From: an uncultured Candidatus Saccharibacteria bacterium | GTDB lineage: Bacteria > Patescibacteriota > Saccharimonadia > Saccharimonadales > Saccharimonadaceae | Length of the DNA: 42,165 nt | Direction of reading: 5' to 3' | Assembly (NCBI GenBank): GCA_964629385.1 | Contig: CAZVUR010000001.1 | Location: 1-42,165, forward strand | Shown here: piece after piece, positions 1 through 42,165 of the stretch | How positions within the stretch are numbered: the first letter of the stretch is position 1 | Layout: each line of letters opens with the position of its first letter | Made by a program: the position numbers and the translations under genes | The notes under the pieces: model-generated | Seen by the model: only the letters and a program-made list of their open reading frames with translations | Told to the model about the DNA's origin: nothing | The model's database searches: none

Positions 1-381
1 CAAATCATTGCAGATTTGCGTGATTTAGATAAAACCGATGGCCATGACCAACGCCTGGCACGAATTGAAAAACTCGCCGAACTTGAAACTGTAGAGAGCC
101 AACTGATTGATAAGCAGTCATACTTGGCAAACGCCAAGCTATTTCCGCGAAAGCGTGACGCACTACGCGTAGCTATTGGTTCAGTCGTAGAACTCATCGA
201 CTCCAATGGCCGCATGTTGCAGTACCAGCTAGTAGATAGCATAGAAGCCAATCCGTCTGACGGCCGAATTTCTGCCAACAGCCCACTTGGCCAAACGCTA
301 CTTGGTCGTACTATCAAAGAAACGATCCAGTGGGGTAATAAGCTTACACCCAATCAGCTGACCCTTGTGCGAATTTCTTAA
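1..381 (+). CDS. greA: Transcription elongation factor GreA/GreB family, C-terminal part (5' end lies outside the window)
   Basis: Frame 1 is open from base 1. The C-terminal motif ISANSPLGQTLLGRTIKE and the length of the FKBP-like domain match GreA. Confidence 0.7.
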   Translation, partial: QIIADLRDLDKTDGHDQRLARIEKLAELETVESQLIDKQSYLANAKLFPRKRDALRVAIGSVVELIDSNGRMLQYQLVDSIEANPSDGRISANSPLGQTLLGRTIKETIQWGNKLTPNQLTLVRIS

Positions 382-450
382 AGGCAGTTATTTTACCAAT
401 ACAAATGCCGCTCGTAGCCCACGTGAGCGGCATTTTGCTATACTATACGC

Positions 451-945
451 ATGCCAACGTTTTCTTTTGATATAACCTCAGACTACGACAAAGCCGAGAT
501 GAACAATGTATTCGCTCAGGTCGAAAAAGAAATTTCTAACCGCTACGATTTTAAGGGCACACCTGCTGGTATTGAGTGGCTAAGTGATAAATCTGGCTTA
601 AAAATTATTGGCGAGAACGAATGGCAGTGCGACGCCGTGCTTGATATCGTGCGTAAAAAATTAGCTGCCCGCGAACAAAGTTCAAAAGTACTTGATCTTT
701 CAAAAGAACCTATCGTTCAAAATTTAAAATGCACACGTGACATAACTTTTAAAAGTGGCTTAAAACAAGATGATGCCAAAATCATCGCTAAAAAACTTCG
801 TGATGAACTGCCGAAAGTAAAACCACAAATTCAAGGTGAGGAAATTCGTGTCAGTAGTAGCAGTAAGGACGACTTACAAAAAGCCATGCAACTACTTAAA
901 GCAACTGAGTTTGATTTTCCGTTGCAATTTGGCAATTTCCGTTAA
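451..945 (+). CDS. yajQ: YajQ-family nucleotide-binding protein (UPF0234/DUF520)
   Basis: 164 aa, collinear with E. coli YajQ: MPxFxFDI..., RYDFKG..., QIQGEEIRVSSSSKDDLQ..., FPLQFGNFR. Confidence 0.85.
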   Translation: MPTFSFDITSDYDKAEMNNVFAQVEKEISNRYDFKGTPAGIEWLSDKSGLKIIGENEWQCDAVLDIVRKKLAAREQSSKVLDLSKEPIVQNLKCTRDITFKSGLKQDDAKIIAKKLRDELPKVKPQIQGEEIRVSSSSKDDLQKAMQLLKATEFDFPLQFGNFR

Positions 946-1012
946 TTTCTTCAGGGGTGGATTTTAATAGAGTAATTCGCTATAATTGCTCATGCACTTT
1001 ACTTCATAGTAT

Positions 1013-1087
1013 TGGGGTGTCGCCAAGTGGTAAGGCACATGGTTTTGGTCCATGCATTCGGGGGTTCGAATCCCTCCACCCCAGCCA
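1013..1087 (+). tRNA. tRNA-Gln (anticodon UUG), CCA encoded
   Basis: Hand-folded cloverleaf: acceptor TGGGGTG/CACCCCA with U1:A72, G73-CCA, anticodon loop TTTTGGT, T-loop GGTTCGAATCC. Near-identical in outline to E. coli tRNA-Gln. Confidence 0.9.
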
Positions 1088-1108
1088 TGAGTCTTCGAAT
1101 AGACAGAT

Positions 1109-1145
1109 GCAGAGGTGAACACTTCGTTCACCTCTGTTATTTTTG
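1109..1145 (+). terminator. Intrinsic terminator after tRNA-Gln
   Basis: Hairpin GCAGAGGTGAAC-acttc-GTTCACCTCTG followed by TTATTTTT. Confidence 0.6.
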
Positions 1146-1963
1146 TGCAATCAGGGGTTCCAGAAACAATATCTGCGTAAGTTGGTGCTTTGTTAAATAT
1201 TAGCCCAAAATACTTCGCTTGTAGCACCGGATTACAGTGGTGAAGTAGTAGTTCATCCAGGTGTTCCAGAAAATATCTGACTCGTTGCATAATTTCCTCC
1301 ATATTGTTAGGTTTCTGTGGTTTTTGTACCTTTCTCTCGTCTTCGAGTTGTCTGATTTCAACTTCCAGTTTTGCAATATCCTCCTCCATATACTTGATTG
1401 CTGTTTCTGAGTTTAAGAACTTTATCTTATCGACTGATTGACGGATTTGACCGTACAGCTCAGTAAGGCGTAAATCTATGGCTACCGCAGTCGCATGTTC
1501 GGCTAGAAGTTGTTTATCAAAAGCCGTGCCGACTGCGCTCATGAGTGCATCAATGTAATCATCCGAGATGCGCAGATTCTTCACAAAGTTCTCAATCGTC
1601 GCGTCAAACTCCTTCTTTGTTTTGCGGAAATAGTGACCTCGATGATCGCAGTGATAAGCAGGATAGTAACCGCCGTGACGGCCGCGCGAGGCACTACCAT
1701 AAAGCGGTTTTTCGCACTCAGGACACATCACGATGCGCTTGTAAGGGAACTCCGAATTTTTTACGCCCTTATTAAGGAGATGTTCCGGTATCTTACGTCT
1801 GGTGATTGTAATTTCACTTCCACTCTCCGTAATTACAAACTTGTCTCGATTAGCTTTGTTCCATATCGATACAGAGATGAGGCCATCAAATTGGCAACGG
1901 ACTGGTTTGCCCTGCGTCCATTTCTCGGGATTAATGCCAGCGTACACAGGATTCTCAAAAGGC

Positions 1964-1992
1964 TTGATGTTTATACCCCTAGGGGGTATTAT
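1964..1992 (+). promoter_or_regulatory. csoR promoter with a CsoR-type operator in the spacer
   Basis: TTGATG (1964-1969), 17 nt, TATTAT (1987-1992). The spacer holds the GC palindrome ATACCCC-tag-GGGGTAT (1973-1989). The ATG at 1999 lies ~7 nt after the -10, suggesting a leaderless mRNA. Confidence 0.55.
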
Positions 1993-1998
1993 TGAAGT

Positions 1999-2268
1999 AT
2001 GAAGAAAGAGCTAAAGCCACGCGCGATTCGTCGTCTTAAGATTATCGAAGGTCAGATTCGCGGCCTGCAAAAAATGGTCGAAGAAGACAAGTACTGTATC
2101 GACATTATTACCCAGGCCTCGGCAATTAAAGAGGCACTATCCGGCGTCGAAGATTTATTGCTTGAGAATCACTTGAGTACCCATGTTATTCACCAGATTA
2201 AAAGCGGTGAGGATGCGCAGGCGACCGAAGAGATTCTAAAAGTATATAAATTGAAGCGAAAAAAATAA
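1999..2268 (+). CDS. csoR: CsoR/RcnR-family metal-sensing transcriptional repressor
   Basis: 89 aa with RRLKIIEGQIRGLQKMVEEDKYCIDIITQ...ENHLSTHV, the typical DUF156 architecture. Sits upstream of a P1B ATPase. Confidence 0.85.
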   Translation: MKKELKPRAIRRLKIIEGQIRGLQKMVEEDKYCIDIITQASAIKEALSGVEDLLLENHLSTHVIHQIKSGEDAQATEEILKVYKLKRKK

Positions 2269-2294
2269 GTATAGGGATTTAGGAGGGGTAAGAA

Positions 2295-4526
2295 ATGGCA
2301 AAGTACACATGTCCGATGCATCCAGACGTTACGAGCAATGAACCGGGTTTATGTCCGAAATGCAACATGAATCTTGTATCGGATGATGGCACAGAAGATA
2401 AAACCGACGATGATCATGGTCACAGCAACTCATCGGTCACAGCGCATAACAGCGTATACGCTTGTCCTATGCATCCAGATGTTACATCGGATAACCCAGG
2501 TATGTGTCCAAAGTGCCACATGGCACTCGAAAAGAAGAAGCAATCATCACATGCTCAGCACGACCATCATGACAAGCATGCTGGTCACAACCCAAACATG
2601 TTTAGGCAGAAGTTTTGGATTAGTTTGCTACTGACTATTCCGACATTGATATTTTCTCCGATGATACAGGGTTGGTTTGGGGTTAATCTGACATTTACTG
2701 GTAGTGAATATATCTCAGCAATCTTCGGCATCATTATATTCTTTTACGGTGGCATGGTGTTTCTAAAAAGTGCCAAAGCGGAGCTTGCGGCTCGACAGCC
2801 GGGTATGATGACACTGATTTCGATGGCGATAACAGTGGCGTTTGTCTATAGTACGCTCGTAACGCTCAAGCTCGTTAACGGCATGGACTTTTGGTGGGAA
2901 CTTGCCACACTGGTGACGATTATGTTGCTCGGACATTGGCTAGAAATGGCATCAGTGGAAAGTGCCCAGGGCGCACTCAACGAGCTTGCCAAACTGCTGC
3001 CTGATGAAGCGGAGCTGATCGAACATGGAAAAAGTCGCAAGGTCTCGGTAAGTCAGCTTAAGGTAGGTGATTCTGTATTGGTTCGCCCCGGCGCGCAGGT
3101 TCCGGTAGATGGAAAAGTCATCAAAGGTAGTTCTGAGGTTAACGAATCAATGCTAACCGGTGAATCAAAGCCGGTGAAGAAAACAGTCGGAGCTGAGGTT
3201 ATTGGTGGGACGATTAATGCAAATGGTGCTTTAACGATTGAAGTTACGAAAGTTGGCGGCGATACGACGCTGGCCGGCATTATGAAACTGGTTGAAGATG
3301 CCCAAACTAGCAAGTCAAAAACTCAAGTGCTGGCAGATAAAGCGGCCTTCTACCTGACATTTGTTGCGCTTGGTGCGGCACTCCTGACATGGATAGGCTG
3401 GTGGATGGCTGGTGCGTCGGCGGACTTTATTTTTGAACGAGTTGTCACCGTACTGGTAATTGCCTGTCCGCATGCGCTTGGTCTGGCTATTCCTCTCGTC
3501 ACGGCTATCTCTACGACACTCGCAGCGAAAAATGGGTTGCTGGTACGGGAACGTATGGCACTTGAATCGGCACGTAATATCGACGTCATACTATTTGATA
3601 AGACAGGCACGCTTACTAAGGGTGAGCAAGGCGTGGTTGGCATCCTCGCCAAAGACCAGAGCCGTACTTTGAGTATTGCTGCTGCACTTGAACGCGAATC
3701 AGAGCATCCGATTGCAAAAGCAATTTTCCAGTACGCACACGATCAAAATGTGCCGGAAACTCACACCACTGACTTTTCGGCACTTTCTGGCCGTGGTGTA
3801 CGAGCTAAAGTTGATGGCAAAACTGTGTATGTCGGCGGTCCGAGACTACTTGAAGAGTTGAAACTGAAGCTTGATAATGAATTACAAAAGGCAGCAGATG
3901 AAGCCTCAAACGACGGAAAAACAGTTGTGTATGTCGTCGAAAACGAGACCATTCTCGGTGCAATTATGCTAGCTGATGTTATCCGCGAAGAGTCCAAGGA
4001 GGCCGTTACTCGGCTGCACAGTATGGGCAAACGCGTTGCGATGCTAACAGGAGACAGTAAGGGCGTGGCGGCTTGGGTTGCCAAAGAACTCGGCATCAAA
4101 GAGTACTTCGCCGAAGTCCTGCCGGAGAATAAAGCCGAAACGGTCAAGAAGCTACAGGCTGATGGCAGTCGAGTTGCCATGGTTGGCGACGGCGTGAACG
4201 ATGCGCCTGCACTAACACAGGCAAATATAGGCATTGCGATTGGTGCTGGTACGGACGTGGCGATTGAGTCGGCAGGTATCGTGCTAGCGAGCAGCGACCC
4301 GCGCGGTGTGGCGAAGATAGTCACGCTTTCAAAAGCAACCTACCGTAAGATGCTGCAAAACCTTGCCTGGGCAACTGGTTACAATGCCCTCGCGATTCCA
4401 TTGGCCGCTGGCGTCACTTCGGCATTTGGTTTTGTCCTCTCGCCAGCATTAGGGGCAGTACTAATGTCACTTTCGACGATTATTGTTGCTATCAATGCTC
4501 AGTTCTTACGACGGATTAAATTATAA
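2295..4526 (+). CDS. copB: Heavy-metal (copper) translocating P1B-type ATPase, CPH-type with a His-rich N-terminus
   Basis: DKTGTLT, GDGVNDAP, TGES and a transmembrane CPH motif (VIACPHALGL). The N-terminus has two CPMHPDVTS..CPKC fingers and His-rich stretches. Confidence 0.9.
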   Translation: MAKYTCPMHPDVTSNEPGLCPKCNMNLVSDDGTEDKTDDDHGHSNSSVTAHNSVYACPMHPDVTSDNPGMCPKCHMALEKKKQSSHAQHDHHDKHAGHNPNMFRQKFWISLLLTIPTLIFSPMIQGWFGVNLTFTGSEYISAIFGIIIFFYGGMVFLKSAKAELAARQPGMMTLISMAITVAFVYSTLVTLKLVNGMDFWWELATLVTIMLLGHWLEMASVESAQGALNELAKLLPDEAELIEHGKSRKVSVSQLKVGDSVLVRPGAQVPVDGKVIKGSSEVNESMLTGESKPVKKTVGAEVIGGTINANGALTIEVTKVGGDTTLAGIMKLVEDAQTSKSKTQVLADKAAFYLTFVALGAALLTWIGWWMAGASADFIFERVVTVLVIACPHALGLAIPLVTAISTTLAAKNGLLVRERMALESARNIDVILFDKTGTLTKGEQGVVGILAKDQSRTLSIAAALERESEHPIAKAIFQYAHDQNVPETHTTDFSALSGRGVRAKVDGKTVYVGGPRLLEELKLKLDNELQKAADEASNDGKTVVYVVENETILGAIMLADVIREESKEAVTRLHSMGKRVAMLTGDSKGVAAWVAKELGIKEYFAEVLPENKAETVKKLQADGSRVAMVGDGVNDAPALTQANIGIAIGAGTDVAIESAGIVLASSDPRGVAKIVTLSKATYRKMLQNLAWATGYNALAIPLAAGVTSAFGFVLSPALGAVLMSLSTIIVAINAQFLRRIKL

Positions 4527-4537
4527 GGAGCTAACCC

Positions 4538-5488
4538 ATGCATAACCACGACGAACACGAACATCATCACCATCATCATAATACTGACACTGCTGATATT
4601 CCTGCCGACCGTATGGCCGTCTGTCCAGTAACAGGCGACGCAATCGATACAGCAGAAGCTGAAAAGCTTGGACATTTCAGGGACGTGGACGGCCAGCGAA
4701 TGTATTTGTGCTGCGATACATGTGTACAGCTGTTCGATAAAAATCCTGAGCAGTACGTAGATCATCATCTTGGCCACGAACATCACCGGCATATTCCGAC
4801 AACAGGCACACTTCGCTTGAAGGAAAAAGAACACCTGACAGATAATGTTTGGGCGTTTCGTTTCACTACCGACCAGCCGCTATCGTGGACACCGGGTCAA
4901 TTCATTCGTATTGAAATTCCTCATGACAACCCTGACGGTGAAGGCACTAAACGATGGTTCACTATCTCATCAACGCCACATGATGGCTTTATCCAAATCA
5001 CGACTCGTGTGACCGATACTTCGTTTAAGCGAGCATTAGCTGCTCTCGAAGTTGGCGAAAAAGTACAGCTCATCGAGCAGCCAGATGGCGATTTTGTCTG
5101 GAAAGAGAGCGATAAGCCGTTAATATTCGTCGCAGGAGGTATCGGGATTACACCATTTTACAGCATGCTGAGGGCGCAAGGTCATAGCAGGCTACCGGTA
5201 TCTGCTACGCTTATCTACAATGGACGAACAGAGGATTTACCATTTAAGACAGAGTTTGAAGAAGCAAGTAAGCGTCATCCGGAGTTTACCGTGCATTATA
5301 TTATCGGTGAGCCAGTTAGCATCGAAAAGCTGACTGAAATTGTACCAGCCATCAACACATCACAAGTTTATATTTCAGGCCCCGAATCAATGGTTGAGAC
5401 ACTCGGCAAACAGTTAGAAGACAATGGGTTGGCTAGCAATAATCTCCATCAAGATTTCTTTCCTCATTACAACGAAGCGAATTACTAG
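4538..5488 (+). CDS. His-rich/YHS metal-binding domain fused to a ferredoxin-NADP reductase-like flavoprotein
   Basis: N-terminal HEHHHHHH and a YHS-like CPVTGD...YLCCDTCVQLF. C-terminal RWFTISS (RxYS-like FAD motif) and GGIGITP (NAD(P) motif). Confidence 0.7.
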   Translation: MHNHDEHEHHHHHHNTDTADIPADRMAVCPVTGDAIDTAEAEKLGHFRDVDGQRMYLCCDTCVQLFDKNPEQYVDHHLGHEHHRHIPTTGTLRLKEKEHLTDNVWAFRFTTDQPLSWTPGQFIRIEIPHDNPDGEGTKRWFTISSTPHDGFIQITTRVTDTSFKRALAALEVGEKVQLIEQPDGDFVWKESDKPLIFVAGGIGITPFYSMLRAQGHSRLPVSATLIYNGRTEDLPFKTEFEEASKRHPEFTVHYIIGEPVSIEKLTEIVPAINTSQVYISGPESMVETLGKQLEDNGLASNNLHQDFFPHYNEANY

Positions 5489-5527
5489 AAATATGACACA
5501 TGGTGCTACTTACGGTAAAATAAAGAT

Positions 5528-5902
5528 ATGAAGAGAGTCTTCCGTGGAATTGTTTCGGTGTTCATGCTGACAGTGCTTAGCGTACTGTCGTTAGGTGTAC
5601 ACGCAGCCGCAGCACAGACGATGAACATGAAGCACTCGATGGGGGGTGCATCCCATCAGATGAGCTCATCTAGCTGTTTTACTGCATGCACGACAGCAAC
5701 ACTCCACAAGGAGGACATTCTCAAAGATAGTGAAAAGGATGAGGACGATGAGCTCCAGCCTCCGTTTTATGTCCAATTTCAAGCATCGCCCATGTTGGCT
5801 TCGGAGGAAATACATCGTCAAGAGGCAAAGTCTGCCATAGATCGAGAGCCACCTCCTGGCGGCGCACCTGCTTATATAGAGCTGGCTGTTTTTCGCGCCT
5901 GA
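5528..5902 (+). CDS. Secreted Met/His-rich hypothetical protein in the copper island
   Basis: Signal-peptide-like N-terminus (VFMLTVLSVLSLGVHAAAA) followed by QTMNMKHSMGGASHQM. No recognisable family. Confidence 0.45.
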   Translation: MKRVFRGIVSVFMLTVLSVLSLGVHAAAAQTMNMKHSMGGASHQMSSSSCFTACTTATLHKEDILKDSEKDEDDELQPPFYVQFQASPMLASEEIHRQEAKSAIDREPPPGGAPAYIELAVFRA

Positions 5903-5950
5903 GAATCACTATTTATGCATATTTGATAAATAGTTAACTTAGGAGTAACC

Positions 5951-6619
5951 ATGAACAATAAGAAATTCTTTACTATAATTGCTGCTGTGATTGTTTTGGC
6001 AGTCGGCGGTGCCGCACTGTATTACGGTCTACGTGGCGACACAACTGCGCCGAATAGTTCTGATATGTCCGGTATGAACCACTCTATGAACAATAGTGAC
6101 TCATTAGTTGACACGAGTAGTACTACTTACAAGCAGTACGCAGCTCTGACGGGAGAAGAATATGACCGGAACTTCATTGCTAATATGATTGTTCATCATG
6201 AGGGCGCTGTTAGTATGGCCGAACTTGCATTAGCCAATGCGAAACATCAGGAGTTTAAAGACATGGCAAATGACATCATCTCTGCTCAAAATGAAGAAAT
6301 TAGCCAGATGAAGTCATGGCAGCAGGCTTGGGGCTATCCATCATCAAGTGGGGATAATATGATGGATCACTCTGCAATGGGTATGATGAGTGAGATGTCC
6401 GGAATGGAAGACGCACTAAAAGGCAAAACTGGTGATGAATTCGATAAGGCGTTTATCGAGCAAATGGTTATGCACCATCAATCAGCGATAGACATGGCTG
6501 GACCTGGTGAAGAGAATGCCGAGCATGAAGAACTGGGAGATTTAACAAAAGCCATTGTCGTCGCGCAGACAAAAGAAATTAAACAAATGAAACAATGGCA
6601 GTCTGACTGGGGCTACTAA
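5951..6619 (+). CDS. DUF305 domain protein (two repeats), membrane anchored
   Basis: Two copies of FIxxMIxHHxxAxxMA (FIANMIVHHEGAVSMA, FIEQMVMHHQSAIDMA) and a ...QMKxWQxxWGY ending. Confidence 0.8.
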   Translation: MNNKKFFTIIAAVIVLAVGGAALYYGLRGDTTAPNSSDMSGMNHSMNNSDSLVDTSSTTYKQYAALTGEEYDRNFIANMIVHHEGAVSMAELALANAKHQEFKDMANDIISAQNEEISQMKSWQQAWGYPSSSGDNMMDHSAMGMMSEMSGMEDALKGKTGDEFDKAFIEQMVMHHQSAIDMAGPGEENAEHEELGDLTKAIVVAQTKEIKQMKQWQSDWGY

Positions 6620-7227
6620 TGAAACGAGCGCTAGTAGCAGGCTTTCTAGCTGTGGCTGCATTGGGTGTAGCGGGTTGGTTCTTATTCAAAGGCCAACCTG
6701 CGTCAACACCCAGAGAGGCCAACGGTAACGCTCAAAGGCAAGAACAGACCTCGAACCCGAACGAACATGACTTCTTTGATGTTGACTTTTCTCGAAAGAT
6801 GATTGTTCACCACCAGCAGGCCATAGAAATGACCGATGCGATACTGGTGACTTCAGCAAATCCAACGATTCGCGAGCTTGCTACTTCGATACGCCAGAAA
6901 CAGTCTGAAGCCGAGCAGCGGTATAAGGACTGGCTGAATGAGTGGGGTGAAACGTATACCAATTTATCGGACTTCCCACAAATGGACGGGCATGATATGT
7001 ATCCATCGTATCCGGGCTTAGTGCCCGCAGCGAGTATGAGTAAGCTTAAGTCTGCAGCGGGCACCGAAGCAGATGAGCTGTTCGTAAGCTTAATCACCGT
7101 ACACCATCAAGGCGGCATCGAGATAGGTGAAATGAGTAGGAAACTTCAGTACGGCAAGCTCATCGAATATAAGAATAAAGTCTTTAAAAGCTATCAAGAC
7201 GACCTTGATAGGCTCAAGTTGTTATAA
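6619..7227 (+). CDS. DUF305 domain protein
   Basis: FSRKMIVHHQQAIEMT and FVSLITVHHQGGIEIG motifs. Its start overlaps the previous stop codon. Confidence 0.75.
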   Translation: MKRALVAGFLAVAALGVAGWFLFKGQPASTPREANGNAQRQEQTSNPNEHDFFDVDFSRKMIVHHQQAIEMTDAILVTSANPTIRELATSIRQKQSEAEQRYKDWLNEWGETYTNLSDFPQMDGHDMYPSYPGLVPAASMSKLKSAAGTEADELFVSLITVHHQGGIEIGEMSRKLQYGKLIEYKNKVFKSYQDDLDRLKLL

Positions 7228-7237
7228 AGGAGCATGA

Positions 7238-7894
7238 ATGAAGATTAGTAGGAATAAGATATTCATAGTCATTGTGACTATACTAGCGATTGTTGCCGCA
7301 GCCATTTGGTATTTTGGTGTGTTTTCGATTAAGCCCGAGAAGGTCACTCCCGCTAACGATGCAGCAAAAACAAAGCAGACTAAGGAACAAGTTTCGGATA
7401 GTAAGTTTGCAACACTTACAGGCGATGCCTTTGATGAGGCCTTCATCGCTGATATGCTTGCTCATCACGATGGAGCAATCACTATGTCGGAGCAGGCACA
7501 AGCTATGACGGCACATGAGGAAATTAGAACTCTCGCCGGTAATATTACGCAAGCGCAATCAATGGAAATGATTCAAATGCGTGAATGGCAGCAAGCATGG
7601 GGCTTTAAGATCACGAATAGTGGCGGTCACATGAGTCATGGCGGAGGCGGAATGGAGATGGCGGGCGACATGGTTGAGATGCAAAACAAACTAAATGATT
7701 TAACTGGTGAAGCTTATGACAAGGAATTTCTTAAGCAAATGATCCTTCATCACGAGCAAGCCGTAGATATGGCTAAATATGCGGACAGTAATGCCAAGCG
7801 TCAAGAGATAAAAGACTTAGCCAGTGTCATCATTACGGCCCAAAAAGCAGAAATACAACAGATGAAACAGTGGCAAGATAGCTGGGGCTACTAG
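7238..7894 (+). CDS. DUF305 domain protein (two repeats), membrane anchored
   Basis: FIADMLAHHDGAITMS and FLKQMILHHEQAVDMA motifs. Ends QMKQWQDSWGY like the 5951 gene. Confidence 0.8.
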   Translation: MKISRNKIFIVIVTILAIVAAAIWYFGVFSIKPEKVTPANDAAKTKQTKEQVSDSKFATLTGDAFDEAFIADMLAHHDGAITMSEQAQAMTAHEEIRTLAGNITQAQSMEMIQMREWQQAWGFKITNSGGHMSHGGGGMEMAGDMVEMQNKLNDLTGEAYDKEFLKQMILHHEQAVDMAKYADSNAKRQEIKDLASVIITAQKAEIQQMKQWQDSWGY

Positions 7895-7897
7895 TAC

Positions 7898-8302
7898 ATG
7901 CATAACAAGAGTACGATCATATTTTTAGTAATTTTCTTGCTACTACTAGGGGCTATTGGTAGTGGTATTTGGACGGCGCTTAACAATCGTCAAGCTCAGC
8001 CAACTCATGACACGCAAACCTCCGATGAGGCCAAAGTGTTTACGCAAAATGAGGTTGCCGAACATGCGACAAAGGATGATTGCTGGACGATTATTTCTGG
8101 TGACGTATACGATCTGACAAAGTTCATCAACCGCCATCCTGGTGGTAATGAAATACTTCGAGCATGTGGTGTGGACGCTACTGATCTATTTAACTCTCGA
8201 ATGACTACCGCTGGCCAGCCTGTCGGCTCGGGTTCCCCGCACAGTCAAGTGGCACGCGAGCAGTTGGCGCAACTAAAAATTGGAGTATACAGTCAAGAAT
8301 AA
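7898..8302 (+). CDS. Membrane-anchored cytochrome b5-like heme-binding domain protein
   Basis: N-terminal TM helix, then EVAEHATKDDCWTIISGDVYDLTKFINRHPGG, which is the cyt b5 HPGG motif. Confidence 0.75.
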   Translation: MHNKSTIIFLVIFLLLLGAIGSGIWTALNNRQAQPTHDTQTSDEAKVFTQNEVAEHATKDDCWTIISGDVYDLTKFINRHPGGNEILRACGVDATDLFNSRMTTAGQPVGSGSPHSQVAREQLAQLKIGVYSQE

Positions 8303-8467
8303 TCAAGAAACAGTCAGCCTTAGCAGGTTTACGTCATCGTTTGCGGCAAAATAGAATAGTTTTGTGTCGTTATTGATTTTCATTACATATTTAATCTTTT
8401 TTAACAAAGTTTTAAAAATACGTAGTAGAATTTGCAATATTACCAAAAGTGTTACAAATACTCATGA

Positions 8468-8497
8468 GTTCGAAACACGTCCACTAGCCCCATACCA
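8468..8497 (+). repeat. tRNA-3'-end-like core repeat, copy 0 (diverged)
   Basis: GTTCGAAACACGTCCACTAGCCCCATACCA. Compare the tRNA-Gln 3' end GTTCGAATCCCTCCACCCCAGCCA and the other core copies. Confidence 0.6.
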
Positions 8498-8500
8498 TTA

Positions 8501-8532
8501 TTGACAAATAATACAACTTATGCTAATATAAT
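8501..8532 (+). promoter_or_regulatory. Near-consensus sigma70 promoter P1 driving GC-rich cassette 1
   Basis: TTGACA (8501-8506), 17 nt, TAATAT (8524-8529) with TG at 8521-8522. An alternative TATAAT lies at 8527-8532. Confidence 0.65.
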
Positions 8533-8595
8533 ATTGATGTCCTAGCTTTGGAATCCGAGATTTCTCCACTCGACAAGAGGAGGCGAGGAGTTAAC

Positions 8596-9039
8596 ATGAA
8601 CACGCAGACCCTGGTCGAGTTCGACCAGAGCCAGGCCCAGACCTACAACGCGCTCTACGTCGTGAAGCAGGCCGTTCTCGTTCCCGTCCCGGACGGCATC
8701 GAGACGGTCATCAACGCGGAGTGGGGCGAGGAGCAGAAGTTCGTCGGTGCCTGGTACGGCATCTACGTCGACGGCGCGATCGTCTACGGCTCCGCCAAGA
8801 AGGAGTTCGACGACAGCCACGGCAAGACCGACGAGCTCGAGAACGGGTACTTCAAGGACACGCCCATCAGCGCGTACCAGTACCACGGCCCGACCGCACG
8901 AGTCCAGACCGTCCTCGCGGACGGCACCGTCGAGACCGGGAACACCATCTCGGACGGCGACTGGCTCGTGAAGTGGCCGGCCGGCGAGGTCGGAGTCCTG
9001 AAGGACGACAACTTCCGCAAGCGCTACCAGGTCAACTGA
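8596..9039 (+). CDS. GC-rich foreign ORF 1a, hypothetical protein (147 aa)
   Basis: ATG at 8596 lies 5 nt after GAGGAG. G/C-dominated third codon positions. The C-terminal DGDWLVKWPAGEVGVL is weakly reminiscent of small phage-type PGDYG-like proteins (unverified). Confidence 0.7.
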   Translation: MNTQTLVEFDQSQAQTYNALYVVKQAVLVPVPDGIETVINAEWGEEQKFVGAWYGIYVDGAIVYGSAKKEFDDSHGKTDELENGYFKDTPISAYQYHGPTARVQTVLADGTVETGNTISDGDWLVKWPAGEVGVLKDDNFRKRYQVN

Positions 9040-9044
9040 TCCAC

Positions 9045-9185
9045 ATGAGGCGCAGGCTGAGGAGGATCAAGCACGGGATCTTCGGACACCCCCGCGAGGA
9101 CATGATCTTCGGCGACATGGTCGAAGGCAACACCTGCACGTCGTGTGGGTGGAACTTCAAGCGGGCCGACATCACCGTGGGCTGA
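9045..9185 (+). CDS. GC-rich foreign small ORF 1b (46 aa, CxxC)
   Basis: ATG lies 5 nt after the ORF 1a stop. Same G/C-rich third-position bias. Sequence MRRRLRRIKHGIFGHPREDMIFGDMVEGNTCTSCGWNFKRADITVG. Below the 60-aa track cutoff as a separate ORF. Confidence 0.5.
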   Translation: MRRRLRRIKHGIFGHPREDMIFGDMVEGNTCTSCGWNFKRADITVG

Positions 9186-9194
9186 CAACAACCC

Positions 9195-9298
9195 CAACTA
9201 CACCCTCAGGAGAGGAGAGCACCCGAGCATGGGAGCCCCTCGAATGAGGGTGCTTCCATATCTAAATGTTCCTGAAACACATCCACCAGCCCCAGCCA
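9195..9298 (+). repeat. Cassette 3' module M, copy A (GC-rich hairpin half plus AT-rich linker plus core copy 1 at 9268-9298)
   Basis: CAACTACACCCTCA...GGGAGCCCCTCGAATGAGGGTGCTTCC-ATATCTAAAT-GTTCCTGAAACACATCCACCAGCCCCAGCCA. Aligns with copies at 10073 and 10627. Confidence 0.8.
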
Positions 9299-9363
9299 AG
9301 CTTAAGTATTATAAATAGGCCTTTTGGGTCTATTTTGTTATTATCGTTTTAGTGAAAAATTTA

Positions 9364-9495
9364 ATGAACAAAAAGATCGCAAATCAATCCAAGCGTAATA
9401 TTCTTTTCCTATACATATTATTTTTTGTTGGAGTTCTGATTTTTCTTTACGCAATTTTTGTGACATTGCGATACGTTCTTACTGAATCTTGGTAG
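9364..9495 (+). CDS. Small hydrophobic peptide (43 aa), native AT-rich composition
   Basis: MNKKIANQSKRNILFLYILFFVGVLIFLYAIFVTLRYVLTESW. One TM helix. The stop lies 5 nt before core copy 2. No clear RBS was seen. Confidence 0.35.
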   Translation: MNKKIANQSKRNILFLYILFFVGVLIFLYAIFVTLRYVLTESW

Positions 9496-9500
9496 TATTC

Positions 9501-9530
9501 TTCCTGAAACACATCCACTAGCCCCAGCCA
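9501..9530 (+). repeat. tRNA-3'-end-like core repeat, copy 2
   Basis: TTCCTGAAACACATCCACTAGCCCCAGCCA. It is followed by AAGACGCTTATGGTTTAAAT, which matches the trailer after copy 5 (10923-10941). Confidence 0.8.
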
Positions 9531-9578
9531 AGACGCTTATGGTTTAAATACTTCATTCGGAAGTCTATTTGTTTATGC

Positions 9579-9608
9579 TTGCAATTCCTTATTATTAAAC
9601 GGTAATCT
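9579..9608 (+). promoter_or_regulatory. Sigma70-like promoter P2 driving GC-rich cassette 2
   Basis: TTGCAA (9579-9584), 18 nt, TAATCT (9603-9608). The composition jump at ~9617 coincides with the predicted +1. Confidence 0.5.
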
Positions 9609-9645
9609 ATATTTACACGTTCCACACCGAGCTAAGGAGAGTGCG

Positions 9646-10089
9646 ATGGACGTGAGTATCAAACCAGCAGATAAGCAGGCGCGTGAGGCAGTCATCAAGG
9701 CGCGCGAAGACAAGGAGGCTGCTCGGGTTGCGCGCAAAGAGAAGCGCAAGAAGCGGAAGGCCGAGAAGCGAGACCCGGTCGTTGCCAAACGGCTCAGGCG
9801 GCGGATCGAGAAAGAAGTTCTCGCTGATCTTCTCACCGAGAAGCGGTGCTACCTCAATGCTCAGCCTTCGACCGGCCAGTATGTGATCGACACGCGAATT
9901 CGCTACGGCTGGACGCTGAAGCGGAAGTGGCGTTACGACAAAGACACCGTCGAGCGAATCTTCCTGGAAGTGCTCGCAAGTCACAACGGTTTCGAGCACA
10001 AGGCCGACTACCGTTGTCAGGGCCCGTGGTGGTGTGTCCGAATCGATGTTCAGTACACCCTGCTGGACCACTCAAGTACACCCTCATGA
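9646..10089 (+). CDS. GC-rich foreign ORF 2, hypothetical (147 aa): Lys/Arg/Glu-rich N-terminal half, Trp/Cys-containing C-terminal domain
   Basis: ATG lies 6 nt after AAGGAGAG. G/C-rich third positions. The last codons and the TGA lie inside module M copy B. Confidence 0.7.
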   Translation: MDVSIKPADKQAREAVIKAREDKEAARVARKEKRKKRKAEKRDPVVAKRLRRRIEKEVLADLLTEKRCYLNAQPSTGQYVIDTRIRYGWTLKRKWRYDKDTVERIFLEVLASHNGFEHKADYRCQGPWWCVRIDVQYTLLDHSSTPS

Positions 10090-10172
10090 GAGGAGACGCG
10101 ACCAAGTTGGGAGCCCCTCGAATGAGGGTGCTTCCATATCTAAATGTTCCTGAAACACATCCACTATCCCCA
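10073..10172 (+). repeat. Cassette 3' module M, copy B (core copy 3 at 10146-10172, truncated before GCCA)
   Basis: Identical to copy A over GGGAGCCCCTCGAATGAGGGTGCTTCCATATCTAAATGTTCCTGAAACACATCCAC. Runs directly into promoter P3. Confidence 0.8.
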
Positions 10173-10188
10173 ATTGTGGGTTAGATGA

Positions 10189-10217
10189 TTGACATAATAT
10201 TATTTATTTGTTATAAT
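10189..10217 (+). promoter_or_regulatory. Consensus sigma70 promoter P3 driving GC-rich cassette 3
   Basis: TTGACA (10189-10194), 17 nt, TATAAT (10212-10217) with TG at 10209-10210. Confidence 0.75.
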
Positions 10218-10267
10218 ATATTTAAGACGTGACTTTCACGTCCGAACCGAGTGAGAAAGGCATTCAG

Positions 10268-10615
10268 ATGCCGAAGTACGCGTTCAACAGCAAGAAGATT
10301 GTCGACCTCGTCGACGAGGACGAGGACTTGGTCCGGATCCTGGACCAGAAGACGGTTCGGGCTGACAACGTCCAGATCAAGGGCTACCCGACCAAGATGG
10401 ACGGCCATCTCTACCCCGTCAACTTCGTGCTCACCACTTCGAGCTACTACTACGAGGTCTCCATCTACCTGGAGACCGCCGAGATCCAGAAGTGCGACAT
10501 CTCCAGCTCCAGCGTGATCGAGTCCGACGTGTTCACTGCGCTGGACGACTTCACCGAGAAGCTGATGGCAATCCTCGAGGAGGTCGAGTCCGCCGAGAAG
10601 ATCGCCGCCGTCTGA
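10268..10615 (+). CDS. GC-rich foreign ORF 3, acidic hypothetical protein (115 aa)
   Basis: ATG at 10268 lies after GAGAAAGG. 19 of the first 20 codons end in G/C (hand count). The track ORF begins at an upstream GTG (10229) that lacks an RBS. Confidence 0.7.
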   Translation: MPKYAFNSKKIVDLVDEDEDLVRILDQKTVRADNVQIKGYPTKMDGHLYPVNFVLTTSSYYYEVSIYLETAEIQKCDISSSSVIESDVFTALDDFTEKLMAILEEVESAEKIAAV

Positions 10616-10626
10616 ATCAGCTCGCT

Positions 10627-10733
10627 CAACTACACCCTCATGAAAGGACAAGCGCCTGCAACAATGGAGCTCCTCGATTGAGGGTGCTTCCATTTGTAAA
10701 TTCTTCCTGAAACACATCCACTAACCCCAGCCA
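10627..10733 (+). repeat. Cassette 3' module M, copy C (core copy 4 at 10704-10733)
   Basis: CAACTACACCCTCATGAAAGGA...GGAGCTCCTCGATTGAGGGTGCTTCC-ATTTGTAAATTC-TTCCTGAAACACATCCACTAACCCCAGCCA. The hairpin arms are preserved through C-to-T (G:U) changes. Confidence 0.8.
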
Positions 10734-10734
10734 T

Positions 10735-10768
10735 AGAAAAAGACTGAGCATCTGCTCGGTCTTTTTCT
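10735..10768. terminator. Strong bidirectional-looking hairpin terminator
   Basis: AGAAAAAGACTGAGC-atct-GCTCGGTCTTTTTCT, a ~15 bp stem flanked by an A-run and a T-run. Confidence 0.65.
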
Positions 10769-10769
10769 A

Positions 10770-10904
10770 TAACTCGGGCCGGGACTACGAGCCCCCGATG
10801 CTTTTGCAAAGCAAAAGTCGGGGAGTTCGGCGTAGCGCAGCGATGATAAGAAAGCACCGAAGGTATTTTCTTATCAAGCAAGCGGAGGAGGCCTCATGGC
10901 AGAT
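10770..10904 (+). other. GC-rich structured non-coding segment abutting the tRNA-Gln 3'-end repeat (probable element-side arm of an att junction)
   Basis: No credible ORF. Hairpins CCCCGA..GCTTTTGC-aaa-GCAAAAG..TCGGGG and GATAAGAAA-12 nt-TTTCTTATC. Confidence 0.4.
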
Positions 10905-10922
10905 ATCCCTCCACCCCAGCCA
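10905..10922 (+). repeat. Exact 18-nt direct repeat of the tRNA-Gln 3' end (core copy 5, putative attR)
   Basis: ATCCCTCCACCCCAGCCA is identical to 1070-1087. Confidence 0.85.
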
Positions 10923-10936
10923 AGATGCTTATGTTT

Positions 10937-10962
10937 AAAATGACGAGAAATCGTCATTTTTT
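10937..10962 (+). terminator. Intrinsic terminator, likely the displaced original tRNA trailer terminator
   Basis: AAAATGACGA-gaaa-TCGTCATTTT followed by TT. Confidence 0.6.
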
Positions 10963-10971
10963 ATTGCTAAA

Positions 10972-11388
10972 ATGATAAGTATGAAATCAGTCGCTAAGCT
11001 TTTAATCAAGAATGGTAATGAGTTTTTAATGATGTACAGGAGTGATCATCCAACCTTTGGTATTGACCCTGATCTACCTGGCGGAACAGTGGAAGGAAGC
11101 GAGACCGTACTTCAAACCATGCTGAGAGAAGTCTACGAGGAGATCGGTGTAGTAGTTGAATCAAGTAAAGCTAGTGAAATATTCTCAGGTAACGACTATT
11201 CGGCACATGGGACTTACTATTCTCTGTTTATTACAGAGGTCGAGGACAAACCAGAGATACGCATGAGCTGGGAGCACTCATCGTATGAGTGGCTCAAGGA
11301 GTCGGAGTTTATAGAAAAGGCGGCTAGCGCAAAAGATACCTATATGCACATGGTTAGTGAGGTTCTAGCGTCGTATTCAATGTCATAA
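10972..11388 (+). CDS. NUDIX hydrolase
   Basis: Nudix box GGTVEGSETVLQTMLREVYEEIGV. Native composition. The start may be the ATG at 10981. Confidence 0.8.
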   Translation: MISMKSVAKLLIKNGNEFLMMYRSDHPTFGIDPDLPGGTVEGSETVLQTMLREVYEEIGVVVESSKASEIFSGNDYSAHGTYYSLFITEVEDKPEIRMSWEHSSYEWLKESEFIEKAASAKDTYMHMVSEVLASYSMS

Positions 11389-11390
11389 TA

Positions 11391-11420
11391 TTCCTGAAAC
11401 ACATCCACTAGTTCCAGCCA
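11391..11420 (+). repeat. tRNA-3'-end-like core repeat, copy 6
   Basis: TTCCTGAAACACATCCACTAGTTCCAGCCA begins 2 nt after the NUDIX stop codon. Confidence 0.75.
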
Positions 11421-11435
11421 CGCTAAAGCATTACA

Positions 11436-11469
11436 AGTAAGTGCCAGAGAAATCCGGCACTTACTATTT
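11436..11469. terminator. Hairpin terminator between the convergent NUDIX and hsp20 genes
   Basis: AGTAAGTGCC-10 nt-GGCACTTACT followed by ATTT. Confidence 0.5.
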
Positions 11470-11477
11470 AGCGCAGC

Positions 11478-11807
11478 TTAGCTTTCAATAGCAATCTGCT
11501 TTGGCTTTGGTAGTTCTTTAAACTGGATAGATACTTTCAGAACACCATCTTTCATCTTAGCCTTAATAGATTCTTCATCTGCAGCTTCTGGCAAGCGAAT
11601 GCTGCGGTAAAAGCTTGAAGAGCTTTCGCGCACAATATACTTTTTGTCTTTATCCTTTTCTTTCTCATGTCGCTCGGCACGAATAACCAAGTTTCCTTTG
11701 TCAACATTAATAGTTACGTCTTTTTGATCAAAATTAGGTAAATGTGCTTCGACATGAAGTTCTTTGTCGTCTTTTGACGTATAAACATCTGTTGCTGGCA
11801 GTTGCAT
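11478..11807 (-). CDS. Hsp20/alpha-crystallin small heat-shock protein. The coding region probably extends upstream to ~11888-11900.
   Basis: Alpha-crystallin domain (VDKGNLVIRAERH...FYRSIRLP...DGVLKVSI). The in-frame upstream sequence encodes KFDPFAEIQALQKQFFSDDWF, typical of an Hsp20 N-terminus, and has no ATG. Confidence 0.8.
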   Translation of the reverse strand: MQLPATDVYTSKDDKELHVEAHLPNFDQKDVTINVDKGNLVIRAERHEKEKDKDKKYIVRESSSSFYRSIRLPEAADEESIKAKMKDGVLKVSIQFKELPKPKQIAIES

Positions 11808-11968
11808 TGTACGACCCGGCGAAAACCAATCGTCTGAAAAGAATTGTTTTTGTAAGGCTTGGATTTCCGCAAACGGATCAAATTTAATTAAGCTACTCGT
11901 CGTAACCTCCTTTCATTTGATTGTTAGTGCGAAAAGGATAAACCTTTTCTATTTCCGTTATAGCAAAA

Positions 11969-11995
11969 TTAGCACTCTCATGTCAAGAGTGCTAA
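11969..11995 (-). promoter_or_regulatory. CIRCE element (HrcA operator) upstream of hsp20
   Basis: TTAGCACTC-tcatgtcaa-GAGTGCTAA, a perfect match to the CIRCE consensus TTAGCACTC-N9-GAGTGCTAA. Confidence 0.85.
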
Positions 11996-12177
11996 TCAAA
12001 GTATGGAATTTGCCTGCTTCACCTGTGATGTACAGTTCGTTATAACGATGTGATGATTATATATTTTGTAACTGTGCTAATATTATTGCGTTTTAGTTTA
12101 ATTACCATAACTTGCTGAACCCAAAGCAACAAGCATGTATTGCGTATAGCAATTTTTAGCGCATAATTAAGCCATAC

Positions 12178-14160
12178 ATGAAAACCATGATTTTAGGTGT
12201 ATCACTCAAGCAGTTACTTACAATATTTGTCGTAAGCCCGCTACTGTTCGTGCTTACAGTGTACGCCGTAACGTCTATTGTGATTCAGAGCTGGGCTGTG
12301 GCAATAGCTGGCGTTTTGTTGATTCAACTGTTTCAAGTGGTGTGCCAAGTAATTGTGAGTAAGTTAATACGCGTGTTTGGCGTTTTTATATTGTTAATAA
12401 ACTGCTTTATTGGTTATGGGCTTGCCTTATGGATAGCGCTACTATTTCTGCCAGGTTTTGAAACAGTCACACTTGGCGAAAGTATTATGATTGCATGGCT
12501 TTATGCCCTTATTGTCACCATTATTCAATGGGCATTTGTGGCATCATCTGATGATTTTTTACTCGAGCAGTTTATTCGTACCTCAAAAAAATCCTCGCCC
12601 AAGGCATATGATAGCCCAGGGTTTATTTTTGTTCAGCTAGACGGCGTTTCTTCGCACCTACTTGATTGGCAGTTAAAAACTGGCAACATGCCAAACATTG
12701 GCCGCTTGGTGCAATCGGGTGAGTACGCATTTGAAACATACCGCACCCAAATTCCATCAACCACCCCGGCATCACAAGCTGGCTTACTCTTTGGCACGAA
12801 TGACCAGATTCCAGCATTTAGATGGTACGAACGCCAAACAGGCAAGCTTATCGTTGCTAATCAGCAATCAGGCGCCCAGCTAATCGAAAAGCGACTAAGC
12901 ACTGGTAATGGGTTATTGGCCGACGGCGGGGTAAGCCTGGGCAATCTTTTTAGCGGTGACGCAGCCGAAAGCATTATGGTTATGAGCAAGCTCCAGGGTA
13001 ATACCGGCTCAAAGGCCACCATGGGGCAATATTCTCGCTACTTATCAAGTCCGCATGGCTTTATGCGCCTGTTTATTTTATCTCTCGGCGAAGTAGTAAA
13101 AGAAATCTTCCAGGCCAGGCACCAGCGCATTAAGAATATAACGCCGCGTGTCGATAGGCACGCCAGTTACATGGTGCTGCGGGCCGCGACTAACGTATTT
13201 TTACGCGAACTACAAACAACAATCGTACTCGATAAAATGAGCCGAGGAGTCAACTCGCTATACGTCGATTACTTAGACTACGATGAAATTGCGCACCACG
13301 CAGGGATTGCACGGCCAGAATCGCTTGATGCACTTAGCGGCCTAGATAAAGTTGCGGGCATTCTTACTAAAGCCGCTACCTACGCCATGCGGGAATACCA
13401 TGTCGTATTCGTATCAGATCATGGTCAAAGCCAAGGCCAAACATTTTTGCAACTGAATAACGGCACTAGCCTGGAATCTGTTCTAGCGAATACAGTAGGT
13501 ACCAACGCAGTGCAGAGTGATACCGACGAAAGCGAAACCTACACTGCAGTCCGTAACTTAGCGTCACAGCAAAAGCAATTTAGAAAAATCGCCCCACAGG
13601 CTACCCGTAGCTCTACCACGCTTCAATCAAAAGTTGTCGTCACAGGCTCTGGCAATCTAGGCAACGTATGGCTGACTGAATTTACAAGCAGGCCAACCAA
13701 GGAACAGCTTGAACAAACGTACCCTCAGTTAATTCCAAAATTACTTGCTACACCAGGGATAGGTCTCATTCTTGTTCATTCAAAAAAGCAGGGGCCTATT
13801 GCCATAGGCAAAGAGGGCACCATACAACTGGAAACTGCTACAGTAACCGGCAAGAATCCGCTCGCTAGTTACCCCAGTGCCCTGGCGAGCGAACTTTTAC
13901 GCTTACGCGCCATGAAAAATACGCCGGATATTACCATCATATCGAGTTATGACCCTTCGACCGGTGAAGTGCACGCTTTTGAAGAATTGGTCGGCAACCA
14001 TGGTGGGATTGGCGGCTGGCAAACGGATGCCTTATTACTTCATCCGAAATCTTTACGAATTAAGAAACGCTTTTATACAGATGGAAAGCTCATTAATAGC
14101 ACGACGATACATAATATATTCATTGACTGGATGAAAGACGCCGGGCAGAGAAAGGCGTAG
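12178..14160 (+). CDS. Membrane protein with an alkaline-phosphatase-superfamily domain (nucleotide pyrophosphatase/phosphodiesterase-like)
   Basis: ~4 N-terminal TM helices, then VQLDGVS, STTPASQAGLL, DYDEIAHHAG and VSDHGQS metal-site motifs. Confidence 0.65.
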   Translation: MKTMILGVSLKQLLTIFVVSPLLFVLTVYAVTSIVIQSWAVAIAGVLLIQLFQVVCQVIVSKLIRVFGVFILLINCFIGYGLALWIALLFLPGFETVTLGESIMIAWLYALIVTIIQWAFVASSDDFLLEQFIRTSKKSSPKAYDSPGFIFVQLDGVSSHLLDWQLKTGNMPNIGRLVQSGEYAFETYRTQIPSTTPASQAGLLFGTNDQIPAFRWYERQTGKLIVANQQSGAQLIEKRLSTGNGLLADGGVSLGNLFSGDAAESIMVMSKLQGNTGSKATMGQYSRYLSSPHGFMRLFILSLGEVVKEIFQARHQRIKNITPRVDRHASYMVLRAATNVFLRELQTTIVLDKMSRGVNSLYVDYLDYDEIAHHAGIARPESLDALSGLDKVAGILTKAATYAMREYHVVFVSDHGQSQGQTFLQLNNGTSLESVLANTVGTNAVQSDTDESETYTAVRNLASQQKQFRKIAPQATRSSTTLQSKVVVTGSGNLGNVWLTEFTSRPTKEQLEQTYPQLIPKLLATPGIGLILVHSKKQGPIAIGKEGTIQLETATVTGKNPLASYPSALASELLRLRAMKNTPDITIISSYDPSTGEVHAFEELVGNHGGIGGWQTDALLLHPKSLRIKKRFYTDGKLINSTTIHNIFIDWMKDAGQRKA

Positions 14161-14179
14161 TTTTGCTACAATTAATCAC

Positions 14180-14767
14180 GTGAATCCGAGCTCGCAAACA
14201 TTCATGAAGTTACCGCTCTGGGTATATATCATAGGCTGGATAGCGTTTTGCTATTTATTCATAACGATGATTGGATTTACGCCAGCAGCAATTAATAACC
14301 CAGTAGTCGCCGGTATGTACTTAATTGATTTTGGCGTGCATGAGGTTTCACATATACTTGCCTCTGCATTCCCGCCGATTATTACTGCTGCTGCTGGCTC
14401 ACTAGGCGAGGTATCGTTTACGATTCTGTTATTCATAGCAGTACTCCGGTCAAAATCTTATTTTGCCGTCGTTTTTGCTGGGTTGTGGGTTATGCTAGGG
14501 TTCTTAAGCTTTGGCACATACGTTGCCGATGCACAGGCCCAAGCACTGCCACTTATAAGCATGTCCGAAACGGCCAAGCACGACTGGAACTTTGTATTGT
14601 CTCAATTAGGCTGGCTTGAGTACTGCACCATACTAGGCAACATAATCAATGGCATTAGCATCATGATTGGTGTAGCCAGTCTACTTTTTGGCTTATTCTT
14701 GCTTTATAAAAAGATTCAGCGCTTAATACAAGCTCGTTCTTTGCAATCAAAAACTCGCCTCCAGTAG
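14180..14767 (+). CDS. Polytopic membrane protein, hypothetical
   Basis: Hydrophobic ORF of 195 aa. The track start is a GTG, and an ATG at 14204 is an alternative start. Confidence 0.5.
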   Translation: MNPSSQTFMKLPLWVYIIGWIAFCYLFITMIGFTPAAINNPVVAGMYLIDFGVHEVSHILASAFPPIITAAAGSLGEVSFTILLFIAVLRSKSYFAVVFAGLWVMLGFLSFGTYVADAQAQALPLISMSETAKHDWNFVLSQLGWLEYCTILGNIINGISIMIGVASLLFGLFLLYKKIQRLIQARSLQSKTRLQ

Positions 14768-14797
14768 AAGCGAGTCATTGATTATGCAGGAAAAAGG

Positions 14798-15118
14798 TTA
14801 CTTGTCGTCTTCTAGCCCAACCACTACGCCGCCAGATGCACCAAGAACTACGTTGTAGAACCAACCCTGCACAAGACCAAGTACCCAACCAATCGCGAAG
14901 TACATAAGTGGTAACACGATTAAGCTAAATAGTCCTACGGACATGCCGAACATCAACCCTGCAAGCAGGCTGTTTGTTTCGTCAGCCAATCCTAATGTTG
15001 CACGAACGCTATAAAAGATTGCCACGCCTAGGCCGAGCACGGCTGCGAATGCACCCTGGAACATTGCAACGCTTGTTGGCTTAAGGCTTACAACTCGTTT
15101 TGATTCTAACTTTGCCAT
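14798..15118 (-). CDS. Small membrane protein, hypothetical
   Basis: 106 aa with 3 predicted TM helices. Confidence 0.5.
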   Translation of the reverse strand: MAKLESKRVVSLKPTSVAMFQGAFAAVLGLGVAIFYSVRATLGLADETNSLLAGLMFGMSVGLFSLIVLPLMYFAIGWVLGLVQGWFYNVVLGASGGVVVGLEDDK

Positions 15119-15138
15119 GATATTGTCTCCTTATATCC

Positions 15139-15786
15139 TTATTTTTCAGTGTATTCAAATGTACTTGAAACGTATTGATCAAATAGTGAGCGTGCTTGCA
15201 CTTGTAGGGCTAGTAGCGAGGCGCCTACCCACACCAGCAGCCATAGGAATGACTGATGAACAACAGAAACAACCGATCCACCAACGCCGTTTTGGTTCAA
15301 ATCATCAAGCGTGATTCCTCCGACAAGCAGGAATGTACCCGCCAGAACATAGGCAATACCGCTAAATGACGTAAATGCCATAACGATAGCCAAACTAAGC
15401 CGCCCATATACCGCAGCTGCGCCAGCAAGAATTGCCCCCGCTAGTGCGAGTAAGAATACCAAGAATCCGTCTTGGTTCAACCCAACTGCTTCACCCATGA
15501 ATGCGAACGCTGCCGCGCCAAGCATAGCGATACACACAATTACTGCTACTTCAAAGAACGCGTACGAAAGAATTGCTAGCAGCAGTCCTAAAAGTATAGC
15601 CACCAGCACGGCGATTGACGTTGCCACCACGCCCGTGCCGAAGACGGCTTGCGTCCCGATAAAACCAGCCATCGCACCAGTGACAAGCCCGATGATCGGC
15701 AACAGTAGCCTAAAGAGCTTGACGCCCATGAACGCCACAAGTAAGCCAAAGGCTATTAATAATATGCTCAGTATAAACATACACAC
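15139..15786 (-). CDS. Polytopic membrane protein, hypothetical (Gly/Ala-rich TM helices)
   Basis: 215 aa, ~7 hydrophobic segments. In tandem with the 14798 gene. Confidence 0.5.
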   Translation of the reverse strand: MCMFILSILLIAFGLLVAFMGVKLFRLLLPIIGLVTGAMAGFIGTQAVFGTGVVATSIAVLVAILLGLLLAILSYAFFEVAVIVCIAMLGAAAFAFMGEAVGLNQDGFLVFLLALAGAILAGAAAVYGRLSLAIVMAFTSFSGIAYVLAGTFLLVGGITLDDLNQNGVGGSVVSVVHQSFLWLLVWVGASLLALQVQARSLFDQYVSSTFEYTEK

Positions 15787-15826
15787 CTCCTAAACGTTGT
15801 ATAAATATAGTTATACAACCACTTAG

Positions 15827-16081
15827 TTATATGTACAACTGTTTTTTAAGGTTTATGCCAATTGGTGAAAAAATCTTCACTTTGAAGCATATAGCATAAG
15901 CGCGTATACTTGTAGTAGCTATGTACGTACTGGCGTGCTTATATGAGCCCGACTTTTTACTTACAAGCTCATTAACATCTGCGTCAATTCTCACCGGGAA
16001 GCGACGTTTCATATTCTTACAGTGAAGGTAGTAAACAGATTCACCCTGAGCGGTCGGTGACTCCTTTCTATTTTCGCTCAC
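15827..16081 (-). CDS. Hypothetical protein
   Basis: An 84-aa ORF only. No motifs recognised. Confidence 0.3.
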   Translation of the reverse strand: MSENRKESPTAQGESVYYLHCKNMKRRFPVRIDADVNELVSKKSGSYKHASTYIATTSIRAYAICFKVKIFSPIGINLKKQLYI

Positions 16082-16144
16082 ACAACTCCAAAATCCGTTC
16101 GCTAATTAATAACATTAGCTCTTGCCAACTCGGTAAGACTGGGA

Positions 16145-16405
16145 GTGAATATGAAAAACATTACTATCAACAAACCGGTACACGTCACAGCACTTGGTTT
16201 CAAAAAGAATCTAAGTACGTACCCTCGCCAAATCGAGTTTAACGGCCACATTTACGACTTTGTAGATGCCGGCCTAAGCTGTTTGGTGAAAAAGGGCAGT
16301 CTGGCAAGTCAAATTTTGACATTAACAGACGGCCGTTCGCAGTTTCGACTGCGAAGTGACAATCATGGTGGACTCTGGACATTGCTCAGTATGAGTGCAG
16401 CCTAG
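16145..16405 (+). CDS. Hypothetical protein
   Basis: 86-aa ORF with GGGAGTGAAT immediately upstream of the ATG. Confidence 0.4.
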   Translation: MNMKNITINKPVHVTALGFKKNLSTYPRQIEFNGHIYDFVDAGLSCLVKKGSLASQILTLTDGRSQFRLRSDNHGGLWTLLSMSAA

Positions 16406-16427
16406 AATCTATCAGCAAAATACCCCT

Positions 16428-16949
16428 CTACAAAGGGGTATTTTTGTTTGGTACATATATACGTTTTTCAGTTACTACCACGTTCAAGTATTCGTCATGA
16501 GGTTCAGCCGGTATATAATCGACACGTTGCAACTCATACGCCAAGCCAATTTTTTGTGCATGTGGCTGCATACTCAAAAATCTGTCGTACCATCCACCAC
16601 CAAAGCCAATTCTATGGCCACTAGTATCAAACGCTACAAGTGGCACTAATATTACGTCATAGCTACCAGTAGGAATCAACGCATGCTTGGATGGAGTGCC
16701 TTTGGTAATAGTAATCGCAGGAAATTCTTCAGCAAGAAAAGTACAAATACCACCCGTGTCGACTTCATTCATTCCAACCTGAGACGTATATACGTGCACC
16801 AGATGTACCTGGCTCCAATTAACGCTCGTTCGCGTACGGGCGGTAATACGAGTATTATACTCAGCAACCTCCTGGGACTGCAGTTGGTTACGACGCCGGA
16901 GAATAGTGTGGCGAATGTCTATTTTATCCATGCATGTAAGTATACTCAC
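16428..16949 (-). CDS. 5-formyltetrahydrofolate cyclo-ligase
   Basis: LVPLVAFDTSGHRIGFGGGWYDRFL motif and size (173 aa). Confidence 0.8.
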   Translation of the reverse strand: MSILTCMDKIDIRHTILRRRNQLQSQEVAEYNTRITARTRTSVNWSQVHLVHVYTSQVGMNEVDTGGICTFLAEEFPAITITKGTPSKHALIPTGSYDVILVPLVAFDTSGHRIGFGGGWYDRFLSMQPHAQKIGLAYELQRVDYIPAEPHDEYLNVVVTEKRIYVPNKNTPL

Positions 16950-17083
16950 TCTACGCTACTAGACAAAATATTTTACTTATGCTATAATGAAAAGATAAAG
17001 GTGCAAGAAGCACCTGGATGAATACCGAAATTATTGTAAAATCTCTTCTTTACTCCTGATTCCGACCGTTCATCAATAGATAC

Positions 17084-18346
17084 ATGAACGAAAGGATATT
17101 CATGACTCAAACCAGCAGCCGCCCATTTCGCGCGCGCAAAAACTTTAAATCCGGCCACAATGCACGGCCAGCTCGTTTTGGCGGTAAGCCAAACGGTAAT
17201 AAATTTGGTGCCAAGAAAAATGGTGCTCGTAAAGCATACATTCATCCATCAAAGTTCATTAACCGCACACCAACCGAAGCGCGTGCTGTAGAATACGAAC
17301 CAACACACACGTTTGACGATTTTGCATTAGCACCAGCCATTAAAAAGAGCTTGGCTCATATTGGCTTCACAAAGCCAAGCGCTATTCAAGACCAAGCAAT
17401 CCCACATGTACTAGAAGGCCGTGATGTAATTGGGCTCGCTAACACAGGTACTGGCAAGACCGCGGCGTTTCTACTCCCAATCTTGAGCCATTTAGCCACC
17501 AAGCCAGACCTTATGAGCGTGCTGATTATGGCGCCGACTCGTGAACTTGCTCAGCAAATTAATGATGAAGTTCGTAAGTTCTCATATGGCATGCGCCTGT
17601 ACTCAACGGTTGTGGTTGGTGGTGCCAATATTGACCGCCAAATCCGCGATATTAAACGTCGACCGCACATTATTATCGGTACACCAGGCCGTTTAAAAGA
17701 CTTGATTGACCGCGGTGCTTTGCGCCTAGACATGATTAATCATTTCGTGCTTGATGAAGCCGACCGTATGCTCGACATGGGATTCGTAGCCGACATACGC
17801 CGCGTTGCCAGTTTATTACCTGATGAACGCCAAACCCTTTGTTTTTCAGCGACTATTACACCTGCCATTCAAACACTGATTCATGAGTTCTTGAAGAACC
17901 CGGAAACTGTTTCTGTACGAACTGGTGAAACTAGTGACCATGTACTCCAGGACATCGTGGAAGCAACCGATAAAGCCCACAAGCATACCCTACTTACAGA
18001 AATGCTCCTAAAAGATGAGTTTGAAAAAGTTCTCGTGTTCGGTGAAACCAAGTTTGGTGTACAACGCCTGAGCGACAGCCTAACGAACGCCGGCATTAAG
18101 TCAGAGGCTATCCATGGCAACAAGTCACAGTCACAGCGCCAGCGTGCGCTTAACGCCTTCAAAGCGAATAATGTACGCGTACTGGTTGCAACCGATGTTG
18201 CCGCCCGCGGTCTAGATATTCCGAATGTCAGTCATGTTATTAACTTCGACACTCCGGCAACGTACGAAGATTACGTTCACCGGATTGGCCGAACTGGCCG
18301 CGGTGGTGCACACGGTACAGCTTACACATTCGTTGATAAACGTTAA
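17084..18346 (+). CDS. DEAD-box ATP-dependent RNA helicase
   Basis: Q-motif region, ANTGTGKT, DEAD, SAT and HRIGRTGRGG. Confidence 0.9.
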   Translation: MNERIFMTQTSSRPFRARKNFKSGHNARPARFGGKPNGNKFGAKKNGARKAYIHPSKFINRTPTEARAVEYEPTHTFDDFALAPAIKKSLAHIGFTKPSAIQDQAIPHVLEGRDVIGLANTGTGKTAAFLLPILSHLATKPDLMSVLIMAPTRELAQQINDEVRKFSYGMRLYSTVVVGGANIDRQIRDIKRRPHIIIGTPGRLKDLIDRGALRLDMINHFVLDEADRMLDMGFVADIRRVASLLPDERQTLCFSATITPAIQTLIHEFLKNPETVSVRTGETSDHVLQDIVEATDKAHKHTLLTEMLLKDEFEKVLVFGETKFGVQRLSDSLTNAGIKSEAIHGNKSQSQRQRALNAFKANNVRVLVATDVAARGLDIPNVSHVINFDTPATYEDYVHRIGRTGRGGAHGTAYTFVDKR

Positions 18347-18355
18347 AATAGTTAC

Positions 18356-19642
18356 ATGTCGAAATTTCCGATTGTTGAAACGAAACTCCATACCATTGTT
18401 GGTGGTGGCCAAGCCTTAGGAGAATTCACCGATGGACGCAAGCTGTTTGTGTGGGGTGGACTTCCTGGTGAAACAGTTAAAGTACAGCTAACAAAAAAAC
18501 GTTCTAAACTTGTGGAGGGCAAAGTTGTTGATGTTATTGAAGCGAGCCAAGAACGAGTAGAACCAGCAGACAAAACCAGTTATCTGTCTACCAGCCCGTG
18601 GCAAATCATGAAACCCGACGCAGAAACGCATTATAAAGCGGCCCTCATCGAGGAAGCGTTCGAACTTCATGATATTGTGTTGCCGAATGCCATTGAAGTA
18701 AAAACCGACGGCGTGCGCTACGGCTACCGCAATAAGGTTGAGTTCAGTTTTTACTGGGACACCGAAAAGAATTTGCTTGACTTAGCGTTTTTTGTGCGCG
18801 GCAGTAAAGGCAAGATACCAGTTGAAGGTACGTCACTCGCCCGCGATGAAATTAATATTTTAGCCCGCGAGATTCGTGATATCTTGCGCACCAAAAACAT
18901 CGAAGCCCGTTCGTTAAAAACGCTCCTAATCCGCTGCGATCAAAACGGTAATTGCGTGTGGCAACTGTACGTAAAAGATGAATTACCAAATATCATCACA
19001 GACACTGAAGCCAAGAAACTTAATGCACAGGGCGGGGAAATCATTTACTCAGATCCAAAAAGCCCAGCCAGCCGTATTACAAAGCGCCTGGCTTCATTCG
19101 GTAATATCGTGCTACATGATGCAATTCGCGGGGTAGATTTTTCGTATGCAACCGAAGGATTTTTTCAGGTGAATATTCCTATGTACGAAACTGCTCTTTC
19201 TGATATGAAATCATGGTTACAAGAGGGCAACGTAGTGGATATGTACAGCGGCGTTGGCACGATCGGATTAACGATTGGCGGCCCAAAAACGACATTGATT
19301 GAAATCGACGAACACGCCGTTCGCGAAATGAATGCTAATATTACATCACTCCAGTCTTCGGCTGTTGCGGTGCATGCCGCCAGCGAGTCGGCCGTGGAGT
19401 ACATTACTAACGATGCATGTATTATTCTAGACCCGCCCCGTGCCGGGCTTCATCAAGATGTTATTGCAAGATTACTCGAAACAAAGCCAAATCGCATAAT
19501 TTATTTAAGCTGTAATCCGGTTACACAAGCCCGTGACGTTGCGTTACTTGCCGATGTATATGGCATTAAAGCCCATACCGGCTATAATTTCTTCCCAGCT
19601 ACCCCGCATATCGAGCATTTGGTTGTGCTTGATAGAAAATAG
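18356..19642 (+). CDS. RumA/TrmA-family RNA (uracil-5-)-methyltransferase with an N-terminal TRAM-like domain
   Basis: FFQVN, DMYSGVGTIGL, DPPRAG and YLSCNP motifs. Confidence 0.8.
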   Translation: MSKFPIVETKLHTIVGGGQALGEFTDGRKLFVWGGLPGETVKVQLTKKRSKLVEGKVVDVIEASQERVEPADKTSYLSTSPWQIMKPDAETHYKAALIEEAFELHDIVLPNAIEVKTDGVRYGYRNKVEFSFYWDTEKNLLDLAFFVRGSKGKIPVEGTSLARDEINILAREIRDILRTKNIEARSLKTLLIRCDQNGNCVWQLYVKDELPNIITDTEAKKLNAQGGEIIYSDPKSPASRITKRLASFGNIVLHDAIRGVDFSYATEGFFQVNIPMYETALSDMKSWLQEGNVVDMYSGVGTIGLTIGGPKTTLIEIDEHAVREMNANITSLQSSAVAVHAASESAVEYITNDACIILDPPRAGLHQDVIARLLETKPNRIIYLSCNPVTQARDVALLADVYGIKAHTGYNFFPATPHIEHLVVLDRK

Positions 19643-19811
19643 CTGCGTCTAACGTGCCAATGTAAAGAATCCGCGGGTTATACAAGCCTCAAGGTCATTT
19701 TCTTTAGAGATTACCATAAAGCGACTGCAACCAAGAAATGTCCCTGCTAAGCCAGAGACATTTTTTTGCGTGTAAGAGGGTAATTGAAAAAGAGGATGGC
19801 CTTGAGGTGCT

Positions 19812-20300
19812 TTATAAAGCTTTAATACGCCGATAAGCAAACTTTGTTGCAACCCGCCAGTTCGTTTTGGCATCTGTATCAAATTGTTTGACCTCACCAT
19901 TTTTTACTTCGGATATTTGCACCAACGCTGGGTTATACGGCGCTAACGTTCGATAATAAATCAAATCGCTGTCGGCTGGATTAGACCTGCCAGGAAACAC
20001 CTTTTTGAATTTATCGCGACCAATATCGTCAAAGTACGCCGGTTGGCCTTTTGGTGGTAAATAAAGCTCGGCAACCAGCCCCATACGGCTGACGATTTTT
20101 TGAATATCACCAAGTAAGAGTTTCGATGTACCATGCACATACAAATAGAGCTGCTTCTTGGTTGTTAGGAATAACGTTGCTTCGGCCACACGACTTACCG
20201 GCACATTCCGGACCACCACGAAGTCAATATCAACAGGCATGGCGAATTTAGTTTTCGCAATCTGTTCGAGCGCCATATCATCGTATACGCTACTGTTCAT
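19812..20300 (-). CDS. Hypothetical protein
   Basis: 162-aa ORF with native composition. No family recognised. Confidence 0.45.
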   Translation of the reverse strand: MNSSVYDDMALEQIAKTKFAMPVDIDFVVVRNVPVSRVAEATLFLTTKKQLYLYVHGTSKLLLGDIQKIVSRMGLVAELYLPPKGQPAYFDDIGRDKFKKVFPGRSNPADSDLIYYRTLAPYNPALVQISEVKNGEVKQFDTDAKTNWRVATKFAYRRIKAL

Positions 20301-20355
20301 ACAGCCATTGTACCACTAGGACTACAGATGTGCATTTACTGATACAATATTAGTA

Positions 20356-23300
20356 ATGGACTTTGAGACTCGCTATAAAAAATTGAACGCACGTCAAAAG
20401 CAGGCGGTTGACACGATCGACGGGCCGTTAATGGTGGTCGCAGGTCCTGGCACAGGCAAAACAGAGCTTCTTAGCATGCGCGCTGCCAATATTCTCAAAA
20501 GTACCGATACCGCACCCGAAAACATATTATGCTTAACATTTACCGAAAGTGGTGCCACAGCTATGCGCCAGCGACTAAGCGAGATTATTGGCGCCGATGC
20601 TTATAAAGTCGCTATCCATACCTTTCACAGTTTTGGTAGTGAAATCATCAATCAAAACGGTGAATATTTTTACCAAGGGGCAAATTTTCGGCCAGCTTCC
20701 GACTTACATGCTTACGAATTGCTCCGGTCGATTTTTGACACCCTTGATTTTTCGAACCCGCTGGCCGGCAGGATGAACGACGAATATACCCACCTAAGCG
20801 ATACGCTGACTGTCATATCAGAGCTTAAAAAAAGCGGTTTGACGAACGAAGAATTATTACAAGTACTTGATTCCAACGAAAGTGTGCTTGATATGGTGGA
20901 ACGTGATATCGCCGGTGTATTTTCGTCTCGGGTGTCATCCAAAACCGCCGCCCAGCTGTCGCCAATCGCCACACGACTCGCTAGCATGCCTACCCATGCC
21001 ATGCCGCCGGGAATCGCGCCACTGGCGAACGTGTTGGCACTCAGTATTGCCCATGCGGTTGACGACGCTGCCGACAGCGACTCCACCAAGCCTATTACTA
21101 CCTGGAAAAATCGTTATCTCGAAAAAAACGAAAAAGGCGAGCTGGTGTTCAAAGATCGACGACGAACAGCCAAACTGCGTGCCTTGAGCTTTATTTACTA
21201 CCAATACTTGGTTGGCATGCAGGAATCTGAGCTGTACGACTTTGACGACATGGTGCTTCGTGTCGTTCACGCCATGGAGGTATTTCCGGACTTACGTTTC
21301 AACCTGCAAGAAAAATATTTGTATATCATGGTTGACGAGTTCCAAGATACAAACCTAGCTCAGGCCCGCATACTGCATAATCTTACGGCTACGCCAACTG
21401 GTGATACGCCAAATATCATGGTAGTGGGCGACGACGACCAAGCAATCTATAGTTTCCAGGGCGCCGAAATTGGCAATATATTGAATTTTCGCGATCGGTA
21501 CGAGGATTCTACGATTATCACACTTACCGACAACTATCGTTCAGCAGAGGCAATACTTACGAAGGCCAGCTCGGTGATTCGACAGGGAAATGAGCGACTC
21601 GAGCGCTACTTAGAAGAAGTTGATAAAACGCTTACCGCTCATCATAGCAGTAAACGTGCAGATGTGCGATTAACCGAATATCAGCACGTAGAGGATGAAA
21701 GGTACGGTATAGCAGCGGCCATCAAAGCACAGCTTGAAGCCGGTGTTGATCCAAGCTCAATCGCAGTATTGGCCCGGCGCCACCATGAGCTCGTATCGCT
21801 TCTTCCGTATTTTGCCGAACAAGGCATTACCGTCAATTACGAGCGCCGTGATAACGTACTTGATTCCCATGCTGTCGAGCAACTGCTGCTGCTTTCAAGA
21901 ATCGTATGTTACTTACATGGTGGTGATATAAGCCAAGCTGACGCCTTACTACCACAATTACTTAGCCACCCCGCCTGGGGCTACGATACACCAACCCTAT
22001 GGAAACTGAGCCTGGCAGCATACAAAAATCGGGGTAGCTGGCTTGAACAAATGGCGACCGTACCTGAGTTCATTCCACTGCATACCTGGCTGCTCGAAAC
22101 ATCTCGATTAGTAGCAACCGATCCAGCGGAGCACCTGATTGATGTGTTAACTGGCGTACCAGACGAGACATCTAACGCAGCCTACACCTCACCGTTGTAT
22201 GACTATTTCTTCGGCGGCGACAATCATAAGAATAAGCTCGATGATTACATCGTACATCTTGAAGCGCTACGGAGCATCCGGGCTGCGCTGCGTGAATATC
22301 GCCCAGGCGAACGGTTACTATTAAGCGATTTCATAGGGTTCATTGACCTCCATACGCATGTTGGCCAAGCAATTACCAGTCTGCGGGTACGTTCCGACAC
22401 CATGCCTGCCGCCATTAATTTACTTACGGCGCATAAGTCAAAAGGGCTCGAATACGACCACGTGTACGTAGTAGGAGCGATTGATTCATCGTGGGGCGAG
22501 CAGGTTCGTAGCCGTTCGCGCCTGATTGGGTATCCGGATAACCTTCCTATTCGCCCAAGCGGCGACTCGCTCGATGAGCGGTTACGGTTGTTCTTCGTGG
22601 CCATGACCAGAGCTCGCACCACGCTCTCAATCAGCTATTCGCTTACCGATGCAAATGGCAAAAACACGCTGCCCGCAAGTTTTTTGGTGAACGAGCAGTG
22701 GCAACCAATAAAGGCTATTACGCCAAACGGCGTACCGCATCTAGCTAAGCAGCTACAGCAAGAATGGTATAGCCCATATGTGGCGCTAGAGCAACCACAT
22801 ATGAAAGATTTGTTAGCCCATACGCTAGAATCATATAAGCTCAGTGTGACACACCTCACGTCGTTTTTGGATGTCACACGCGGCGGCCCGCAATATTTCC
22901 TGCTGAATAACTTGTTACGTTTTCCTAAAAGCAAACACCCGAGTGCCCAGTACGGTTCAGCCATTCACGAGGCCTTGCAACGGGCACACCTGCATGTTGC
23001 CGCCACCGGAATGAAAAAGCCACTCGAAGACATTTTGCAGGATTTTGAGCAAATCCTTGGTAAATACGTCATGAATGAACACGACTACAAAATATATTTA
23101 CAGCGCGGTACTACCAGTCTCAGCACATTTTTAGCCGCCCAGTACGAATCTTTTAGCGAGCATCAAAAAGTTGAGCTTAACTTTGCTAACCAACAAAGCA
23201 GGGTGGGCGACGCCGTATTGACCGGGTCGTTAGACCTTGTAGACATGGACGATAAGGCAAAAACAATGATTGTCACCGATTATAAAACCGGCGCGCCATC

Positions 23301-23649
23301 AAGCAAGTGGCAGGGCAAGACTGATAGCGAAAAACTAAAACTGCACAAGTACCGCCAACAACTATTATTCTATAAACTTATGTGCGAGAACTCCCGTGAT
23401 TATTCAAGCTACACTGTAACAAGTGGGGTTCTGCAATTTGTTGAGCCGAGTCCTAGTGGCGACATCCACGCACTTAGCCTGGATCTCGACTCAAGCGAGC
23501 TTGATCGTATGAGTAAACTCATCAATGCGGTTTGGCAAAAAATTATGAATTGCGATTTTCCTGACACGAGCGAATACGATGCCAGCTATAAGGGCGTTTT
23601 GGCATTCGAAGAAGACTTACTAAACGACTACGACGGCAAGTCTGACTAG
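20356..23649 (+). CDS. UvrD/PcrA/AddA-type helicase with a C-terminal PD-(D/E)xK nuclease domain
   Basis: GPGTGKT, DEFQDTN, VGDDDQAIYSFQGA, NYRS, and a C-terminal LDLVD...VTDYKTG nuclease motif. Confidence 0.85.
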   Translation: MDFETRYKKLNARQKQAVDTIDGPLMVVAGPGTGKTELLSMRAANILKSTDTAPENILCLTFTESGATAMRQRLSEIIGADAYKVAIHTFHSFGSEIINQNGEYFYQGANFRPASDLHAYELLRSIFDTLDFSNPLAGRMNDEYTHLSDTLTVISELKKSGLTNEELLQVLDSNESVLDMVERDIAGVFSSRVSSKTAAQLSPIATRLASMPTHAMPPGIAPLANVLALSIAHAVDDAADSDSTKPITTWKNRYLEKNEKGELVFKDRRRTAKLRALSFIYYQYLVGMQESELYDFDDMVLRVVHAMEVFPDLRFNLQEKYLYIMVDEFQDTNLAQARILHNLTATPTGDTPNIMVVGDDDQAIYSFQGAEIGNILNFRDRYEDSTIITLTDNYRSAEAILTKASSVIRQGNERLERYLEEVDKTLTAHHSSKRADVRLTEYQHVEDERYGIAAAIKAQLEAGVDPSSIAVLARRHHELVSLLPYFAEQGITVNYERRDNVLDSHAVEQLLLLSRIVCYLHGGDISQADALLPQLLSHPAWGYDTPTLWKLSLAAYKNRGSWLEQMATVPEFIPLHTWLLETSRLVATDPAEHLIDVLTGVPDETSNAAYTSPLYDYFFGGDNHKNKLDDYIVHLEALRSIRAALREYRPGERLLLSDFIGFIDLHTHVGQAITSLRVRSDTMPAAINLLTAHKSKGLEYDHVYVVGAIDSSWGEQVRSRSRLIGYPDNLPIRPSGDSLDERLRLFFVAMTRARTTLSISYSLTDANGKNTLPASFLVNEQWQPIKAITPNGVPHLAKQLQQEWYSPYVALEQPHMKDLLAHTLESYKLSVTHLTSFLDVTRGGPQYFLLNNLLRFPKSKHPSAQYGSAIHEALQRAHLHVAATGMKKPLEDILQDFEQILGKYVMNEHDYKIYLQRGTTSLSTFLAAQYESFSEHQKVELNFANQQSRVGDAVLTGSLDLVDMDDKAKTMIVTDYKTGAPSSKWQGKTDSEKLKLHKYRQQLLFYKLMCENSRDYSSYTVTSGVLQFVEPSPSGDIHALSLDLDSSELDRMSKLINAVWQKIMNCDFPDTSEYDASYKGVLAFEEDLLNDYDGKSD

Positions 23650-23652
23650 CTA

Positions 23653-23681
23653 TTGACACATTGTTTATTTAGCGGTAAAAT
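23653..23681 (+). promoter_or_regulatory. Sigma70 promoter P4 driving GC-rich unit 4
   Basis: TTGACA (23653-23658), 17 nt, TAAAAT (23676-23681). It starts 4 nt after the helicase stop codon. Confidence 0.7.
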
Positions 23682-23772
23682 ACTAGTGATTTTGAGAGTT
23701 GAGGCTCGTATTCTGTGCTGTACAATTTGAGGTAAAGCGTAGTATACGCGCCTCCTGTCAAAATCGAACTTT

Positions 23773-24316
23773 GACAGGATGGTGCCTTAGTGCGAACGGG
23801 CAGGGATCCGAGGACTCGTAACATTGTTCTCGCAGAAGATTCATTCTCTGTCCGTTCGACCAAACCTCCGGGCGTGGTGGGGCCCGAGACCCATTGCGCC
23901 CGGAGCCAAGTGCCCAGGCGGGCACGGTGCAAAACGAGGAGGGAGCAGCCGTCACACGCTGACAATTCTCGATGGAGGAACACCGTGTCCGCCTGTGGCC
24001 CATGCGAATGGCTACATGGCAGTGCTCCTTGTATCCGGGACTTCCGGAGCAAGCGTTCAATATACGACACCTTGAGAGGAGGTGATCGCATGGCAACCAC
24101 CGAGGAGACCAGGCAGGCCATCATGGCCGTCTCCAACGGCCAGGCCAGCAGGGAGCAGCAGGAGATCGCAAGGCGCGCGGCTCAGCAGGCTGGCTCCATG
24201 GGCAACAGTGCCCGGGAGGCCTTCAAGGGCAAGAAGTGAGCCAGCGAGGGCGATCATCTTCGCAGTGGGGGCGGGCTTACCCAGCCGCCCCCACCCGAGA
24301 CTGGTACCATCCTGTC
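23773..24316 (+). other. GC-rich cargo of unit 4, enclosed by a 14-bp long-range helix
   Basis: GACAGGATGGTGCC (23773-23786) is complementary to GGTACCATCCTGTC (24303-24316) with one G:U. It contains a ~300-nt structured leader plus a small ORF. Confidence 0.6.
24090..24239 (+). CDS. GC-rich foreign small ORF 4 (49 aa)
   Basis: ATG lies 5-6 nt after GAGAGGAGGTG. Sequence MATTEETRQAIMAVSNGQASREQQEIARRAAQQAGSMGNSAREAFKGKK with G/C-rich third positions. The in-frame upstream stretch from 23790 looks non-coding. Confidence 0.55.
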   Translation: MATTEETRQAIMAVSNGQASREQQEIARRAAQQAGSMGNSAREAFKGKK

Positions 24317-24365
24317 CGTCTCACATTACACATGAATTATTCGTGTGCAGCGTGAGACGTTTTTA
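24317..24365 (+). terminator. Intrinsic terminator of unit 4
   Basis: CGTCTCAC...GTGAGACG followed by TTTTT. The left arm GTCTCACATT is shared with the unit 5 terminator. Confidence 0.7.
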
Positions 24366-24394
24366 TTGACGATTCAAACTAAAAGTGATAAAAT
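24366..24394 (+). promoter_or_regulatory. Sigma70 promoter P5 driving GC-rich unit 5
   Basis: TTGACG (24366-24371), 17 nt, TAAAAT (24389-24394) with TG at 24386-24387. Confidence 0.7.
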
Positions 24395-24650
24395 CTATTT
24401 TACTTGGTCGAGTAGGCAACGAACATATCGAGTGATATGTTTTGAACGCGGTTTGTTCGTTGTCTATTCCTAAGTGTTTTTTAACAGGAATAGCGTACAA
24501 GAATTCACCGGGGTATCCCCGTTGCCTTGGTGAATGGGGTATCATTCTTCGCAGCGGCTTACGCAGTCTGCTCCGATAGTGGTCTGCAATGGCTTCTAGA
24601 GTGGAGAACGATACAGGGTGCTGAGTCCGGCTCGGCAAAGCACCCACCCG

Positions 24651-24723
24651 GGGGCGTTGGCGCAGATGGTAGCGCGCTCACCTAATACGTGAGAGGTCGC
24701 AGGTTCGAGCCCTGTGCGTCCCA
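24651..24723 (+). tRNA. GC-rich tRNA with anticodon AAU (formally Ile), CC but not CCA encoded
   Basis: Hand-folded canonical cloverleaf: GGGGCGT/GCGTCCC acceptor (two G:U), U8, GCGC/GCGC D-stem with G18G19, CTCAC/GTGAG anticodon stem, loop CTAATAC, T-loop TTCGAGC, discriminator A. Confidence 0.7.
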
Positions 24724-24795
24724 CCGGAACAAGCAGGCCGCAAAAGGAGTCGGCCGTCGTGCTTTCCTCGCTCGGTATGCACACTTGTTCCATCC

Positions 24796-24834
24796 GGGAC
24801 CGGAGGCTTCGCACATACCGTTGCCTCCGGTCCC
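24796..24834 (+). other. 12-bp perfect GC hairpin downstream of the GC-rich tRNA (high-GC-style terminator or processing hairpin)
   Basis: GGGACCGGAGGC-15 nt-GCCTCCGGTCCC with no T-run. Confidence 0.5.
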
Positions 24835-24985
24835 GCCCCACCCAAAGCTTCTCATTTATCGGCGCCAACCACCTGTTTAGTGGCGCGACGATAACTAGGA
24901 GGGGAGACCCCGGGCCCTTCTCTGTTTGCCGCTGCGCGGGAACGGTCCGGGGAACTTCCCTTGCTCTAAGACGCTATTCCTGTGT

Positions 24986-25036
24986 CTCACATTGTTTAAG
25001 AGTATCTCGTAGACAATGTGAGGCGTTTTATTTTTG
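24986..25036 (+). terminator. Intrinsic terminator of unit 5
   Basis: CTCACATTGT-17 nt-ACAATGTGAG followed by GCGTTTTATTTTT. Confidence 0.7.
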
Positions 25037-25094
25037 TTCAAAATATGGTATTATGAAGTCTCGATACATCATAAAAAATCAAAAGGAGACTTAC

Positions 25095-25295
25095 ATGGAG
25101 ATAGTTAACCTTCCACGTGCTATTGACCCTGAAACAGGACTGCCAGAAGTTGTAGGTAATGGCCGTGTTGCCGTTATCAAGCCGGGTGAAATGGTAGTAT
25201 CGCGTGTTGTTGAACTACCTGAGCCATACACAGACGACGGTAAACCCGATATGTTAAGCAAGCTTGTTGCCACCGGCAGACTCCATAATAATTAG
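25095..25295 (+). CDS. Small hypothetical protein (66 aa), native composition
   Basis: ATG lies 6 nt after AAAGGAG. The long track ORF 24714-25295 is an artefactual upstream extension through GC-rich RNA-like sequence. Confidence 0.5.
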
Positions 25296-25302
25296 AAGCC
25301 CT

Positions 25303-26244
25303 ATGTCATTCTGGCACGACTTACCACGACCTTTCTTTATATTGGCCCCAATGGAGGCCGTGACTGACGTCGTCTTCCGACATGTGGTAGAGAAAGCAGC
25401 CGCACCTGATCTATATTTTAGCGAATTCACCAATGCCACTGGGTGGGCCCATGCCGGTGATAAAGCTATTGGCATGCGCTTAGTAAAAACTGATGACGAA
25501 CAGCCTATCGTAGCCCAATTATGGGGCGCAGTTCCAGAAGATATGGCCAAATTAGCTGCTCGTAGTAAAGAGCTTGGTTTTGACGGCATTGATATTAATA
25601 TGGGTTGCCCAGATGCATCGGCCGTAAAAGCAGGCGGGGGAGCGGGCATGATTCTGACGCCAGAAAACGCAGCTAACATGATTGCCGCCGCAAAAAGGTC
25701 TGGATTACCAGTTAGCGTAAAAACACGGCTTGGTTATAGCCGGGTTGATGAATGGAAAGATTGGTTAACCCATATTCTAAAGCAAGATATTGAAAACCTG
25801 ACGATTCACTTGCGTACCAAAAAAGAAATGAGCAAAGTTGAAGCTCATTTTGAACTAATTGACGATATAAAGCAATTACGAGACGAAATCGCTCCCGAGA
25901 CACTACTGACGATTAACGGCGATATCCGCGATAGAGCTCATGGGCTAGAATTAGCAGAAAAGCACGGCGTTGACGGTGTCATGATTGGTCGCGGCATTTT
26001 TGCTAATCCATTTGCGTTCGAACATGAACAGCGTATACACAGCAGGGAAGAATTGCTTGGCTTGTTACGCCTTCAGCTTGATTTGCATGATACATGGAAT
26101 ACAGCAGAACGGCCACGTAAATACGACCCCCTAAAGCGTTTTTTCAAAATTTACGTACGTGACTTTGAAGGCGCGGCAGAACTGCGTGACAAATTAATGC
26201 ACACTAAGAACACCAACGAGGTCCGACAGCTCATTGATTTATAG
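25303..26244 (+). CDS. dus: tRNA-dihydrouridine synthase
   Basis: [20 protein letters not shown] and GDI...GVMIGRG motifs. The start is chosen at MSFWHDL (the track ORF begins at 25264). Confidence 0.85.
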
Positions 26245-26270
26245 TTAGTTTTATAGTATAATATAAATTA

Positions 26271-27158
26271 ATGGCTACACACGATAATTTTGTTGAATCA
26301 CCAAAGCTTATATACGGATCAATCGAAGGCGTAAGTCTTACCAAGCAGATTGATTCGCTTGATGTCGGGGAGACACTCTTGTTTCGAAGTTCACCAAACG
26401 CCCCAGAACCTCCTGAAATGGAAGTAACCTATCAAGAAAATCCTGACTATCAAAAGGGGAGGGGAAATTCTGTAATGGGCGTAGCGTTTGCTGACATGCA
26501 ACTAGGTGAGTTCAGCCAGCCTGTCGCACTTAAAAAACTTGGACCAGCCTGGAAAATAAGCGAAGAAATTAGATTAGCTACCAAGCTTAACTCAATAGGT
26601 GCAGATGGTTACAATGTTTCTAGTAATCCTGTAACCTTCGTGCCGATCGGAGCCTATCGGAGTACCGATGGTAAGTTGGGTGTACTGACTCGTTTTGAGC
26701 AGGCAGTCGTAAGTTTTGATAATACATTTTGGAATCAACAAGAACCGCCGACTGAACAGCGGATTGAATATGGCATGGCAAGCGCCGCTGCCGTAGCGAT
26801 TTTCCTTCATTCAGAAGGATACGCACACGGCGACCTGCAGGTAAAAAATACTGCCGCCGATACCATTGGGTCGCGTGTTATAGATATTAGCTCAATGAAA
26901 GCACGGAATAAATCACATCCCGAATACGTACCTAGCTATGTCGAAGATATTGCTGATTACATACGATCGCTAAAGGTGGATCAGCCAGAGCCAGACAATG
27001 GCGTGACAGCAGAGCATGTGCGTGAATTCTTTCTTGAGCCATACACTGACTGTATTGAAGATATATTTCCTTATGAAATTGCGCATATCATAGGGAATTA
27101 CATCAAATCACTTGATATCGAATCCCTTCTTAGAAGTAGACTCTTTACCAAACGATAA
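26271..27158 (+). CDS. Hypothetical protein with a protein-kinase-like catalytic loop
   Basis: HGDLQVKN followed by VIDIS resembles the HxDxxxxN/DxG core of Kdo/RIO/APH-type kinases. No Gly-rich loop was recognised. Confidence 0.4.
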   Translation: MATHDNFVESPKLIYGSIEGVSLTKQIDSLDVGETLLFRSSPNAPEPPEMEVTYQENPDYQKGRGNSVMGVAFADMQLGEFSQPVALKKLGPAWKISEEIRLATKLNSIGADGYNVSSNPVTFVPIGAYRSTDGKLGVLTRFEQAVVSFDNTFWNQQEPPTEQRIEYGMASAAAVAIFLHSEGYAHGDLQVKNTAADTIGSRVIDISSMKARNKSHPEYVPSYVEDIADYIRSLKVDQPEPDNGVTAEHVREFFLEPYTDCIEDIFPYEIAHIIGNYIKSLDIESLLRSRLFTKR

Positions 27159-27166
27159 CATCATCT

Positions 27167-27589
27167 TTAGCGGCGCTGACGACGGCGAAGACCAGCTACG
27201 TTAAGTCGAACCTGGTGGCGGTCAACCAACTGCGTAGCTTTTTCAAGCTCAATCGCGCTTTTAGCGTTCTTTTGCATGTCAAGCGCCTTGGCAAGGGCAG
27301 CTTTACTCTCGGCTTCTACAATGTCGTCGCCATGATCGGCTTCGTCCACAAGCACGCGCACGCGTGAACCTGTAATTTCGATTACACCACCAGATATCGC
27401 AAAGTATTCAATGTGGTTATCACTATCGCCTTTTTTATGCCGAACACCAATTGCGCCAGGTATAGCAACACTAACCAATGGCTCATGCCCTGGGAATACG
27501 GCAATCGGCCCAGCTGCGGTTGGCAGCATTACTTCGTAGACGTCTTGATCTACTTTAATGCCGGCGAGTGTTACGAGTTCAAGCTTCAC
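27167..27589 (-). CDS. atpC: F1 ATP synthase epsilon subunit
   Basis: Position after atpD and typical epsilon N-terminal beta-sandwich sequence. Confidence 0.85.
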   Translation of the reverse strand: MKLELVTLAGIKVDQDVYEVMLPTAAGPIAVFPGHEPLVSVAIPGAIGVRHKKGDSDNHIEYFAISGGVIEITGSRVRVLVDEADHGDDIVEAESKAALAKALDMQKNAKSAIELEKATQLVDRHQVRLNVAGLRRRQRR

Positions 27590-27596
27590 GGATATA

Positions 27597-29187
<1,591 letters not shown>

Positions 29188-29191
<4 letters not shown>

Positions 29192-30054
29192 TTCATTGCC
29201 TCCGCGCCGCCACTAATTTCGGCTAGTTCCTGCGTAATTGCCGACTGACGTGCCTTATTCATGGCAAGCGTTAGGTCATCAATCAAATCACTGGCGTTAT
29301 CGGTAGCATTCTTCATGGCAATCATTCGCATGCTATGCTCTGAAGCCCTCGCATCTAGGAATGCCTGGAATAGCTGCGCATTCACCAAACGGTACACTAC
29401 GCTTGTAAGCACGGTTTCGGCATCTGGCTCGAATAATGCTTCGTGTAGCTCATCATTTTCTGGTGTCTCTACACTACCAGCCGGCAGGAGCCGCTCCGTT
29501 TTAGCAACCTGCGAAATACTACTCACGAAGTCGGTGTACACCATGTCTACGGCATCTACTTCGCCTTCGGTAAACAGCTTATAAGCACTATCCAGAGCTG
29601 CTCGCAGTTCATGGCCCTCTAATTGGTCTGGTAAGTCGTCATACGCGCCGACTAATTCAGCATCTTTAAGGCGAGTGGCGAATGCAGTTACTTTACGGCC
29701 TATAGCTATCGTCTTGGTTTTAATACCAGCCTTGTCGTCTGCCATAAGTTCGCGAATGTACTGCTTGGAAACATTGGTGTTATACGCACCGGCTAAGCCT
29801 TTGTCGCTTGCTACTACAATCAGTAGGCGATTCTTGACTGTGCGTTCTTCGAACAGTGGGTGATCTTTGGTCTCACCTTGCTTGGCAAGATTAGCTAGGA
29901 TTTCACGAGCAGTTTGCGTATAGGGAGTAGTTAGCTTGGTAGCCTCCTGTGCACGACGCATCTTGCTAGCCGCCACCATTTGCATAGCCTTAGTAATCTG
30001 CTTGGTATTTTTTACCGAGCGAATACGAGATTTTAATTGTCGCTGACTGGGCAT
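29188..30054 (-). CDS. atpG: F1 ATP synthase gamma subunit
   Basis: N-terminus LKSRIRSVKNTKQITKAMQMVAASKMRRAQ and C-terminus ITQELAEISGGAEA. Confidence 0.95.
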
Positions 30055-31589
30055 TACCCCTCAAAACCTTTCGCGGCAGACTTTGCAGTCTTTTCAATTA
30101 ATTTGGCAACAGGTGAATCTTTTTCAACTTTATCGCCACCCTTGTTGAGTTCCTGCATTTCCTTTTTGTGGTCAGTCCAGAGTTTGGTGAGTAGTGCCAT
30201 CTGGGCGTCCTTAATTTTGTTCACAGGAACAGCATCAAATGCACCCGCATCAACCGCGTAGATTGACGCGCATTGTTCCCAAATACTCATTGGCTGGTAT
30301 TGTGGCTGCTTCAGTAGCTCAGTAAGGCGCTGACCGCGGTCGATTTGGCTCTTTGTAGCCTCGTCAAGGTCGCTGCCAAACTGAGCGAAGCTAGCAAGTT
30401 CACGGAACTGTGAAAGGCCAAGCTTTAGGTGGCCAGAAACAGATTTAACGGCTTTAGTCTGAGCGTCACCACCCACACGACTCACCGATAGACCGGCAGA
30501 AATTGCTGGACGAATACCCTGGTTAAATAAGTCGGTTTCCATGAAAATCTGACCGTCGGTGATTGAAATCACGTTGGTTGGAATGTACGCACTAATGTCA
30601 CCAGCTTGAGTTTCAATAATCGGCAGGGCAGTCAGTGAACCAGCGCCTAAATCATCAGATAGTTTAGCCGAACGCTCGAGTAGGCGAGAGTGTAGGTAGA
30701 ACACGTCACCTGGGAAAGCTTCACGTCCTGGTGGGCGACGAAGGAGTAGTGACATTTGACGGTAGGCAACGGCGTGCTTGGTCAGGTCGTCGTAAATCAT
30801 TAGCGCGTGGCCGCCCTTGTCGCGGAAGTATTCACCCATAGCAGTACCGGCATATGGCGCAAGGTAAAGCATAGATGCAGGGTCAGACGGGCCAGTTGCA
30901 ACCACAATAGTTTGCTCCATCACGCCTTCTTGCTTCAATCGCTCAACAAGTGCTGCAATCTTAGAAAGCTTTTGGCCGACGGCAACGTAAATGTTAATGA
31001 TGTCAGACTTGTTACGAGCCTGGTTAATCATAGTGTCGATAGCTACGGCTGTTTTACCAGTTTGGCGGTCGCCAATAATCAGCTCACGCTGGCCACGACC
31101 AATAGGGAACATAGCATCGATTGCCATAATACCGGTCATCATAGGTTCGTGAACGTGCTTACGGCCCATCACGCCGATTGCTTCGCGTTCTACCGGGTTA
31201 GTCGCCTTAGCTTTGATAGCTGGGCCACCATCTAACGGCCGTCCAAGTGGGTCAACCACTCGGCCTAATAATTCTTCGCCCACAGGAACGGTCAGGATTT
31301 CGCCCTTCAAACGCACTGTGTCGCCAGCGGCAACCTTGCTGTCATCACCAAGGATAACCGCACCAATTTCATCTTCCATTAAGTTCAAAGCAAATGCTTC
31401 AACCACACCGTTTTTGGTGTCGATTTGAAGTACTTCGCTATAACCAGCATCAGCTAGGCCGTGCACCCATGCCACGCCGTCACCAACGCGAATAACTACA
31501 CCAGCTGATTGTAGCCCTTCATTCTGTTCCAGCCCGGCAATAGCAGCCTGGAGGTCTTTTGATAATTCTGCAACTTGTAAATCTGCCAT
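30054..31589 (-). CDS. atpA: F1 ATP synthase alpha subunit
   Basis: GDRQTGKT Walker A and overall alpha-subunit collinearity. Confidence 0.95.
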
Positions 31590-31601
31590 ATCTCGGGTCT
31601 C

Positions 31602-31991
31602 CTATACCGTTAATTGTTCTAATTTAGCTTTCACACTCGCGTCTAATTGGTGGCCAGGGAGTTCTAAACGTATGCCGCCAATTAGAGTTTCGTCAACTTG
31701 CTCGCGCAGCACTACATTCTTTACATGCGCATTCTGCTGCTTAACAAATGATTCAATTGCTTCAAGCGCCGATGAGCTGAGCGGGCGCGCTGAAATAACC
31801 GTACCGATTGCCGTGCCAGCATCTACTAGCATAGCTTCAATATCACGTACTATCAGGCTAGCTTCTTTTTTGCGATTCGTATCAATTAAGTAAGCCGCAA
31901 GCTCTTGAAGCACCGTTTTCTTGCTCTCACCGCTGCTCAAGCGAGCAGCTGCATTACCAGCTAGTTTACGACGTGAAAGCTTAGTAGCCAT
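31602..31991 (-). CDS. atpH: F1 ATP synthase delta subunit (short, 129 aa)
   Basis: Operon position between atpF and atpA. C-terminus LIGGIRLELPGHQLDASVKAKL. Confidence 0.75.
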   Translation of the reverse strand: MATKLSRRKLAGNAAARLSSGESKKTVLQELAAYLIDTNRKKEASLIVRDIEAMLVDAGTAIGTVISARPLSSSALEAIESFVKQQNAHVKNVVLREQVDETLIGGIRLELPGHQLDASVKAKLEQLTV

Positions 31992-31993
31992 AG

Positions 31994-32533
31994 TTACTGC
32001 TTAGCTCCTTCAACAGACTTTTTAACCAAAGCTGTATCAAGCTTTTCATCGGCTACACCAGCTACGGCTAGGCCAGCAGCTTTTTTAACTAAGTTAATAG
32101 TGTCTTTTTCGAGCGCCTTACGGGCAGCCAATACATCTTTTTGAATATCCTCTTGAGCCTCGGCAACAATGCGTTCTGAACGAGTCTTCGCCTGAGCTTC
32201 GGCCTTTTCTACCATTTGGGTAGCTTCGGTTTTAGCAGTTGCTACAATATCAGTCGCTTCCTTACGAGCTTTTTTGAGCGTATCCTCAATCTTCGCTTCA
32301 GCCGCCTCAGCTTTCTTTTCGGCATCTTCGGCAGCCTTACCGGCTTCTTCGATTTTGGCTTGGCGTTCATCAACAGACTTCATAAGAATAGGGAAGACGT
32401 ATTTACCCATGATAAATACCAGTATCAAAAAGGCTATCGCTTGAAAAATCAGCATTTTAAGGTCAATACCAAGCGAACCAAATATATCACCTGATTCAGC
32501 TGTTTCAGCAAAATTGTAGAGATTGTAAAACAT
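31994..32533 (-). CDS. atpF: Fo ATP synthase subunit b
   Basis: A single N-terminal TM helix followed by a long charged helix. Operon position. Confidence 0.85.
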   Translation of the reverse strand: MFYNLYNFAETAESGDIFGSLGIDLKMLIFQAIAFLILVFIMGKYVFPILMKSVDERQAKIEEAGKAAEDAEKKAEAAEAKIEDTLKKARKEATDIVATAKTEATQMVEKAEAQAKTRSERIVAEAQEDIQKDVLAARKALEKDTINLVKKAAGLAVAGVADEKLDTALVKKSVEGAKQ

Positions 32534-32548
32534 AATCCCCTATATAAC

Positions 32549-32764
32549 CTAGCTTACTGATTTAGCAATGAAGGCAACCACGATACCGATAATTGCCAAT
32601 GAGTCGGCAAACACAATCGCGGTAATCATCAATGTACGGATTTGACCAAGCTGCTCTGGGTTACGACCAAACGCACCAAGTGCGCCACCACCAATTACTC
32701 CAATACCAACTGCTGCACCAAGTGCTGGCAGGGCATACGCAAGTACAAATGCTAGTTGTTCCAT
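32549..32764 (-). CDS. atpE: Fo ATP synthase subunit c
   Basis: 71-aa two-helix proteolipid with a GRNPE loop and a conserved carboxylate-containing helix 2. Confidence 0.9.
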   Translation of the reverse strand: MEQLAFVLAYALPALGAAVGIGVIGGGALGAFGRNPEQLGQIRTLMITAIVFADSLAIIGIVVAFIAKSVS

Positions 32765-32808
32765 TTAATTATTACTCCTTAAATTATTACCTATATTATA
32801 CCATCCGG

Positions 32809-33621
32809 CTATTCGTGCTGGGTAACCAGTTTAGATGTAGCAGGAGAGTGGTCGGGGGAATCGTGATTGCCATGGCTTTCAATTGCCAGGCTGGTGAAAA
32901 TAACGGTGAGGATAAAGAATACGTACGCCTGAACAAAACCAATGAATAACTCGAAGGCCATAAAGAATGGCAGAGCCAAAACTGAGATATAGCTGGTAAG
33001 TACAGTAATAATAATGAGCAGGATTTCACCGGCAAAACAGTTACCGAACATTCGGACACTCAGCGCGGCGTAGCGTGAAAACTCACCAATGAACTCCAAA
33101 ATACCTTCAAATGATCCAATCGGGTCTTTAATTGGGTTACGCAAGTAGCGCTTTGCATTGCCGATTACGCCATGAGCTTTTAATGCATATATTTGTACCG
33201 TGATGAATACGATAATCGACACCGCAAACGTAAAGTTTAAATCGGCCGCAATCGAACGAAGAACCGGCACGTCGTTATACTTTACCGAATCAAGTCCAGG
33301 CAATACACTCATCCAGTAGCTAAACATCATGTAAAAGAAAATGGTGAGCGCCAGCGGAGCAATTTTACGAGCTATCTTTTTATCAGGAATAATGCCATCT
33401 ATTTGGCCAAGCATGCCTTCGAACGCCCACTGAATCAACCCAACAAACCGGTTATAGCGGCATTTTTTTACCATACTCGTTACATACCAAAAGATTCCAA
33501 GCATGATGGCCAGGCTAAGAGCACCGGTAAGAAGCGCATTGGTAATAGGGAAACCAAGCAAGTCAAACAGCTGTTGTGAGCCGACACTGATTTCGATTCC
33601 GCTGGCAAAATTAGTTAGCAT
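32809..33621 (-). CDS. atpB: Fo ATP synthase subunit a
   Basis: Polytopic protein with LSVRMFGN (conserved Arg). Operon position. Confidence 0.9.
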   Translation of the reverse strand: MLTNFASGIEISVGSQQLFDLLGFPITNALLTGALSLAIMLGIFWYVTSMVKKCRYNRFVGLIQWAFEGMLGQIDGIIPDKKIARKIAPLALTIFFYMMFSYWMSVLPGLDSVKYNDVPVLRSIAADLNFTFAVSIIVFITVQIYALKAHGVIGNAKRYLRNPIKDPIGSFEGILEFIGEFSRYAALSVRMFGNCFAGEILLIIITVLTSYISVLALPFFMAFELFIGFVQAYVFFILTVIFTSLAIESHGNHDSPDHSPATSKLVTQHE

Positions 33622-33924
33622 TTACGATTCTTCTTTCAATTTCTGAAATTGTTGTTTCATTAGTACAACCGTGATAGCTATGCCTATCGTTAACCCGCCT
33701 ATGCCAAACCATGGTGCTGTATCGGTCATATGATCGATCCATAACCCCAGGCTGACCCCTCCAAGCGTTGGAACGAACATGCGCCATGTCGTGTCGGCAA
33801 TAGTGCCGAGCAATAAAACGACCGGCGAGCGATCCGGCGGTGGGACGGGAGTATCGTGCTTATCAGACGATGTACTCATCTGACTTAAATTATACCATCT
33901 TTGGTTATTGCTTGAAAAGCGCAA
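33622..33924 (-). CDS. AtpZ/AtpI-like small membrane protein of the ATP synthase operon
   Basis: Two TM helices with GTIADTTWRMF...GLWID, immediately upstream of atpB. The real start may be the internal MSTSS. Confidence 0.6.
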   Translation of the reverse strand: MRFSSNNQRWYNLSQMSTSSDKHDTPVPPPDRSPVVLLLGTIADTTWRMFVPTLGGVSLGLWIDHMTDTAPWFGIGGLTIGIAITVVLMKQQFQKLKEES

Positions 33925-33936
33925 TATTTTGGCTGG

Positions 33937-36837
33937 CTAATAAATTAGGAAGCCGGAACCAGTGCCACTCGTTGTTGCGGGTACCTGCAAAATAGGCCAA
34001 GGTGTGGGGTAAGTGGGGTTACCTTCGCCTGAAATCTGATAATAATCATTTTTACCCCAACAGTAGCCCCTGTTATCGGAGGCAATAGCACATGTGGTGT
34101 ACCTGCTTGCAGAAATACTCTTATACGTACCGCCTGCAGGCACGGCACCTTGGTTAACAAGTACGGCAGTACGACGCGTTGTTACCGTATTATCTCCAAG
34201 TTGGTTTACGTCATTTAAACCCCAACAATAGGCCTTATCTTCAGAACTGATTGTGCAGGTGTAGCTTATACCTAAAGTAATGCTTTTATAGGTGGCACCA
34301 ACAGGCATAGCACCACGCACAACGGCTACAGGTATGGTGCGTGTTGTGGTCGTGTTATCACCTAGCTGGCCGCTACCATTATTACCCCAACAATACGCTT
34401 TATCATTGGAACCAATAGCGCAGGTATGATTATTGCCAGTTGCGATGCTCTTGAAGGTCACGCCGGCGGGTATAGCGCCTTGCACAACTGCCACTGGGGC
34501 AGGATTAGTGTTTAAATAGGTAGTGTTGCCACCTTCGCCAAAGGTATTGTCGCCCCAGCAGTAGGCTTTGTTGTCGGAGCCAATTGCGCAGGTATTAATA
34601 CCGCCTGCAGAAATACTTTTGAAGGTTACACCGGCTGGCATGTCACCTTGGGCAACGGCTACAGGTGTCAGTTCTGGTGGCGCAAATATACTGCCATTAT
34701 TTCCTAGTTGTCCATTACTGTTATTACCCCAACAATAGGCTTTGTCGTTTGAGCCAATAGCGCAGGTATGACTACCCCCTGCAGAAATACTTTTGAATGT
34801 TACACCGGCTGGCATGGCACCTTGCGCAACGGCGGTAGGCGTAGGCTGGCTAGTGGTTGTGTTATCTCCCAGGACCCCGTAGCTGTTATATCCCCAGCAA
34901 TACGCTTTGTCGTTAGAGCCAATGCCGCAGGTATGATTACCGGTAGCAGACGTGCTAACTGACTTAAACGTCACGCCGGCCGGCATGGCGCCTTGCACAA
35001 CCGGGAATGGAGTGGCTGACGGACCTGAAACACCAGAGGTAGATATGCCGTTTCCAAGATAGCCGCCTTGATTACTACCCCAACAATAGGCTTTATTATC
35101 CGAAACTGTGGCACATGATTGAGTACTGCCCGCAGAAATACTAGTGAGCGTTACACTAGTTGGAATAACACCAGTAGGAACCGTAACTGGAACTGATCGA
35201 CTAGGCGTCATAGCACCATCGCCGAGCTGCGCGCTATCGTCTGCACCCCAGCAATAAATGTTAGAATCACTACCAAGAACGCAAGTATGGCTATAGCCAG
35301 CCTTAATGCTATCAAATGTTACTCCCGCGGGTATGCTTCCTTGGCTAGTAGCTACTGGAGTTAGGCGCTGCGTTTGAGTGCTGTCGCCTAGCTGCCCGTA
35401 AGTATTATCGCCCCAGCAATATAGCATGTTATTGGAGCCAATGCCGCAACTATGTAACTGGCCAGCCGCGATACCCTTAAAGGTAGAACCGGCTGGCATG
35501 GCACCTTGAGCAACTGCAACAGGAGTGAGGCGTTGGGTAGTCGTATTATCGCCCAGCTGCCCAGAAGAATTACTACCCCAGCAATAGGCTTTGTCGTTAG
35601 ATCCAATACCGCAGGTATGATACGAATTTGTGGTAATACTTTTGAAGGTAGTGCCGGCTGGCATGGCTCCTTGAGCGACCGCAACGGGGGTATAGGCCGT
35701 TCCAGTGCTATTATTTCCGAGCTGCCCATTACTGTTAAAACCCCAGCAGTAGGCTTTGTCGTTAGAGCCAATACCGCAGACATAGCCGTTTTCTGCAGCA
35801 GCTATACTTTTGAACGTAGAACCAATTGGCATGGCTCCCCTAGAAACAGCTACGGGTGTATAGCTGGCAGTTGTTGTATTATTACCAAACTGCGCATAGG
35901 TATTATCGCCCCAGCAATAGGCTTTGTCGTTTGAGCCAAGTGCGCAGGTAAAGCTGCTACCAACCGAGATACTTTTGAACGTTACACCGGCTGGGATGGC
36001 ACCTTGGGCGACAGCCACTGGCGTACTGCTGGTAGTAGTAGTGCCATCACCCAGCTGCCCAGAAGAATTACTACCCCAGCAATAGGCTTTGTTGTCGGAG
36101 CCAATAAGACAAGCATGTGAACCACCTATTGAAATGCTGCTAGCCGTTACGTCAGCTGGCATTGCGCCCCTAGAAACAGCAACAGGGATAAGCGATTTAG
36201 CTATGGTGTTGTCAAATTTAGCCGCACCCCAACAATAAACGTTATTTGTTAAATCGAGTGCACAAGTACCATAGTAACCTGCGCTTAATGACCCGGCTTT
36301 GAATGTCATCCAAGCCGAACTCGAACCCGAAATACTTATGCTAACTTTAACAGACGAATTCGTTTGCATTACCACGTCACCGCTCGTCGTTCGCACCTGC
36401 CGTACGATGCCTTGTGAATTAAAATCTGTCGGCGTGCCGCCGCTATCACTGACTATTCCAACACTAAACGCTGTTCTATAATTTCCACTCTTTAATACAT
36501 AGCATGCTACATCAGTGCTTGATGAAGGACAGCTGATGTTTTCAGTCCCCGTACAATCGGTGTTAGGTTTGAGGGGTTTTGCATCCGTCCATGTAATGCT
36601 TCCACCGTTCTTTTTCATACACGCATTAGCCATAGCAATTCCAGACTTAGCAGCGGAGCGGCCGATTTGGTCAACGTATTGGTTGCGAATACCAGCAGAG
36701 ATGGAGCTAACGCCAGTCAGGGCAGCGAGCAGTACGACCATCATGACGACGGAGGCAACAAGAACAGTGGGTAAAGCAAAGCCTTCTGACTTTGTTTTAC
36801 CCTTATAACGATGTGCTACTTGTCTTGTCCAACCCAT
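33937..36837 (-). CDS. Pilin-like (prepilin-type N-terminus) surface protein with ~14 RCC1-like beta-propeller repeats (966 aa)
   Basis: N-terminal KSEGFALPTVLVASVVMMVVLLAAL resembles a class III signal/minor pilin lacking E5. There are 14 YCWG motifs spaced ~52-56 aa apart (GSNDKAYCWGxNxxGQLG...TPVAV). Confidence 0.75.
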   Translation of the reverse strand: MGWTRQVAHRYKGKTKSEGFALPTVLVASVVMMVVLLAALTGVSSISAGIRNQYVDQIGRSAAKSGIAMANACMKKNGGSITWTDAKPLKPNTDCTGTENISCPSSSTDVACYVLKSGNYRTAFSVGIVSDSGGTPTDFNSQGIVRQVRTTSGDVVMQTNSSVKVSISISGSSSAWMTFKAGSLSAGYYGTCALDLTNNVYCWGAAKFDNTIAKSLIPVAVSRGAMPADVTASSISIGGSHACLIGSDNKAYCWGSNSSGQLGDGTTTTSSTPVAVAQGAIPAGVTFKSISVGSSFTCALGSNDKAYCWGDNTYAQFGNNTTTASYTPVAVSRGAMPIGSTFKSIAAAENGYVCGIGSNDKAYCWGFNSNGQLGNNSTGTAYTPVAVAQGAMPAGTTFKSITTNSYHTCGIGSNDKAYCWGSNSSGQLGDNTTTQRLTPVAVAQGAMPAGSTFKGIAAGQLHSCGIGSNNMLYCWGDNTYGQLGDSTQTQRLTPVATSQGSIPAGVTFDSIKAGYSHTCVLGSDSNIYCWGADDSAQLGDGAMTPSRSVPVTVPTGVIPTSVTLTSISAGSTQSCATVSDNKAYCWGSNQGGYLGNGISTSGVSGPSATPFPVVQGAMPAGVTFKSVSTSATGNHTCGIGSNDKAYCWGYNSYGVLGDNTTTSQPTPTAVAQGAMPAGVTFKSISAGGSHTCAIGSNDKAYCWGNNSNGQLGNNGSIFAPPELTPVAVAQGDMPAGVTFKSISAGGINTCAIGSDNKAYCWGDNTFGEGGNTTYLNTNPAPVAVVQGAIPAGVTFKSIATGNNHTCAIGSNDKAYCWGNNGSGQLGDNTTTTRTIPVAVVRGAMPVGATYKSITLGISYTCTISSEDKAYCWGLNDVNQLGDNTVTTRRTAVLVNQGAVPAGGTYKSISASRYTTCAIASDNRGYCWGKNDYYQISGEGNPTYPTPWPILQVPATTSGTGSGFLIY

Positions 36838-36960
36838 ACATGCTTTCGAACGACATTTTTATTACTTATGGTAATAATAGCACCGCACATGGTATATGCC
36901 TAGTAGAAAATTTAGTGTATAATGTATAGTAACGAACTAAATCAAAGGGGAATAAAAGCA

Positions 36961-37233
36961 ATGAGCGACTCATCATCACCTGTCACTATCTACACCACAA
37001 CGTTTTGTGCATTTTGCGCCACCGAAAAGCAGTGGATGGACAAGCTTGGCGTTAAATACGTTGCCAAGAACATTGAAGAAGACGAGGCTGCCCGCGATGA
37101 GCTACTAGAAAAAGTTGGTGGCAACTTCCAGGGCGTTCCAGTTACCGATATCGCTGGTGAAATGATTCTGGGCTTCAACCGCCCCGCACTGCAAGACGCG
37201 CTCGAAAAGAACAAACTCGTTCCAGCAAGCTAA
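36961..37233 (+). CDS. Glutaredoxin/NrdH-like redoxin
   Basis: VTIYTTTFCAFCATEKQWM (CxxC) and a ...GVPVT... thioredoxin fold. The start is chosen at MSDSS after AAAGGGGA. Confidence 0.75.
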   Translation: MSDSSSPVTIYTTTFCAFCATEKQWMDKLGVKYVAKNIEEDEAARDELLEKVGGNFQGVPVTDIAGEMILGFNRPALQDALEKNKLVPAS

Positions 37234-37254
37234 TCATTCTATAAACGAGCTCTG

Positions 37255-37288
37255 ATACTCACGCAATTAATTGTGTGAGTATTTTTTG
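37255..37288 (+). terminator. Intrinsic terminator after the glutaredoxin-like gene
   Basis: ATACTCACGC-aattaatt-GTGTGAGTAT followed by TTTTT. Confidence 0.7.
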
Positions 37289-37342
37289 CTACTTAAAAGC
37301 CTTACGCTTGATTTTAGAATCCAGCGTGGGCATACTCTGTGT

Positions 37343-38890
37343 ATGACAGAGCAGCTTCCTACTCATAACGATTACGGTACTAATTTTTATGGCAAGCATA
37401 TCGATATCCAGTTGCTCGATGATAAAACGCTAACCGAACAACTTGAAACGCGCGATAGAATTCGCACGTACATCGACGTCGAGGATGAAGATATTCTGCC
37501 TTACCCAGCACGGCAGGTAAAGCTCGAGTCATATCATGATATAGGGCTTGATACATTACGAATTCAAGGCGAAGTAAGCTTTCGCCCAACCGACCTCCAG
37601 AATATGCCAGACACTTGGCCAGGCATGTTTCTTCAAGAACTTCAAAACAGCTTTCAAAATTATGGTTACGAGATTGCTTATCAAGAACATGATATGGCTG
37701 CACTCTACATTTCACTCGACGTAACCCATTCAATTCGTATTGCACTTTCTTCTACGGCCGTAGAATGTGCGATTGACGTGGAGCTACTCACTACTACTGA
37801 AATTGAAAATGCTACACACAATCCATTACCAGAACCATATGCTGATAGGGATTTAACCTATTTAGAAAAGTTTCGACATATTCTTACTGCATTAGGTGTT
37901 ACACTTGATAGCTTGCGTGAATATTATGGAGCTCCGCCTATGTATCACGGAAGGTATACCCTTAAGCAGTATCAGGCATCTAAAGAACTGGTTTTGCCAT
38001 CGCCTACAGTGCAAGTTAGCGGTCAGCCACATGCAAGCGAAATGACAGCAGAAACCCAAGCCGTAAATTATGGTCTCGAATCATTCGGAGGCGCAAAACA
38101 TGCAAAAAATCGTTTATACGAATTTGCGGCAATAATGAACAATCCAGATGAAGCAAGTGAATTCGATATTCAACGCAGCCACTTTTTACTATATGGGCCG
38201 CCCGGAACCGGTAAGACAACGCTTATAACCGCCTTTGCTAACGAAATAGGTGCAACGCTTTGGGCCGTTAGCTCCACTGATTTAGTTGATATGTGGGTGG
38301 GCAATTCAGGTAAAAATGTCGTTAAGACTTTCGAGAAAGCCAAGAAGGTAGCTGGTAAGGTAGTCGTATTTTTTGACGAGTTCGACGCCCTTGCTCAAAA
38401 AGGTGGTAGAGGTGGCGGGGAGCGATCAGATGTAAGAAAAATTCTTAATACACAACTCGAGGATATTGCAAAAAATTACCCTAACATCATTGTAGCGGCG
38501 GCTACCAATGCGGATCTTGATGATCTTGAGCCTTCGCTCATTCGTTCAGGCCGCATAGAGCCGATTGGTATGCCGGTACCAACCGAAGAAGAGCGTTACG
38601 ACGTACTTGGCACTGTGCTGTTCAAATCAATTCAACGTACTATGCAAGATAAAGAATTGGTATATGACGAAAAAAGTATGTTTCAGCCTTCTGAGACATT
38701 TGTGCTATACGACCAGTCTATTGATATAGATGAGCTTGTGCGCCATACGGACGGGATGACAGGAGCCGACTTCGAAGTTATTTTAGAGCGGGCTCGCAAA
38801 AAACATTTTATGCGCTTCAAGGAAACTGGGGAGAAAAATCCTGTAACCCAACAAGATTTACTCCGCGAAATCAGAGAATTTGGCCGCTAG
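37343..38890 (+). CDS. AAA+ ATPase (classic clade, FtsH/CDC48-like module) with an unrecognised ~270-aa N-terminal domain
   Basis: LLYGPPGTGKTTL, VVFFDEFDAL and ATNADLDDLEPSLIRSGRIE. The start is chosen at MTEQL because the track start at 37271 lies inside the upstream terminator. Confidence 0.75.
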   Translation: MTEQLPTHNDYGTNFYGKHIDIQLLDDKTLTEQLETRDRIRTYIDVEDEDILPYPARQVKLESYHDIGLDTLRIQGEVSFRPTDLQNMPDTWPGMFLQELQNSFQNYGYEIAYQEHDMAALYISLDVTHSIRIALSSTAVECAIDVELLTTTEIENATHNPLPEPYADRDLTYLEKFRHILTALGVTLDSLREYYGAPPMYHGRYTLKQYQASKELVLPSPTVQVSGQPHASEMTAETQAVNYGLESFGGAKHAKNRLYEFAAIMNNPDEASEFDIQRSHFLLYGPPGTGKTTLITAFANEIGATLWAVSSTDLVDMWVGNSGKNVVKTFEKAKKVAGKVVVFFDEFDALAQKGGRGGGERSDVRKILNTQLEDIAKNYPNIIVAAATNADLDDLEPSLIRSGRIEPIGMPVPTEEERYDVLGTVLFKSIQRTMQDKELVYDEKSMFQPSETFVLYDQSIDIDELVRHTDGMTGADFEVILERARKKHFMRFKETGEKNPVTQQDLLREIREFGR

Positions 38891-40608
38891 GCGCCAATTT
38901 TAATTACTTCGCCTTCTATAGCTTTTCGAAAATAGTCATCATGGCTTACATACAGTATCGCGCCGCTGTACTTTTTTAGTGCCGTTTCAAGTTCTTCGAT
39001 GCTTGGTAAATCCAGGTGATTGGTTGGCTCGTCCAAAATAAGCAGTTGCGGATCGTTGGCAAGCATGGCGATTACCTGCAACCGTGCTTTTTGGCCGCCT
39101 GAAAGCTTTTCTACAGGTATATGGCCGTCGGTTTCGGTAAATAGATAGTCGTGCATCAGCCCACGGATTTTTGTTTCGTTAATTTGCAAATTGCGATCTA
39201 AATAGGTTCGCTCGATAGCATCCTTCAGCGGCAAGTCAAAATAATCTGGGGATACCTCTTGCTCGTATACACCTATACGGACCTTTGAATCGAGCGACAG
39301 TTCGCCGTGGAATACGGTAATCGCTGATGAAGCAGTCGCATCGTCTTGTGAGTTCGCTGGCCCCGTTGGAGCGCTGCGAACAACACGCGAACGAATAAGA
39401 TGATGCGACTTCTGATTCTCTAGCAACTTCTTTATAAACGTACTTTTACCAGCACCGTTACGGCCCCGTAGCTCTACTGCTTCGCCTTCACGCAAATCAA
39501 TATTTATGCCGCTAAACAGGGGAGTATCGTAACCCAAGCTCACATTGGCCGCCTTTACCAGCACATGACTTGAACGTGACGATTCATCTTTGATGTTCAT
39601 TTTGATATTACGCGCTTTGAATTTAGCATATTGGCCAGCTACTTTGTAATTCAAATTTTCAGCCGATTCGCGGTCAATCCAAAAAGTTGGCTTTTCTTTG
39701 GCCTGAAGCTCAGCCAATTCTTTACGCGATTCTTGCTCTAACCGCTTGAACTTCTGGATCGTTTGCGGATTACGCGATTTTTCTTTAAGGCGCTGGTAAT
39801 CAATTACTTTTTGCTTCAAGTTCACGATTCGCTTTTCGATCAGCTCGAATTCGTTCATGGCCGTACCGGTTGAGTGGGCATTTTGCTTTAAATAGGCATC
39901 GTAATTACCTTTAAAGCTCTGCGAACCGCCGTCTTTTAATTCTACGATCCTATCGACTTGCTGCAGCACATCACGGTCGTGCGTAATAATCAGCATGGCT
40001 TCGGGTGCTTGTTTCATCCAATCGATGAACTGCTTTTTGGCTACGTAATCCATGTGGTTTGTCGGCTCGTCGATCAGTGCCAAATGGGCCTGCGCATGCA
40101 TGACTTTTACCACTTCGACGAGTCGCTTTTGACCACCAGATAAAGAGGCGAGGGGACGATGAGCGATGTCGGGCAGTTGGAATGTTTCCAGCTCGCGCTC
40201 GATATCGCTTTCTATTTGGTAAAACCCTTTATCGTCAAACCGTTGCAGTGCCTCGGTGTATTCAGAAATTTTCTTCATGTCGTCGCCCATGGTCATGGGG
40301 TATGTTTCTACGATATGGCTTAGCTGGCTGTATTCAGGCAAGCCGGCTAACACATATTGCAGCACGGTCTGCTCGTTGGTGCCATGATGCTCCTGCGCTG
40401 TCGCTACAACGGTCGTGCCGCGTTTAAAAATAACCTCGCCGGTATAATCCGTATCAATTCCCGCCAGCATGCCAAATAGGGTACTTTTACCCACACCGTT
40501 GCGGCCAATCACCCCAACCTTCTCGCCGTCATCCACCGAGAATTTGACATTCGTCATCAGGACCTTAGGCCCAAACGACTTTTCGGTAATAGAAATATCG
40601 GCAATCAT
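38887..40608 (-). CDS. ABC-F family ATPase (two ABC domains, no TM domain)
   Basis: Two Walker A motifs (GRNGVGKST, GRNGAGKST), two LSGGQK signatures and an inter-domain charged linker. Confidence 0.9.
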   Translation of the reverse strand: MIADISITEKSFGPKVLMTNVKFSVDDGEKVGVIGRNGVGKSTLFGMLAGIDTDYTGEVIFKRGTTVVATAQEHHGTNEQTVLQYVLAGLPEYSQLSHIVETYPMTMGDDMKKISEYTEALQRFDDKGFYQIESDIERELETFQLPDIAHRPLASLSGGQKRLVEVVKVMHAQAHLALIDEPTNHMDYVAKKQFIDWMKQAPEAMLIITHDRDVLQQVDRIVELKDGGSQSFKGNYDAYLKQNAHSTGTAMNEFELIEKRIVNLKQKVIDYQRLKEKSRNPQTIQKFKRLEQESRKELAELQAKEKPTFWIDRESAENLNYKVAGQYAKFKARNIKMNIKDESSRSSHVLVKAANVSLGYDTPLFSGINIDLREGEAVELRGRNGAGKSTFIKKLLENQKSHHLIRSRVVRSAPTGPANSQDDATASSAITVFHGELSLDSKVRIGVYEQEVSPDYFDLPLKDAIERTYLDRNLQINETKIRGLMHDYLFTETDGHIPVEKLSGGQKARLQVIAMLANDPQLLILDEPTNHLDLPSIEELETALKKYSGAILYVSHDDYFRKAIEGEVIKIGA

Positions 40609-40646
40609 AAGATGCTATTGTAACAGAGGTGGCCCAGGATTGATAG

Positions 40647-40675
40647 TTGACATTTTTAATTAAATTTGCTATAAT
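40647..40675 (+). promoter_or_regulatory. Consensus sigma70 promoter P6 driving GC-rich unit 6
   Basis: TTGACA (40647-40652), 17 nt, TATAAT (40670-40675) with TG at 40667-40668. Confidence 0.75.
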
Positions 40676-40749
40676 ATAATTATACCTGTCATCGCACCCG
40701 CATGCAGGCCGATCAATCTGTCTTCGCTGAAGACAGAAGGGAGCACCAA

Positions 40750-41001
40750 ATGAACCGCATCGTCAACGTCGCGACCGTCGTGGTCGGAGGCATCGTCGCC
40801 ATCAAGATCGCGAAGGAGGTCAAGGACTTCATCGTGTTCGACGCCGGCTCGACCGAGAACCGCCGCTACCGGAAGTTCTACAAGGAGATCTCCCGGGCGG
40901 CCAACAAGATGAAGAACGTGTCGGTGGAAGAGCTGATGGAGCTGCTGCGTGGTGAGGAGCTCACGCCCCAGGTGGCCGGCTCCGACCGCAACGCCATGTA
41001 G
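40750..41001 (+). CDS. GC-rich foreign ORF 6 (83 aa), N-terminal TM helix
   Basis: ATG lies 6 nt after AAGGGAG. Sequence MNRIVNVATVVVGGIVAIKIAKEV... with G/C-rich third positions. The upstream ATG at 40702 lies in a leader hairpin without an RBS. Confidence 0.65.
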   Translation: MNRIVNVATVVVGGIVAIKIAKEVKDFIVFDAGSTENRRYRKFYKEISRAANKMKNVSVEELMELLRGEELTPQVAGSDRNAM

Positions 41002-41042
41002 TCCGCACCTGTCCGACCTGATGATTGCCCGCGACCCATCAT

Positions 41043-41114
41043 GCCGCCGAAGACAGCCACCGAAGTCAAGCCAACAAGCTCCTTCAGGTCCGCTTCGGCG
41101 GCTGTTTTCGTTTT
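41043..41114 (+). terminator. Terminator of unit 6
   Basis: GCCGCCGAAG (41043-41052) pairs with CTTCGGCGGC (41093-41102). An inner CCGC-ttcg-GCGG hairpin is present, followed by TGTTTTCGTTTT. Confidence 0.65.
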
Positions 41115-41127
41115 ATATAAAATATTG

Positions 41128-41156
41128 TTGACAGCATACATAGGACGCAGTATCAT
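41128..41156 (+). promoter_or_regulatory. Sigma70 promoter P7 driving unit 7
   Basis: TTGACA (41128-41133), 17 nt, TATCAT (41151-41156). Confidence 0.65.
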
Positions 41157-41162
41157 TACTCT

Positions 41163-41436
41163 TAATCTGTAACGGACTCTGGGAGCGCTCGGGTGCTTCA
41201 TATACCCCGGTATGGATGCCGAGAAATCGGTTCAAATACGACATTTTCTGACCACATACGACCCGGCGTCGTATCTCCGTCTCAGAATAGACAGAGCAGA
41301 ATCGTCGTTTAGGCAGGCTAGAGAGAGGAAGGCCGCGCGGTTTTCCTGCAAATACCATACGATGCCTGCCTAAGCCCCCGCGTTCCAGCCAGACCCCTCC
41401 AAAAGGTCCGGCTGGTGCGGGGGCTCGTCAATTTCT
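41163..41436 (+). ncRNA. Candidate structured non-coding RNA (unit 7), class unknown
   Basis: No ORF with an RBS. Stems include TTAGGCAGGC...GCCTGCCTAA and ACGAC-ccggc-GTCGT, with a terminal GCCCCCGC...GCGGGGGC hairpin. The 5' part resembles module M (GGGAGC..GGGTGCTTCATATA). Confidence 0.35.
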
Positions 41437-41452
41437 TGCTATACTTTATCTA

Positions 41453-42165
41453 ATGACGAAAACACTCAACAATGTTCGCTTCTGGACATACCACGACTCA
41501 ACTAAGCCAGTTTGTATTTTTATTCATGGCTTCACTGGTAGCCACGAAGGTTTTCAGTACATCATTCCGCATTTAAAGGATTTTCATATCATCGTGCCGG
41601 ATTTGCCAGGGTTTGGCGAAAGCCCACTTACACTAAAGAAATATACGATTGATGAACTCGCAAAAGCTACTAATGAATTTGTAACCAGGCTTAATCTAAA
41701 AACACCACCTTTTTTAGTATCACACTCCATGGGTGGATTGGTTGCCGCGAGCATGCTGGCGCAAAACCCTGAACTCTATAATGGGAAAACGGTATTCATC
41801 AGCCCGGTGGCAATCAAAGTAAATTACCTGGATTCACGCAAGCTTGGCGAGCTGCTCGGCCGGTTGCAATACTTTTTAGGCAAAACCATACCAGGTGCAG
41901 GCCCGCGTATGGTGAAAAGTCGGCTGCTATCGCGCATGGCAACTAAATTAATCCTCACAACAGATGACAGAGCATTAGAAAAAGCCATTCATGGGCACCA
42001 TTTCAAAAATTTAGATTATATTTCAAGTATCAATTTTTATCACAAGCTCCATAAAGATATAAATAAAAAAGGTGCGATTGATTACGCACCTCAACTAACC
42101 AAAAAGTTCACGCCGCTGATTATTACCGGTAGCAGCGATAATGTGACCCCATTAAAAGGTGAGAA
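41453..42165 (+). CDS. Alpha/beta hydrolase (3' end outside the window)
   Basis: VCIFIHGFTGSHEGF, PDLPGFGES and SHSMGG nucleophile elbow. Open to the end of the window. An extended -10 (TGcTATACT, 41437-45) lies 7 nt before the ATG. Confidence 0.75.
   Translation, partial: MTKTLNNVRFWTYHDSTKPVCIFIHGFTGSHEGFQYIIPHLKDFHIIVPDLPGFGESPLTLKKYTIDELAKATNEFVTRLNLKTPPFLVSHSMGGLVAASMLAQNPELYNGKTVFISPVAIKVNYLDSRKLGELLGRLQYFLGKTIPGAGPRMVKSRLLSRMATKLILTTDDRALEKAIHGHHFKNLDYISSINFYHKLHKDINKKGAIDYAPQLTKKFTPLIITGSSDNVTPLKGE

Follow-up and report, generated by a model that had tools for sequence, protein, structure and literature searches.

How does foreign DNA come to lie behind a tRNA gene, in one arrival or in many? 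The question is raised by a contig of 42,165 nt from an uncultured Candidatus Saccharibacteria bacterium (CAZVUR010000001.1, assembly GCA_964629385.1, forward strand; the window, in what follows). Saccharibacteria, like other Patescibacteria, need host bacteria to live and have tiny genomes that are believed to contain few mobile elements. In the window a tRNA-Gln(UUG) gene (1013-1087, plus strand; ARAGORN tRNA-Gln(ttg), Rfam tRNA at 61.4 bits) anchors a row of small genes punctuated by imitations of its own 3' end. The 18-mer that ends the tRNA, ATCCCTCCACCCCAGCCA, occurs exactly twice in the 42 kb, at 1070-1087 and 10905-10922 (0.01 copies expected; two copies were reached in 0 of 100 shuffles), just as a preliminary description of this DNA had reported when it took the two copies for the ends of one island of about 9.8 kb. 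We find instead that 1088-11420 is a stack of separately acquired units, at least seven of them separately bounded across 9.8 kb, and we consider it probable that the whole region 1013-11477 is a tRNA-Gln-anchored accretion array, built by serial site-specific insertion at the tRNA 3' end.

The units are set apart by a second repeat. Six relatives of a 30-mer start at 8463, 9269, 9501, 10147, 10704 and 11391, and none is found elsewhere in the 42 kb; all six had been noticed before, with starts (8468, 9268, 9501, 10146, 10704, 11391) that proved correct within 1-5 nt. Four copies (9269, 9501, 10704, 11391) have at most 2 mismatches to TTCCTGAAACACATCCACTAGCCCCAGCCA, the copy at 10147 has lost its last 6 nt, and the first one (8463-8492, plus strand) is divergent: it reads GTTCGAAACACGTCCACTAGCCCCATACCA (GTTCGAAACACGTCC...CCCCATACCA), was recognised by its core match and resembles a variant, GTTCGAAACAC, at locus L023. 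The 21-nt core, GAAACACRTCCACYANYYCCA, has six matches, at 8472, 9274, 9506, 10152, 10709 and 11396, all on the plus strand, where 0.02 would be expected. The copies respect gene ends. In fact, the 9501 copy starts 5 nt past a TAG (9493-9495), the 11391 copy 2 nt past the TAA of a NUDIX gene, and three copies lie directly 3' of a module called M. Thus the claim that every copy starts 2-5 nt after a stop codon or after M stands for five copies and fails for the one at 8463, which no credible ORF precedes. Terminator-like hairpins were computed after the sites ending at 1087, 9298 and 10922 and are seen by eye also after 9530, 10733 and 11420, which bears out that most copies are followed by one; the trailers after 9530 and 10922 are indeed alike and belong to one repeat family. 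A dispersed genome-wide repeat, which the preliminary description had named as one of two observations that would speak against it, is not what we see, as no copies lie outside 8463-11420 in the 42 kb. Nor is there a REP- or MITE-like scatter in either orientation in the stretches of other genomes around the repeats, where the copies are co-oriented and lie downstream of tRNA-Gln.

The segment from 8468 to 11420 does read as repeat-cassette-repeat-cassette, with the NUDIX gene among the cassettes. Cassette A (8493-9298, plus strand) contains a promoter (8501-8529), two high-GC ORFs (8596-9039, 147 aa; 9045-9185, 46 aa) of a family seen in Saccharibacteria only, a copy of module M (9195-9268) and a 30-mer (9269-9298); its unit of promoter, ORFs and M also follows a tRNA-Ser at locus L150, there without the 30-mer. 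In cassette B (9299-9530, plus), a trailer and terminator (9299-9340) precede a 47-aa membrane ORF (9352-9495) and a consensus 30-mer (9501-9530). Cassette C (9531-10176, plus) opens with a tRNA-Gln-type trailer and hairpin (9531-9575) and continues with a high-GC ORF (9646-10089), a second M (10073-10146) and the 30-mer whose 3' end is degenerate (10147-10176). Cassette D (10177-10733, plus) has a perfect sigma-70-type promoter (10189-10217; 12/12 matches plus TG), a high-GC ORF (10268-10615), the third copy of M, termed M' (10625-10703), and a 30-mer (10704-10733). The GC content of A, C and D is 58-67%, against roughly 45% for the genome. Beyond the non-coding module E comes cassette F (10923-11420, plus), formed by a trailer/terminator/promoter element, T(ii) (10923-10962), a NUDIX hydrolase gene (10972-11388; Pfam NUDIX) and a 30-mer (11391-11420). 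T(ii) recurs with 95-100% identity over 40-45 nt at five other loci (L055, L021, L004, L006, L036), and cassettes of a NUDIX gene and a 30-mer are also present at L039 and L056. A distal trailer and hairpin, read from the sequence (11421-11477, no strand assigned), close the array and are shared with the convergent Hsp20 gene (11478-11807, minus strand; Pfam).

On the side of the tRNA, 1088-8492 is a decayed serine-recombinase/copper element. Its large serine recombinase (LSR) survives as a remnant of 327 aa (964-1947, minus strand; weak Pfam match to Zn_ribbon_recom) that keeps the zinc ribbon, the coiled coil and the C-terminus and is missing the N-terminal resolvase catalytic domain. The remnant ORF runs antisense through the tRNA-Gln gene (...THGWGGGIRTPE...), and a terminator-like hairpin with a T-run 3' of the tRNA (1109-1137, plus; 12-bp stem, tail TATTTTTGTG) is encoded within the C-terminal coding sequence of the recombinase (ITEVNEVFTSA). 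The copper-resistance cargo (1999-8302, plus strand), identified through Pfam, in part on identical genes at L135 and L142, consists of a CsoR repressor (1999-2268), a CopA-type P-type ATPase (2295-4526), a YHS plus FAD/NAD reductase (4538-5488), a secreted 124-aa protein, three DUF305 proteins (5951-7894) and a cytochrome b5-like protein (7898-8302). To judge from its position alone, the divergent 30-mer at 8463-8492 is probably the distal end of this element, an attR-like scar. Because it is the most tRNA-proximal unit, the LSR/copper element should also be the most recent.

What, then, does the exact 18-nt repeat mark? Module E (10734-10922, plus) is a non-coding cassette of 190 nt that has its own proximal terminator, a bidirectional one (about 10737-10768), followed by a conserved region of structured sequence in which the tRNA-Gln T-arm recurs inverted and two hairpins covary; the last 18 nt of E are the distal 18-mer. 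Covariation and plus-strand G-U pairs are as expected for a transcribed RNA, and no Rfam family matches it. Homologues occur at eight other loci: at L024, L040 and L069 they lie 190-230 bp from tRNA-Gln, at L058, L060, L021 and L034 behind a 30-mer (the eighth is L049). Since the distal 18-mer is owned by module E, which sits near the tRNA at L024, L040 and L069, the repeat marks E's own insertion and does not bound an island of 9.8 kb.

To place the array in a wider frame, we scanned 185,579 species genomes for the exact 18-mer TTCCTGAAACACATCCAC and matched 69 loci, among which the 34 from Saccharibacteria or unclassified MAGs all extend to the full 30-mer and the remainder do not. The 30-mer is thereby found in about 30 Saccharibacteria species; as the arrays were found through it, its dominance among mimic types is biased. 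At 21 of the 34 loci the 30-mers are preceded, on their own strand, by a tRNA-Gln (UUG or CUG), and tRNAs of other types are absent (272 kb in all); in these 34 loci no 30-mer precedes the tRNA or is inverted relative to it. Arrays hold one to five 30-mers at a spacing of 232-2990 bp, and 37 of 70 copies adjoin the stop codon of a co-oriented ORF, with a gap of 1-13 nt or with the stop inside the repeat, where the TGA of TTCCTGA ends 9 of the 37 ORFs. These loci demonstrate that the arrays are anchored at tRNA-Gln, have a fixed polarity and are divided by unit boundaries, and they uphold the earlier reading of the tRNA-Gln 3'-end mimics as marks of integration into a tRNA gene.

Identity within the 30-mer is about 90% or better at each position, while cassette proteins shared between genomes are 26-91% identical. 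The conserved block has sharp edges (positions -1 to 30), and position 21 alone varies freely. In fact, the species' own tRNA-Gln 3' ends differ from the 30-mer and from one another, so the suggestion that the copies are displaced fossil tRNA ends does not hold: the 30-mer is a site that belongs to the cassettes and is conserved. The sequences after tRNA-Gln and after the 30-mers likewise form one family, with T(ii) in six species; the conservation of both elements across species is plain. The native trailer of tRNA-Gln(CUG) (A.ATGCGACA...AAAATGAGACCC hairpin) is found only after the last mimic of an array, at seven loci (L004, L022, L045, L055, L024, L021, L038), which demonstrates that the arrays separate the tRNA end from its native trailer.

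Cargo differs at orthologous positions. The GreA-tRNA-Gln(UUG) locus holds one set of genes in the window and different ones at L023/L041, at L025 and at L053, and a locus common to L004, L017 and L083/L134 is occupied by a cassette, a three-unit array or an LSR element. At L154, L086 and L080, units are inserted between the tRNA and the LSR element, a re-use of the site. Every assembly of the window's own species has the same array, and no empty site, strain polymorphism or circle junction was found among them; this uniform layout is, to the letter, what the preliminary description had said would count against it. The different cassettes behind GreA and tRNA-Gln in other species indicate that turnover is real at a deeper level. 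Across the arrays the cargo includes copper resistance, NUDIX and HIT hydrolases, kinases, an aminoglycoside-kinase-like protein, pilins, an ECF sigma/anti-sigma pair, and a cyclase and a nuclease of defence type.

To explain these results we propose that mobile units insert successively into the extreme 3' end of tRNA-Gln(UUG). We infer that the recombination core is the last 8 nt of the tRNA, CCCAGCCA (1080-1087). The foreign DNA begins exactly between CCAGCCA and TG, in the window and in 18 other loci where a tRNA-Gln meets a recombinase gene; and at position 22 the 30-mers of L010, L037, L049 and L060 retain a C, against a T in the resident tRNA, which places the crossover within CCCAGCCA. 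An incoming unit would bring a new trailer, terminator and promoter on its tRNA-proximal side, now 3' of the tRNA, and its distal imitation of the tRNA-Gln 3' end would remain as an attR-like scar. With the tRNA regenerated each time, the site would be usable again, and older units would be pushed outward with the newest nearest the tRNA. Three classes of unit would share the common core: the single-gene cassettes that end in the 30-mer (A, B, C, D, F), module E and the LSR/copper element. The cassettes presumably move as circles, on which the 30-mer would be the recombinase-binding arm of attP, and the recombinase would act in trans. Homologous recombination between conserved junctions probably shuffles cassettes as well.

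Which enzyme could do this? Beyond the catalytically dead remnant we found no recombinase gene in the window, and none in the 34 arrays (partly by inspection). The foremost candidate, unproven and to our minds rather doubtful, is a family of LSRs spread across Patescibacteria, whose genes run at their ends into the 3' ends of tRNAs. It counts 105 homologues in Patescibacteria, of which the full-length ones have 450-580 aa with Resolvase (PF00239) and Recombinase (PF07508) domains. Of 54 metagenome loci, about 40 have an LSR gene whose 3' end overlaps or abuts a convergent tRNA; close relatives are all at tRNA-Gln, and distant ones adjoin tRNA-Val, Trp, Tyr, Glu, Lys, Leu and Arg. Read antisense in the frame of the window's LSR, the 30-mer gives GGC TGG GGN TAG (G W G stop), with position 21 at the wobble base of Gly, and the window's LSR element is followed by the 30-mer variant at 8463. 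The 'HGWG-stop' tails of homologues are produced by tRNA-Gln(CUG) itself as well, so they are no proof of a link between 30-mer and LSR. A search of the 54 LSR loci and of L078/L079, over the available flanks and with up to 7 mismatches, returned no 30-mer; among about 70 copies we saw no attP-type junction of 30-mer and LSR; and the sole attP-like junction beside this LSR, at L080, has a different mimic, GGGTGTTCGCATCTGCACCCTCCGTCCCAGCCA. Standard LSR rules also count against the proposal, as sites of P-core-B' type should not recombine with attB. Neither the 30-mer plus trailer nor the tRNA plus trailer has dyad symmetry. An apparent link by way of a Replic_Relax gene did not stand up: that gene belongs to an IS1595 block of 6.6 kb, which stops 53 nt short of the 30-mer and is also found elsewhere.

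Could the array have arisen otherwise? The junction (CCCAGCCA with trailer, terminator and promoter, and the 30-mer) might be portable homology for natural transformation and RecA-dependent exchange, with no dedicated recombinase, much as in the minimal mobile elements of Neisseria. In its favour, different species have junction modules of 75-95 nt in common at 95-100% identity, the arrays encode no recombinase in cis, a 41-nt duplication (CCCAGCCAGAAGAAATATATCGAATCCCTCCATCCCAGCCA) flanking a 3.5-kb block at L060 is compatible with exchange, and Saccharibacteria are reportedly naturally transformable (Wang and colleagues, in Cell in 2023, are said to have described this). Such exchange leaves unexplained why conservation covers the 21 nt left of the core and then ends abruptly, when the tRNA side has no homology there, how new genes gain a 30-mer 1-13 nt from their stop codon, and why three unrelated types of mimic join at the same base. 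As the whole account we hold it unlikely; alongside site-specific insertion it could well operate. It is less likely still that the 30-mer works mainly as RNA. On that view its imitation of the tRNA-Gln tail, placed in the 3' UTR, would attract CCA-related or tRNA 3'-processing factors, or else shield or label the mRNA, and arrays would merely be where such genes accumulate. The strict co-orientation of the 30-mer with ORFs, its place between a stop codon, which it follows directly, and a tRNA-type trailer and terminator, and module E, with a true tRNA tail, covariation and plus-strand G-U pairs, would suit such a role. The 30-mer, however, has no internal pairing, no conserved upstream partner for an acceptor/T-arm mimic and no match in Rfam; the 8463 copy follows no ORF; and neither the exclusive linkage to tRNA-Gln nor the native trailer at the array end would follow from an RNA role by itself.

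The two remaining alternatives fare worse. If a single 9.8-kb genomic island had entered tRNA-Gln, with the 18-mers as attL and attR and the internal 30-mers as incidental fossils, the exact repeat of the tRNA 3' end and the recombinase remnant beside the tRNA would follow, and identity that starts in the T-loop is said (by Williams, in NAR in 2002) to be typical of tRNA-integrating elements. The locus does have the tRNA and the distal repeat, but neither an interval that arrived at once nor a functional integrase: the distal 18-mer is part of module E, the NUDIX cassette and its 30-mer lie outside the interval between the 18-mers, and five further unit boundaries lie inside, in an architecture known from other species. 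We hold this to be very improbable. We give even less credence to a canonical integron or CALIN, in which promoterless cassettes flanked by attC are moved by the tyrosine recombinase IntI, although small, co-oriented, mostly single-gene cassettes with diverse accessory functions and a site-like repeat at the 3' end recall one. Neither IntI nor any tyrosine recombinase was found in the window's 42 kb or in 8-kb stretches around the 34 arrays, the 30-nt repeat is asymmetric, conserved in sequence and devoid of attC-type dyad symmetry, the cassettes have promoter-like sequences of their own, and entry is at a tRNA gene end, not at attI. Both proposals of the preliminary description come close to the comparative data: repeated integration at one tRNA does so apart from the fossil ends, and an integron-like array using a tRNA-end-like site does so without being canonical, as it has no integrase in cis and no attC.

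Serial insertion at tRNA-Gln, our preferred reading, can be taken one step further. It is quite possible, if somewhat short of probable, that Saccharibacteria have a trans-acting, integron-like gene-capture system, in which a dedicated recombinase would act on the 30-nt mimic with its portable module and on the last 8 nt of tRNA-Gln. That recombinase, possibly of the serine family that overlaps tRNA ends, would insert and excise promoter-bearing single-gene cassettes; with the site regenerated, arrays would grow and pass between species, and the companion cassette E would encode a structured RNA with a genuine tRNA-Gln tail. We found no published description of such tRNA-Gln cassette arrays. 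A fixed, reusable entry point, with a portable 30-nt tag, a portable terminator/promoter module and varied cargo, would be a concrete route of gene flow for this lineage, and if a recombinase recognises the 75-nt junction, the system would offer a landing pad and a cassette format for engineering bacteria that are hard to manipulate. The LSR family is of interest by itself: it codes across its own attachment site, antisense through the tRNA, and comprises natural tRNA-specific serine integrases for at least eight different tRNA targets.

The array shares traits with several known systems. Xer modules (IMEX at dif; pdif of Acinetobacter plasmids) have no integrase and are moved in trans by a host recombinase. 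There, too, the target is regenerated and arrays build up; here the target is the end of a tRNA gene and not the dif site of the terminus, and a dif-like 11-6-11 dyad was not found in 30-mer plus trailer (best symmetry 8-10 of 22 positions, at inconsistent centres). Classical tandem integration into tRNA genes, whose att sites are reportedly grouped in sublocation classes (Williams, 2002, is the name attached to them), regenerates the tRNA 3' end at attL and leaves a repeat at attR. Module E and units at L060, L069 and L154 have the classical repeat, 18-27 nt identical to the tRNA from the T-loop on, whereas the 30-mer units have only CCCAGCCA (plus ATCC) in common with the tRNA; as the rest of the 30-mer is element-specific and conserved, it is not a displaced native tRNA end. 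With integrons the array shares ordered, co-oriented accessory cassettes with 3' sites, one fixed entry, the newest unit most proximal and diverse cargo; it differs by having no integrase in cis, an asymmetric 30-nt site, cassettes with promoters and terminators of their own and entry at the last 8 nt of a tRNA.

In tycheposons, the accretion islands of tRNA genes, each further integration moves what was there before outward, cargo and degenerate integrases build up, partial copies of the tRNA lie between units, and each integrase clade has its own tRNA, some of the integrases being large serine recombinases (Hackl et al., bioRxiv 10.1101/2020.12.28.424599). The island next to the tRNA, the tRNA-derived repeats between units and the degenerate integrase are found here too. 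Unlike tycheposons, however, most units in these arrays are single-gene cassettes of 0.2-1.5 kb without a mobility gene, the recombinase differs in architecture and its gene lies antisense over the tRNA. The host belongs to a lineage of episymbionts with reduced genomes, and the separator is not a partial native tRNA but one 30-nt mimic common to many species, followed by a conserved trailer, terminator and promoter.

The end of the tRNA-Gln(UUG) gene of the window (1013-1087; ARAGORN and Rfam) is imitated several times downstream. As the preliminary description had reported, the window has one further exact copy of the gene's last 18 nt, ATCCCTCCACCCCAGCCA, at 10905-10922 (0.01 expected by chance). 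A 30-nt relative, TTCCTGAAACACATCCACTAGCCCCAGCCA (the 30-mer), lies at 9269, 9501, 10704 and 11391, each copy with at most two mismatches, and its 21-nt core is found additionally at 8472 and 10152. All six copies are on the plus strand, and the rest of the 42 kb holds no other (0.02 expected by chance). The matching trailers, the module M, the adjacency to stop codons and the hairpins listed in the same description are likewise all present.

Next to the tRNA lies the remnant of a large serine recombinase (LSR), a 327-aa ORF on the minus strand (964-1947) that keeps the C-terminal two thirds of the enzyme, lacks the catalytic domain and runs in antisense frame right through the adjoining tRNA-Gln gene. 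Copper cargo follows up to 8302: a CsoR-CopA operon, a YHS-reductase, three DUF305 proteins and a cytochrome b5-like protein. A perfect palindrome, ATACCCCTAGGGGGTAT (1972-1988), is located just 5' of the CsoR gene, at the point where the recombinase gene is truncated; it resembles known CsoR operators. From 8463 on, short units stand in series, each closed by a 30-mer except E, which is closed by the 18-mer: A (8493-9298) with two high-GC ORFs and module M, B (9299-9530) with a 47-aa membrane ORF, C (9531-10176) with a high-GC ORF and M, D (10177-10733) with a high-GC ORF and M', E (10734-10922) without ORF, and F (10923-11420) with a NUDIX hydrolase.

Three of these cassettes reach 58-67% GC in a genome of ~45% GC. 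Their high-GC ORFs (8596-9039, 9646-10089 and 10268-10615, also 58-67%) have no Pfam match and no hits in a phage search, and near-consensus AT-rich promoters drive them. A homologue search, confined to the 147-aa ORF of cassette A, found relatives solely in sources named as Saccharibacteria or in unnamed metagenomes; there too they have ~61% GC. Module M (~75 nt, CAACTACACCCTCA...GGAGCCCCTCGAATGAGGGTGCTTCCATATCTAAATG; 9195-9268, 10073-10146 and 10625-10703) lies 3' of the high-GC ORFs and allows two alternative pairings. It also occurs in the comparison loci L060, L017 and L150 (8611-8678). Because in L150 M, the same promoter and the same ORFs sit downstream of tRNA-Ser(GCT) in the absence of any 30-mer, M is part of the high-GC gene unit and not of the tRNA-Gln system. 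M was rejected as an attC site, and also as a conserved peptide, its frame being broken in copy D and in L060. The window has two more high-GC patches, 23750-24330 and 24520-24950 (0.59-0.69); the latter, possibly another foreign insert, contains a GC-rich tRNA (24651-24725) with the unusual anticodon AAT (Ile) and no encoded CCA.

The non-coding module E (10734-10922) has homologues in eight other genomes, directly after tRNA-Gln (L024, L040, L069) or after a 30-mer (L058, L060, L021, L034), the L049 copy being shortened. Its first part is a bidirectional terminator. In the second, a TTTTGC-NNN-GCAAAA hairpin is enclosed by the tRNA T-arm in inverted copy (CCGAACyCCC ... GGGGrGTTCGG), and the third is a pair of hairpins whose structure is kept while the sequence varies. 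The 3' end reads GATATCCCTCCAyCCCAGCCA, in the window the exact tRNA-Gln 3' 18 nt. Pairing in the structure predicted on six sequences amounts to 91.5%, versus 40-51% in slid controls; helix 7 shows compensatory changes in five of six pairs, and where only one side has changed, it is always from C-G to U-G on the plus strand. No Rfam family matches E, whose part 10769-10922 looks like an undescribed structured RNA; the module is best taken as a non-coding cassette, probably for a plus-strand structured RNA with the true tRNA-Gln tail as its end. We rejected a minus-strand tRNA, a tmRNA and a tRNA-primer binding site, since ARAGORN and Rfam returned nothing and the G-U pattern favours the plus strand. 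The preliminary description took the two 18-mers as the bounds of an island. The repeat is indeed exact, but it marks E's own insertion, a classical T-loop-type repeat, and cassette F lies outside it; the 18-mer of E would have been pushed 9.8 kb off the tRNA by later insertions.

Arrays of this kind are found in other genomes. The first 18 nt of the 30-mer, searched for in 185,579 species-representative genomes, gave 69 loci, and in 34 of them, all from Saccharibacteria/Saccharimonadia or unclassified MAGs, the match spans the full 30-mer; at the remaining loci (Planctomycetes, Chloroflexi and the like) it stops short, and these are chance hits. The 30-mer was found in only about 30 species-level genomes, and because the scan started from it, its frequency relative to other mimic types is a biased measure. 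At 21 of the 34 loci the array is preceded, on its own strand, by a tRNA-Gln gene (UUG or CUG), and most tRNA-less loci are cut off within ~1.5 kb upstream of the first 30-mer. No other tRNA type occurs in the 272 kb around the 34 arrays, nor does any 30-mer there lie upstream of tRNA-Gln or on the opposite strand. Arrays comprise 1-5 30-mers spaced by 232-2990 bp, and 37 of the 70 copies abut the stop codon of a co-oriented ORF (gap 1-13 nt); the TGA within TTCCTGA serves as the stop for nine of these ORFs. The cargo is diverse and mostly particular to a single genome: enzymes such as SDRs, small kinases, a glyoxalase, NUDIX and HIT hydrolases, a peptide deformylase and an APH-like kinase, together with an ECF sigma/anti-sigma pair, pilin-like proteins, a SMODS cyclase with an Mrr nuclease, and IS elements. 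Phage, plasmid and viral collections gave no true 30-mer match.

Within the window species, the empty sites and cassette polymorphism anticipated in the preliminary description did not appear. In fact, fifteen contigs carry the same array (99.98% identity), with no empty site (tRNA-Gln...CCCAGCCA followed by AGATGCTTATGTTTAAAATGACGAG) and no differing cassette, the one exception being an alternative left junction in contig L080. Several of the contigs simply break within the repeats. Between species the contents differ: the orthologous HK-GreA-tRNA-Gln(UUG) locus has a 66-aa cassette in L023/L041, two other cassettes in L025, a further, different pair in L053, and the stack of units in the window. 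Another common locus holds one cassette in L004, a three-unit array in L017 and an LSR element in L083/L134. The rank of the cassette families NUDIX, DUF2268, fam6, fam19, fam41 and fam42 varies among arrays. L004 and L017, flanked by fam21/22/12/23, are apparently the same chromosomal locus with tRNA-Gln(CUG) in one species and tRNA-Gln(UUG) in the other, which suggests an anticodon switch or a tRNA replacement during recombination. In L060, a 41-nt duplication (1245-1302 and 4814-4876) that includes a second partial tRNA-Gln end (GAAGAAATAT plus ATCGAATCCCTCCATCCCAGCCA) occurs after both the tRNA and a 30-mer and brackets a 3.5-kb block; it is a signature of multi-cassette insertion or homologous exchange.

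The junctions tell where units enter. The 50-70 nt after tRNA-Gln and those after the 30-mers form one sequence family, ordered as a ~19-nt spacer, a hairpin with T-run, and, ~10 nt ahead of the following ATG, a TGnTATAAT-like promoter. Six species share one version, AGATGATTATGCTTAAAATGACGAGAAATCGTCATTTTTTGTTTG, at 95-100% identity, placed behind a 30-mer or behind tRNA-Gln of either anticodon; the mobile units therefore bring it with them. The native tRNA-Gln(CUG) trailer is found only behind the last mimic of an array (L004, L022, L045, L055, L024, L021, L038), and arrays were therefore inserted between the last base of the tRNA and its original trailer. Each unit thereby gains a terminator behind and a promoter in front.

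Profiled over 66 copies, the 30-mer is a block from -1 to 30, sharp at both edges, with position 21 as the single free one (G 37, A 19, T 9). Between genomes, shared cassette proteins are 26-91% identical and flanking housekeeping proteins 56-88%. The uniformity of the 30-mer amid such divergence excludes neutral decay of displaced tRNA ends as its explanation, and the fossil 3' ends of the preliminary description have to be given up; the 30-mer is rather a selected site. Right-aligned with tRNA-Gln, it agrees with the tRNA in 16 of the final 25 positions (ATCC and CCCCAGCCA), and a resemblance to the T-loop persists in variants such as GTTCGAAACAC... (window 8463, L023). The 30-mer seems to derive from the T-loop-to-CCA segment by divergence and a 5-nt expansion. 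In four arrays (L010, L037, L049, L060) the resident tRNA ends in ...CCATCCCAGCCA, yet the 30-mers of the same array end in ...GCCCCAGCCA. This maintained mismatch places the exchange point within the last 8 nt, CCCAGCCA, which are common to every tRNA-Gln variant and every mimic type. A dyad-symmetry scan for dif-, lox- or LSR-like half-sites gave nothing consistent.

Which enzyme could act there? The LSR remnant has 105 homologues, all from Patescibacteria wherever the source is named, and in ~40 of 54 metagenome LSR loci the 3' end of the gene abuts or overlaps a convergent tRNA. For the nearest relatives (at least 55% identity) this is tRNA-Gln in every case, for remoter ones tRNA-Val, Trp, Tyr, Glu, Lys, Leu or Arg; LSR clades track at least eight different tRNA species (L075, L077, L081-L134 and window 964-1150). 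Foreign DNA at LSR loci begins immediately after the tRNA CCA (...CCAGCCA, then TGAGTC...), the same base as for cassette trailers. The C-terminal T-H-G-W-G is encoded by the antisense of the tRNA tail, and a tRNA terminator (1109-1137) is embedded in the coding sequence. Since the codons for the LSR C-terminus span the recombinase's own attachment site and run antisense to the target tRNA, the protein receives a different tail on integration. Units inserted between tRNA-Gln and the LSR element (L154, L086, L080) show that the tRNA end is still usable after an LSR has landed.

Read antisense in the LSR frame, the 30-mer is GGC TGG GGN TAG, position 21 being the wobble base of the last Gly codon; this in-frame GWG reading is a suggestive tie between LSR and 30-mer, short of proof. 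We found no 30-mer-LSR junction, and no 30-mer in the flanks of the 54 LSR loci. Three further leads were dropped. LSR tails ending in HGWG do not prove the 30-mer to be an attP arm, because tRNA-Gln(CUG) yields the same tail (L078, L079). Matches to CCCAGCCA 2.5-2.8 kb from the tRNA in L090 and L087, considered as distal mimics, fall by chance inside a conserved coding gene (PQP.PDAYI). Replic_Relax and TraG-like genes upstream of 30-mers (L005, L051) have homologues beside LSR genes, but in L005 they are part of a 6.6-kb segment associated with IS1595, which stops 53 nt short of the 30-mer and is found elsewhere as well. This block (L005 726-7368, L152 8808-15450; 99.9% identical in two different genomic contexts) encodes an IS1595 transposase, a Replic_Relax-like protein and ~ten small enzymes, and is a separate mobile unit in Saccharibacteria. 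In L080, from the window's species, the recombinase remnant is joined at 10861-10914 to another tRNA-Gln mimic, GGTAGTAGGGTGTTCGCATCTGCACCCTCCGTCCCAGCCA, in place of tRNA-Gln. This attP-like junction, GGGTGTTCGCATCTGCACCCTCCGTCCCAGCCA into TGAGTC, carries a mimic different from the 30-mer, and the gene before the mimic resembles the terminal gene of the tRNA-Val LSR element in L097; the junction may represent an attP circle, a more recent insertion or a join made in assembly. For the enzyme, the best candidate is the tRNA-Gln LSR clade, if a rather doubtful one.

Taken together, the data fit serial insertion at the 3' end of tRNA-Gln with regeneration of the site. Each insertion would restore the tRNA end for the next, and the newest units would lie nearest the tRNA. 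Natural transformation followed by homologous exchange at the conserved junctions is also plausible, in addition to such insertion or in its place, and the 30-mer may act at the RNA level.

A full-text search of the Saccharibacteria/Patescibacteria literature found no description of a tRNA-Gln cassette arrangement. The array is a tRNA-anchored accretion, or integron-like array, in a form for which we found no published description. The closest published model is the tycheposon island, which the array would resemble in having its newest units nearest the tRNA, just as the newest units of integrons lie nearest the entry site. It is unusual in three respects: mobility genes are missing from most units, which are minimal single-gene cassettes with a promoter of their own; the tag on them is a single conserved, asymmetric 30-nt mimic of the tRNA tail along with a portable trailer, terminator and promoter; and one 8-nt core serves three mimic types.

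Follow-up and report, generated by a model that had tools for sequence, protein, structure and literature searches.

The 42,165-nt stretch of Saccharibacteria DNA analysed here (the window) carries, at 8467-11420, a series of small genes separated by a recurrent 30-nt sequence. We read this region, with about even confidence for and against, as an array anchored at tRNA-Gln and made up of small, self-contained expression cassettes, including a phage-type GC-rich class, captured at an attachment-site repeat. The array looks like an undescribed gene-capture site, of a kind found in at least 34 Saccharibacteria genomes. In each cassette, a sigma-70-type promoter precedes a short leader that bears a Shine-Dalgarno sequence; one or two small ORFs come next, and the 30-nt repeat closes the unit, in most cases with an intrinsic terminator behind it. 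We infer that the repeat is an attachment site and that cassettes were inserted serially at the tRNA-Gln 3' end; the site-specific recombinase responsible would be encoded elsewhere and would cross over near ...CCCCA/GCCA. The features of the region are listed in Table 1.

Table 1. Features of the tRNA-Gln island and its cassettes (window positions).
Feature	Position	Strand	Remarks
Truncated large serine recombinase	964-1947	-	phrog_95 integrase, 2.4e-11; Zn_ribbon_recom weak
tRNA-Gln(TTG)	1013-1087	+	Island anchor; last 18 nt duplicated at 10905-10922
r0, degenerate repeat copy GTTCGAAACACGTCCACTAGCCCCAtacc	8467-8495	+	Left border of cassette C1
Promoter P1, TTGACA-17-TAATAT	8501-8529	+	10/12, TG-extended
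C1 ORF-a, family A	8596-9039	+	147 aa, GC3 0.96
C1 ORF-b	9045-9185	+	46 aa, Cys-containing
Hairpin module M1, CACCCTCA...GGAGCCCCTCGAATGAGGGTG + CTTCCATATC	9197-9262	+	-29.9 kcal/mol, z -4.1
r1, 30-nt repeat	9269-9298	+	1 mismatch; terminator 9313-9335 after
C2 ORF	9364-9495	+	43 aa, hydrophobic, native low GC (31%)
r2, 30-nt repeat	9501-9530	+	Exact consensus
P2, weak promoter-like site, TTGCAA-18-TAATCT	9579-9608	+	About 7/12
C3 ORF, family B	9646-10089	+	147 aa, GC3 0.70; stop codon inside M3
Hairpin module M3	10075-10140	+	
r3, repeat cut off right after ...CCCCA	10147-10172	+	Promoter P3 directly next
Promoter P3, TTGACA-17-TATAAT	10189-10217	+	12/12, TG-extended
C4 ORF	10268-10615	+	115 aa, acidic, GC3 0.94
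Hairpin module M4	10629-10696	+	More divergent copy
r4, 30-nt repeat	10704-10733	+	1 mismatch
Non-coding element X	10734-10922	+	Bidirectional terminator, long hairpin, tRNA-Gln-3'-like end interrupted in T-loop
Canonical flank and terminator	10923-10962	+	Found downstream of genuine tRNA-Gln in other Saccharibacteria
C6, NUDIX hydrolase cassette	10972-11388	+	Native GC
r5, 30-nt repeat	11391-11420	+	2 mismatches; 2 nt past NUDIX stop; terminator ~11435-11469

The repeat, TTCCTGAAACACATCCACTAGCCCCAGCCA, resembles a tRNA-Gln 3' end without matching it, and its identity to the resident tRNA-Gln is limited to the last 8-9 nt (CCCAGCCA). Its 18-nt core has four matches against 0.02 expected by chance, and within the window copies are found only in this array. 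The original prediction of a cassette array was sound, but it was confined to GC-rich units; the native-GC cassettes (the 43-aa ORF and the NUDIX gene) are also closed by the repeat, at 9501 and 11391, and the delimiter is this pseudo-tRNA-Gln 3' end. The degenerate copy that precedes C1 had likewise been missed. Promoters lie directly 3' of repeats, and the flank and hairpin that follow r2 resemble sequence downstream of genuine tRNA-Gln genes. A search with the 18-mer recovered the repeat, with hardly any variation, from about 34 loci in Saccharibacteria MAGs; matches in other phyla had no similarity past the 18-mer, about 17 chance matches being expected. It lies downstream of tRNA-Gln, on the same strand, in all 20 loci that include the tRNA-Gln gene. 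Arrays hold one to six copies, each 1-13 nt past the stop codon of a different gene; these upstream ORFs vary widely and in most cases have native GC, and cassettes with NUDIX genes turn up again in other arrays. Conservation spans about 34 nt and ends at CCA, and six of the 68 copies diverge exactly after CCCCA. None of the genuine tRNA-Gln genes in the array loci carries the sequence of the repeat, which has no dyad symmetry of the kind shown by most recombinase sites. No recombinase adjoins any array, and Pfam assignments for 127 ORFs at 35 loci (200 aa or longer, with an ATG start, within ~8 kb) revealed no recurrent integrase family.

The cassettes are modular. For example, window cassette C3 and its counterpart in locus L077 are 78% identical from repeat to repeat, one cassette is common to L033 and L037 (89%) with homology that stops in the repeat, and C1 matches L085, L079 and L102, each in a different genomic context. 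The conserved flanks in many relatives, and homologous cassettes placed among different neighbours with homology ending at repeats, support the earlier view that this is a cassette system and not the random debris of horizontal transfer. A more specific version of the debris account is that larger elements or prophages entered tRNA-Gln in turn and decayed to the attR-proximal last gene plus an att repeat, with no dedicated cassette mechanism. The tRNA gene is indeed abutted by a truncated serine recombinase, which retains only the recombinase and zinc-ribbon part, lacks the catalytic domain, and runs with its 3' end antisense through the tRNA-Gln gene; element X ends in an exact duplicate of the last 18 nt of the resident tRNA-Gln; element X and disrupted tRNA-Gln copies are present in L057, and a similar tRNA-Glu pseudo-3' end in L076. 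The tycheposons of Prochlorococcus, tRNA-targeting integrative islands with partial tRNAs and decayed elements (bioRxiv 10.1101/2020.12.28.424599), offer a precedent. On the other hand, the 30-nt repeat is unlike every resident tRNA-Gln yet nearly invariant across genera, and each unit (232-806 bp) is one clean gene with its promoter intact and its stop 1-13 nt from the repeat; neither integrase fragments nor pseudogene debris lie between repeats, and such a layout is not expected repeatedly from independent decay. Serial decay is thus an unlikely source of the array. No relative of the serine-recombinase fragment turned up in the other array loci, and in the window a decayed element with serine recombinase and copper resistance now separates the tRNA gene from the array. 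In L021 and L037, element X lies directly 3' of tRNA-Gln, and the segment at 10923-10962 marks the ancestral tRNA-Gln 3' flank.

The GC-rich units (C1, C3 and C4, three of the six in the window) are a separate class, widespread in Saccharibacteria. Their plan consists of an AT-rich promoter, a GC-rich ORF (GC3 0.7-0.96), and a 66-nt hairpin just 3' of the ORF. The ~100-nt module previously described at their ends does exist in three copies (63-97% identity), but it is not one module, being made up of this hairpin and the 30-nt repeat. The hairpin is conserved and occurs only after GC-rich ORFs; the fold has a z of -4.1, with pairing at 94% of positions over 13 sequences. Covariation is little because the hairpin is so highly conserved, and compensatory changes in the stem arms are present in L101. 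Hairpin-bearing GC-rich cassettes were found in at least 12 other Saccharibacteria loci, adjoining tRNA-Gln, tRNA-Glu or tRNA-Ser or within a serine-recombinase element, and they keep their high GC inside genomes of 42-57% GC. The hairpin probably serves as a terminator or mRNA 3'-end stabilizer. Both repeat and hairpin could be 3' UTR signals for processing, stability or termination that mimic a tRNA 3' end, in arrays grown by duplication and ordinary recombination (e.g. after natural transformation) and not by site-specific events. This would fit the constant co-orientation of the repeat with its upstream gene, close to the stop and with a terminator next, the single changes in the hairpin stem, which are G-U-compatible on the + strand, and the moderately U-rich tract after the hairpin, clear in L101 and L076. 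However, neither a structure nor a pairing partner is predicted for the 30-nt repeat, which is restricted to the tRNA-Gln locus instead of being spread over the genome, inter-genome homology breaks at the repeat, and the copies cut off after CCCCA look like DNA junctions; we regard a purely RNA-level role as quite improbable.

Read as a site-specific capture array, the region shares traits with several known systems. Integron arrays and CALINs likewise consist of co-oriented, mostly single-ORF units, each with a conserved recombination-site-like 3' end; their content varies between genomes, some cassettes differ from the genome in composition, and the imperfect hairpin after the ORF of the GC-rich class, with conserved outer arms, a variable tip, and sometimes the stop inside, adds to the likeness. 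In contrast to integrons, there is no adjacent intI integrase here, inverted symmetry and RYYYAAC/GTTRRRY boxes are both missing from the 30-nt repeat, the anchor is a tRNA gene and not attI, and the cassettes bring their own promoters and terminators. Tycheposons and other tRNA-targeting islands are also seeded at a tRNA 3' end, with successive insertions split by partial-tRNA repeats, decayed integrases, serine or tyrosine recombinases, and adaptive or conflict-related cargo, but in the present array each unit is a single gene of 0.2-0.8 kb that brings no integrase, and the separating repeat is no copy of the resident tRNA end, being distinct and conserved across genera. The Xer/dif modules (IMEX, and pdif of Acinetobacter plasmids) are small gene modules with short conserved border sites, moved by a recombinase that is not module-encoded; the repeat is not built like dif, in which an 11-nt arm and an inverted 11-nt arm flank a 6-nt spacer. 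Phage morons are similarly autonomous promoter-ORF-terminator units of deviating composition inserted between other genes, whereas the present units lie outside a prophage, in a tRNA-linked array divided by repeats, and one conserved 3' hairpin is common to ORFs that are unrelated. E. coli has, downstream of tyrT, 178-bp repeats in which the tRNA-Tyr 3' end is included. There too a tRNA 3' end is reiterated with small ORFs between copies, but as tandem duplications of one unit, whereas here the genes differ and the array type is common to many species.

The GC-rich blocks do exist as units of a single gene behind a promoter of its own. There are three, with 57-62% GC (GC3 0.70-0.96), namely 8541-9257 (62.3%), 9617-10135 (58.2%) and 10227-10691 (57.0%), and they alternate with spacers of 18-31% GC (29.9%, 31.1% and 18.0%) in a window of 46.8% GC. 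By codon position, GC is.61/.36/.96 in C1,.53/.29/.94 in C4,.62/.41/.70 in C3, and.47/.36/.46 in the NUDIX gene. A recount reproduced the abrupt flips exactly (37/60 G+C in 8761-8820 vs 13/60 in 8401-8460), as well as the 19 G/C-ending codons among the first 20 of the 10268 ORF, but gave 8-9 of 20 for the NUDIX gene instead of 10. Public gene calls give an antisense ORF at the C4 locus instead. The three promoters had all been described as near-consensus, which suits P3 and P1; P2, at only about 7/12 and absent from the promoters that the scan listed, is not near-consensus. The P2 sequence is kept in the L077 homologue of C3. The proposed kinship of the leaders reflects real similarity (ACGT..TCC[A/G]A[C]ACCGAG in C3 and C4), although the shared stretch is short, and a related box, (G/A)CACCGAG, is present in family-A leaders of other genomes. 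Shifts as abrupt as those at the block edges might suggest that assembly had fused low-GC and high-GC organisms, and the short contigs L093 and L095 do terminate within the repeated module. The region is, however, reproduced in at least seven independent assemblies from different samples with 99.9-100% identity across every junction, and the same architecture recurs on unrelated contigs from Saccharibacteria, the longest of 973 kb; a chimera is practically inconceivable. The assemblies of this population are all identical, with no population-level variation, empty site or circular cassette seen among them.

The suggestion that the GC-rich ORFs were recently taken from a high-GC actinobacterial host or its phages, and wired to symbiont promoters, fared poorly. 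In its favour are the GC3 values of 0.94-0.96, typical of high-GC organisms, a family-A domain, at 42-44% identity, in a 1600-aa ORF of 64%-GC viral contigs, the resemblance of a hairpin stretch to the start-associated sequence of Cluster K mycobacteriophages (12/13 in L078 and L080), and the presence in L104 of more GC-rich genes, driven by consensus promoters, whose products are secreted. The closest homologues (30 clusters for family A, nine for family B) are all on metagenomic contigs, and every named match and fetched context for the two families is from Saccharibacteria, none being actinobacterial. The copies whose DNA was read have the same high GC within low-GC genomes and share homologous AT-rich promoters and leaders, while the viral domain is an outgroup with 37-45% identity. 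Closest homologues of like GC in low-GC relatives were also the pattern that the original prediction had itself named as refuting it. Among 50,697 phage records there was no match except a marginal one to a Xanthomonas phage, and neither the proteins nor the module matched an actinophage; in 241 million metagenome records the module pattern was found in low-GC contexts only, and in IMG/VR not at all. Four-fold-degenerate sites differ by 32-50% between copies, with GC there of 0.82-0.94 in most and 0.63-0.70 in L086. Synonymous sites are near saturation between copies, which leaves no room for a single recent event. Recent host transfer is already largely refuted, and we consider it highly improbable; the GC richness is inherited and maintained.

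Pfam, PADLOC and PDB gave no match for the GC-rich cassette proteins, and the C4 ORF has no detectable homologue. Family A is an all-beta protein whose fold and domain are also found inside giant phage polyvalent/MuF-type proteins, one of them with MuF and ADP-ribosyltransferase domains, and a distant phage origin of the family is plausible from such sequence relationships. ORF-b is conserved as a neighbour of family A in L085, and in P0010, P0020 and P0022 the two are fused. Family B has a long basic helix and a small alpha/beta domain. In L104, an intact serine-recombinase element carries GC-rich cassettes alongside TIR-SLATT defence genes. The GC-rich units move between Saccharibacteria on mobile elements, and the small, lineage-restricted, phage-type proteins that they encode probably act in phage/host conflict; we read the array as a carrier of phage-type conflict genes.

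The Saccharibacteria, epibionts of ultra-small size, have reduced genomes, and their mobile DNA is little known. In the window, the region downstream of the tRNA-Gln gene holds an array of small cassettes closed by a 30-nt repeat, TTCCTGAAACACATCCACTAGCCCCAGCCA, the 18-nt core of which is matched four times in the window, against 0.02 matches expected by chance. The array is real but larger than the original prediction had it: it extends from 8467 to 11420 and comprises six units instead of three, because the repeat likewise closes an AT-rich cassette encoding 43 aa and the cassette of a NUDIX gene of native GC content. The shared module of about 100 nt proposed to end each GC-rich block is also present, but it consists of two parts, a hairpin of 66 nt and the 30-nt repeat, rather than forming one unit. 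The features are collected in the table.

Table. Positions of the cassette array, associated elements and comparable features at other loci (window coordinates unless another locus is named).
Feature	Locus	Position	Remarks
Truncated large serine recombinase, then copper-resistance block	window	964-8302	between tRNA gene and array; CsoR-like repressor, CopA P-type ATPase, YHS/FNR-like protein, three DUF305 proteins, cytochrome b5
30-nt repeat, degenerate copy	window	8467	
30-nt repeat copies	window	9269, 9501, 10147, 10704, 11391	10147 truncated
GC-rich block of cassette C1	window	8541-9257	62.3% GC
GC-rich block of cassette C3	window	9617-10135	58.2% GC
GC-rich block of cassette C4	window	10227-10691	57.0% GC
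Stretches inside the hairpins, with Shine-Dalgarno-like GAGAGGAG	window	9213-9260, 10091-10138, 10645-10694	
C4 ORF	window	10268-10615 (+)	115 aa
Antisense ORF of public gene calls	window	10211-10717 (-)	160 aa
Element X	window	10734-10922	about 190 nt, non-coding
Copy of resident tRNA-Gln end	window	10905-10922	exact, 18 nt
Second compositionally foreign zone	window	23650-24900	
GC-rich ORF with GC hairpin terminator	window	24091-24239	49 aa
Promoter in second zone	window	~24367	
GC-rich 'tRNA-Ile(AAT)'	window	24651-24725	no encoded CCA
Additional GC-rich patch	window	~40700-40850	
tRNA-Glu(CTC) with GC-rich cassette	L076	10263-10990	
Second tRNA-Gln copy, T-loop split	L057	6850-7000 (-)	insertion of about 85 nt
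CGAATCCCTCCATCCCAGCCA fragments	L057	6700-6735, 3130-3160	after intact tRNA gene and after distant repeat
Intact large serine recombinase element	L104	2699-10806	at ychF 5' end; Saccharibacteria-type contig, 47% GC; cargo: AAA_25, ThsB-TIR and SLATT defence genes, family-A cassette with hairpin, PGDYG gene, two more GC-rich secreted-protein genes

The abrupt changes in composition are real, and the hand counts of 37 G+C in 60 nt within a block and 13 in 60 outside it were recovered on recount; the spacers that alternate with the GC-rich blocks have 29.9, 31.1 and 18.0% GC, and the window overall 46.8%. Codons ending in G or C indeed make up 19 of the first 20 in the C4 ORF, but 8-9 of 20, and not 10, in the NUDIX gene. 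GC by codon position is.61/.36/.96 in the 147-aa ORF of C1 and.53/.29/.94 in the 115-aa ORF of C4, which is a true high-GC-type coding signature, with.62/.41/.70 in the C3 ORF and.47/.36/.46 in the native NUDIX gene. Near-consensus promoters had been assigned to all three cassettes; those of C4 (12/12) and C1 (10/12), both TG-extended, bear this out, but that of C3 reaches only about 7/12 and was unreported by the promoter scan. A chimeric assembly is excluded, since at least seven samples have yielded contigs that agree over all junctions at 99.9-100% identity. Short-read contigs of the same population (L093, L095) tend to stop within the repeated hairpin and repeat, and arrays of this kind are likely to be often broken up or absent in metagenome-assembled genomes (MAGs).

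The repeat mimics the final 18 nt of tRNA-Gln without matching them. The tRNA-Gln of the window terminates in ATCCCTCCACCCCAGCCA, and the exact copy of this end within the array is followed by the flank and terminator typical of genuine Saccharibacteria tRNA-Gln genes; the core of the repeat, ATCCACTAGCCCCAGCCA, is unlike any resident tRNA-Gln 3' end, ATCCCTC[CAC/ATC/CGC/CAT]CCCAGCCA. Nor is the repeat the true 3' end of some other Saccharibacteria tRNA-Gln, as 23 of the 23 such genes read differ from it. Its consensus, read directly, is asymmetric, with neither dyad symmetry nor a GTTRRRY box, and a dif/Xer site was discarded for want of that symmetry. Three further candidates were rejected: a tRNA-like fold of repeat and module together (the acceptor partner is absent), a DNA-uptake sequence (the repeat does not occur outside a single locus) and the primer-binding site of a retroelement (the resident tRNA is not matched).

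A scan of one genome per species with the opening 18 nt of the repeat yielded 69 loci, about 34 of them in Saccharibacteria MAGs, where the full 30 nt are conserved. Matches in other phyla fit chance, because about 17 would be expected and their similarity ends with the 18-mer. In all 20 Saccharibacteria loci that include tRNA-Gln, the repeats lie downstream of it on the same strand; arrays at the Saccharibacteria loci hold one to six copies, conserved over about 34 nt up to CCA and placed 1-13 nt after the stop codon of the upstream gene. The upstream genes are of various kinds (NUDIX, HIT, acetyltransferase, pilin-like and small membrane proteins) and nearly all of native GC content, and promoters begin no more than a few bases away from the preceding repeat or from its terminator. 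Cassettes recur as units. C3 (9506-10172) has a counterpart at L077, matching at 78% from repeat to repeat beside neighbours that are not alike, and L033 and L037 have one cassette in common (89%), the homology of which stops inside the repeat. C1 (8518-9264) is matched at 74-75% at L079 and at L085, the latter copy sitting after tRNA-Ser without the Gln repeat. Six of 68 repeat copies diverge exactly past ...CCCCA, which makes this position a candidate crossover point.

The hairpin, CACCCTCA...GAGAGGAG...GGAGCCCCTCGA-N-TGAGGGTG-CTTCCAT with arms CACCCTCA/TGAGGGTG, is found after GC-rich ORFs only and not in the other cassettes. It folds at -29.9 kcal/mol (z-score -4.1), and 94% of its positions pair across 13 sequences; compensatory changes are few because the sequence is so conserved. 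A pattern search yielded nine genuine metagenomic loci, none of them in IMG/VR and none in a high-GC context, and protein homologues led to further copies at L085, L101 and L102/L104, of which that of L101 is diverged and has compensatory changes in its arms. In Cluster K mycobacteriophages, the start-associated sequence (SAS) is a 13-nt element, GGGATAGGAGCCC, located 3-7 nt upstream of the start codon, and the ESAS consists of two 17-nt inverted repeats immediately before it (PMC3203893). The hairpins of L078 and L080 agree with the SAS at 12 of 13 positions and stand 5 nt from an ATG, but the reading frame after this ATG is not conserved, and the window modules agree at 7-10 of 13. Both ESAS arms of phage TM4 (GTTGACACCTCAACAG type) lie upstream of the SAS, whereas in the hairpin the SAS-like stretch lies between the arms, and the arm sequences show no relationship; membership of the ESAS family was rejected on this last ground, and in sequence the likeness to the SAS seems partial only. 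In 9 of 14 copies, from the window and other loci, the Shine-Dalgarno-like GAGAGGAG is followed by an ATG that begins a mini-ORF, MEPL[E/D]; the TGA at its end shares bases with an A/T/C-TG, as in the ATGA coupling motif, and from this second start runs a short frame, MRVLPY..., that is not conserved. Indels break the frame in other copies. A conserved small ORF was likewise rejected as an account of the module, its frame being broken by indels.

All copies of the GC-rich cassettes are built alike, with an AT-rich TTGACA/TATAAT promoter, then a leader specific to the family, an ORF of GC3 0.65-0.95 and the hairpin. These cassettes adjoin tRNA-Gln, tRNA-Glu or tRNA-Ser, and one lies within an intact serine-recombinase element. 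At L076, a GC-rich hairpin cassette stands after tRNA-Glu(CTC), and behind the cassette come a pseudo-3' end of this tRNA (TTCGATTCaataaaGGTCACCA) and a terminator; the phenomenon therefore extends beyond tRNA-Gln. Family A, to which the 147-aa ORF of C1 belongs, has genes of 61-68% GC within genomes of 47-57% GC. At four-fold-degenerate sites of conserved residues the copies differ at 32-50%, near saturation, and GC at four-fold sites is 0.82-0.94 among them (0.63-0.70 in L086); homology between copies extends to the AT-rich promoter and leader. Because synonymous sites are near saturation while GC is still high and promoter and leader are homologous, the contrast has been kept over long divergence, and the suggestion of host-derived cargo is, in the sense of a recent transfer, not supported: the contrast does not go back to a single recent event. 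That the cassettes are kept GC-rich for expression in, or against, a high-GC host is judged highly improbable. Searches of 50,697 phage records returned nothing relevant for C1, C3 and C4 (tblastn) and nothing for the module (blastn). The window also has a second compositionally foreign zone of the same design, in which a TTGACA-17-TAAAAT promoter precedes about 400 nt of GC-rich, apparently non-coding DNA and another promoter leads into a GC-rich 'tRNA-Ile(AAT)'; Rfam gave no hit in this zone, which also lacks the hairpin module and the Gln repeat.

Homologue clusters number 30 for family A and nine for family B, that of the C3 ORF; all are metagenomic, and those named or fetched are from Saccharibacteria. 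The homologue search gave none for the plus-strand ORF of C4, probably due to an antisense frame in public gene calls, such as that called over C4 on identical contigs. The plus-strand ORF is favoured because of its codon-position GC (.53/.29/.94, against.80/.31/.50 for the antisense frame), and genes of this class are probably mis-annotated in databases. Pfam, PHROGs and PADLOC returned for the GC-rich ORFs only weak PHROG hits of unknown function, for C1. An Rfam search at gathering and E-value thresholds gave only the two tRNAs plus noise. The predicted structure of family A is confidently all-beta (pLDDT 90.8), and that of family B has a long basic helix and a small alpha/beta domain (pLDDT 84.6); neither has a significant match in a PDB fold search. 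The family A fold matches uncharacterised phage proteins (TM about 0.6, E = 5e-6), with partial PGDYG-like matches, and a profile search returned 274 relatives, many of them a single domain inside giant proteins of 1413-7635 aa. One such protein (P0054) joins Phage_Mu_F, an ADP-ribosyltransferase toxin domain, SAP/HeH domains and family A. In viral contigs of 64% GC (such as L097), the domain occurs inside a 1600-aa ORF at 42-44% identity, and this copy falls as an outgroup outside all those of Saccharibacteria. These relationships point to a putative phage-type conflict domain. The 46-aa second ORF of C1 is kept beside family A and in some homologues is fused to it.

No integrase is encoded near the window array, and Pfam, run on 127 ORFs (200 aa or longer) from 35 loci, revealed no recurrent integrase family. 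The sole recombinase candidate in the window is a truncated large serine recombinase, the 3' end of which runs antisense through tRNA-Gln, and this fragment has no relative in the other array loci. It probably belongs with the copper-resistance element, and the two together appear to be a decayed integrative element. An intact serine-recombinase element bearing the GC-rich cassette class was found at a different target gene (L104), and both of its extra GC-rich secreted-protein genes are preceded by a consensus AT-rich promoter. Neither the repeat nor the module occurs in IMG/VR viral contigs, where the 18-mer is matched three times by chance inside coding sequence.

Besides the cassettes, a conserved non-coding unit, element X, is present in the window, directly after tRNA-Gln at L021 and L037, and after a repeat at L055, L018, L031 and L057. 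In it, a bidirectional terminator is joined by a long hairpin (CGAACCCCCGA..GCTTTTGC-aaa-GCAAAAG..TCGGGGGTTCG), which varies between loci with compensatory changes, and by an end that resembles the 3' end of tRNA-Gln but is split in the T-loop by about 75 nt. It looks like a non-autonomous mini-element targeting tRNA-Gln or, possibly, an RNA gene of unknown kind. The disrupted second tRNA-Gln copy and the extra CGAATCCCTCCATCCCAGCCA fragments of L057 point to recombination with breakpoints in the T-loop.

No description of the array was found in the searchable literature, and comparison with known systems gives mixed likenesses. Its cassettes, like those of integrons and CALINs, are co-oriented and mostly single-ORF, with a recombination-site-like repeat 3' of the ORF; however, an adjacent intI is absent (a CALIN does not require one), the repeat is not an imperfect inverted repeat with the R'' (RYYYAAC) and R' (GTTRRRY) boxes of attC, and the cassettes are equipped with consensus-like promoters of their own, placed right behind the repeat that precedes them, whereas integron cassettes are mostly promoterless and depend on a common Pc promoter. 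Tycheposons, the tRNA-targeting islands of Prochlorococcus (bioRxiv 10.1101/2020.12.28.424599), share the insertion at a tRNA 3' end and the direct repeat of that end, here the 18-nt duplicate, but their separating repeats copy the resident tRNA, as the 30-nt repeat does not. An island of this kind would also encode its own integrase; the units here are single genes without one, the window has only the truncated large serine recombinase, no integrase was found in the other arrays, and an intact serine-recombinase element with the GC-rich cassette class lies at another target gene (L104). Xer/dif modules carry a site of 28-31 nt with two inverted 11-nt arms and a 6-8-nt spacer, unlike the repeat, which has no dyad symmetry. 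Phage morons are likewise autonomous promoter-ORF-terminator units of deviating composition, but they sit in prophages, and the island holds no phage structural or replication genes. The comparison with polyvalent/MuF-type injected phage proteins concerns the family A domain only: this domain is one module of such giant multidomain phage or mobile-element proteins, and the window protein, because it stands alone, shares the domain without being a member.

The array at tRNA-Gln is best read as an attachment-site cassette array that carries, among others, a mobile class of GC-rich phage-type genes, with integron arrays, tycheposon-like tRNA islands and phage morons as its closest analogues. A more far-reaching proposal, which we regard as tentative and rather unlikely, is that the repeat is the recombination site of an unrecognised integron-like gene-capture platform spread across Saccharibacteria, with its recombinase encoded elsewhere, and that the hairpin cassettes form a mobile pool of phage-derived conflict genes, the G/C-ending codons of which are held by selection. 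A class of genes with a GC3 of about 0.9 in genomes of 42-57% GC, with synonymous sites near saturation, offers a clean test case for selection versus mutation bias. As ready parts for genetic tools, the repeat, consensus promoters and hairpin offer a defined insertion site and expression cassettes in bacteria that are hard to manipulate. As a conserved hotspot at one tRNA gene for exchangeable, promoter-equipped single-gene cassettes, such an array would be a main route by which these epibionts obtain accessory and conflict genes.

Follow-up and report, generated by a model that had tools for sequence, protein, structure and literature searches.

Morons, as Juhala, Hendrix and their co-workers are said to have described them in 2000, are units of temperate phages that comprise promoter, ORF and terminator, work autonomously and deviate in base composition. 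The window analyzed here, a stretch of 42,165 nucleotides with a GC content of 46.8%, belongs to the chromosome of a Saccharibacteria (TM7) bacterium and carries seven units which resemble morons: each has a near-consensus sigma-70 promoter to itself, followed by one or two small ORFs and, at the 3' end, a hairpin or terminator, and its GC content is sharply unlike that of the surroundings. Unlike morons, they are located between housekeeping genes of a cellular chromosome and not among prophage genes, and those at locus 1 are flanked by tRNA-like direct repeats and have a conserved 3' stem-loop module in common.

The tandem single-gene cassettes of 0.3-1.7 kb, all in one orientation, each ended by a repeat resembling a recombination site and served by one chromosomal anchor site, recall integron arrays, especially the sedentary chromosomal ones with species-specific attC sites; as in these, many ORFs are of unknown function and the cassette content of related genomes differs exactly at the repeats. 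No IntI integrase was seen, however, a tRNA gene takes the place of attI as the anchor, and where an integron would have an attC hairpin with R''/R' cores, the array has a non-palindromic repeat that copies a tRNA 3' end. Instead of relying on a common Pc, the GC-rich cassettes of the window and some others bear their own promoter, and terminator-like hairpins are found 3' of several repeats. A position immediately 3' of a tRNA gene, the deviant cargo and direct repeats that copy the 3' end of the tRNA (the last 18 nt of tRNA-Gln, ATCCCTCCACCCCAGCCA, recur exactly at 10905-10922, and in L067 this end is duplicated directly 5' of a GC-rich cassette) are shared with tRNA-targeted genomic islands and tandem arrays of integrative elements, but a single gene of about 0.5 kb stands in place of 10-100 kb of island, the tRNA-proximal end has no integrase gene, and the repeat is a conserved, diverged variant occurring in dozens of species, not the genome's own tRNA end. 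Finally units 4 and 5, promoter-driven, structured and closed by a long-range stem, with a tRNA embedded in unit 5, resemble retron ncRNA (msr-msd, a1/a2) and the GOLLD and ROOL RNAs found near tRNAs. They differ from retrons in the lack of a reverse transcriptase gene and in their size of about 640-680 nt, far above retron RNA length, and from the whole group in that a strong Shine-Dalgarno sequence precedes a translatable ORF in one of the two.

Locus 1 is a lineage-wide array of single-gene cassettes anchored downstream of tRNA-Gln, of a kind not described before. Every cassette is bounded by a direct repeat of about 30 nt imitating the tRNA-Gln 3' end (TTCCTGAAACACATCCACTAG-CCCCAGCCA); six copies were observed in the window, where chance would yield 0.01. 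A genome collection was searched with the 18-mer of the repeat and 69 loci were matched, about half of them in Saccharibacteria MAGs. Across 36 Saccharibacteria loci, 69 repeat copies were counted, spaced by 295-1692 nt and confined to a single strand within each locus; at the 20 loci where tRNA-Gln is in view, all 36 copies lie downstream of it, on the same strand. From the syntenic locus L102, precisely the 1.2-kb segment delimited by the repeat copies at 10152 and 11396 is missing. That the units of locus 1 occupy a real cassette-accumulating site is upheld. Most cassettes of such arrays have native composition, the GC-rich ones being a minority, and the repeat is also found 3' of ordinary AT-rich genes. 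The structured element preceding the NUDIX cassette adjoins tRNA-Gln in other species.

Cassettes would enter and leave by site-specific recombination at the shared CCCCAGCCA core, one partner being a cassette-borne site and the other an earlier repeat or the 3' end of tRNA-Gln. No recombinase serving the array was identified, the sole candidate in the window being a truncated, species-specific ORF similar to large serine recombinases (964-1947, minus strand). The repeats could instead mark deletions through homologous recombination, with no site-specific system involved.

Table 1. Coordinates of the features of the window. Promoter scores are matches to the 12 consensus positions; TG, extended -10 motif.
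Feature	Position	Strand	Remarks
tRNA-Gln(UUG)	1013..1087	+	anchor of cassette hot spot
Junction repeat copy 0	8466..8497	+	GTTCGAAACACGTCCACTAGCCCCA..CCA; mimics tRNA-Gln 3' end; abuts P1
P1	8501..8529	+	TTGACA-17-TGcTAATAT; 10/12 with TG
Cassette 1, predicted transcribed body	8537..9259	+	62% GC
Cassette 1, 5'-UTR stem-loop	8563-8583	+	
c1a (cassette 1)	8596-9039	+	147 aa, GC3 0.95
c1b (cassette 1)	9045-9185	+	46 aa
3' stem-loop module, cassette 1	9198-9259	+	
Junction repeat copy 1	9268..9299	+	followed by intrinsic terminator 9313-9335
AT-rich mini-cassette	9300..9499	+	native composition; 43-aa membrane-peptide ORF 9364-9495
Junction repeat copy 2	9500..9531	+	followed by terminator-like hairpin
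Cassette 2	9579..10137	+	P2, c2, 3' module
P2	9579-9608	+	TTGCAA-18-TAATCT; 7/12, weak
c2	9646-10089	+	147 aa, GC3 0.70
3' module, cassette 2	10076-10137	+	
Junction repeat copy 3	10146..10172	+	abuts P3; left border of 1.2-kb segment missing from L102
Cassette 3	10189..10693	+	P3, 5' stem-loop at ~+3, c3, 3' module
P3	10189-10217	+	12/12 with TG
c3	10268-10615	+	115 aa, GC3 0.93, ORFan
3' module, cassette 3	10630-10693	+	
Junction repeat copy 4	10703..10734	+	followed by terminator-like hairpin ~10740-10770 (aaaaagac...gtcttttt)
Structured RNA-like element	10774..10922	+	conserved, GC-rich, ends in exact tRNA-Gln 3' end
NUDIX cassette	10972..11421	+	native composition; ORF 10972-11388
Junction repeat copy 5	11390-11421	+	end of NUDIX cassette
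Native promoter, HSP20	11986	-	11/12 with TG
Native promoter, DEAD-box helicase	16960		11/12 with TG
Unit 4	23653..24358	+	P4; terminator 24318-24358
P4	23653	+	11/12
Unit 4, AT-rich 5' hairpin	23688-23765	+	
Unit 4, 14-bp closing stem	23773-23786 / 24303-24316	+	encloses 63%-GC cargo
Unit 4, 49-aa ORF	24090-24239	+	
Unit 5	24366..25024	+	scaffold paralogous to unit 4; P5; 5' hairpin; terminator 24984-25024
P5	24366	+	10/12 with TG
Unit 5, closing stem	24483-24496 / 24971-24983	+	
tRNA-Ile(AAU)	24651-24725	+	in unit 5 cargo
Native promoter, probably atp operon	33918	-	10/12 with TG
Unit 6	40647..41114	+	P6; structured 5' UTR; large terminator hairpin 41044-41114
P6	40647	+	12/12 with TG
u6 ORF	40750-41001	+	83 aa, N-terminal hydrophobic stretch, GC3 0.95, ORFan
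Unit 7	41128..41430	+	P7; ~270-nt predicted structured RNA, 56% GC
P7	41128	+	11/12
Stretches of at least 400 nt at ~0.60 GC	8561-9260, 9621-10120, 10301-10680, 23781-24360, 24561-25000, 40701-41100		sole ones in window
Further, shorter GC-rich stretch	41301-41440		

The stretches of about 60% GC coincide with the seven units. For each locus, at least 8-14 contigs from separate samples carry them with 100% identity, and they are therefore no assembly artefact; their presence in independent assemblies had been proposed as a check. The GC-rich units are small, promoter-bearing genes and RNAs, and the seven are real but heterogeneous; their description as self-contained, strongly promoted transcription units of foreign-looking composition is sustained.

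Promoter matches were scored against the sigma-70 consensus (12 positions, plus the extended TG), by combining our own scan with tool scans. The -35/-10 spacing is 17 nt in P1 and in P3 to P7, and the extended TG noted earlier in P1, P3, P5 and P6 was found again. The sequence-only reading had all seven promoters near consensus, which holds for six, since P2 matches at 7 positions only. It also had the best promoters of the window all serving inserts: six of the eight top sites do (hypergeometric P ~2e-5, assuming about 45 transcription-unit starts), but two or three native genes have promoters as good as those of the units. In the arrays of other genomes, promoters matching at 10/12 or more are borne by 3/6 GC-rich cassettes versus 1/32 of the others; a counter-example is the GC-rich structured RNA at 10774-10922, devoid of a promoter of its own. 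The AT-to-GC shift, placed by the same reading at about +1, is indeed found some 3-10 nt past the predicted +1 in cassettes 1, 2 and 3 and in unit 6, and at about +10-15 in unit 7, but at about +95 in units 4 and 5, 3' of the AT-rich 5' hairpin. A hairpin closes each unit.

Capture behind resident promoters, at about +1, had been suggested on these grounds. Promoter, 5' UTR, ORFs and 3' module are however co-inherited in other species, at 50-83% protein identity, and gain and loss occur at the tRNA-Gln-like repeats and not at the promoter. The units as naked inserts dropped behind existing promoters were accordingly rejected: the whole cassette, including the AT-rich promoter and 5' UTR, is the heritable unit, and the unit of gain and loss. 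Cassette 1 and its orthologues in L080, L081 and L086 have a common 5'-UTR stem-loop, with four compensatory stem variants, and the promoter spacer 'aacttatgc' is common to the window, L080 and L081. In the orthologues of cassette 2 (L102, L104) the order repeat, terminator, promoter, ORF, module, repeat is preserved. Compared across one and the same genome pair, c2 and the native neighbor HSP20 have identities of 0.55 and 0.60 at 4-fold sites, a similar synonymous divergence.

An RNA intermediate had also been considered, with foreign RNAs reverse-transcribed and integrated just 3' of resident promoters. The inserts are transcript-shaped, from 5' UTR to 3' hairpin, and the closing stems of units 4 and 5 resemble retron a1/a2 repeats; moreover, the shared 3' module with the tRNA-like ...CCA end behind it recalls the 3' sites at which some reverse transcriptases prime. 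This route is nevertheless scarcely credible: no reverse transcriptase was found in the window or beside any cassette examined, the window contains no integrase and no retro-type signature, promoter and UTR co-evolve with the cargo across deep divergence, and the cassettes are bordered by the repeats, which are located 5' of the promoter and also follow, as mentioned, ordinary AT-rich genes.

The 3' module, about 60 nt long, was found in 13 instances, located 3' of mutually unrelated GC3-rich cargo, and terminates five of the six GC-rich cassettes counted. Alignment of 12 modules revealed compensatory changes at two pairs; together with the 5' stem-loops, they probably stabilise or regulate the mRNA. 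In L080 and L085-L088 the module occurs without the tRNA-like repeat. This separability, the GC richness of the module and the position of every true instance in the examined cassettes 3' of unrelated GC-rich cargo would suit a donor-derived element, i.e. a repeated intergenic hairpin of one GC-rich phage or plasmid family, so that each gene captured from the family brings a copy. Such a single donor lineage is distinctly improbable, as the module is absent from the sole phage-like contig bearing a c1a homologue, the module pattern gave only two chance-like matches in IMG/VR, and a blastn search of the units did not find the module in 50,697 phage genomes.

GC3 ranges from 0.70 to 0.95 in the cargo, versus 0.31-0.51 in native genes. 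A phage-side homologue is available for one of the six cargo ORFs: P0025, 54% identical to c1a, is contained in uniformly 63%-GC phage-like contigs (L108/L109), which match Mycobacterium and Gordonia phages exclusively and encode the PHROG metallophosphoesterase and polynucleotide-kinase families. P0025 is placed by the tree outside the Saccharibacteria clade, and fits the surrounding contig in base composition, whereas the Saccharibacteria homologues never fit theirs. c1a also gave weak PHROG matches, and its named homologues are all from Saccharibacteria. The c2 family is made up of nine proteins, whose members with context sit in Saccharibacteria-type cassettes, while c3 and u6 are ORFans; comparison of the cargo ORFs with the 50,697 phage genomes and IMG/VR gave no match. 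The homologue of c1a, one cargo family, fits the notion that cargo comes from the world of a high-GC host.

Our preferred explanation, for which belief and doubt weigh about equally, joins a tRNA-Gln-anchored cassette array to a cargo of old, ameliorating viral imports, the units being heterogeneous. The GC-rich bodies would have been imported long ago, viruses of high-GC Actinobacteria being the most probable source, and domesticated as moron-like units that are now slowly ameliorating; strong transcription by the cell's own sigma-70 polymerase is predicted. Cultivated Saccharibacteria live as epibionts on Actinobacteria, and the natural competence of Saccharibacteria makes an uptake of DNA plausible (PMC10633639). 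Old foreign genes undergoing decay fit the GC3 values, the c1a homologue and the polarised synonymous changes: the ratio of GC->AT to AT->GC is 12:2, 4:1 and 9:1 in three lineages and 2:2 in that of the window, so that high GC3 has the appearance of a relic in decay rather than of an adaptation kept up. Against this explanation count the lack of a recombinase, the phage-side homologue for no more than one of the six cargo ORFs and the absence of both module and repeat from the phage-like contig. Some force may also hold GC3 high, since near-saturated 4-fold sites of c1a orthologues remain at 82-91% GC in the majority, L081 being lower at 64-69%, and the window lineage is balanced.

Alternatively, the units may be native, their GC imposed at the RNA level by folding, protection from an AU-specific RNase or a long half-life, with the phage homologue an export. 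We regard this as unlikely, although pooled island ORFs equal native genes in GC1/GC2 (0.58/0.38 vs 0.56/0.41) and amino-acid composition (GARP 0.25 in both), GC richness extends to UTRs and non-coding parts, whose folding is far better than that of shuffles (z -4.5 to -8.8), the neighboring element at 10774-10922 is clearly native, conserved, GC-rich structured RNA, and the checkable c1a and c2 members, found on Saccharibacteria-type or unassigned contigs apart from one phage-like contig, include none from Actinobacteria. In GC1/GC2 and amino-acid usage, small CDS from an actinophage of 62% GC give the same picture, which deprives composition of discriminating power; the DEAD-box helicase and HSP20 genes have equally strong promoters yet GC3 of 0.44 and 0.31; and both the net GC->AT flux and the homologue composition, matching the phage-like contig and never its Saccharibacteria surroundings, speak for import.

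The cargo favors GCC, GGC, GTC, ACC, ATC, AAG, GAG and CAG (CAG 24, CAA 0), the codons preferred by high-GC Actinobacteria, and its GC richness covers the entire predicted transcript, excluding promoter and terminator T-tract. Products aimed at the host had been a matter of speculation. In the fuller version considered here, GC-rich transcripts or cassette DNA would be delivered to, and expressed in, the actinobacterial host, selection keeping host-like codons and transcript-wide GC, with the repeats acting like T-DNA borders or the tRNA-like 3' end as an export or stability signal. The epibiotic habit, the GC-rich 4-fold sites and the T4SS-pilin gene cluster adjoining the cassette 1 of L080 agree with this, but a plain actinophage origin yields an identical codon signature, and flux toward AT in three of four lineages argues against maintained selection. 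Most cassettes of these arrays are natively AT-rich, no export signal, relaxase or nic site was found, and, as ATC outnumbers ATT by 32 to 2 in island ORFs, tRNA-Ile(AAU) mismatches the codon usage of the cargo; host-directed payloads are hence very unlikely.

One repeated process at three loci, as the sequence-only reading had it, finds no support: the scaffolds of the three loci are unrelated, structured RNA makes up most of units 4, 5 and 7, and two of the other units encode the ORFans. We infer a paralogous pair of 'closed-stem' RNA scaffolds in units 4 and 5, differing in their GC-rich cargo, which would be a leader and the 49-aa ORF in unit 4 and the tRNA in unit 5. Their folding z-scores are -8.3 and -8.8, respectively, and their closing stems differ in sequence between units while complementarity is kept within each; no Rfam family was found for either, even at E up to 5. 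For units 4-7, the GC excess may in part merely reflect RNA structure. Unit 7 closes with a 51-nt hairpin, 24 nt 5' of the ATG of a hydrolase gene at 41454, and is possibly a structured leader of this gene.

Long stretches of about 60% GC were found in the window (overall GC 46.8%) only at the seven units listed by the sequence-only reading, namely cassettes 1-3 (c1-c3, locus 1), units 4 and 5 (u4 and u5, locus 2) and units 6 and 7 (u6 and u7, locus 3). They lie among ordinary bacterial genes, such as those for a copper ATPase, an F-type ATP synthase, a DEAD-box helicase, an AddA-like helicase-nuclease and an ABC-F protein. GC3 ranges between 0.70 and 0.95 in the ORFs of the units, versus 0.31-0.51 in 17 native genes. 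Promoters were scored twice, by our own scan and by a tool scan, with concordant results. Six of the unit promoters (P1-P7, in unit order) are near consensus and have 17-nt spacers: P3 and P6 score 12/12 with TG, P4 and P7 11/12, P1 and P5 10/12 with TG. The seventh, P2, had been placed in the same class and scores 7/12. The units take six of the eight top promoter sites of the 42 kb (hypergeometric P ~2e-5). The statement that all the best promoters serve inserts is too strong, because the native genes for the DEAD-box helicase and HSP20 have equally strong ones; a minus-strand site scoring 10/12 with TG probably serves the atp operon.

The switch from AT-rich to GC-rich sequence falls within about 10 nt or less of the predicted transcription start in c1, c2, c3 and u6, slightly further in u7, and about 95 nt downstream in u4 and u5. 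A hairpin closes every unit at its 3' end. Many contigs, assembled from separate samples, carry the units without a single difference (100% identity), so that these are not peculiar to one assembly. The association of strong promoters with GC-rich sequence is also seen outside the window, where promoters scoring at least 10/12 are found in three of six GC-rich cassettes versus one of 32 other cassettes delimited by repeats, a modest independent support. The pattern is genuine and not random, yet more than one process lies behind it, rather than the single repeated capture process originally proposed.

For locus 1, the best supported reading is an integron-like array of single-gene cassettes, anchored to a tRNA-Gln gene. 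A 21-mer, GAAACACATCCACTAGCCCCA, occurs there in six copies, with at most three mismatches, for a chance expectation of 0.01. It is part of a motif of about 30 nt, TTCCTGAAACACATCCACTAGCCCCAGCCA, here called the junction repeat, which resembles the 3' end of the tRNA-Gln gene; the final 18 nt of this gene are also repeated exactly within the array. A core common to the repeats, CCCCAGCCA, is the likely, putative crossover point. A repeat-derived 18-mer, searched in a species-level genome collection, detected 69 loci, about half of them in Candidatus Saccharibacteria/Saccharimonadales MAGs, the remainder being single, chance-like matches. Copies of the junction repeat, counted in 36 Saccharibacteria loci, amount to 69 and lie on a single strand within each locus; in the 20 loci where the tRNA-Gln gene is in view, all 36 copies are located downstream of it and on the same strand. 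Neighboring copies are spaced by 295-1692 nt, so that an interval holds about one gene. The loci read show the motif a few bases past a stop codon, often followed by a terminator-like hairpin, and then by either the next promoter or gene; in the window, such hairpins follow repeat copies 1, 2 and 4.

Insertion at the tRNA-Gln site is supported by a duplicated tRNA 3' end, found directly upstream of a GC-rich cassette in one locus (L067), and by a contig syntenic to the window (L102), where the HSP20 gene directly adjoins the c2 cassette and the missing 1.2 kb, corresponding to c3, a structured RNA and a NUDIX gene, is exactly the segment between two of the window's repeat copies. Locus 1 has the layout of a tRNA island, in which a direct repeat of the tRNA 3' end flanks an insert downstream of the tRNA. 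No description of a tRNA-Gln-anchored cassette array was found in the Saccharibacteria literature searched, and the system is apparently undescribed there. Between the tRNA-Gln gene and the array lies a copper-resistance block, with genes for a CsoR-like repressor, a Cu-ATPase and a cytochrome b5, together with three DUF305 genes. An AT-rich mini-cassette (30% GC), located between two junction repeats, encodes a 43-aa hydrophobic peptide, MNKKIANQSKRNILFLYILFFVGVLIFLYAIFVTLRYVLTESW.

Features of the window discussed in the text, with their positions and, where reported, strand
Position	Strand	Feature
964-1947	-	Truncated ORF, recombinase candidate
1013-1087		tRNA-Gln gene
1070-1087		Final 18 nt of tRNA-Gln
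1999-8302		Genes between tRNA-Gln and the array
8472-11416		Region containing the six 21-mer copies
8563-8583	+	c1 5'-UTR stem-loop
9198-9259		3' module copy
9364-9495	+	AT-rich mini-cassette
10076-10137		3' module copy
10152		Junction-repeat copy, left side of the 1.2 kb missing in L102
10630-10693		3' module copy
10774-10922	+	Multi-branched RNA-like element
10905-10922		Exact repeat of the final 18 nt of tRNA-Gln
11396		Junction-repeat copy, right side of the 1.2 kb missing in L102
24651-24725	+	tRNA-Ile, anticodon AAU, in u5
33918	-	Promoter site, probably of the atp operon
33937-36837	-	RCC1-repeat protein gene

GC-rich members account for six of the 38 cassettes delimited by repeats, and five of the six contain a conserved module, ACACCCTCAnGAGAGGAG...GGGAGCCCCTCGAnTGAGGGTGCTTCCAT, forming a stem-loop of about 60 nt. 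A pattern scan of a metagenome collection detected six contigs carrying the module, including one of the same species as the window; in all six, the module ends a GC-rich stretch of 400-600 nt, within a contig of lower GC. The module instances total 13, and the cargoes ahead of them are unrelated, one being a GNAT-like protein, with GC3 values of 0.65-0.90 throughout. Two mutually exclusive folds are predicted, either one long hairpin (ACACCCTCA/TGAGGGTG) or a 3' hairpin (GGGAGCCCCTC/GAGGGTGCTTCC) accompanied by a small one on the 5' side, and two compensatory pairs were observed in the 3' hairpin among 12 sequences; the module looks like a four-segment switch. A conserved small ORF within the module or the repeat was considered and rejected, since frames and stop codons vary among copies.

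The c1 cassette carries two ORFs, c1a (147 aa) and c1b (46 aa). Homologues of c1a (n=30) range in identity between 38 and 100%. In L080, where c1a is 79% identical and the cassette adjoins tRNA-Ser and T4SS-pilin genes, promoter spacer, 5' UTR, c1a, c1b and module are all kept; at 50% identity, in L081, promoter spacer and UTR are still discernible. A stem-loop located just upstream of the c1a Shine-Dalgarno sequence, in the window as well as in L080, L081 and L086, combines a constant loop, ACTC(G/A)ACAA, with four compensatory stems in four species (TCTCC/GGAGG, TCACC/GGTGA, CTCCG/CGGAG and TTCCC/GGGAA, each complementary), a pattern of sequence change which suggests a regulatory or protein-binding RNA element. 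Orthologues of c2 preserve the order repeat, terminator, promoter, ORF, module, repeat; in the same genome pair, synonymous divergence is similar for c2 and for the native neighbor HSP20. The heritable unit is the whole cassette, promoter included. The joint inheritance of promoter, UTR, ORF and module contradicts a landing of cargo at +1 behind resident promoters, and leaves the proposed promoter-proximal capture without support.

The array differs from integrons in several respects. Integrons carry the tyrosine-recombinase gene intI, with attI and Pc, beside the array, and no such integrase was seen at locus 1. Their attC sites are imperfect palindromes, with R'', L'', L' and R' boxes and a GTTRRRY core, whereas the junction repeat is a non-palindromic sequence of about 30 nt, and the palindromic 3' module is found in GC-rich cassettes only and has no attC core. 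Integron cassettes are promoterless and rely on a common Pc, while c1, c2 and c3 each have their own promoter, near consensus in c1 and c3 and weak in c2. Neither Pfam scans of window ORFs nor the precomputed Pfam annotations available for identical contigs revealed an integrase domain. The lone candidate recombinase in the window would be a 327-aa ORF, running antisense through tRNA-Gln, whose similarity is limited to the zinc-ribbon/coiled-coil part at the C-terminus of large serine recombinases (XisF-like; E = 0.003 and 5e-4); this ORF is truncated, has no catalytic domain and is species-specific, being missing from the loci of other species examined. A reverse transcriptase domain, as a retron or capture mediated by reverse transcription would require, was found neither in the window nor in the fetched neighborhoods, and the RNA intermediate suggested earlier is not supported.

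Comparison of the six cargo ORFs (c1a, c1b, c2, c3, u4 and u6) with Pfam, NCBIfam and PADLOC gave no matches, and PHROGs only weak ones, for c1a; c3 and u6 are ORFans. For one island protein, all homologues with names are from Saccharibacteria. The AlphaFold model of c1a is confident (pLDDT 91, all-beta), and its best Foldseek match in PDB (E = 0.3) is not significant and gave no functional clue. A donor search, in which units and ORFs were compared by megablast, blastn and tblastn with 50,697 phages and 72,556 plasmids, returned only generic tRNA similarity and one weak match to a Xanthomonas phage; IMG/VR scans revealed nothing specific. The sole virus-side relative found for any cargo is represented by two actinophage-like contigs (L108 and L109; Logan SRR28640827 and SRR28640812), uniformly of 63% GC, which encode P0025, a c1a homologue with 54% identity. 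They contain many small co-directional genes, include gp30.3-like, metallophosphoesterase and polynucleotide-kinase phage families, and match at the DNA level only Mycobacterium and Gordonia phages. In a neighbor-joining tree, P0025 falls outside the Saccharibacteria clade. P0025 would be a candidate donor-type homologue for c1a, similar in composition to its own contig; none was found for c2, c3, u4 and u6. The P0025 gene adjoins a T4 gp30.3-like gene and genes for a metallophosphoesterase, a GmrSD_C-domain protein and a polynucleotide kinase. Homologues of c1a are also carried by L106/L107 and L083 (55-57% GC, taxonomy uncertain), where c1a is again a GC3 outlier (0.94-0.95 versus 0.69-0.78 for its neighbors in L106); an AT-rich, promoter-like stretch is located upstream of the L106 homologue.

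GC1/GC2 values are 0.58/0.38 for the cargo, with a GARP of 0.25, and 0.56/0.41 and 0.25 for native genes. A control actinophage (62% GC) shows nearly the same signature as the cargo (0.63/0.41, GARP 0.28), which makes composition non-discriminating; the native-like amino-acid composition, initially taken as an argument against a high-GC donor, was withdrawn after this control. Fourfold sites of c1a orthologues are near saturation, yet their GC is 82-91% in four of five sequences, and 64-69% in L081. Selection keeping GC3 high was the first reading of these sites, and is weakened by the polarised synonymous changes, for which ratios of GC->AT to AT->GC of 12:2 and 4:1 (both in c2), 9:1 (L080 c1a) and 2:2 (window lineage) were obtained. 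The GC->AT excess has the appearance of slow amelioration. The cargo may accordingly be seen as old imports, domesticated as moron-like cassettes and decaying at unequal rates, plausibly derived from viruses of the high-GC hosts. As in morons, an autonomous promoter, an ORF and a terminator are combined in the units, with a composition unlike the flanks. Morons lie inside a prophage or phage genome; the unit flanks in the window contain copper-resistance genes, HSP20, AddA-like helicase, Dus, the ATP synthase operon and ABC-F, and no phage structural genes. For the GC-rich members of locus 1, the reading best supported by these comparisons is that of long-resident, phage-like accessory genes, predicted to be strongly expressed.

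Units 4 and 5 are paralogous scaffolds. In both, a strong promoter is followed by a 5' hairpin rich in AT, and a closing stem of 14 bp (u4, GACAGGATGGTGCC/GGTACCATCCTGTC; u5, AACAGGAATAGCGT/ACGCTATTCCTGT) encloses a GC-rich cargo of about 500 nt, ahead of a terminator starting with GTCTCACATT. The closing stems were considered as transposon terminal inverted repeats and rejected, as the units share ACAGGA only and the remainder differs; being complementary within each unit and different between the two, they behave as RNA stems. Folding is much stronger than in shuffled sequences, with z = -8.3 for u4 and z = -8.8 for u5. The u4 cargo includes a long leader and an ORF of 49 aa, preceded by a strong Shine-Dalgarno sequence; u5 contains, within a structured GC-rich cargo of about 480 nt with its own strong promoter, a tRNA-Ile whose AAU anticodon is unusual in bacteria. 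Unit 6 encodes an ORFan with a hydrophobic stretch near its N-terminus; the UTRs of this unit are structured, and its terminator is a large hairpin. Unit 7 (only 56% GC) ends 24 nt upstream of the start codon of a hydrolase gene and looks like its structured leader. No homologues of u4, u5, u6 or u7 were detected in about 40 Saccharibacteria fragments. Search of u4 and u5 against Rfam, phages and plasmids revealed generic tRNA similarity only, and Rfam searches of the three loci, at gathering scores and at E up to 5, detected two tRNAs, the rest being noise.

A conserved, GC-rich, multi-branched RNA-like element of locus 1, terminating with an exact tRNA-Gln 3' end (…ATCCCTCCACCCCAGCCA), is clearly native. 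Its fold has z = -5.5, with eight compensatory pairs in five species; homologues are found in L031, L065, L047, L028 and L059, just downstream of tRNA-Gln in at least L031 and L047. Rfam gave no match to it, and it lacks a promoter of its own. The GC excess of u4-u7 may be partly due to RNA structure; the native element shows the same combination of high GC and structure.

Cultivated Saccharibacteria are naturally competent epibionts of high-GC Actinobacteria (PMC10633639). The GC-rich cassettes might be phage-derived host-takeover payloads, written in host codon usage for work inside the actinobacterial host and delivered as RNA or as repeat-bordered DNA, in the manner of Agrobacterium T-DNA; translation in the host would then be aided by the tRNA-Ile(AAU) unit, with its strong promoter. 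Isoleucine codons in the island ORFs are ATC in 32 cases and ATT in two. Products aimed at a host cell, already suggested by the sequence-only reading, are not supported, and we regard host payloads as very improbable. Long-resident accessory genes remain the preferred reading for locus 1. Saccharibacteria, like other CPR bacteria, live as obligate epibionts and have tiny genomes; their gene gain and host-interaction genes are largely unknown. The phylum-wide, tRNA-Gln-anchored single-gene array is integron-like in its working, without integron-defining parts; its GC-rich subclass includes some near-consensus promoters and at least one cargo family common to an actinophage-like virus, which suggests gene flow from the host's viruses to the epibiont. 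Several conserved RNA elements are likewise undescribed. If mobile, the cassettes would offer a handle on CPR gene capture and a shortlist of candidate host- or phage-interaction genes, and a genetic tool for testing them exists in natural transformation (PMC10633639). The cultivable relatives TM7x and Southlakia are naturally transformable.

Contigs of the same species from more than 10 samples or studies (L001-L010, L084 and L090-L101) are mostly 100% identical to the window across the three loci, the exceptions being L006 and L084, which differ by 1-3 bases. This identity suggests that the population is clonal or has spread very recently, and makes strain polymorphism uninformative. Finally, a 966-aa RCC1-repeat protein is encoded in the window by a gene made up of imperfect tandem units of about 165 nt (families D1-D8).

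Follow-up and report, generated by a model that had tools for sequence, protein, structure and literature searches.

'I-shaped' intrinsic terminators, which lack a U-tract, have been described in Actinobacteria, and 3' stem-loops that stabilise mRNAs are also known. The R sites of the phage T7 early genes are irregular RNase III hairpins of ∼20 bp with internal loops and a conserved sequence, placed between consecutive genes, and once processed they leave the upstream mRNA with a protective 3' hairpin. The trp and ermC leaders are four-segment attenuators with two alternative, complete pairing schemes. In integrons, each cassette ORF of an array ends in a conserved imperfect hairpin of 60–100 nt (attC, or Vibrio cholerae repeat). 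The tycheposon islands of Prochlorococcus are reportedly tRNA-anchored integration hot spots with partial-tRNA repeats. To our knowledge, almost no cis-regulatory RNAs have been described from the candidate phyla radiation, and we know of few natural elements with covariation for two alternative folds of the same nucleotides.

Here we describe a module of ∼65 nt that occurs in Saccharibacteria (TM7) genomes just past the stop codon of unusually GC-rich small genes, and that is present three times in a stretch of 42,165 nt from an uncultured Candidatus Saccharibacteria bacterium (hereafter the window). The module would add an undescribed structured RNA motif from the candidate phyla radiation. 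It is a marker both of small orphan genes that have phage-like folds and third positions of nearly all G or C, in a genome of 46% GC, and of a tRNA-Gln-anchored cassette array. It is a simple sequence handle for such genes in metagenomes, and its function could show how episymbionts express, stabilise or exchange accessory genes.

Like I-shaped terminators and 3' stem-loops, the module is a GC-rich hairpin at the stop codon, occupies the terminator position of orthologues and is often the sole hairpin before the next promoter; unlike them, its sequence is conserved across unrelated genes, it has a second covarying fold and a GA/GA loop, and a terminator scan did not flag it. With the T7 R sites it shares an irregular conserved hairpin between genes, next to cassette proteins with phage-like folds, but here the genes have individual promoters and lie on a bacterial chromosome, and any cleavage by RNase III is hypothetical. 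As in the trp and ermC leaders there are four segments, two pairing schemes and a translated ORF ending beside segment 1, whereas the module stands at the 3' end of a full-length gene and not in a leader, with neither a U-tract nor a consistently sequestered downstream start. The likeness to attC lies in a hairpin at the cassette 3' end with a basal helix, an internal loop and a bulged second helix. However, this basal helix is CACCCTCA/TGAGGGTG and not RYYYAAC/GTTRRRY (a YYYCAAC lies upstream without a complementary GTTRRRY), no intI or integrase domain was found in the scanned ORFs of the window or the called genes of related loci, cassettes A and C have consensus promoters, the cassettes that end at 9501 and 11391 have no module, and the junctions fall at a neighbouring core repeat. 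It is this core repeat that resembles the tycheposons: direct repeats similar to a tRNA 3' end delimit cargo downstream of the tRNA, and the content varies between genomes. In contrast to tycheposons, the units here are single genes of 0.2–0.9 kb without an adjacent integrase, and a truncated serine-recombinase-like ORF lies 7 kb away.

The module and the genes beside it

The three copies lie on the + strand at 9195..9262 (copy A), 10073..10140 (copy B) and 10627..10696 (copy C), and both their sequences and the covariance models identify them (copy A with E-values of 1e-23 and 6.5e-25). No other place in the 42-kb window matches the module models comparably: the three copies score between 1e-18 and 1e-25 and the next best match has an E-value of 0.03, so the copies exceed what chance would give. 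The end-to-end alignment of three copies proposed by a first-pass annotation, a model's reading of the bare sequence, thus holds. Copies A and B are 97% identical over 65 nt. As that annotation had also noted, the GC-rich part stops at GCTTCC|AT in all three copies and is followed by an AT-rich linker and then by the 32-nt core.

Twenty distinct versions of the module were found on other Saccharibacteria-like contigs, each just 3' of a small ORF (a scan of genome contigs with a 16-mer, which was too short, gave 119 matches, mostly due to chance, of which only the Saccharibacteria loci were useful). The adjacent ORFs belong to eight families without mutual protein similarity, and most have a GC content of 0.54–0.67 in loci of 43–51% GC. 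Across these unrelated genes the module is 75–92% identical, and its similarity does not track the ORF family. Related loci usually carry a single copy, and at some of them the core repeat is absent. The hairpin starts 0–40 nt past the stop codon, typically ∼18 nt; the distance to the 5' arm of its basal helix (P1) is 15 nt in copy A, 10 nt at locus L151 and 0 nt in copy B, where the stop codon of ORF B (10087–10089) directly abuts this arm. Next to ORF A the module persists, within a conserved neighbourhood, as far as ∼60% protein identity, and it is nearly constant beside an ORF whose protein identity has dropped to 49%, which argues that it is under a selective constraint of its own.

Upstream of module A lie ORF A (8596–9039, + strand, 147 aa, GC3 0.96) and a zinc-ribbon-like ORF (9045–9185, + strand, 46 aa, GC3 0.93). 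ORF B (9646..10089, + strand, 147 aa, GC 0.58, GC3 0.70) precedes module B, and the orphan ORF C (10268..10615, + strand, 115 aa, GC3 0.94) precedes module C; at the position of ORF C in related contigs, gene callers predict an ORF of 160 aa on the other strand. For ORF A there are 30 homologues, and all whose source is named or whose contig was retrieved come from Saccharibacteria; its AlphaFold model (pLDDT 91) matches the folds of uncharacterised phage proteins only. Nine homologues and no Pfam match were found for ORF B. When the cassette proteins were searched against Pfam and NCBIfam nothing rose above threshold, a PADLOC search for defence systems gave no match, and PHROGs gave two weak matches to families of unknown function. 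Cassette A has a sigma-70-type promoter (8501..8529, + strand, TTGACA-17-TAATAT with the TG of an extended -10), a layout also found ahead of its orthologues in other genomes, and cassette C has a consensus sigma-70 promoter (10189..10217, + strand, 12/12 matches, TG present).

Most module-host ORFs have a GC3 of 0.9–0.99, compared to 0.45 for the genome (46% GC), and the high GC3 persists in orthologues at 62–80% identity. Recent transfer from Actinobacteria was rejected, because high GC3 is kept in orthologues and all homologues that have a source name or a retrieved contig belong to Saccharibacteria-like DNA. A phage or plasmid origin of the DNA was likewise rejected: IMG/VR contains neither module nor core, and blastn gave no match in INPHARED or in PLSDB.

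Two mutually exclusive folds

The module is a real, conserved structured element with two mutually exclusive folds, each of which is supported by covariation. One is a long hairpin of ∼52 nt with ∼18 standard pairs and a possible tandem G.A. In copy A it comprises P1 (9201–9208/9245–9252, CACCCTCA with TGAGGGTG), P2 (9212–9215/9238–9241), the pair 9217/9237, P3 (9219–9220/9235–9236) and P4 (9222–9224/9231–9233), with a 3×3 internal loop between P1 and P2–P4 in which a conserved GA faces GA. P1 is identical to the 8-bp H1 of the first-pass annotation; that pairing is present in the sequence, not as an isolated hairpin but as the basal helix of a longer imperfect one. The alternative, H2, pairs 9229–9241 with 9246–9259 (13 bp). 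Its 5' side consists of ATGGGAGC (9229–9236) and CCCTC (9237–9241), its loop is GAAT, and its 3' side consists of GAGGG (9246–9250), a bulged T9251 and GCTTCCAT (9252–9259), followed by the tail ATCT. Thus H2 exists as annotated, except that its outer stem has 8 bp (ATGGGAGC/GCTTCCAT) and not 6. The corresponding positions are 10079–10086/10123–10130 for P1 and 10107–10137 for H2 in copy B, and 10633–10640/10679–10686 and 10663–10693 in copy C. Copy C indeed carries TCCTC and GATT, which leaves one U.G among the inner H2 pairs and requires that G:U be allowed; its 5' arm is 1 nt shorter, which results in a bulge.

Pairs were counted over a small sample of 19 distinct sequences, some of them close relatives, in an alignment fitted to H2. 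For the long hairpin, 92.4% of the cells were paired compared with 36–55% when partners were slid, and seven pairs had changed on both sides, which none of 500 shuffles reached. Compensatory changes within H1 include A-U to G-C in L153 and L158 and U-A to C-G in L158. For H2, 93.1% of the cells were paired (45–62% with slid partners) and three pairs, in eight cells, had changed on both sides; the H2 result also holds on a MAFFT alignment that was fitted to no structure. A single alignment column, 46 (G/A), has a covarying partner in each fold: column 74 in H2, column 37 in the long hairpin. The 19 sequences support both folds, and the proposal that H1 and H2 exclude each other holds. Among the bases that are unpaired and invariant are G22, A23 and A28 and a GGA motif.

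G.U outnumbers A.C in H2 (23 versus 4) and in P1 (3 versus 0), which favours the + strand there, whereas over the whole long hairpin the counts are 10 versus 12 and show no strand preference; the + strand reading proposed at first for H2 is supported there and in P1, but not over the entire long hairpin. In constrained folding, the long hairpin and H2 came to -29.9 and -27.8 kcal/mol in copy A, -28.8 and -25.7 kcal/mol in copy B, and -22.1 and -17.6 kcal/mol in copy C. The long hairpin was the lower-energy fold in 11 copies and H2 in five (n = 16), and the gap between them was at most 8.1 kcal/mol in 15 of the 16 and at most 5.4 in 14; the outlier was L153, in which the long hairpin was better by 18.9 kcal/mol.

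The absence of a known RNA family suggested by the first-pass annotation was borne out. Rfam 15 at gathering thresholds found two tRNAs in the whole window and nothing on the modules, and at E ≤ 10 between 8300 and 11600 it gave four weak matches far below threshold, none of them on a module. The module is, as a canonical terminator would be, a GC-rich hairpin directly downstream of a gene, and the long hairpin offers the roughly two helical turns of irregular duplex between genes that are expected of an RNase III site. A scan that required a U-tract (at least 5 T in 8, starting 0–2 nt after the stem) flagged 9313–9335 and 10937–10960 and no module; P1 is followed by GCTTCCATATCT and H2 by ATCTAAAT, and T-rich tails occur in a few distant copies (L158, L133 and L136). 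Nor are the copies in the window and at related loci dispersed in the manner of REP or BIME elements, as the three in 42 kb all lie within 1.5 kb. Several other candidates were rejected. The arms of H1 resemble the acceptor strands of a circularly permuted tRNA-Gln by eye, but local alignment on both strands gave z ≤ 2.4 outside the core. For a hok-mRNA-like pairing of the 5' UTR with the module, RNAduplex energies in 10 cassettes were no better than those of shuffles. A hairpin of a diversity-generating or retron type (DGR or retron) was discarded because the window encodes no reverse transcriptase domain, and a DGR also because no ORF 3' end is repeated within 7000–13000, hence there is no template repeat.

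The core repeat and tRNA-Gln

The core repeat is an element separate from the module; it resembles the 3' end of tRNA-Gln and bounds small cassettes downstream of tRNA-Gln. It is 32 nt long (TTCCTGAAACACATCCACTAGCCCCAGCCAAG) and starts at 9269, 10147 and 10704 after modules A, B and C, and its 16-nt seed occurs five times in comparison with 0.28 expected. All copies are on the + strand. Core copy 1 (9269–9300; 9254..9300 with its linker, repeat families D1 and D2) is part of an extended repeat that begins inside the 3' arm of H2 (TTCCATATCTAAATG...). Copy 3 (10147..10178), after module B, has a diverged 3' third, and copy 4 (10704..10735), after module C, is followed by a hairpin with a T-run (inverted repeat I1) at ∼10738–10770. 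The two remaining copies end AT-rich cassettes that have no module: copy 2 (9501..9532) a 43-aa cassette and copy 5 (11391..11422) a NUDIX cassette (10972–11388). A degenerate copy (GTTCGAAACACGTCCACTAGCCCCATACCAT, 8468..8498, + strand) stands at the start of the array.

The window contains a tRNA-Gln(UUG) gene (1013..1087, + strand) and a remnant of a tRNA-Gln 3' end (10894..10924, + strand), whose positions 10905–10922 reproduce the final 18 nt of the tRNA-Gln gene exactly (z = 8.3 relative to shuffles). The terminator after this remnant (10937–10960) is the one that follows tRNA-Gln in other genomes. Ordinary core copies are weakly tRNA-Gln-like, with z of 2.3–3.1 in four of the six tested and no excess over shuffles in the other two. 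A tRNA-Gln gene in the same orientation lies upstream of core copies or arrays in the window and at six other loci, five of them distinct (L141, L129/L096, L012, L025 and L048; L096 duplicates L129). The tRNA-Gln 3' end is the likely source of the core repeat and the likely integration anchor. The core marks cassette junctions that differ between genomes, so the recombination hot spot suspected earlier fits the core, but not the module, which occurs without the core and is kept beside the same gene down to ∼60% identity. The only candidate for a cognate integrase is a 327-aa ORF (964–1947, - strand) that weakly resembles large serine recombinases in their C-terminal part (E-values of 0.003 with Pfam and 5e-4 with NCBIfam XisF).

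Possible functions of the module

From the structure and position of the module we infer, tentatively and with somewhat less than even confidence, that it acts in cis as a structured + strand RNA of the 3' UTR that forms or protects the mRNA 3' end. It would be transcribed from the + strand within the mRNA of the small GC-rich accessory gene itself, and its primary fold would be the long hairpin (P1, the internal loop and P2–P4). This hairpin would set the 3' end of the mRNA, by terminating transcription without a U-tract or by serving as a site of double-strand processing. The 3' tail GCUUCCAU can instead invade the long hairpin and pair with AUGGGAGC-CCCUC to give the 13-bp H2; once freed, the tail would refold so that the 3' end is buried in a helix and shielded from 3'-to-5' exonucleases. 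A ribosome terminating beside the 5' arm of P1 might push the balance towards H2. Consistent with a role at the mRNA 3' end, orthologues of ORF A without the module have another hairpin at the same spot (a canonical terminator in L147, a hairpin without a U-tract in L149), and no hairpin other than the module separates the stop codon from the next promoter in L143, L150, L151, L153, L137, L139 and window copy B. Against termination, most copies have no U-tract after either hairpin although the genome has canonical terminators, and an RNA:DNA hybrid of the tail GCUUCCAU would be fairly stable, a disadvantage for intrinsic termination. In addition, since the stop-to-hairpin distance ranges over 0–40 nt, sensing of the terminating ribosome cannot be general, and a plain stabilising hairpin would need neither 75–92% identity across unrelated genes nor a second fold.

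The module might alternatively be an attenuator or switch, in which the ribosome finishing the upstream ORF, or a trans factor, decides whether transcription or translation runs on into the next cassette; we regard this as unlikely. Four segments (1, CACCCUCA; 2, GAGAGGAG; 3, GCCCCUC; 4, UGAGGGUG) can pair as 1:2 with 3:4 or as 1:4 with 2:3, both schemes are complete, conserved and nearly equal in energy, segment 2 is a nearly invariant Shine-Dalgarno-like sequence (GA.A.GGA), and in several copies the stop codon is within ribosome reach of segment 1 (0 nt in copy B, 10 in L151 and 15 in copy A). However, neither fold is followed by a U-tract, the distance to segment 1 reaches 40 nt, in most cases the downstream gene has a consensus promoter of its own immediately behind the module, the module's ATG varies (some copies have ATA, GTA or nothing in its place) and its frame shifts, and hairpins 1:2 and 3:4 would form first during transcription whether or not the ORF is translated. 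Of the switch suggested by the first-pass annotation, the two exclusive folds are supported, but no U-tract follows them and neither a downstream start nor a Shine-Dalgarno sequence is sequestered in a consistent way. The invariance of unpaired bases (G22, A23 and A28, and the GGA motif) goes beyond what pairing needs, and together with the occurrence of one element beside eight unrelated genes it is what a binding platform for a protein or small RNA acting in trans would predict, for instance a CsrA-like protein that recognises GGA in hairpin loops and co-regulates the GC-rich genes post-transcriptionally. We consider such a platform improbable; no candidate partner emerged, and the platform is compatible with formation or protection of the mRNA 3' end and does not exclude it.

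The position of the module at the 3' edge of single-gene cassettes, in arrays whose content varies between genomes, also invites a DNA-level reading, in which the + strand folds as ssDNA and is the target of a recombinase or HUH nuclease that mobilises the GC-rich cassettes, similarly to an integron attC site or the subterminal hairpin of a transposon. The long hairpin is attC-like (basal helix, symmetric internal loop, bulged second helix, variable tip), a YYYCAAC motif often lies upstream, and the similarity of modules does not follow the grouping by ORF family, which suggests exchange between cassettes. We nevertheless consider this distinctly unlikely: the complementary GTTRRRY box is absent, neither an integron integrase nor an HUH transposase or reverse transcriptase turned up in the window or among the called genes of 14 related loci, AT-rich cassettes of the same arrays carry the core without the module, and it is at the core that junctions vary from genome to genome. 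Moreover, the module stays beside ORF A to ∼60% protein identity with compensatory substitutions, and such linked retention and compensation is the behaviour of a transcript element. Finally, the 97% identity of copies A and B over 65 nt is consistent with recent duplication, and an ORF crosses both copies (MGAPRMRVLPYL...), so that the module might be a relic of cassette-end duplication or might encode a small peptide. It is very improbable that the module has no function of its own in either of these ways, as both folds show compensatory changes in diverged genomes and the module is retained while the neighbouring protein falls to 49% identity. A peptide was also rejected directly: a 1-nt difference in ATGG(G)AGC breaks the frame in 5 of the 19 copies, other copies have a different sequence in place of the ATG, and these frame-shifting length differences and missing starts indicate that no peptide is conserved.

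A bolder and improbable reading is that the module is the cis signal of an undescribed Saccharibacteria gene-cassette system, in which the hairpin would serve, as RNA or ssDNA, in capture, transfer or processing and not only in mRNA stability. Single genes recoded to a GC3 of ∼0.95 would, as part of the same improbable proposal, be set between a consensus promoter and the hairpin, in arrays bounded by tRNA-Gln-derived repeats. In its most extreme and purely speculative version, the actinobacterial-style codon usage would mean that the cassettes are built for expression in a high-GC host cell, by analogy with T-DNA. Two contigs, L008 and L142, end inside the module; these ends were rejected as RNA 3' ends and fit assembly breaks at a repeat instead.

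Two alternative folds of the module

The first-pass annotation had described three copies of a GC-rich module in which two hairpins, H1 and H2, compete for a shared strand. All three were present as described on the + strand, at 9195-9262 (copy A), 10073-10140 (B) and 10627-10696 (C). In copy A, CACCCTCA at 9201-9208 is complementary to TGAGGGTG at 9245-9252 (H1) and H2 lies at 9229-9259 as ATGGGAGC-CCCTC-GAAT-GAGGG-T-GCTTCCAT, with GAGGG common to both hairpins. The same parts occur in copies B (10079-10137) and C (10633-10693), and copy C carries the TCCTC and GATT reported for it, so that one inner H2 pair becomes U.G. As had also been noted, the GC-rich stretch stops in all three copies after GCTTCC, before AT, and is followed by an AT-rich linker and a 32-nt repeat (the core). 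Covariance models built from the module matched the 42-kb window at these three sites and nowhere else (E 1e-18 to 1e-25; next best match, E 0.03). The earlier failure to recognise a known RNA family agrees with our search of Rfam, which gave zero matches at curated thresholds and none on the modules at E <= 10. The module is not in Rfam, no description of it was found in the literature searched, and in kind it is a 3'-UTR hairpin or alternative-structure element.

Although the H1 pairing holds, constrained folding showed that it is not an isolated hairpin: its 8 bp (P1) form the base of a longer one, which continues through a 3x3 internal loop, P2 (GAGG/CCUC), one G-C pair, P3 (GC/GC) and P4 (CCC/GGG). 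The internal loop has a conserved GA opposite GA (window 9210-9211/9242-9243; columns 22-23/59-60 of our module alignment, A3), a possible tandem sheared G.A motif. On A3, which holds only 19 sequences, some of them close relatives, 92.4% of the long-hairpin cells are paired, compared with 36-55% when the partners are slid by 1-3 columns, and two-sided changes occur at seven pairs (0 of 500 shuffles reached this). Within H1, the related loci L153 and L158 have G-C in place of A-U, for which L139 shows a G.U intermediate, and L158 also has C-G in place of U-A. For H2, to which A3 was fitted, the paired share of cells is 93.1%, compared with 45-62% after sliding, with two-sided changes at three pairs (8 cells), and five sequences have A-U in place of the G.U pair at columns 48/72; the trend was the same on a MAFFT alignment not fitted to any structure.

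The shared segment bears on both folds. Column 46, which is either G or A, has a covarying partner in each fold: column 74 in H2 and column 37 in the long hairpin. In L153, GGG of this segment has become AAA; all three long-hairpin partners have changed to match, and two of the three H2 pairs are still standard. The behaviour of column 46 and of L153 is comparative evidence that both folds are in use. Of 16 copies, 11 were calculated to favour the long hairpin, by margins of 0.5-8.1 kcal/mol (18.9 in L153), and the other five to favour H2, by 0.4-4.3 kcal/mol. The proposal that the RNA is read from the + strand stood in part: G.U pairs outnumber A.C pairs by 23 to 4 in H2 and by 3 to 0 in P1, and these therefore point to the + strand, whereas the long hairpin as a whole is neutral (10 to 12, no strand preference). 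Judged from the sequences compared, the module is a real RNA element with two mutually exclusive folds, as had been claimed, each backed by covariation in the 19-sequence alignment.

Distribution and proposed function

Other versions of the module came from one metagenome pattern scan, from contigs encoding homologues of ORF A (8596-9039) or ORF B (9646-10089), the genes upstream of modules A and B, and from model searches of those contigs. This gave 20 distinct versions including those of the window, 19 of which are in A3. In every version the module lies on the sense strand just 3' of a small ORF, and these ORFs fall into eight families with undetectable mutual similarity. Most versions are 75-92% identical to copy A, and the three most distant ones 61-69%. 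Beside ORF B homologues the module is nearly constant while the protein falls to 49% identity; beside ORF A it is kept down to ∼60% protein identity. ORF A orthologues at 50-63% identity lack it and have another hairpin directly after the stop codon (in L147, a canonical terminator). In L143 and L150-L155, ORF A is followed by the module, a promoter and an AT-rich gene of ∼170 aa (with a PGDYG domain in L150-L152); these copies are therefore inherited together rather than inserted independently. The module was not found in the viral contigs, phage records or plasmid records searched.

The module is most likely, we infer, a cis-acting RNA with a role in forming or protecting the mRNA 3' end, because its position after the stop codon is fixed, because orthologues have ordinary hairpins or terminators in its place, because its constraint is stronger than that on the adjacent proteins, and because it is often the sole hairpin before the next promoter (L143, L150, L151, L153, L137, L139 and window copy B). 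The long hairpin may terminate transcription without a U-tract or be a processing site of the RNase III type. The end of P1 lies 7-8 nt short of the end of GCUUCCAU, the position at which the GC-rich block stops; in a transcript ending there, the tail could refold into H2 and the 3' end could be hidden. We put this mechanism forward tentatively, at slightly less than an even chance.

The main rival to a 3'-end role is a true attenuator-type switch, in which the exclusive folds would themselves be the control; we consider it unlikely. The first-pass annotation had alternatively suggested a recombination hot spot. That idea fits the core, which is linked to tRNA-Gln and at which breakpoints fall, but not the module, which often occurs without a core (L133, L136-L139, L143, L150-L158), and a DNA-level recombination signal in the module is improbable. 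Slightly less probable still is a binding platform for a protein or sRNA.

Several identities were rejected. A conserved peptide is contradicted by the frame shift between ATGGGAGC and ATGGAGC and by the ATG, which some copies lack or replace with ATA or GTA. The module is no canonical terminator, as it lacks a following U-tract and was not flagged by the terminator scan; such terminators do occur in the same genome (31 found versus 21 expected). An attC site is excluded by the absence of R boxes and integrase, by promoters within cassettes and by cassettes without a module, and part of a DGR or retron by the absence of a reverse transcriptase. Pairing of the module with the 5' UTR was no better than chance.

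Other hairpins were also seen. A long GC-rich one at 41361-41430, GCCCCCGCG...CGCGGGGGC, lacks a U-tract, directly precedes a promoter-like TGCTATACT and matches the long-hairpin model weakly (E 0.03). Variant hairpins similar to it, GCCCCCTCAGG...CCTGAGGGGGC with ATCTTAAAT after them, lie at the ends of other cassettes (L159 43-104; L141 at ∼5005-5034, - strand).

The core repeat and the cassette array

The window is part of a Saccharibacteria (TM7) chromosome of ∼46% GC with genes for ATP synthase, helicases and tRNA-modification enzymes, and its named relatives are "Candidatus Saccharibacteria bacterium". At 8468-11422 it holds an array of single-gene cassettes, each ending with a core (TTCCTGAAACACATCCACTAGCCCCAGCCAAG at 9269, 9501, 10147, 10704 and 11391; degenerate copies at 8468 and 10894); the repeat that ends the cassettes is about 32-47 nt long and similar to the 3' end of tRNA-Gln. 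Core and module are different elements. The module occurs only in the three GC-rich cassettes (ORF A plus a small zinc-ribbon-like ORF; ORF B; ORF C, 10268-10615), while two AT-rich ones (a 43-aa ORF; a NUDIX hydrolase) have a core and no module. In cassettes A and C the sigma-70 promoter is near-consensus and its -10 is extended.

The sequence at window 10905-10922 repeats the final 18 nt of the tRNA-Gln gene (1013-1087) without a mismatch, and the terminator after it is the one found 3' of tRNA-Gln in another genome. Ordinary cores align only loosely to tRNA-Gln, from the T-loop to the CCA end. A tRNA-Gln gene also precedes single cores or core arrays in L141 (7 cores in 5.5 kb), L129/L096, L012, L025 and L048. 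Array content varies between genomes, with breakpoints at the core: in L134 the HSP20 region directly follows cassette B, whereas in the window the two are separated by cassette C, a short non-coding segment and the NUDIX cassette. The array, downstream of tRNA-Gln and without an adjacent integrase (also in L141, L129/L096, L134 and L012), resembles a hot spot of integration or recombination whose units are the size of a gene. The sole recombinase-like gene nearby is a truncated ORF (964-1947, - strand) that adjoins the tRNA and weakly resembles serine recombinases. It belongs to an island (964-8302) between the tRNA and the array that also encodes a CsoR-type repressor, a copper P-type ATPase, an oxidoreductase with an NAD-binding domain, three DUF305 proteins and cytochrome b5.

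Opposite cassette C, the gene table of related public contigs has a 160-aa ORF (window 10211-10717, - strand; L001 11616-12098) and no sense-strand gene, which probably explains the absence of ORF C from the protein database.

GC3-rich host genes

The ORFs upstream of modules A and C have a GC3 of 0.93-0.96, compared with 0.42-0.48 in their neighbours (ORF B, 0.70), and this context raises the interest of the module. ORF A orthologues at 62-80% identity keep a GC3 of 0.83-0.99 (one 0.61) between AT-rich flanks, so that the bias is maintained and is not the trace of a recent transfer. Homologues whose source was named or whose contig was fetched all lay in Saccharibacteria-like DNA. The predicted structure of ORF A is confident (pLDDT 91) and beta-rich; it had zero matches in the PDB and instead resembled uncharacterised phage proteins. 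In other genomes its neighbours include TIR (ThsB-TIR), SLATT, Z1, Fic and PGDYG genes (family including L150-L156).

Small orphan ORFs with a GC3 of 0.89-0.96, in a genome whose other genes have 0.42-0.48, lie at 8596-9039, 9045-9185, 10268-10615, 24090-24239 and 40702-41001 (more weakly, 9646-10089); those at 24090-24239 and 40702-41001 have consensus promoters and no module. Where the upstream region was examined, an AT-rich near-consensus promoter preceded the GC3-rich ORFs (8501, 10189, 23653, ∼40649). The unit at 23650-24330 consists of a promoter (23653-23681), a GC-rich stretch of ∼400 nt in which no ORF is convincing, the 49-aa ORF at 24090-24239 and a GC-rich hairpin; it has no Rfam match and may be a structured leader or non-coding RNA. 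Adjoining it is a GC-rich tRNA (24651-24725) called as tRNA-Ile with anticodon AAT, which is unusual for bacteria. Finally, two unrelated GC-rich ORF families have in common a 5'-UTR hairpin with an ACUCGAC-containing loop, as CCC-ACTCGACAAA-GGG or CCTCT-ACTCGACCTT-AGAGG, at window 8560-8585 and upstream of ORFs in L150, L151, L153, L137 and L139.

Follow-up and report, generated by a model that had tools for sequence, protein, structure and literature searches.

Tandem predicted transcription units between addA and dus of Saccharibacteria enclose GC-rich bodies in a conserved closing helix

In rRNA operons, helices formed by leader and spacer sequences flank the 16S and 23S rRNAs and are cut by RNase III, the canonical substrate of which is a duplex of about two helical turns. 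Long-lived mRNAs, as known for the ompA 5′ UTR, carry a stabiliser at the 5′ terminus and a terminator hairpin at the 3′ end, which block end-dependent RNases. The type I toxin mRNAs of hok/Sok (R1) and aapA/IsoA (Helicobacter) contain an ORF of about 50 codons in a compact, stable transcript whose 5′ and 3′ ends pair and close it; coupled covariations together with this long-distance interaction are reported for hok and aapA3 in PMC6733600 (Gultyaev, 1997 and Nagel, 1999, cited there).

The locus described here resembles each of these systems in part. It lies on a Saccharibacteria chromosome; the relatives of its Dus protein belong to Saccharibacteria MAGs and show at most 78% identity. The order addA, spacer, dus recurs in about 35 loci, in most of them with atpC downstream. 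In the window, which is the whole stretch of 42,165 nucleotides that was analysed, two adjacent units (4 and 5) are located in the spacer between addA and dus and are predicted to be transcribed separately into GC-rich RNAs. The unit bodies have a GC content of 63% (unit 4) and 60% (unit 5), compared to 46.8% for the window. The region is not an assembly artefact: an independent assembly (L001) contains it with 100% identity, and an identical 49-aa gene is present on five further contigs from other samples. The original prediction was that two tandem promoter-to-terminator units share one design, and this is supported. Its promoters, local hairpins, helices and terminators are all present at their coordinates and go beyond chance; the interpretation it attached to them is partly supported. 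The parts of both units are as follows.

Unit 4
23653-23681, plus strand: promoter TTGACA-17-TAAAAT, 11 of 12 consensus matches
23689-23764, plus strand: 5′-end transcript hairpin (MFE and centroid folds; inverted repeat I10)
23753-23779, plus strand: local competitor hairpin X:Y, TCCTGTCAAA/TTTGACAGGA, 10 bp, P = 0.01
23773-23786, plus strand: closing helix, 5′ arm GACAGGATGGTGCC
23787-24073, plus strand: GC-rich structured leader (5′ UTR of the small ORF), no Rfam match
24074-24239, plus strand: Shine-Dalgarno sequence GAGAGGAGGTGA and 49-aa ORF (c49), GC3 0.88
24265-24294, plus strand: hairpin just past the c49 stop with a 10-bp stem of nearly only G-C pairs, without U-tract (sequence, fold)
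24303-24316, plus strand: closing helix, 3′ arm GGTACCATCCTGTC
24317-24364, plus strand: terminator hairpin CGTCTCAC...GTGAGACG and UUUUU, abutting the 3′ arm (fold, inverted repeat)
Unit 5
24366-24394, plus strand: promoter TTGACG-17-TAAAAT with extended -10 TG, 10 of 12 consensus matches
24402-24475, plus strand: 5′-end transcript hairpin (fold; inverted repeat I1)
24484-24496, plus strand: closing helix, 5′ arm ACAGGAATAGCGT
24497-24650, plus strand: GC-rich structured RNA 5′ of the tRNA, without SD-led ORF
24651-24725, plus strand: tRNA module, anticodon AAT (Ile), CCA not encoded (Rfam 55.7 bits, ARAGORN)
24726-24970, plus strand: GC-rich structured RNA 3′ of the tRNA, z = −4.8
24971-24983, plus strand: closing helix, 3′ arm ACGCTATTCCTGT
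24984-25035, plus strand: terminator hairpin GTCTCACATTG...CAATGTGAGGC and U-tract

The closing helix has 14 bp with one G:U pair in unit 4 (23773-23786 with 24303-24316) and 13 perfect bp in unit 5 (24484-24496 with 24971-24983). The unit 4 transcript is about 680 nt long and heavily structured; its c49 ORF (24090-24239) is preceded by a strong Shine-Dalgarno sequence. The terminator hairpins proper span 24317-24359 and 24984-25024 and are followed by the U-tracts. The local hairpins were first described as CCTGTCAAA/TTTGACAGG at 23754-23778 and CTATTCCT/AGGAATAG at 24464-24493. A 3′ string given as shared by both units (CCTGTnnTCTCACATT) proved inexact, since unit 4 reads CCTGT-CCG-TCTCACATT and unit 5 CCTGT-G-TCTCACATT.

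We think it fairly probable (about 0.6) that units 4 and 5 represent two resident RNA genes, each transcribed on its own, and belong to a Saccharibacteria-specific addA-dus family with clamped transcripts. The transcript would begin at a sigma-70-type consensus promoter and open with a stable 5′-end hairpin. The end of the leader would then pair over 12-16 bp with the segment adjoining the terminator hairpin; the GC-rich, highly structured body would thus become a closed loop, and neither transcript end would lie outside a helix. The cargo of the body may be a small-protein ORF, as c49 in unit 4, or a tRNA or tRNA-like module, as in unit 5, and the two may occur together. We infer that the clamp acts in the RNA, where it might yield a compact, exonuclease-resistant and long-lived transcript or might serve as a double-stranded processing stalk of the RNase III type from which the body is released.

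Units 4 and 5 resemble the rRNA stalks in their order of promoter, leader, 5′ arm, GC-richer structured RNA (including a tRNA) and 3′ arm; promoter and terminator bracket both arms, and the helix flanks the body in what is predicted to be one primary transcript. Unlike in rRNA stalks, the arms extend over only 12-16 bp, a small mRNA and/or a tRNA with other structured RNA makes up the body, the 3′ arm adjoins the terminator and the clamp is a putative cleavage site. As to the stalk option, arms of 13-16 bp are shorter than the canonical RNase III substrate. With ompA-type mRNAs the units share a hairpin at or near +1 and another one at the 3′ end. In contrast to these mRNAs a third helix joins both ends, so that three helices meet at a junction.

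For estimating how often such helices arise by chance, the transcript ends were shuffled 1000 times per unit and the longest stem was recorded. The best stem had a mean length of 7.8 bp, and the observed length was reached in none of 1000 shuffles for unit 4 and in one of 1000 for unit 5. When the full transcripts are folded (z scores of −12.1 for unit 4 and −10.9 for unit 5), both closing helices appear in the MFE as well as in the centroid structure. The units could be ordinary small-gene and tRNA units whose distant segments are complementary by chance or as a by-product of local sequence duplication. Units 4 and 5 show no significant pairwise likeness and chance inverted repeats of 12-13 bp amount to one or two per locus, as this would predict, but the shuffle P is at most 0.001 for each unit, and more than 20 species have the same helix at the same position, with compensatory changes. 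We regard such an origin as hardly conceivable, and the covariation data already contradict it.

The scaffold was sought in relatives and the same design was found in more than 20 related species, again between addA and dus. It consists of a TTGAC[AG]-17-TAnnAT promoter, a 5′-end hairpin, the closing helix, a GC-rich body and a 3′ arm abutting a conserved terminator hairpin; promoter, helix and terminator hairpin are thus conserved across these species. A consensus promoter is present in 17 of 19 related units tested, and the leader that follows folds as a 5′-end hairpin in most. The terminator hairpin is homologous in 16 units, covaries at 12 of its 16 pairs and contains many plus-strand G:U pairs. 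The closing helix of the relatives has 12-16 bp with the consensus GACAGGAATAGTGC. In 15 of 32 spacers the best long-range inverted repeat is this helix, at the same position and with another sequence; arm variants across the spacers include GACAGGAATAGTGC, GACAGGCACAGTGA, GACAGAGATAGTGA, GGCAGGAATGGTATT and GACGACGGATAGCA. L022 and L295-L302 provided further cases, as did L161 with two tandem units. About 10 relatives, L087 among them, retain the small ORF or the tRNA and show no closing helix; the clamp is therefore dispensable.

Both sides of the helix change at 14 of its 16 pairs (63 cells). Of the helix cells 88.7% are paired, a percentage that is inflated because the arms were chosen as the best inverted repeat per spacer, compared to 62% after shuffling and 29-45% with the partners slid; none of 500 shuffles reached the score. 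The homologous placement of the arms played no part in their selection, and comparable repeats are rare elsewhere. Orthologous c49 units have the arms AATAGTGC, CACAGTGA or ATGGTGCC, which differ and are still complementary, so the pairing itself is under selection. In L020 and L037 the arms are identical and the unit bodies just 70% identical. The closing helix is kept by compensatory change, also among the c49 orthologues. Folds and covariation hence both support the RNA-level closing helix round a GC-rich body that had been predicted.

The helix contains five internal non-Watson-Crick pairs, of which four are G:U when read on the plus strand. The z score of the unit 4 leader is −5.4 for the plus and −2.1 for the minus strand. 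The structure is specific to the plus strand; because of the G:U pairs and the fold energies the pairing is taken to act in the plus-strand RNA. In contrast to the adjacent terminator the helix is almost wholly Watson-Crick, which would also fit a requirement for identity at the DNA level.

As an alternative, foreign GC-rich DNA with terminal inverted repeats could have been inserted as a cassette into a pre-existing hairpin of an AT-rich expression scaffold, the short direct repeats being its scar, and a DNA-level insertion scar had indeed been proposed. The composition shifts within about 15-20 nt of the near-pure Watson-Crick arms, X and Z are direct repeats, the bodies vary between units and between species, and the codons of the ORFs are GC-rich and differ from those of resident genes. 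Direct repeats, however, arise automatically because one segment complements two others. Locus and orientation are constant in more than 25 loci or species. The flanks (...ACTTT|GACAGG and CCTGTC|CGTCTC...) show no target-site duplication beyond the arms, ACTTT standing against CGTCT. Outside the addA-dus spacer, GACAG-type repeats are absent from the 42-kb window and from about 60 loci with flanks of 6 kb, and no transposase, recombinase or integrase was found among the larger ORFs of the window. Orthologous c49 bodies are enclosed by differing, complementary arms with internal G:U pairs on the plus strand, no phage or viral donor was found and the protein relatives all occur in Saccharibacteria contexts. 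An insertion is thus unlikely, and the scar proposal, for which neither a duplication, dispersed copies nor a recombinase was found, is not upheld.

The perfect inverted repeats of 12-16 bp round 266-854 bp, the near absence of G:U pairs and the promoter outside the flanked segment would equally suit a phase-variable inverton, in which repeats of 13-16 bp are recombination sites and the body flips relative to the promoter, switching c49 or the tRNA. This is very unlikely: all ORFs, tRNA modules and c49 assemblies examined are oriented with promoter and terminator, and no invertase is encoded nearby among the window ORFs scanned. The variable distal arm halves show free covariation, for which a recombinase site would have no need, further pairs follow the internal G:U pairs, and the covariation of X and Y would be left without explanation. 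Like MITEs and invertons the units have inverted repeats of 12-16 bp round a few hundred bp; unlike them they occupy one fixed locus in one orientation, without target-site duplication or a detected recombinase, and the orthologous arms evolve compensatorily and contain plus-strand G:U pairs. An integron gene cassette was rejected, since the units have their own promoter and terminator and no integrase was found among the larger window ORFs.

The bodies had also been seen as interchangeable foreign inserts. No source of the cargo outside Saccharibacteria (phage, viral or other) was found: with both bodies as queries, blastn against phages returned no match or only generic ones of the tRNA to actinophage tRNAs, tblastn of c49 and of the 147-aa ORF of unit 1 against phages gave nothing useful and scans of IMG/VR with these two proteins gave no relatives. 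Phage and viral collections thus yielded no relatives of the cargo that would support a foreign origin. Every c49 relative examined sits between addA and dus of Saccharibacteria. The family comprises about 50 clusters among 1.84 billion proteins, nearly all of 46-113 aa. In c49, changes are about twice as frequent at third codon positions as at first and second ones, which shows that it evolves as a coding gene. Instead of an interchangeable insert, c49 is a locus-specific Saccharibacteria family, and the cargo is vertically inherited. Vertical inheritance of cargo that looks foreign is relevant to annotation, and also to screening genomes of the Candidate Phyla Radiation (CPR) for HGT.

A competing 5′ hairpin was the remaining element of the design. 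Segment X is located in the 3′ strand of the 5′-end hairpin of unit 4 and is an alternative partner for the 5′ arm of the closing helix; in unit 5, X is CTATTCCT at 24464-24471, also inside the 5′-end hairpin. Across species X forms stems with a mean of 5.9 bp with its cognate helix arm and 4.5 bp with non-cognate arms (P < 2e-4), so that the upstream segment tracks the arm. The X:Y stems are short, and X is predicted to be part of the more stable 5′-end hairpins (23689-23764 and 24402-24475). In the predicted folds these hairpins use X, thus X:Y pairing is pre-empted thermodynamically, and in unit 4 it is predicted to be an alternative pairing and not the ground state. As an alternative pairing X could delay or gate closure, as happens when type I toxin mRNAs fold.

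Covariation of an upstream segment with the same 5′ element, giving three covarying segments as in hok and aapA3 (described in PMC6733600), the 5′-3′ closing helix and the ORF of about 50 aa in a structured transcript of about 680 nt are what a strict type I toxin-antitoxin system would show, with c49 as toxin and its mRNA kept inert by the 5′-3′ interaction and a metastable 5′ hairpin (hok/Sok, aapA/IsoA). Unlike a membrane toxin, c49 is hydrophilic, rich in K, R, E, Q and A and without a hydrophobic stretch; its AF2 model is a three-helix bundle (pLDDT 88.8) that is predicted to be soluble. A scan for consensus promoters, which is a weak test, detected no promoter-like site on the minus strand in 23500-25200, and thus none for an antisense RNA. 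The helix contains no anti-SD and excludes the SD, which lies 25-300 nt from it. In unit 5 and several relatives the clamp is present and the ORF absent, and tRNAs, in part as the only cargo, are clamped too. A system of the strict type I kind is therefore improbable. Support for a translational lock through SD occlusion is inconsistent, the predicted unpaired probability of the SD ranging from 0.02 to 0.50 across five species. Such a lock is not evident for the clamp, given that SD accessibility differs between species.

Searches with c49 in Pfam, NCBIfam, the PDB (by sequence) and with Foldseek against the PDB gave no match for its function. Most other addA-dus spacers examined contain an SD-led ORF of 40-82 aa, with or without a tRNA module. 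The tRNA of unit 5 (24651-24725) folds as a cloverleaf with the invariant D-arm and T-arm residues (alignment A6). Its anticodon AAT is not a standard bacterial Ile anticodon (GAU, or modified CAU), and related tRNA modules have inserted or 8-nt anticodon loops. Rfam at the gathering threshold identified only tRNA in the window and 11 related loci, and an E-value scan of 23600-25100 and 8300-11000 had the same result. No Rfam match was obtained in the window and the 11 loci for tmRNA, RNase P, 6S, SRP, GOLLD, ROOL, Y-RNA-like RNAs or riboswitches, and ARAGORN found no tmRNA. Besides the tRNA, no Rfam family of known housekeeping RNAs thus reaches the threshold in the cargo.

The clamp RNA design is real and, being in no Rfam family and no paper found, apparently undescribed. 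It represents a conserved, covariation-backed architecture of Saccharibacteria, in which a 5′-end hairpin, a 5′-3′ clamp and an abutting terminator surround a GC-rich body, and it is linked with one fixed place in the chromosome and with a protein family whose members have roughly 50 residues. This makes it a tractable example of 5′-3′ end pairing beyond toxin mRNAs and rRNA operons.

Across species the small ORFs have an Actinomycetota-like codon usage with GC3 up to 0.9 and strong GGAGG ribosome sites, while Saccharibacteria genomes have about 35-55% GC. The reading as resident RNA genes leaves this codon usage unexplained, and literature searches on GC-rich genes, small proteins and ncRNAs of Saccharibacteria gave nothing relevant. 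Resident genes with high-GC, host-like codons in mid-GC epibiont genomes are a compositional puzzle that could bear on the interaction of these obligate epibionts with Actinomycetota. It is conceivable, if very doubtful, that the clamped RNAs or their products would be used outside the cell as transferred "RNA effectors" fitted to the translation of a high-GC actinobacterial host. Features counted for this host-directed use are the Actinomycetota-like GC3, the GGAGG sites, the GC-only hairpins after the stop and the tRNA or tRNA-like modules.

The other GC-rich cassettes of the window (8490-10760) have no closing helix and differ in their 3′ module. A scaffold search of metagenome and viral collections with the 14-mer CCTGTCCGTCTCAC was discarded, as this pattern is too short and nearly all of the roughly 200 loci are chance matches; real matches were only L161 and L213, and L221 lies within a coding region. 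Recent duplication of units 4 and 5 was rejected, because their pairwise similarity is not above that of shuffles. The tandem pair probably goes back to duplication or fission of one unit with tRNA and c49, as present in L012 and L087, and the short motifs common to both units, ATCATTCTTCGCAG and CACCCACCCG, may hint at their common descent.

The spacer between addA, which codes for an AddA-like UvrD/PD-(D/E)XK helicase-nuclease, and dus, which is followed by the F-ATPase operon, contains two tandem transcription units, units 4 and 5. Direct reading of 23400-25300 confirmed that all elements listed for 23653-25036 in the original prediction are present; the exact 3′ string described there as shared is spaced differently in the two units.

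23653-23681, plus strand: unit 4 promoter, TTGACA-17-TAAAAT, top-ranked in the consensus scan
23754-23778, plus strand: unit 4 local hairpin, from direct sequence reading
23773-23786 with 24303-24316: unit 4 long-range repeat from the repeat finder, 14 nt, 93% complementary, the sole exception being a G:U
24366-24394, plus strand: unit 5 promoter, TTGACG-17-TAAAAT, top-ranked in the consensus scan
24464-24493, plus strand: unit 5 local hairpin, from direct sequence reading
24484-24496 with 24971-24983: unit 5 long-range repeat from the repeat finder, 13 nt, 100% complementary
24651-24725: tRNA with anticodon AAT, in unit 5

No minus-strand promoter was found in the consensus scan of this region. 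The repeat finder also recovered the terminator hairpin and the leader hairpin of each unit. The closing helix (clamp), in which a 5′ arm (Y) pairs with a 3′ arm (Z), is beyond chance: when the first 130 nt and the last 110 nt of each transcript were shuffled 1000 times, the mean best stem was 7.8 bp, and 14 bp and 13 bp were reached in 0/1000 and 1/1000 shuffles, respectively. It is present in the MFE and centroid folds of both full transcripts (predicted start to U-tract), which are far more stable than dinucleotide shuffles (z = -12.1 for unit 4 and -10.9 for unit 5). The enclosed bodies have a GC content of 63% (unit 4) and 60% (unit 5), compared to 46.8% for the window. Unit 4 contains a 287-nt structured leader, which folds with z = -5.4 on the plus strand versus -2.1 on the minus strand, and a 49-aa ORF (c49) with the ribosome-binding site GAGAGGAGGTGA. 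No Shine-Dalgarno-led ORF was found in unit 5, and the pairwise similarity between the two units is not significant. An assembly artefact is excluded, since an independent assembly matches the region at 100% identity and five additional contigs, obtained from other samples, contain an identical 49-aa gene.

The order addA-spacer-dus is kept in about 35 fetched loci (related loci and contigs carry L-numbers), most of which have a minus-strand 162-aa gene upstream and atpC downstream. The nearest Dus relatives come from uncultured Saccharibacteria (Patescibacteria) and share at most 78% identity. Spacer length ranges from 6-53 bp in four "empty" loci up to 0.4-1.8 kb; the longer ones are mostly GC-rich in the centre and AT-rich at the edges. 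A conserved 66-aa ORF (25095-25295), normal in composition and preceded by a promoter of its own, is located between unit 5 and dus and has counterparts in L010 (769-990), L012 (5810-6000) and L090 (2666-2851). Since the longest dus ORF (25264-) overlaps this ORF, the true dus start is probably located further downstream.

The predicted conservation of the scaffold in relatives was borne out: this helix, with a different sequence, recurs at the equivalent position as the best long-range inverted repeat in 15 of the 32 spacers examined. It starts shortly 3′ of a short T-rich stretch (commonly CTTT) closing the leader and ends where the terminator hairpin starts. The following arms are examples, and those of other species differ too.

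L010 and L018, helix arm: GACAGGAATAGTGC(A)
L011, helix arm: GACAGGCACAGTGA
L020 and L037, helix arm: GACAGAGATAGTGA
L023, helix arm: GGCAGGAATGGTATT
L026, helix arm: GACAGGAATAATGCAT
L027, helix arm: GACGACGGATAGCA
L034, helix arm: GACGGGAATGAT
L043, helix arm: GCAGAGATATTCT
L161, reverse strand, 4824-5713, tandem units: arms GACAGGAGTATTGCG and GACAGGAACAGCA, each unit with a Cys-rich small ORF

Further instances were found in L022, L213, L295-L302 and L161, a 945-kb Saccharibacteria contig whose addA-dus spacer, like that of the window, holds a tandem pair of clamped units. Covariation supports the helices: in an ungapped alignment of 17 arm pairs, both sides change at 14 of the 16 pairs, across 63 cells. 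Paired cells amount to 88.7% versus 62% in shuffles, with the observed score reached in 0/500 shuffles; the arm pairs were picked as the best repeat per spacer, which inflates pairing, and homologous placement was not a selection criterion. With slid partners as control, 29-45% of cells pair. Elsewhere, about 1 Mb of flanking Saccharibacteria sequence contains few repeats of at least 14 bp, none of them GACAG-type. The c49 units at this locus have arms of three types, ...AATAGTGC in L012, L213 and L298-L302, ...CACAGTGA in L011 and L295-L297, and ...ATGGTGCC in the window, each complementary to its own partner. These differing yet complementary arms of orthologous units are the strongest single argument for a conserved scaffold family. 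The arms of L020 and L037 are identical, with unit bodies that are merely 70% identical. Because about 10 relatives retain the cargo without the clamp, it is an accessory feature of a sub-lineage and not essential.

Sequence comparison shows that selection keeps the leader end and the pre-terminator segment of a plus-strand transcription unit complementary. That the arms are almost purely Watson-Crick could suggest an identity requirement at the DNA level, like that of terminal inverted repeats or invertons. The five internal exceptions, however, are four G:U and one A.C, and all four G:U lie on the plus strand, with one or two more pairs beyond each. The adjoining terminator and leader also have plus-strand-specific structure, and orientation relative to the promoter and terminator does not vary between species or assemblies. 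No dispersed copies of the element turned up in the 42-kb window or in the 6 kb flanking about 60 loci, a target-site duplication outside the arms is absent, and a search of the larger ORFs of the window yielded no recombinase, integrase or transposase. This also speaks against the proposed DNA-level insertion scar, whose 7-8 bp direct repeats, the upstream segment X and Z, appear because Y is complementary to both.

The competitor hairpin formed by X and Y was upheld in part. X tracks Y across species, with cognate Watson-Crick stems of 5.9 bp on average versus 4.5 bp for non-cognate ones (observed mean reached in 0/5000 permutations); few individual stems exceed shuffles, so the competitor is real at the family level but weak. 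In the predicted ground state it is pre-empted, its upstream strand being taken up by a longer hairpin from the transcript 5′ end (23689-23764 in unit 4, 24402-24475 in unit 5). Of the 19 units tested, 17 have a TTGAC[AG]-17-TAnnAT promoter and a leader that in most of them folds into a 5′-end hairpin. The terminator hairpin is homologous in 16 units and covaries at 12/16 pairs, with many plus-strand G:U. Since the U-tract is missing in L011, L020, L034 and L161 (second unit), the hairpin may owe its retention to something other than termination.

The 5′-end hairpin, clamp and terminator hairpin converge at one junction. We infer, with a probability of about 60%, that the clamp acts in RNA, giving an end-protected transcript or a processing site, with X as an alternative pairing. 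The clamp could yield a compact, end-protected, long-lived transcript. Ribosomal RNA precursors are handled via a double-strand processing site, and the clamp might by analogy be such a site that frees the body. X would supply an alternative pairing of the kind found along the pathway by which type I toxin mRNAs fold (PMC6733600). Three points speak against a strict lock of the toxin type, in which the clamp holds the mRNA inert: the Shine-Dalgarno sequence lies outside the helix and its predicted accessibility differs between species, c49 is not hydrophobic, and an antisense promoter was not seen. No Rfam family matched the scaffold and no paper describing it was found in the literature searched; it is apparently an undescribed, lineage-specific variant of a known principle, the enclosure of a stable RNA or small mRNA by a 5′-3′ closing helix.

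Relatives of c49 form about 35-50 clusters among 5.8 and 1.84 billion proteins, nearly all 46-113 aa long and unnamed. Changes are about twice as frequent at its third codon positions as at the first two, a pattern typical of a coding gene under selection. The AlphaFold model of the protein is a confident three-helix bundle (pLDDT 88.8), and no fold or sequence relative was found. Most other spacers examined contain a Shine-Dalgarno-led ORF of 40-82 aa; hydrophilic c49-like proteins, many of which have a K/R-Q-A-G-S-x-G motif, make up one part of these and Cys-rich CxxC proteins another. About a quarter of the units have a tRNA or tRNA-like module, and beyond ORF and tRNA modules the bodies show no mutual similarity. 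Since a tRNA-like module and c49 occur together in one clamped unit in L012 and one clamp-free unit in L087, the unit pair of the window looks like a split or duplicated tRNA and c49 unit; direct evidence for this is limited to two short shared motifs. The tRNA modules are unusual (L010 178-286, L012 5065-5183, L087 3036-3112, window 24651-24725): two have 38-45-nt anticodon-loop insertions and one has an 8-nt loop. CCA is not encoded in the AAT module of the window, whereas the housekeeping tRNA-Gln (1013-1087) does encode it.

Interchangeable foreign inserts had been proposed as well. The cargo is resident rather than foreign: all c49 contexts fetched are addA-c49-dus in Saccharibacteria, and the phage and IMG/VR collections yielded no relatives of bodies or ORFs. 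Given resident cargo and the lack of a target-site duplication, of dispersed copies in the loci compared and of a recombinase among the window's larger ORFs, the scaffold is judged to be neither mobile nor a carrier of foreign cargo. The observation behind the original prediction is confirmed and its interpretation partly supported, the mobile and foreign-cargo part excepted. The foreign impression stems from odd codon usage, a composition switch that coincides with the helix arms, and a GC-rich hairpin without U-tract 3′ of each c49 ORF inspected (window, L012, L090, L213). This hairpin (24265-24294 in the window) has a stem almost entirely of G-C and precedes the 3′ arm and the AT-type terminator, which gives the appearance of a GC-style gene end embedded in an AT-style one.

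GC3 is bimodal across the window, with 0.32-0.51 in ordinary genes (atpE 0.35) and 0.70-0.95 in five small ORFs, including c49 (0.88); a 107-aa ORF (40878-41201, minus strand) is a further outlier with 0.69. The small ORFs prefer GAG, CAG, AAG, ATC, GTC and CTC. Their codon shift is conserved across loci: in 19 of 21 loci the small ORF exceeds dus in GC3, and in the other two it equals dus (mean difference +0.23). This composition puzzle leaves room for a host-directed reading, to which we assign a low probability.

Three further GC-rich cassettes, each with its own TTGACA promoter, are located at 8470-11420. Their ORFs (GC3 0.70-0.95) are:

8596-9039: ORF
9045-9185: ORF
9646-10089: ORF
10268-10615: ORF

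About 30 clusters are related to the first, of 147 aa (GC3 0.95), and those with names come from Saccharibacteria; two relatives fetched at other loci are still GC3-rich (L292 0.84, L293 0.70). Each cassette is followed by a shared 3′ module of about 110 nt (CTACACCCTCATGAGAGGA, hairpin GGGAGCCCCTCGAATGAGGGTGCTTCC, then TTCCTGAAACACATCCACTAGCCCCAGCC). A cargo-enclosing helix was not found in these cassettes, and their scaffold is therefore different from that of units 4 and 5. A 21-23-nt repeat, GAAACACATCCACTAGCCCCA, bounds them six times (8472, 9274, 9506, 10152, 10709, 11396). Its end resembles the tRNA-Gln 3′ end (1070-1087), of which 10905-10930 is an 88% copy, and the copies look like reiterated att-like or tRNA-3′-like boundaries. 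Elsewhere in the window, a 165-nt period is repeated about 13 times in the gene for a 966-aa RCC1-repeat protein (33937-36837, minus strand). Duplicated heavy-metal-binding (HMBD) motifs (2304-2369, 2457-2522) are found at the N-terminus of a P-type ATPase, whose neighbours with DUF305 and YHS domains suggest a cluster for metal handling.
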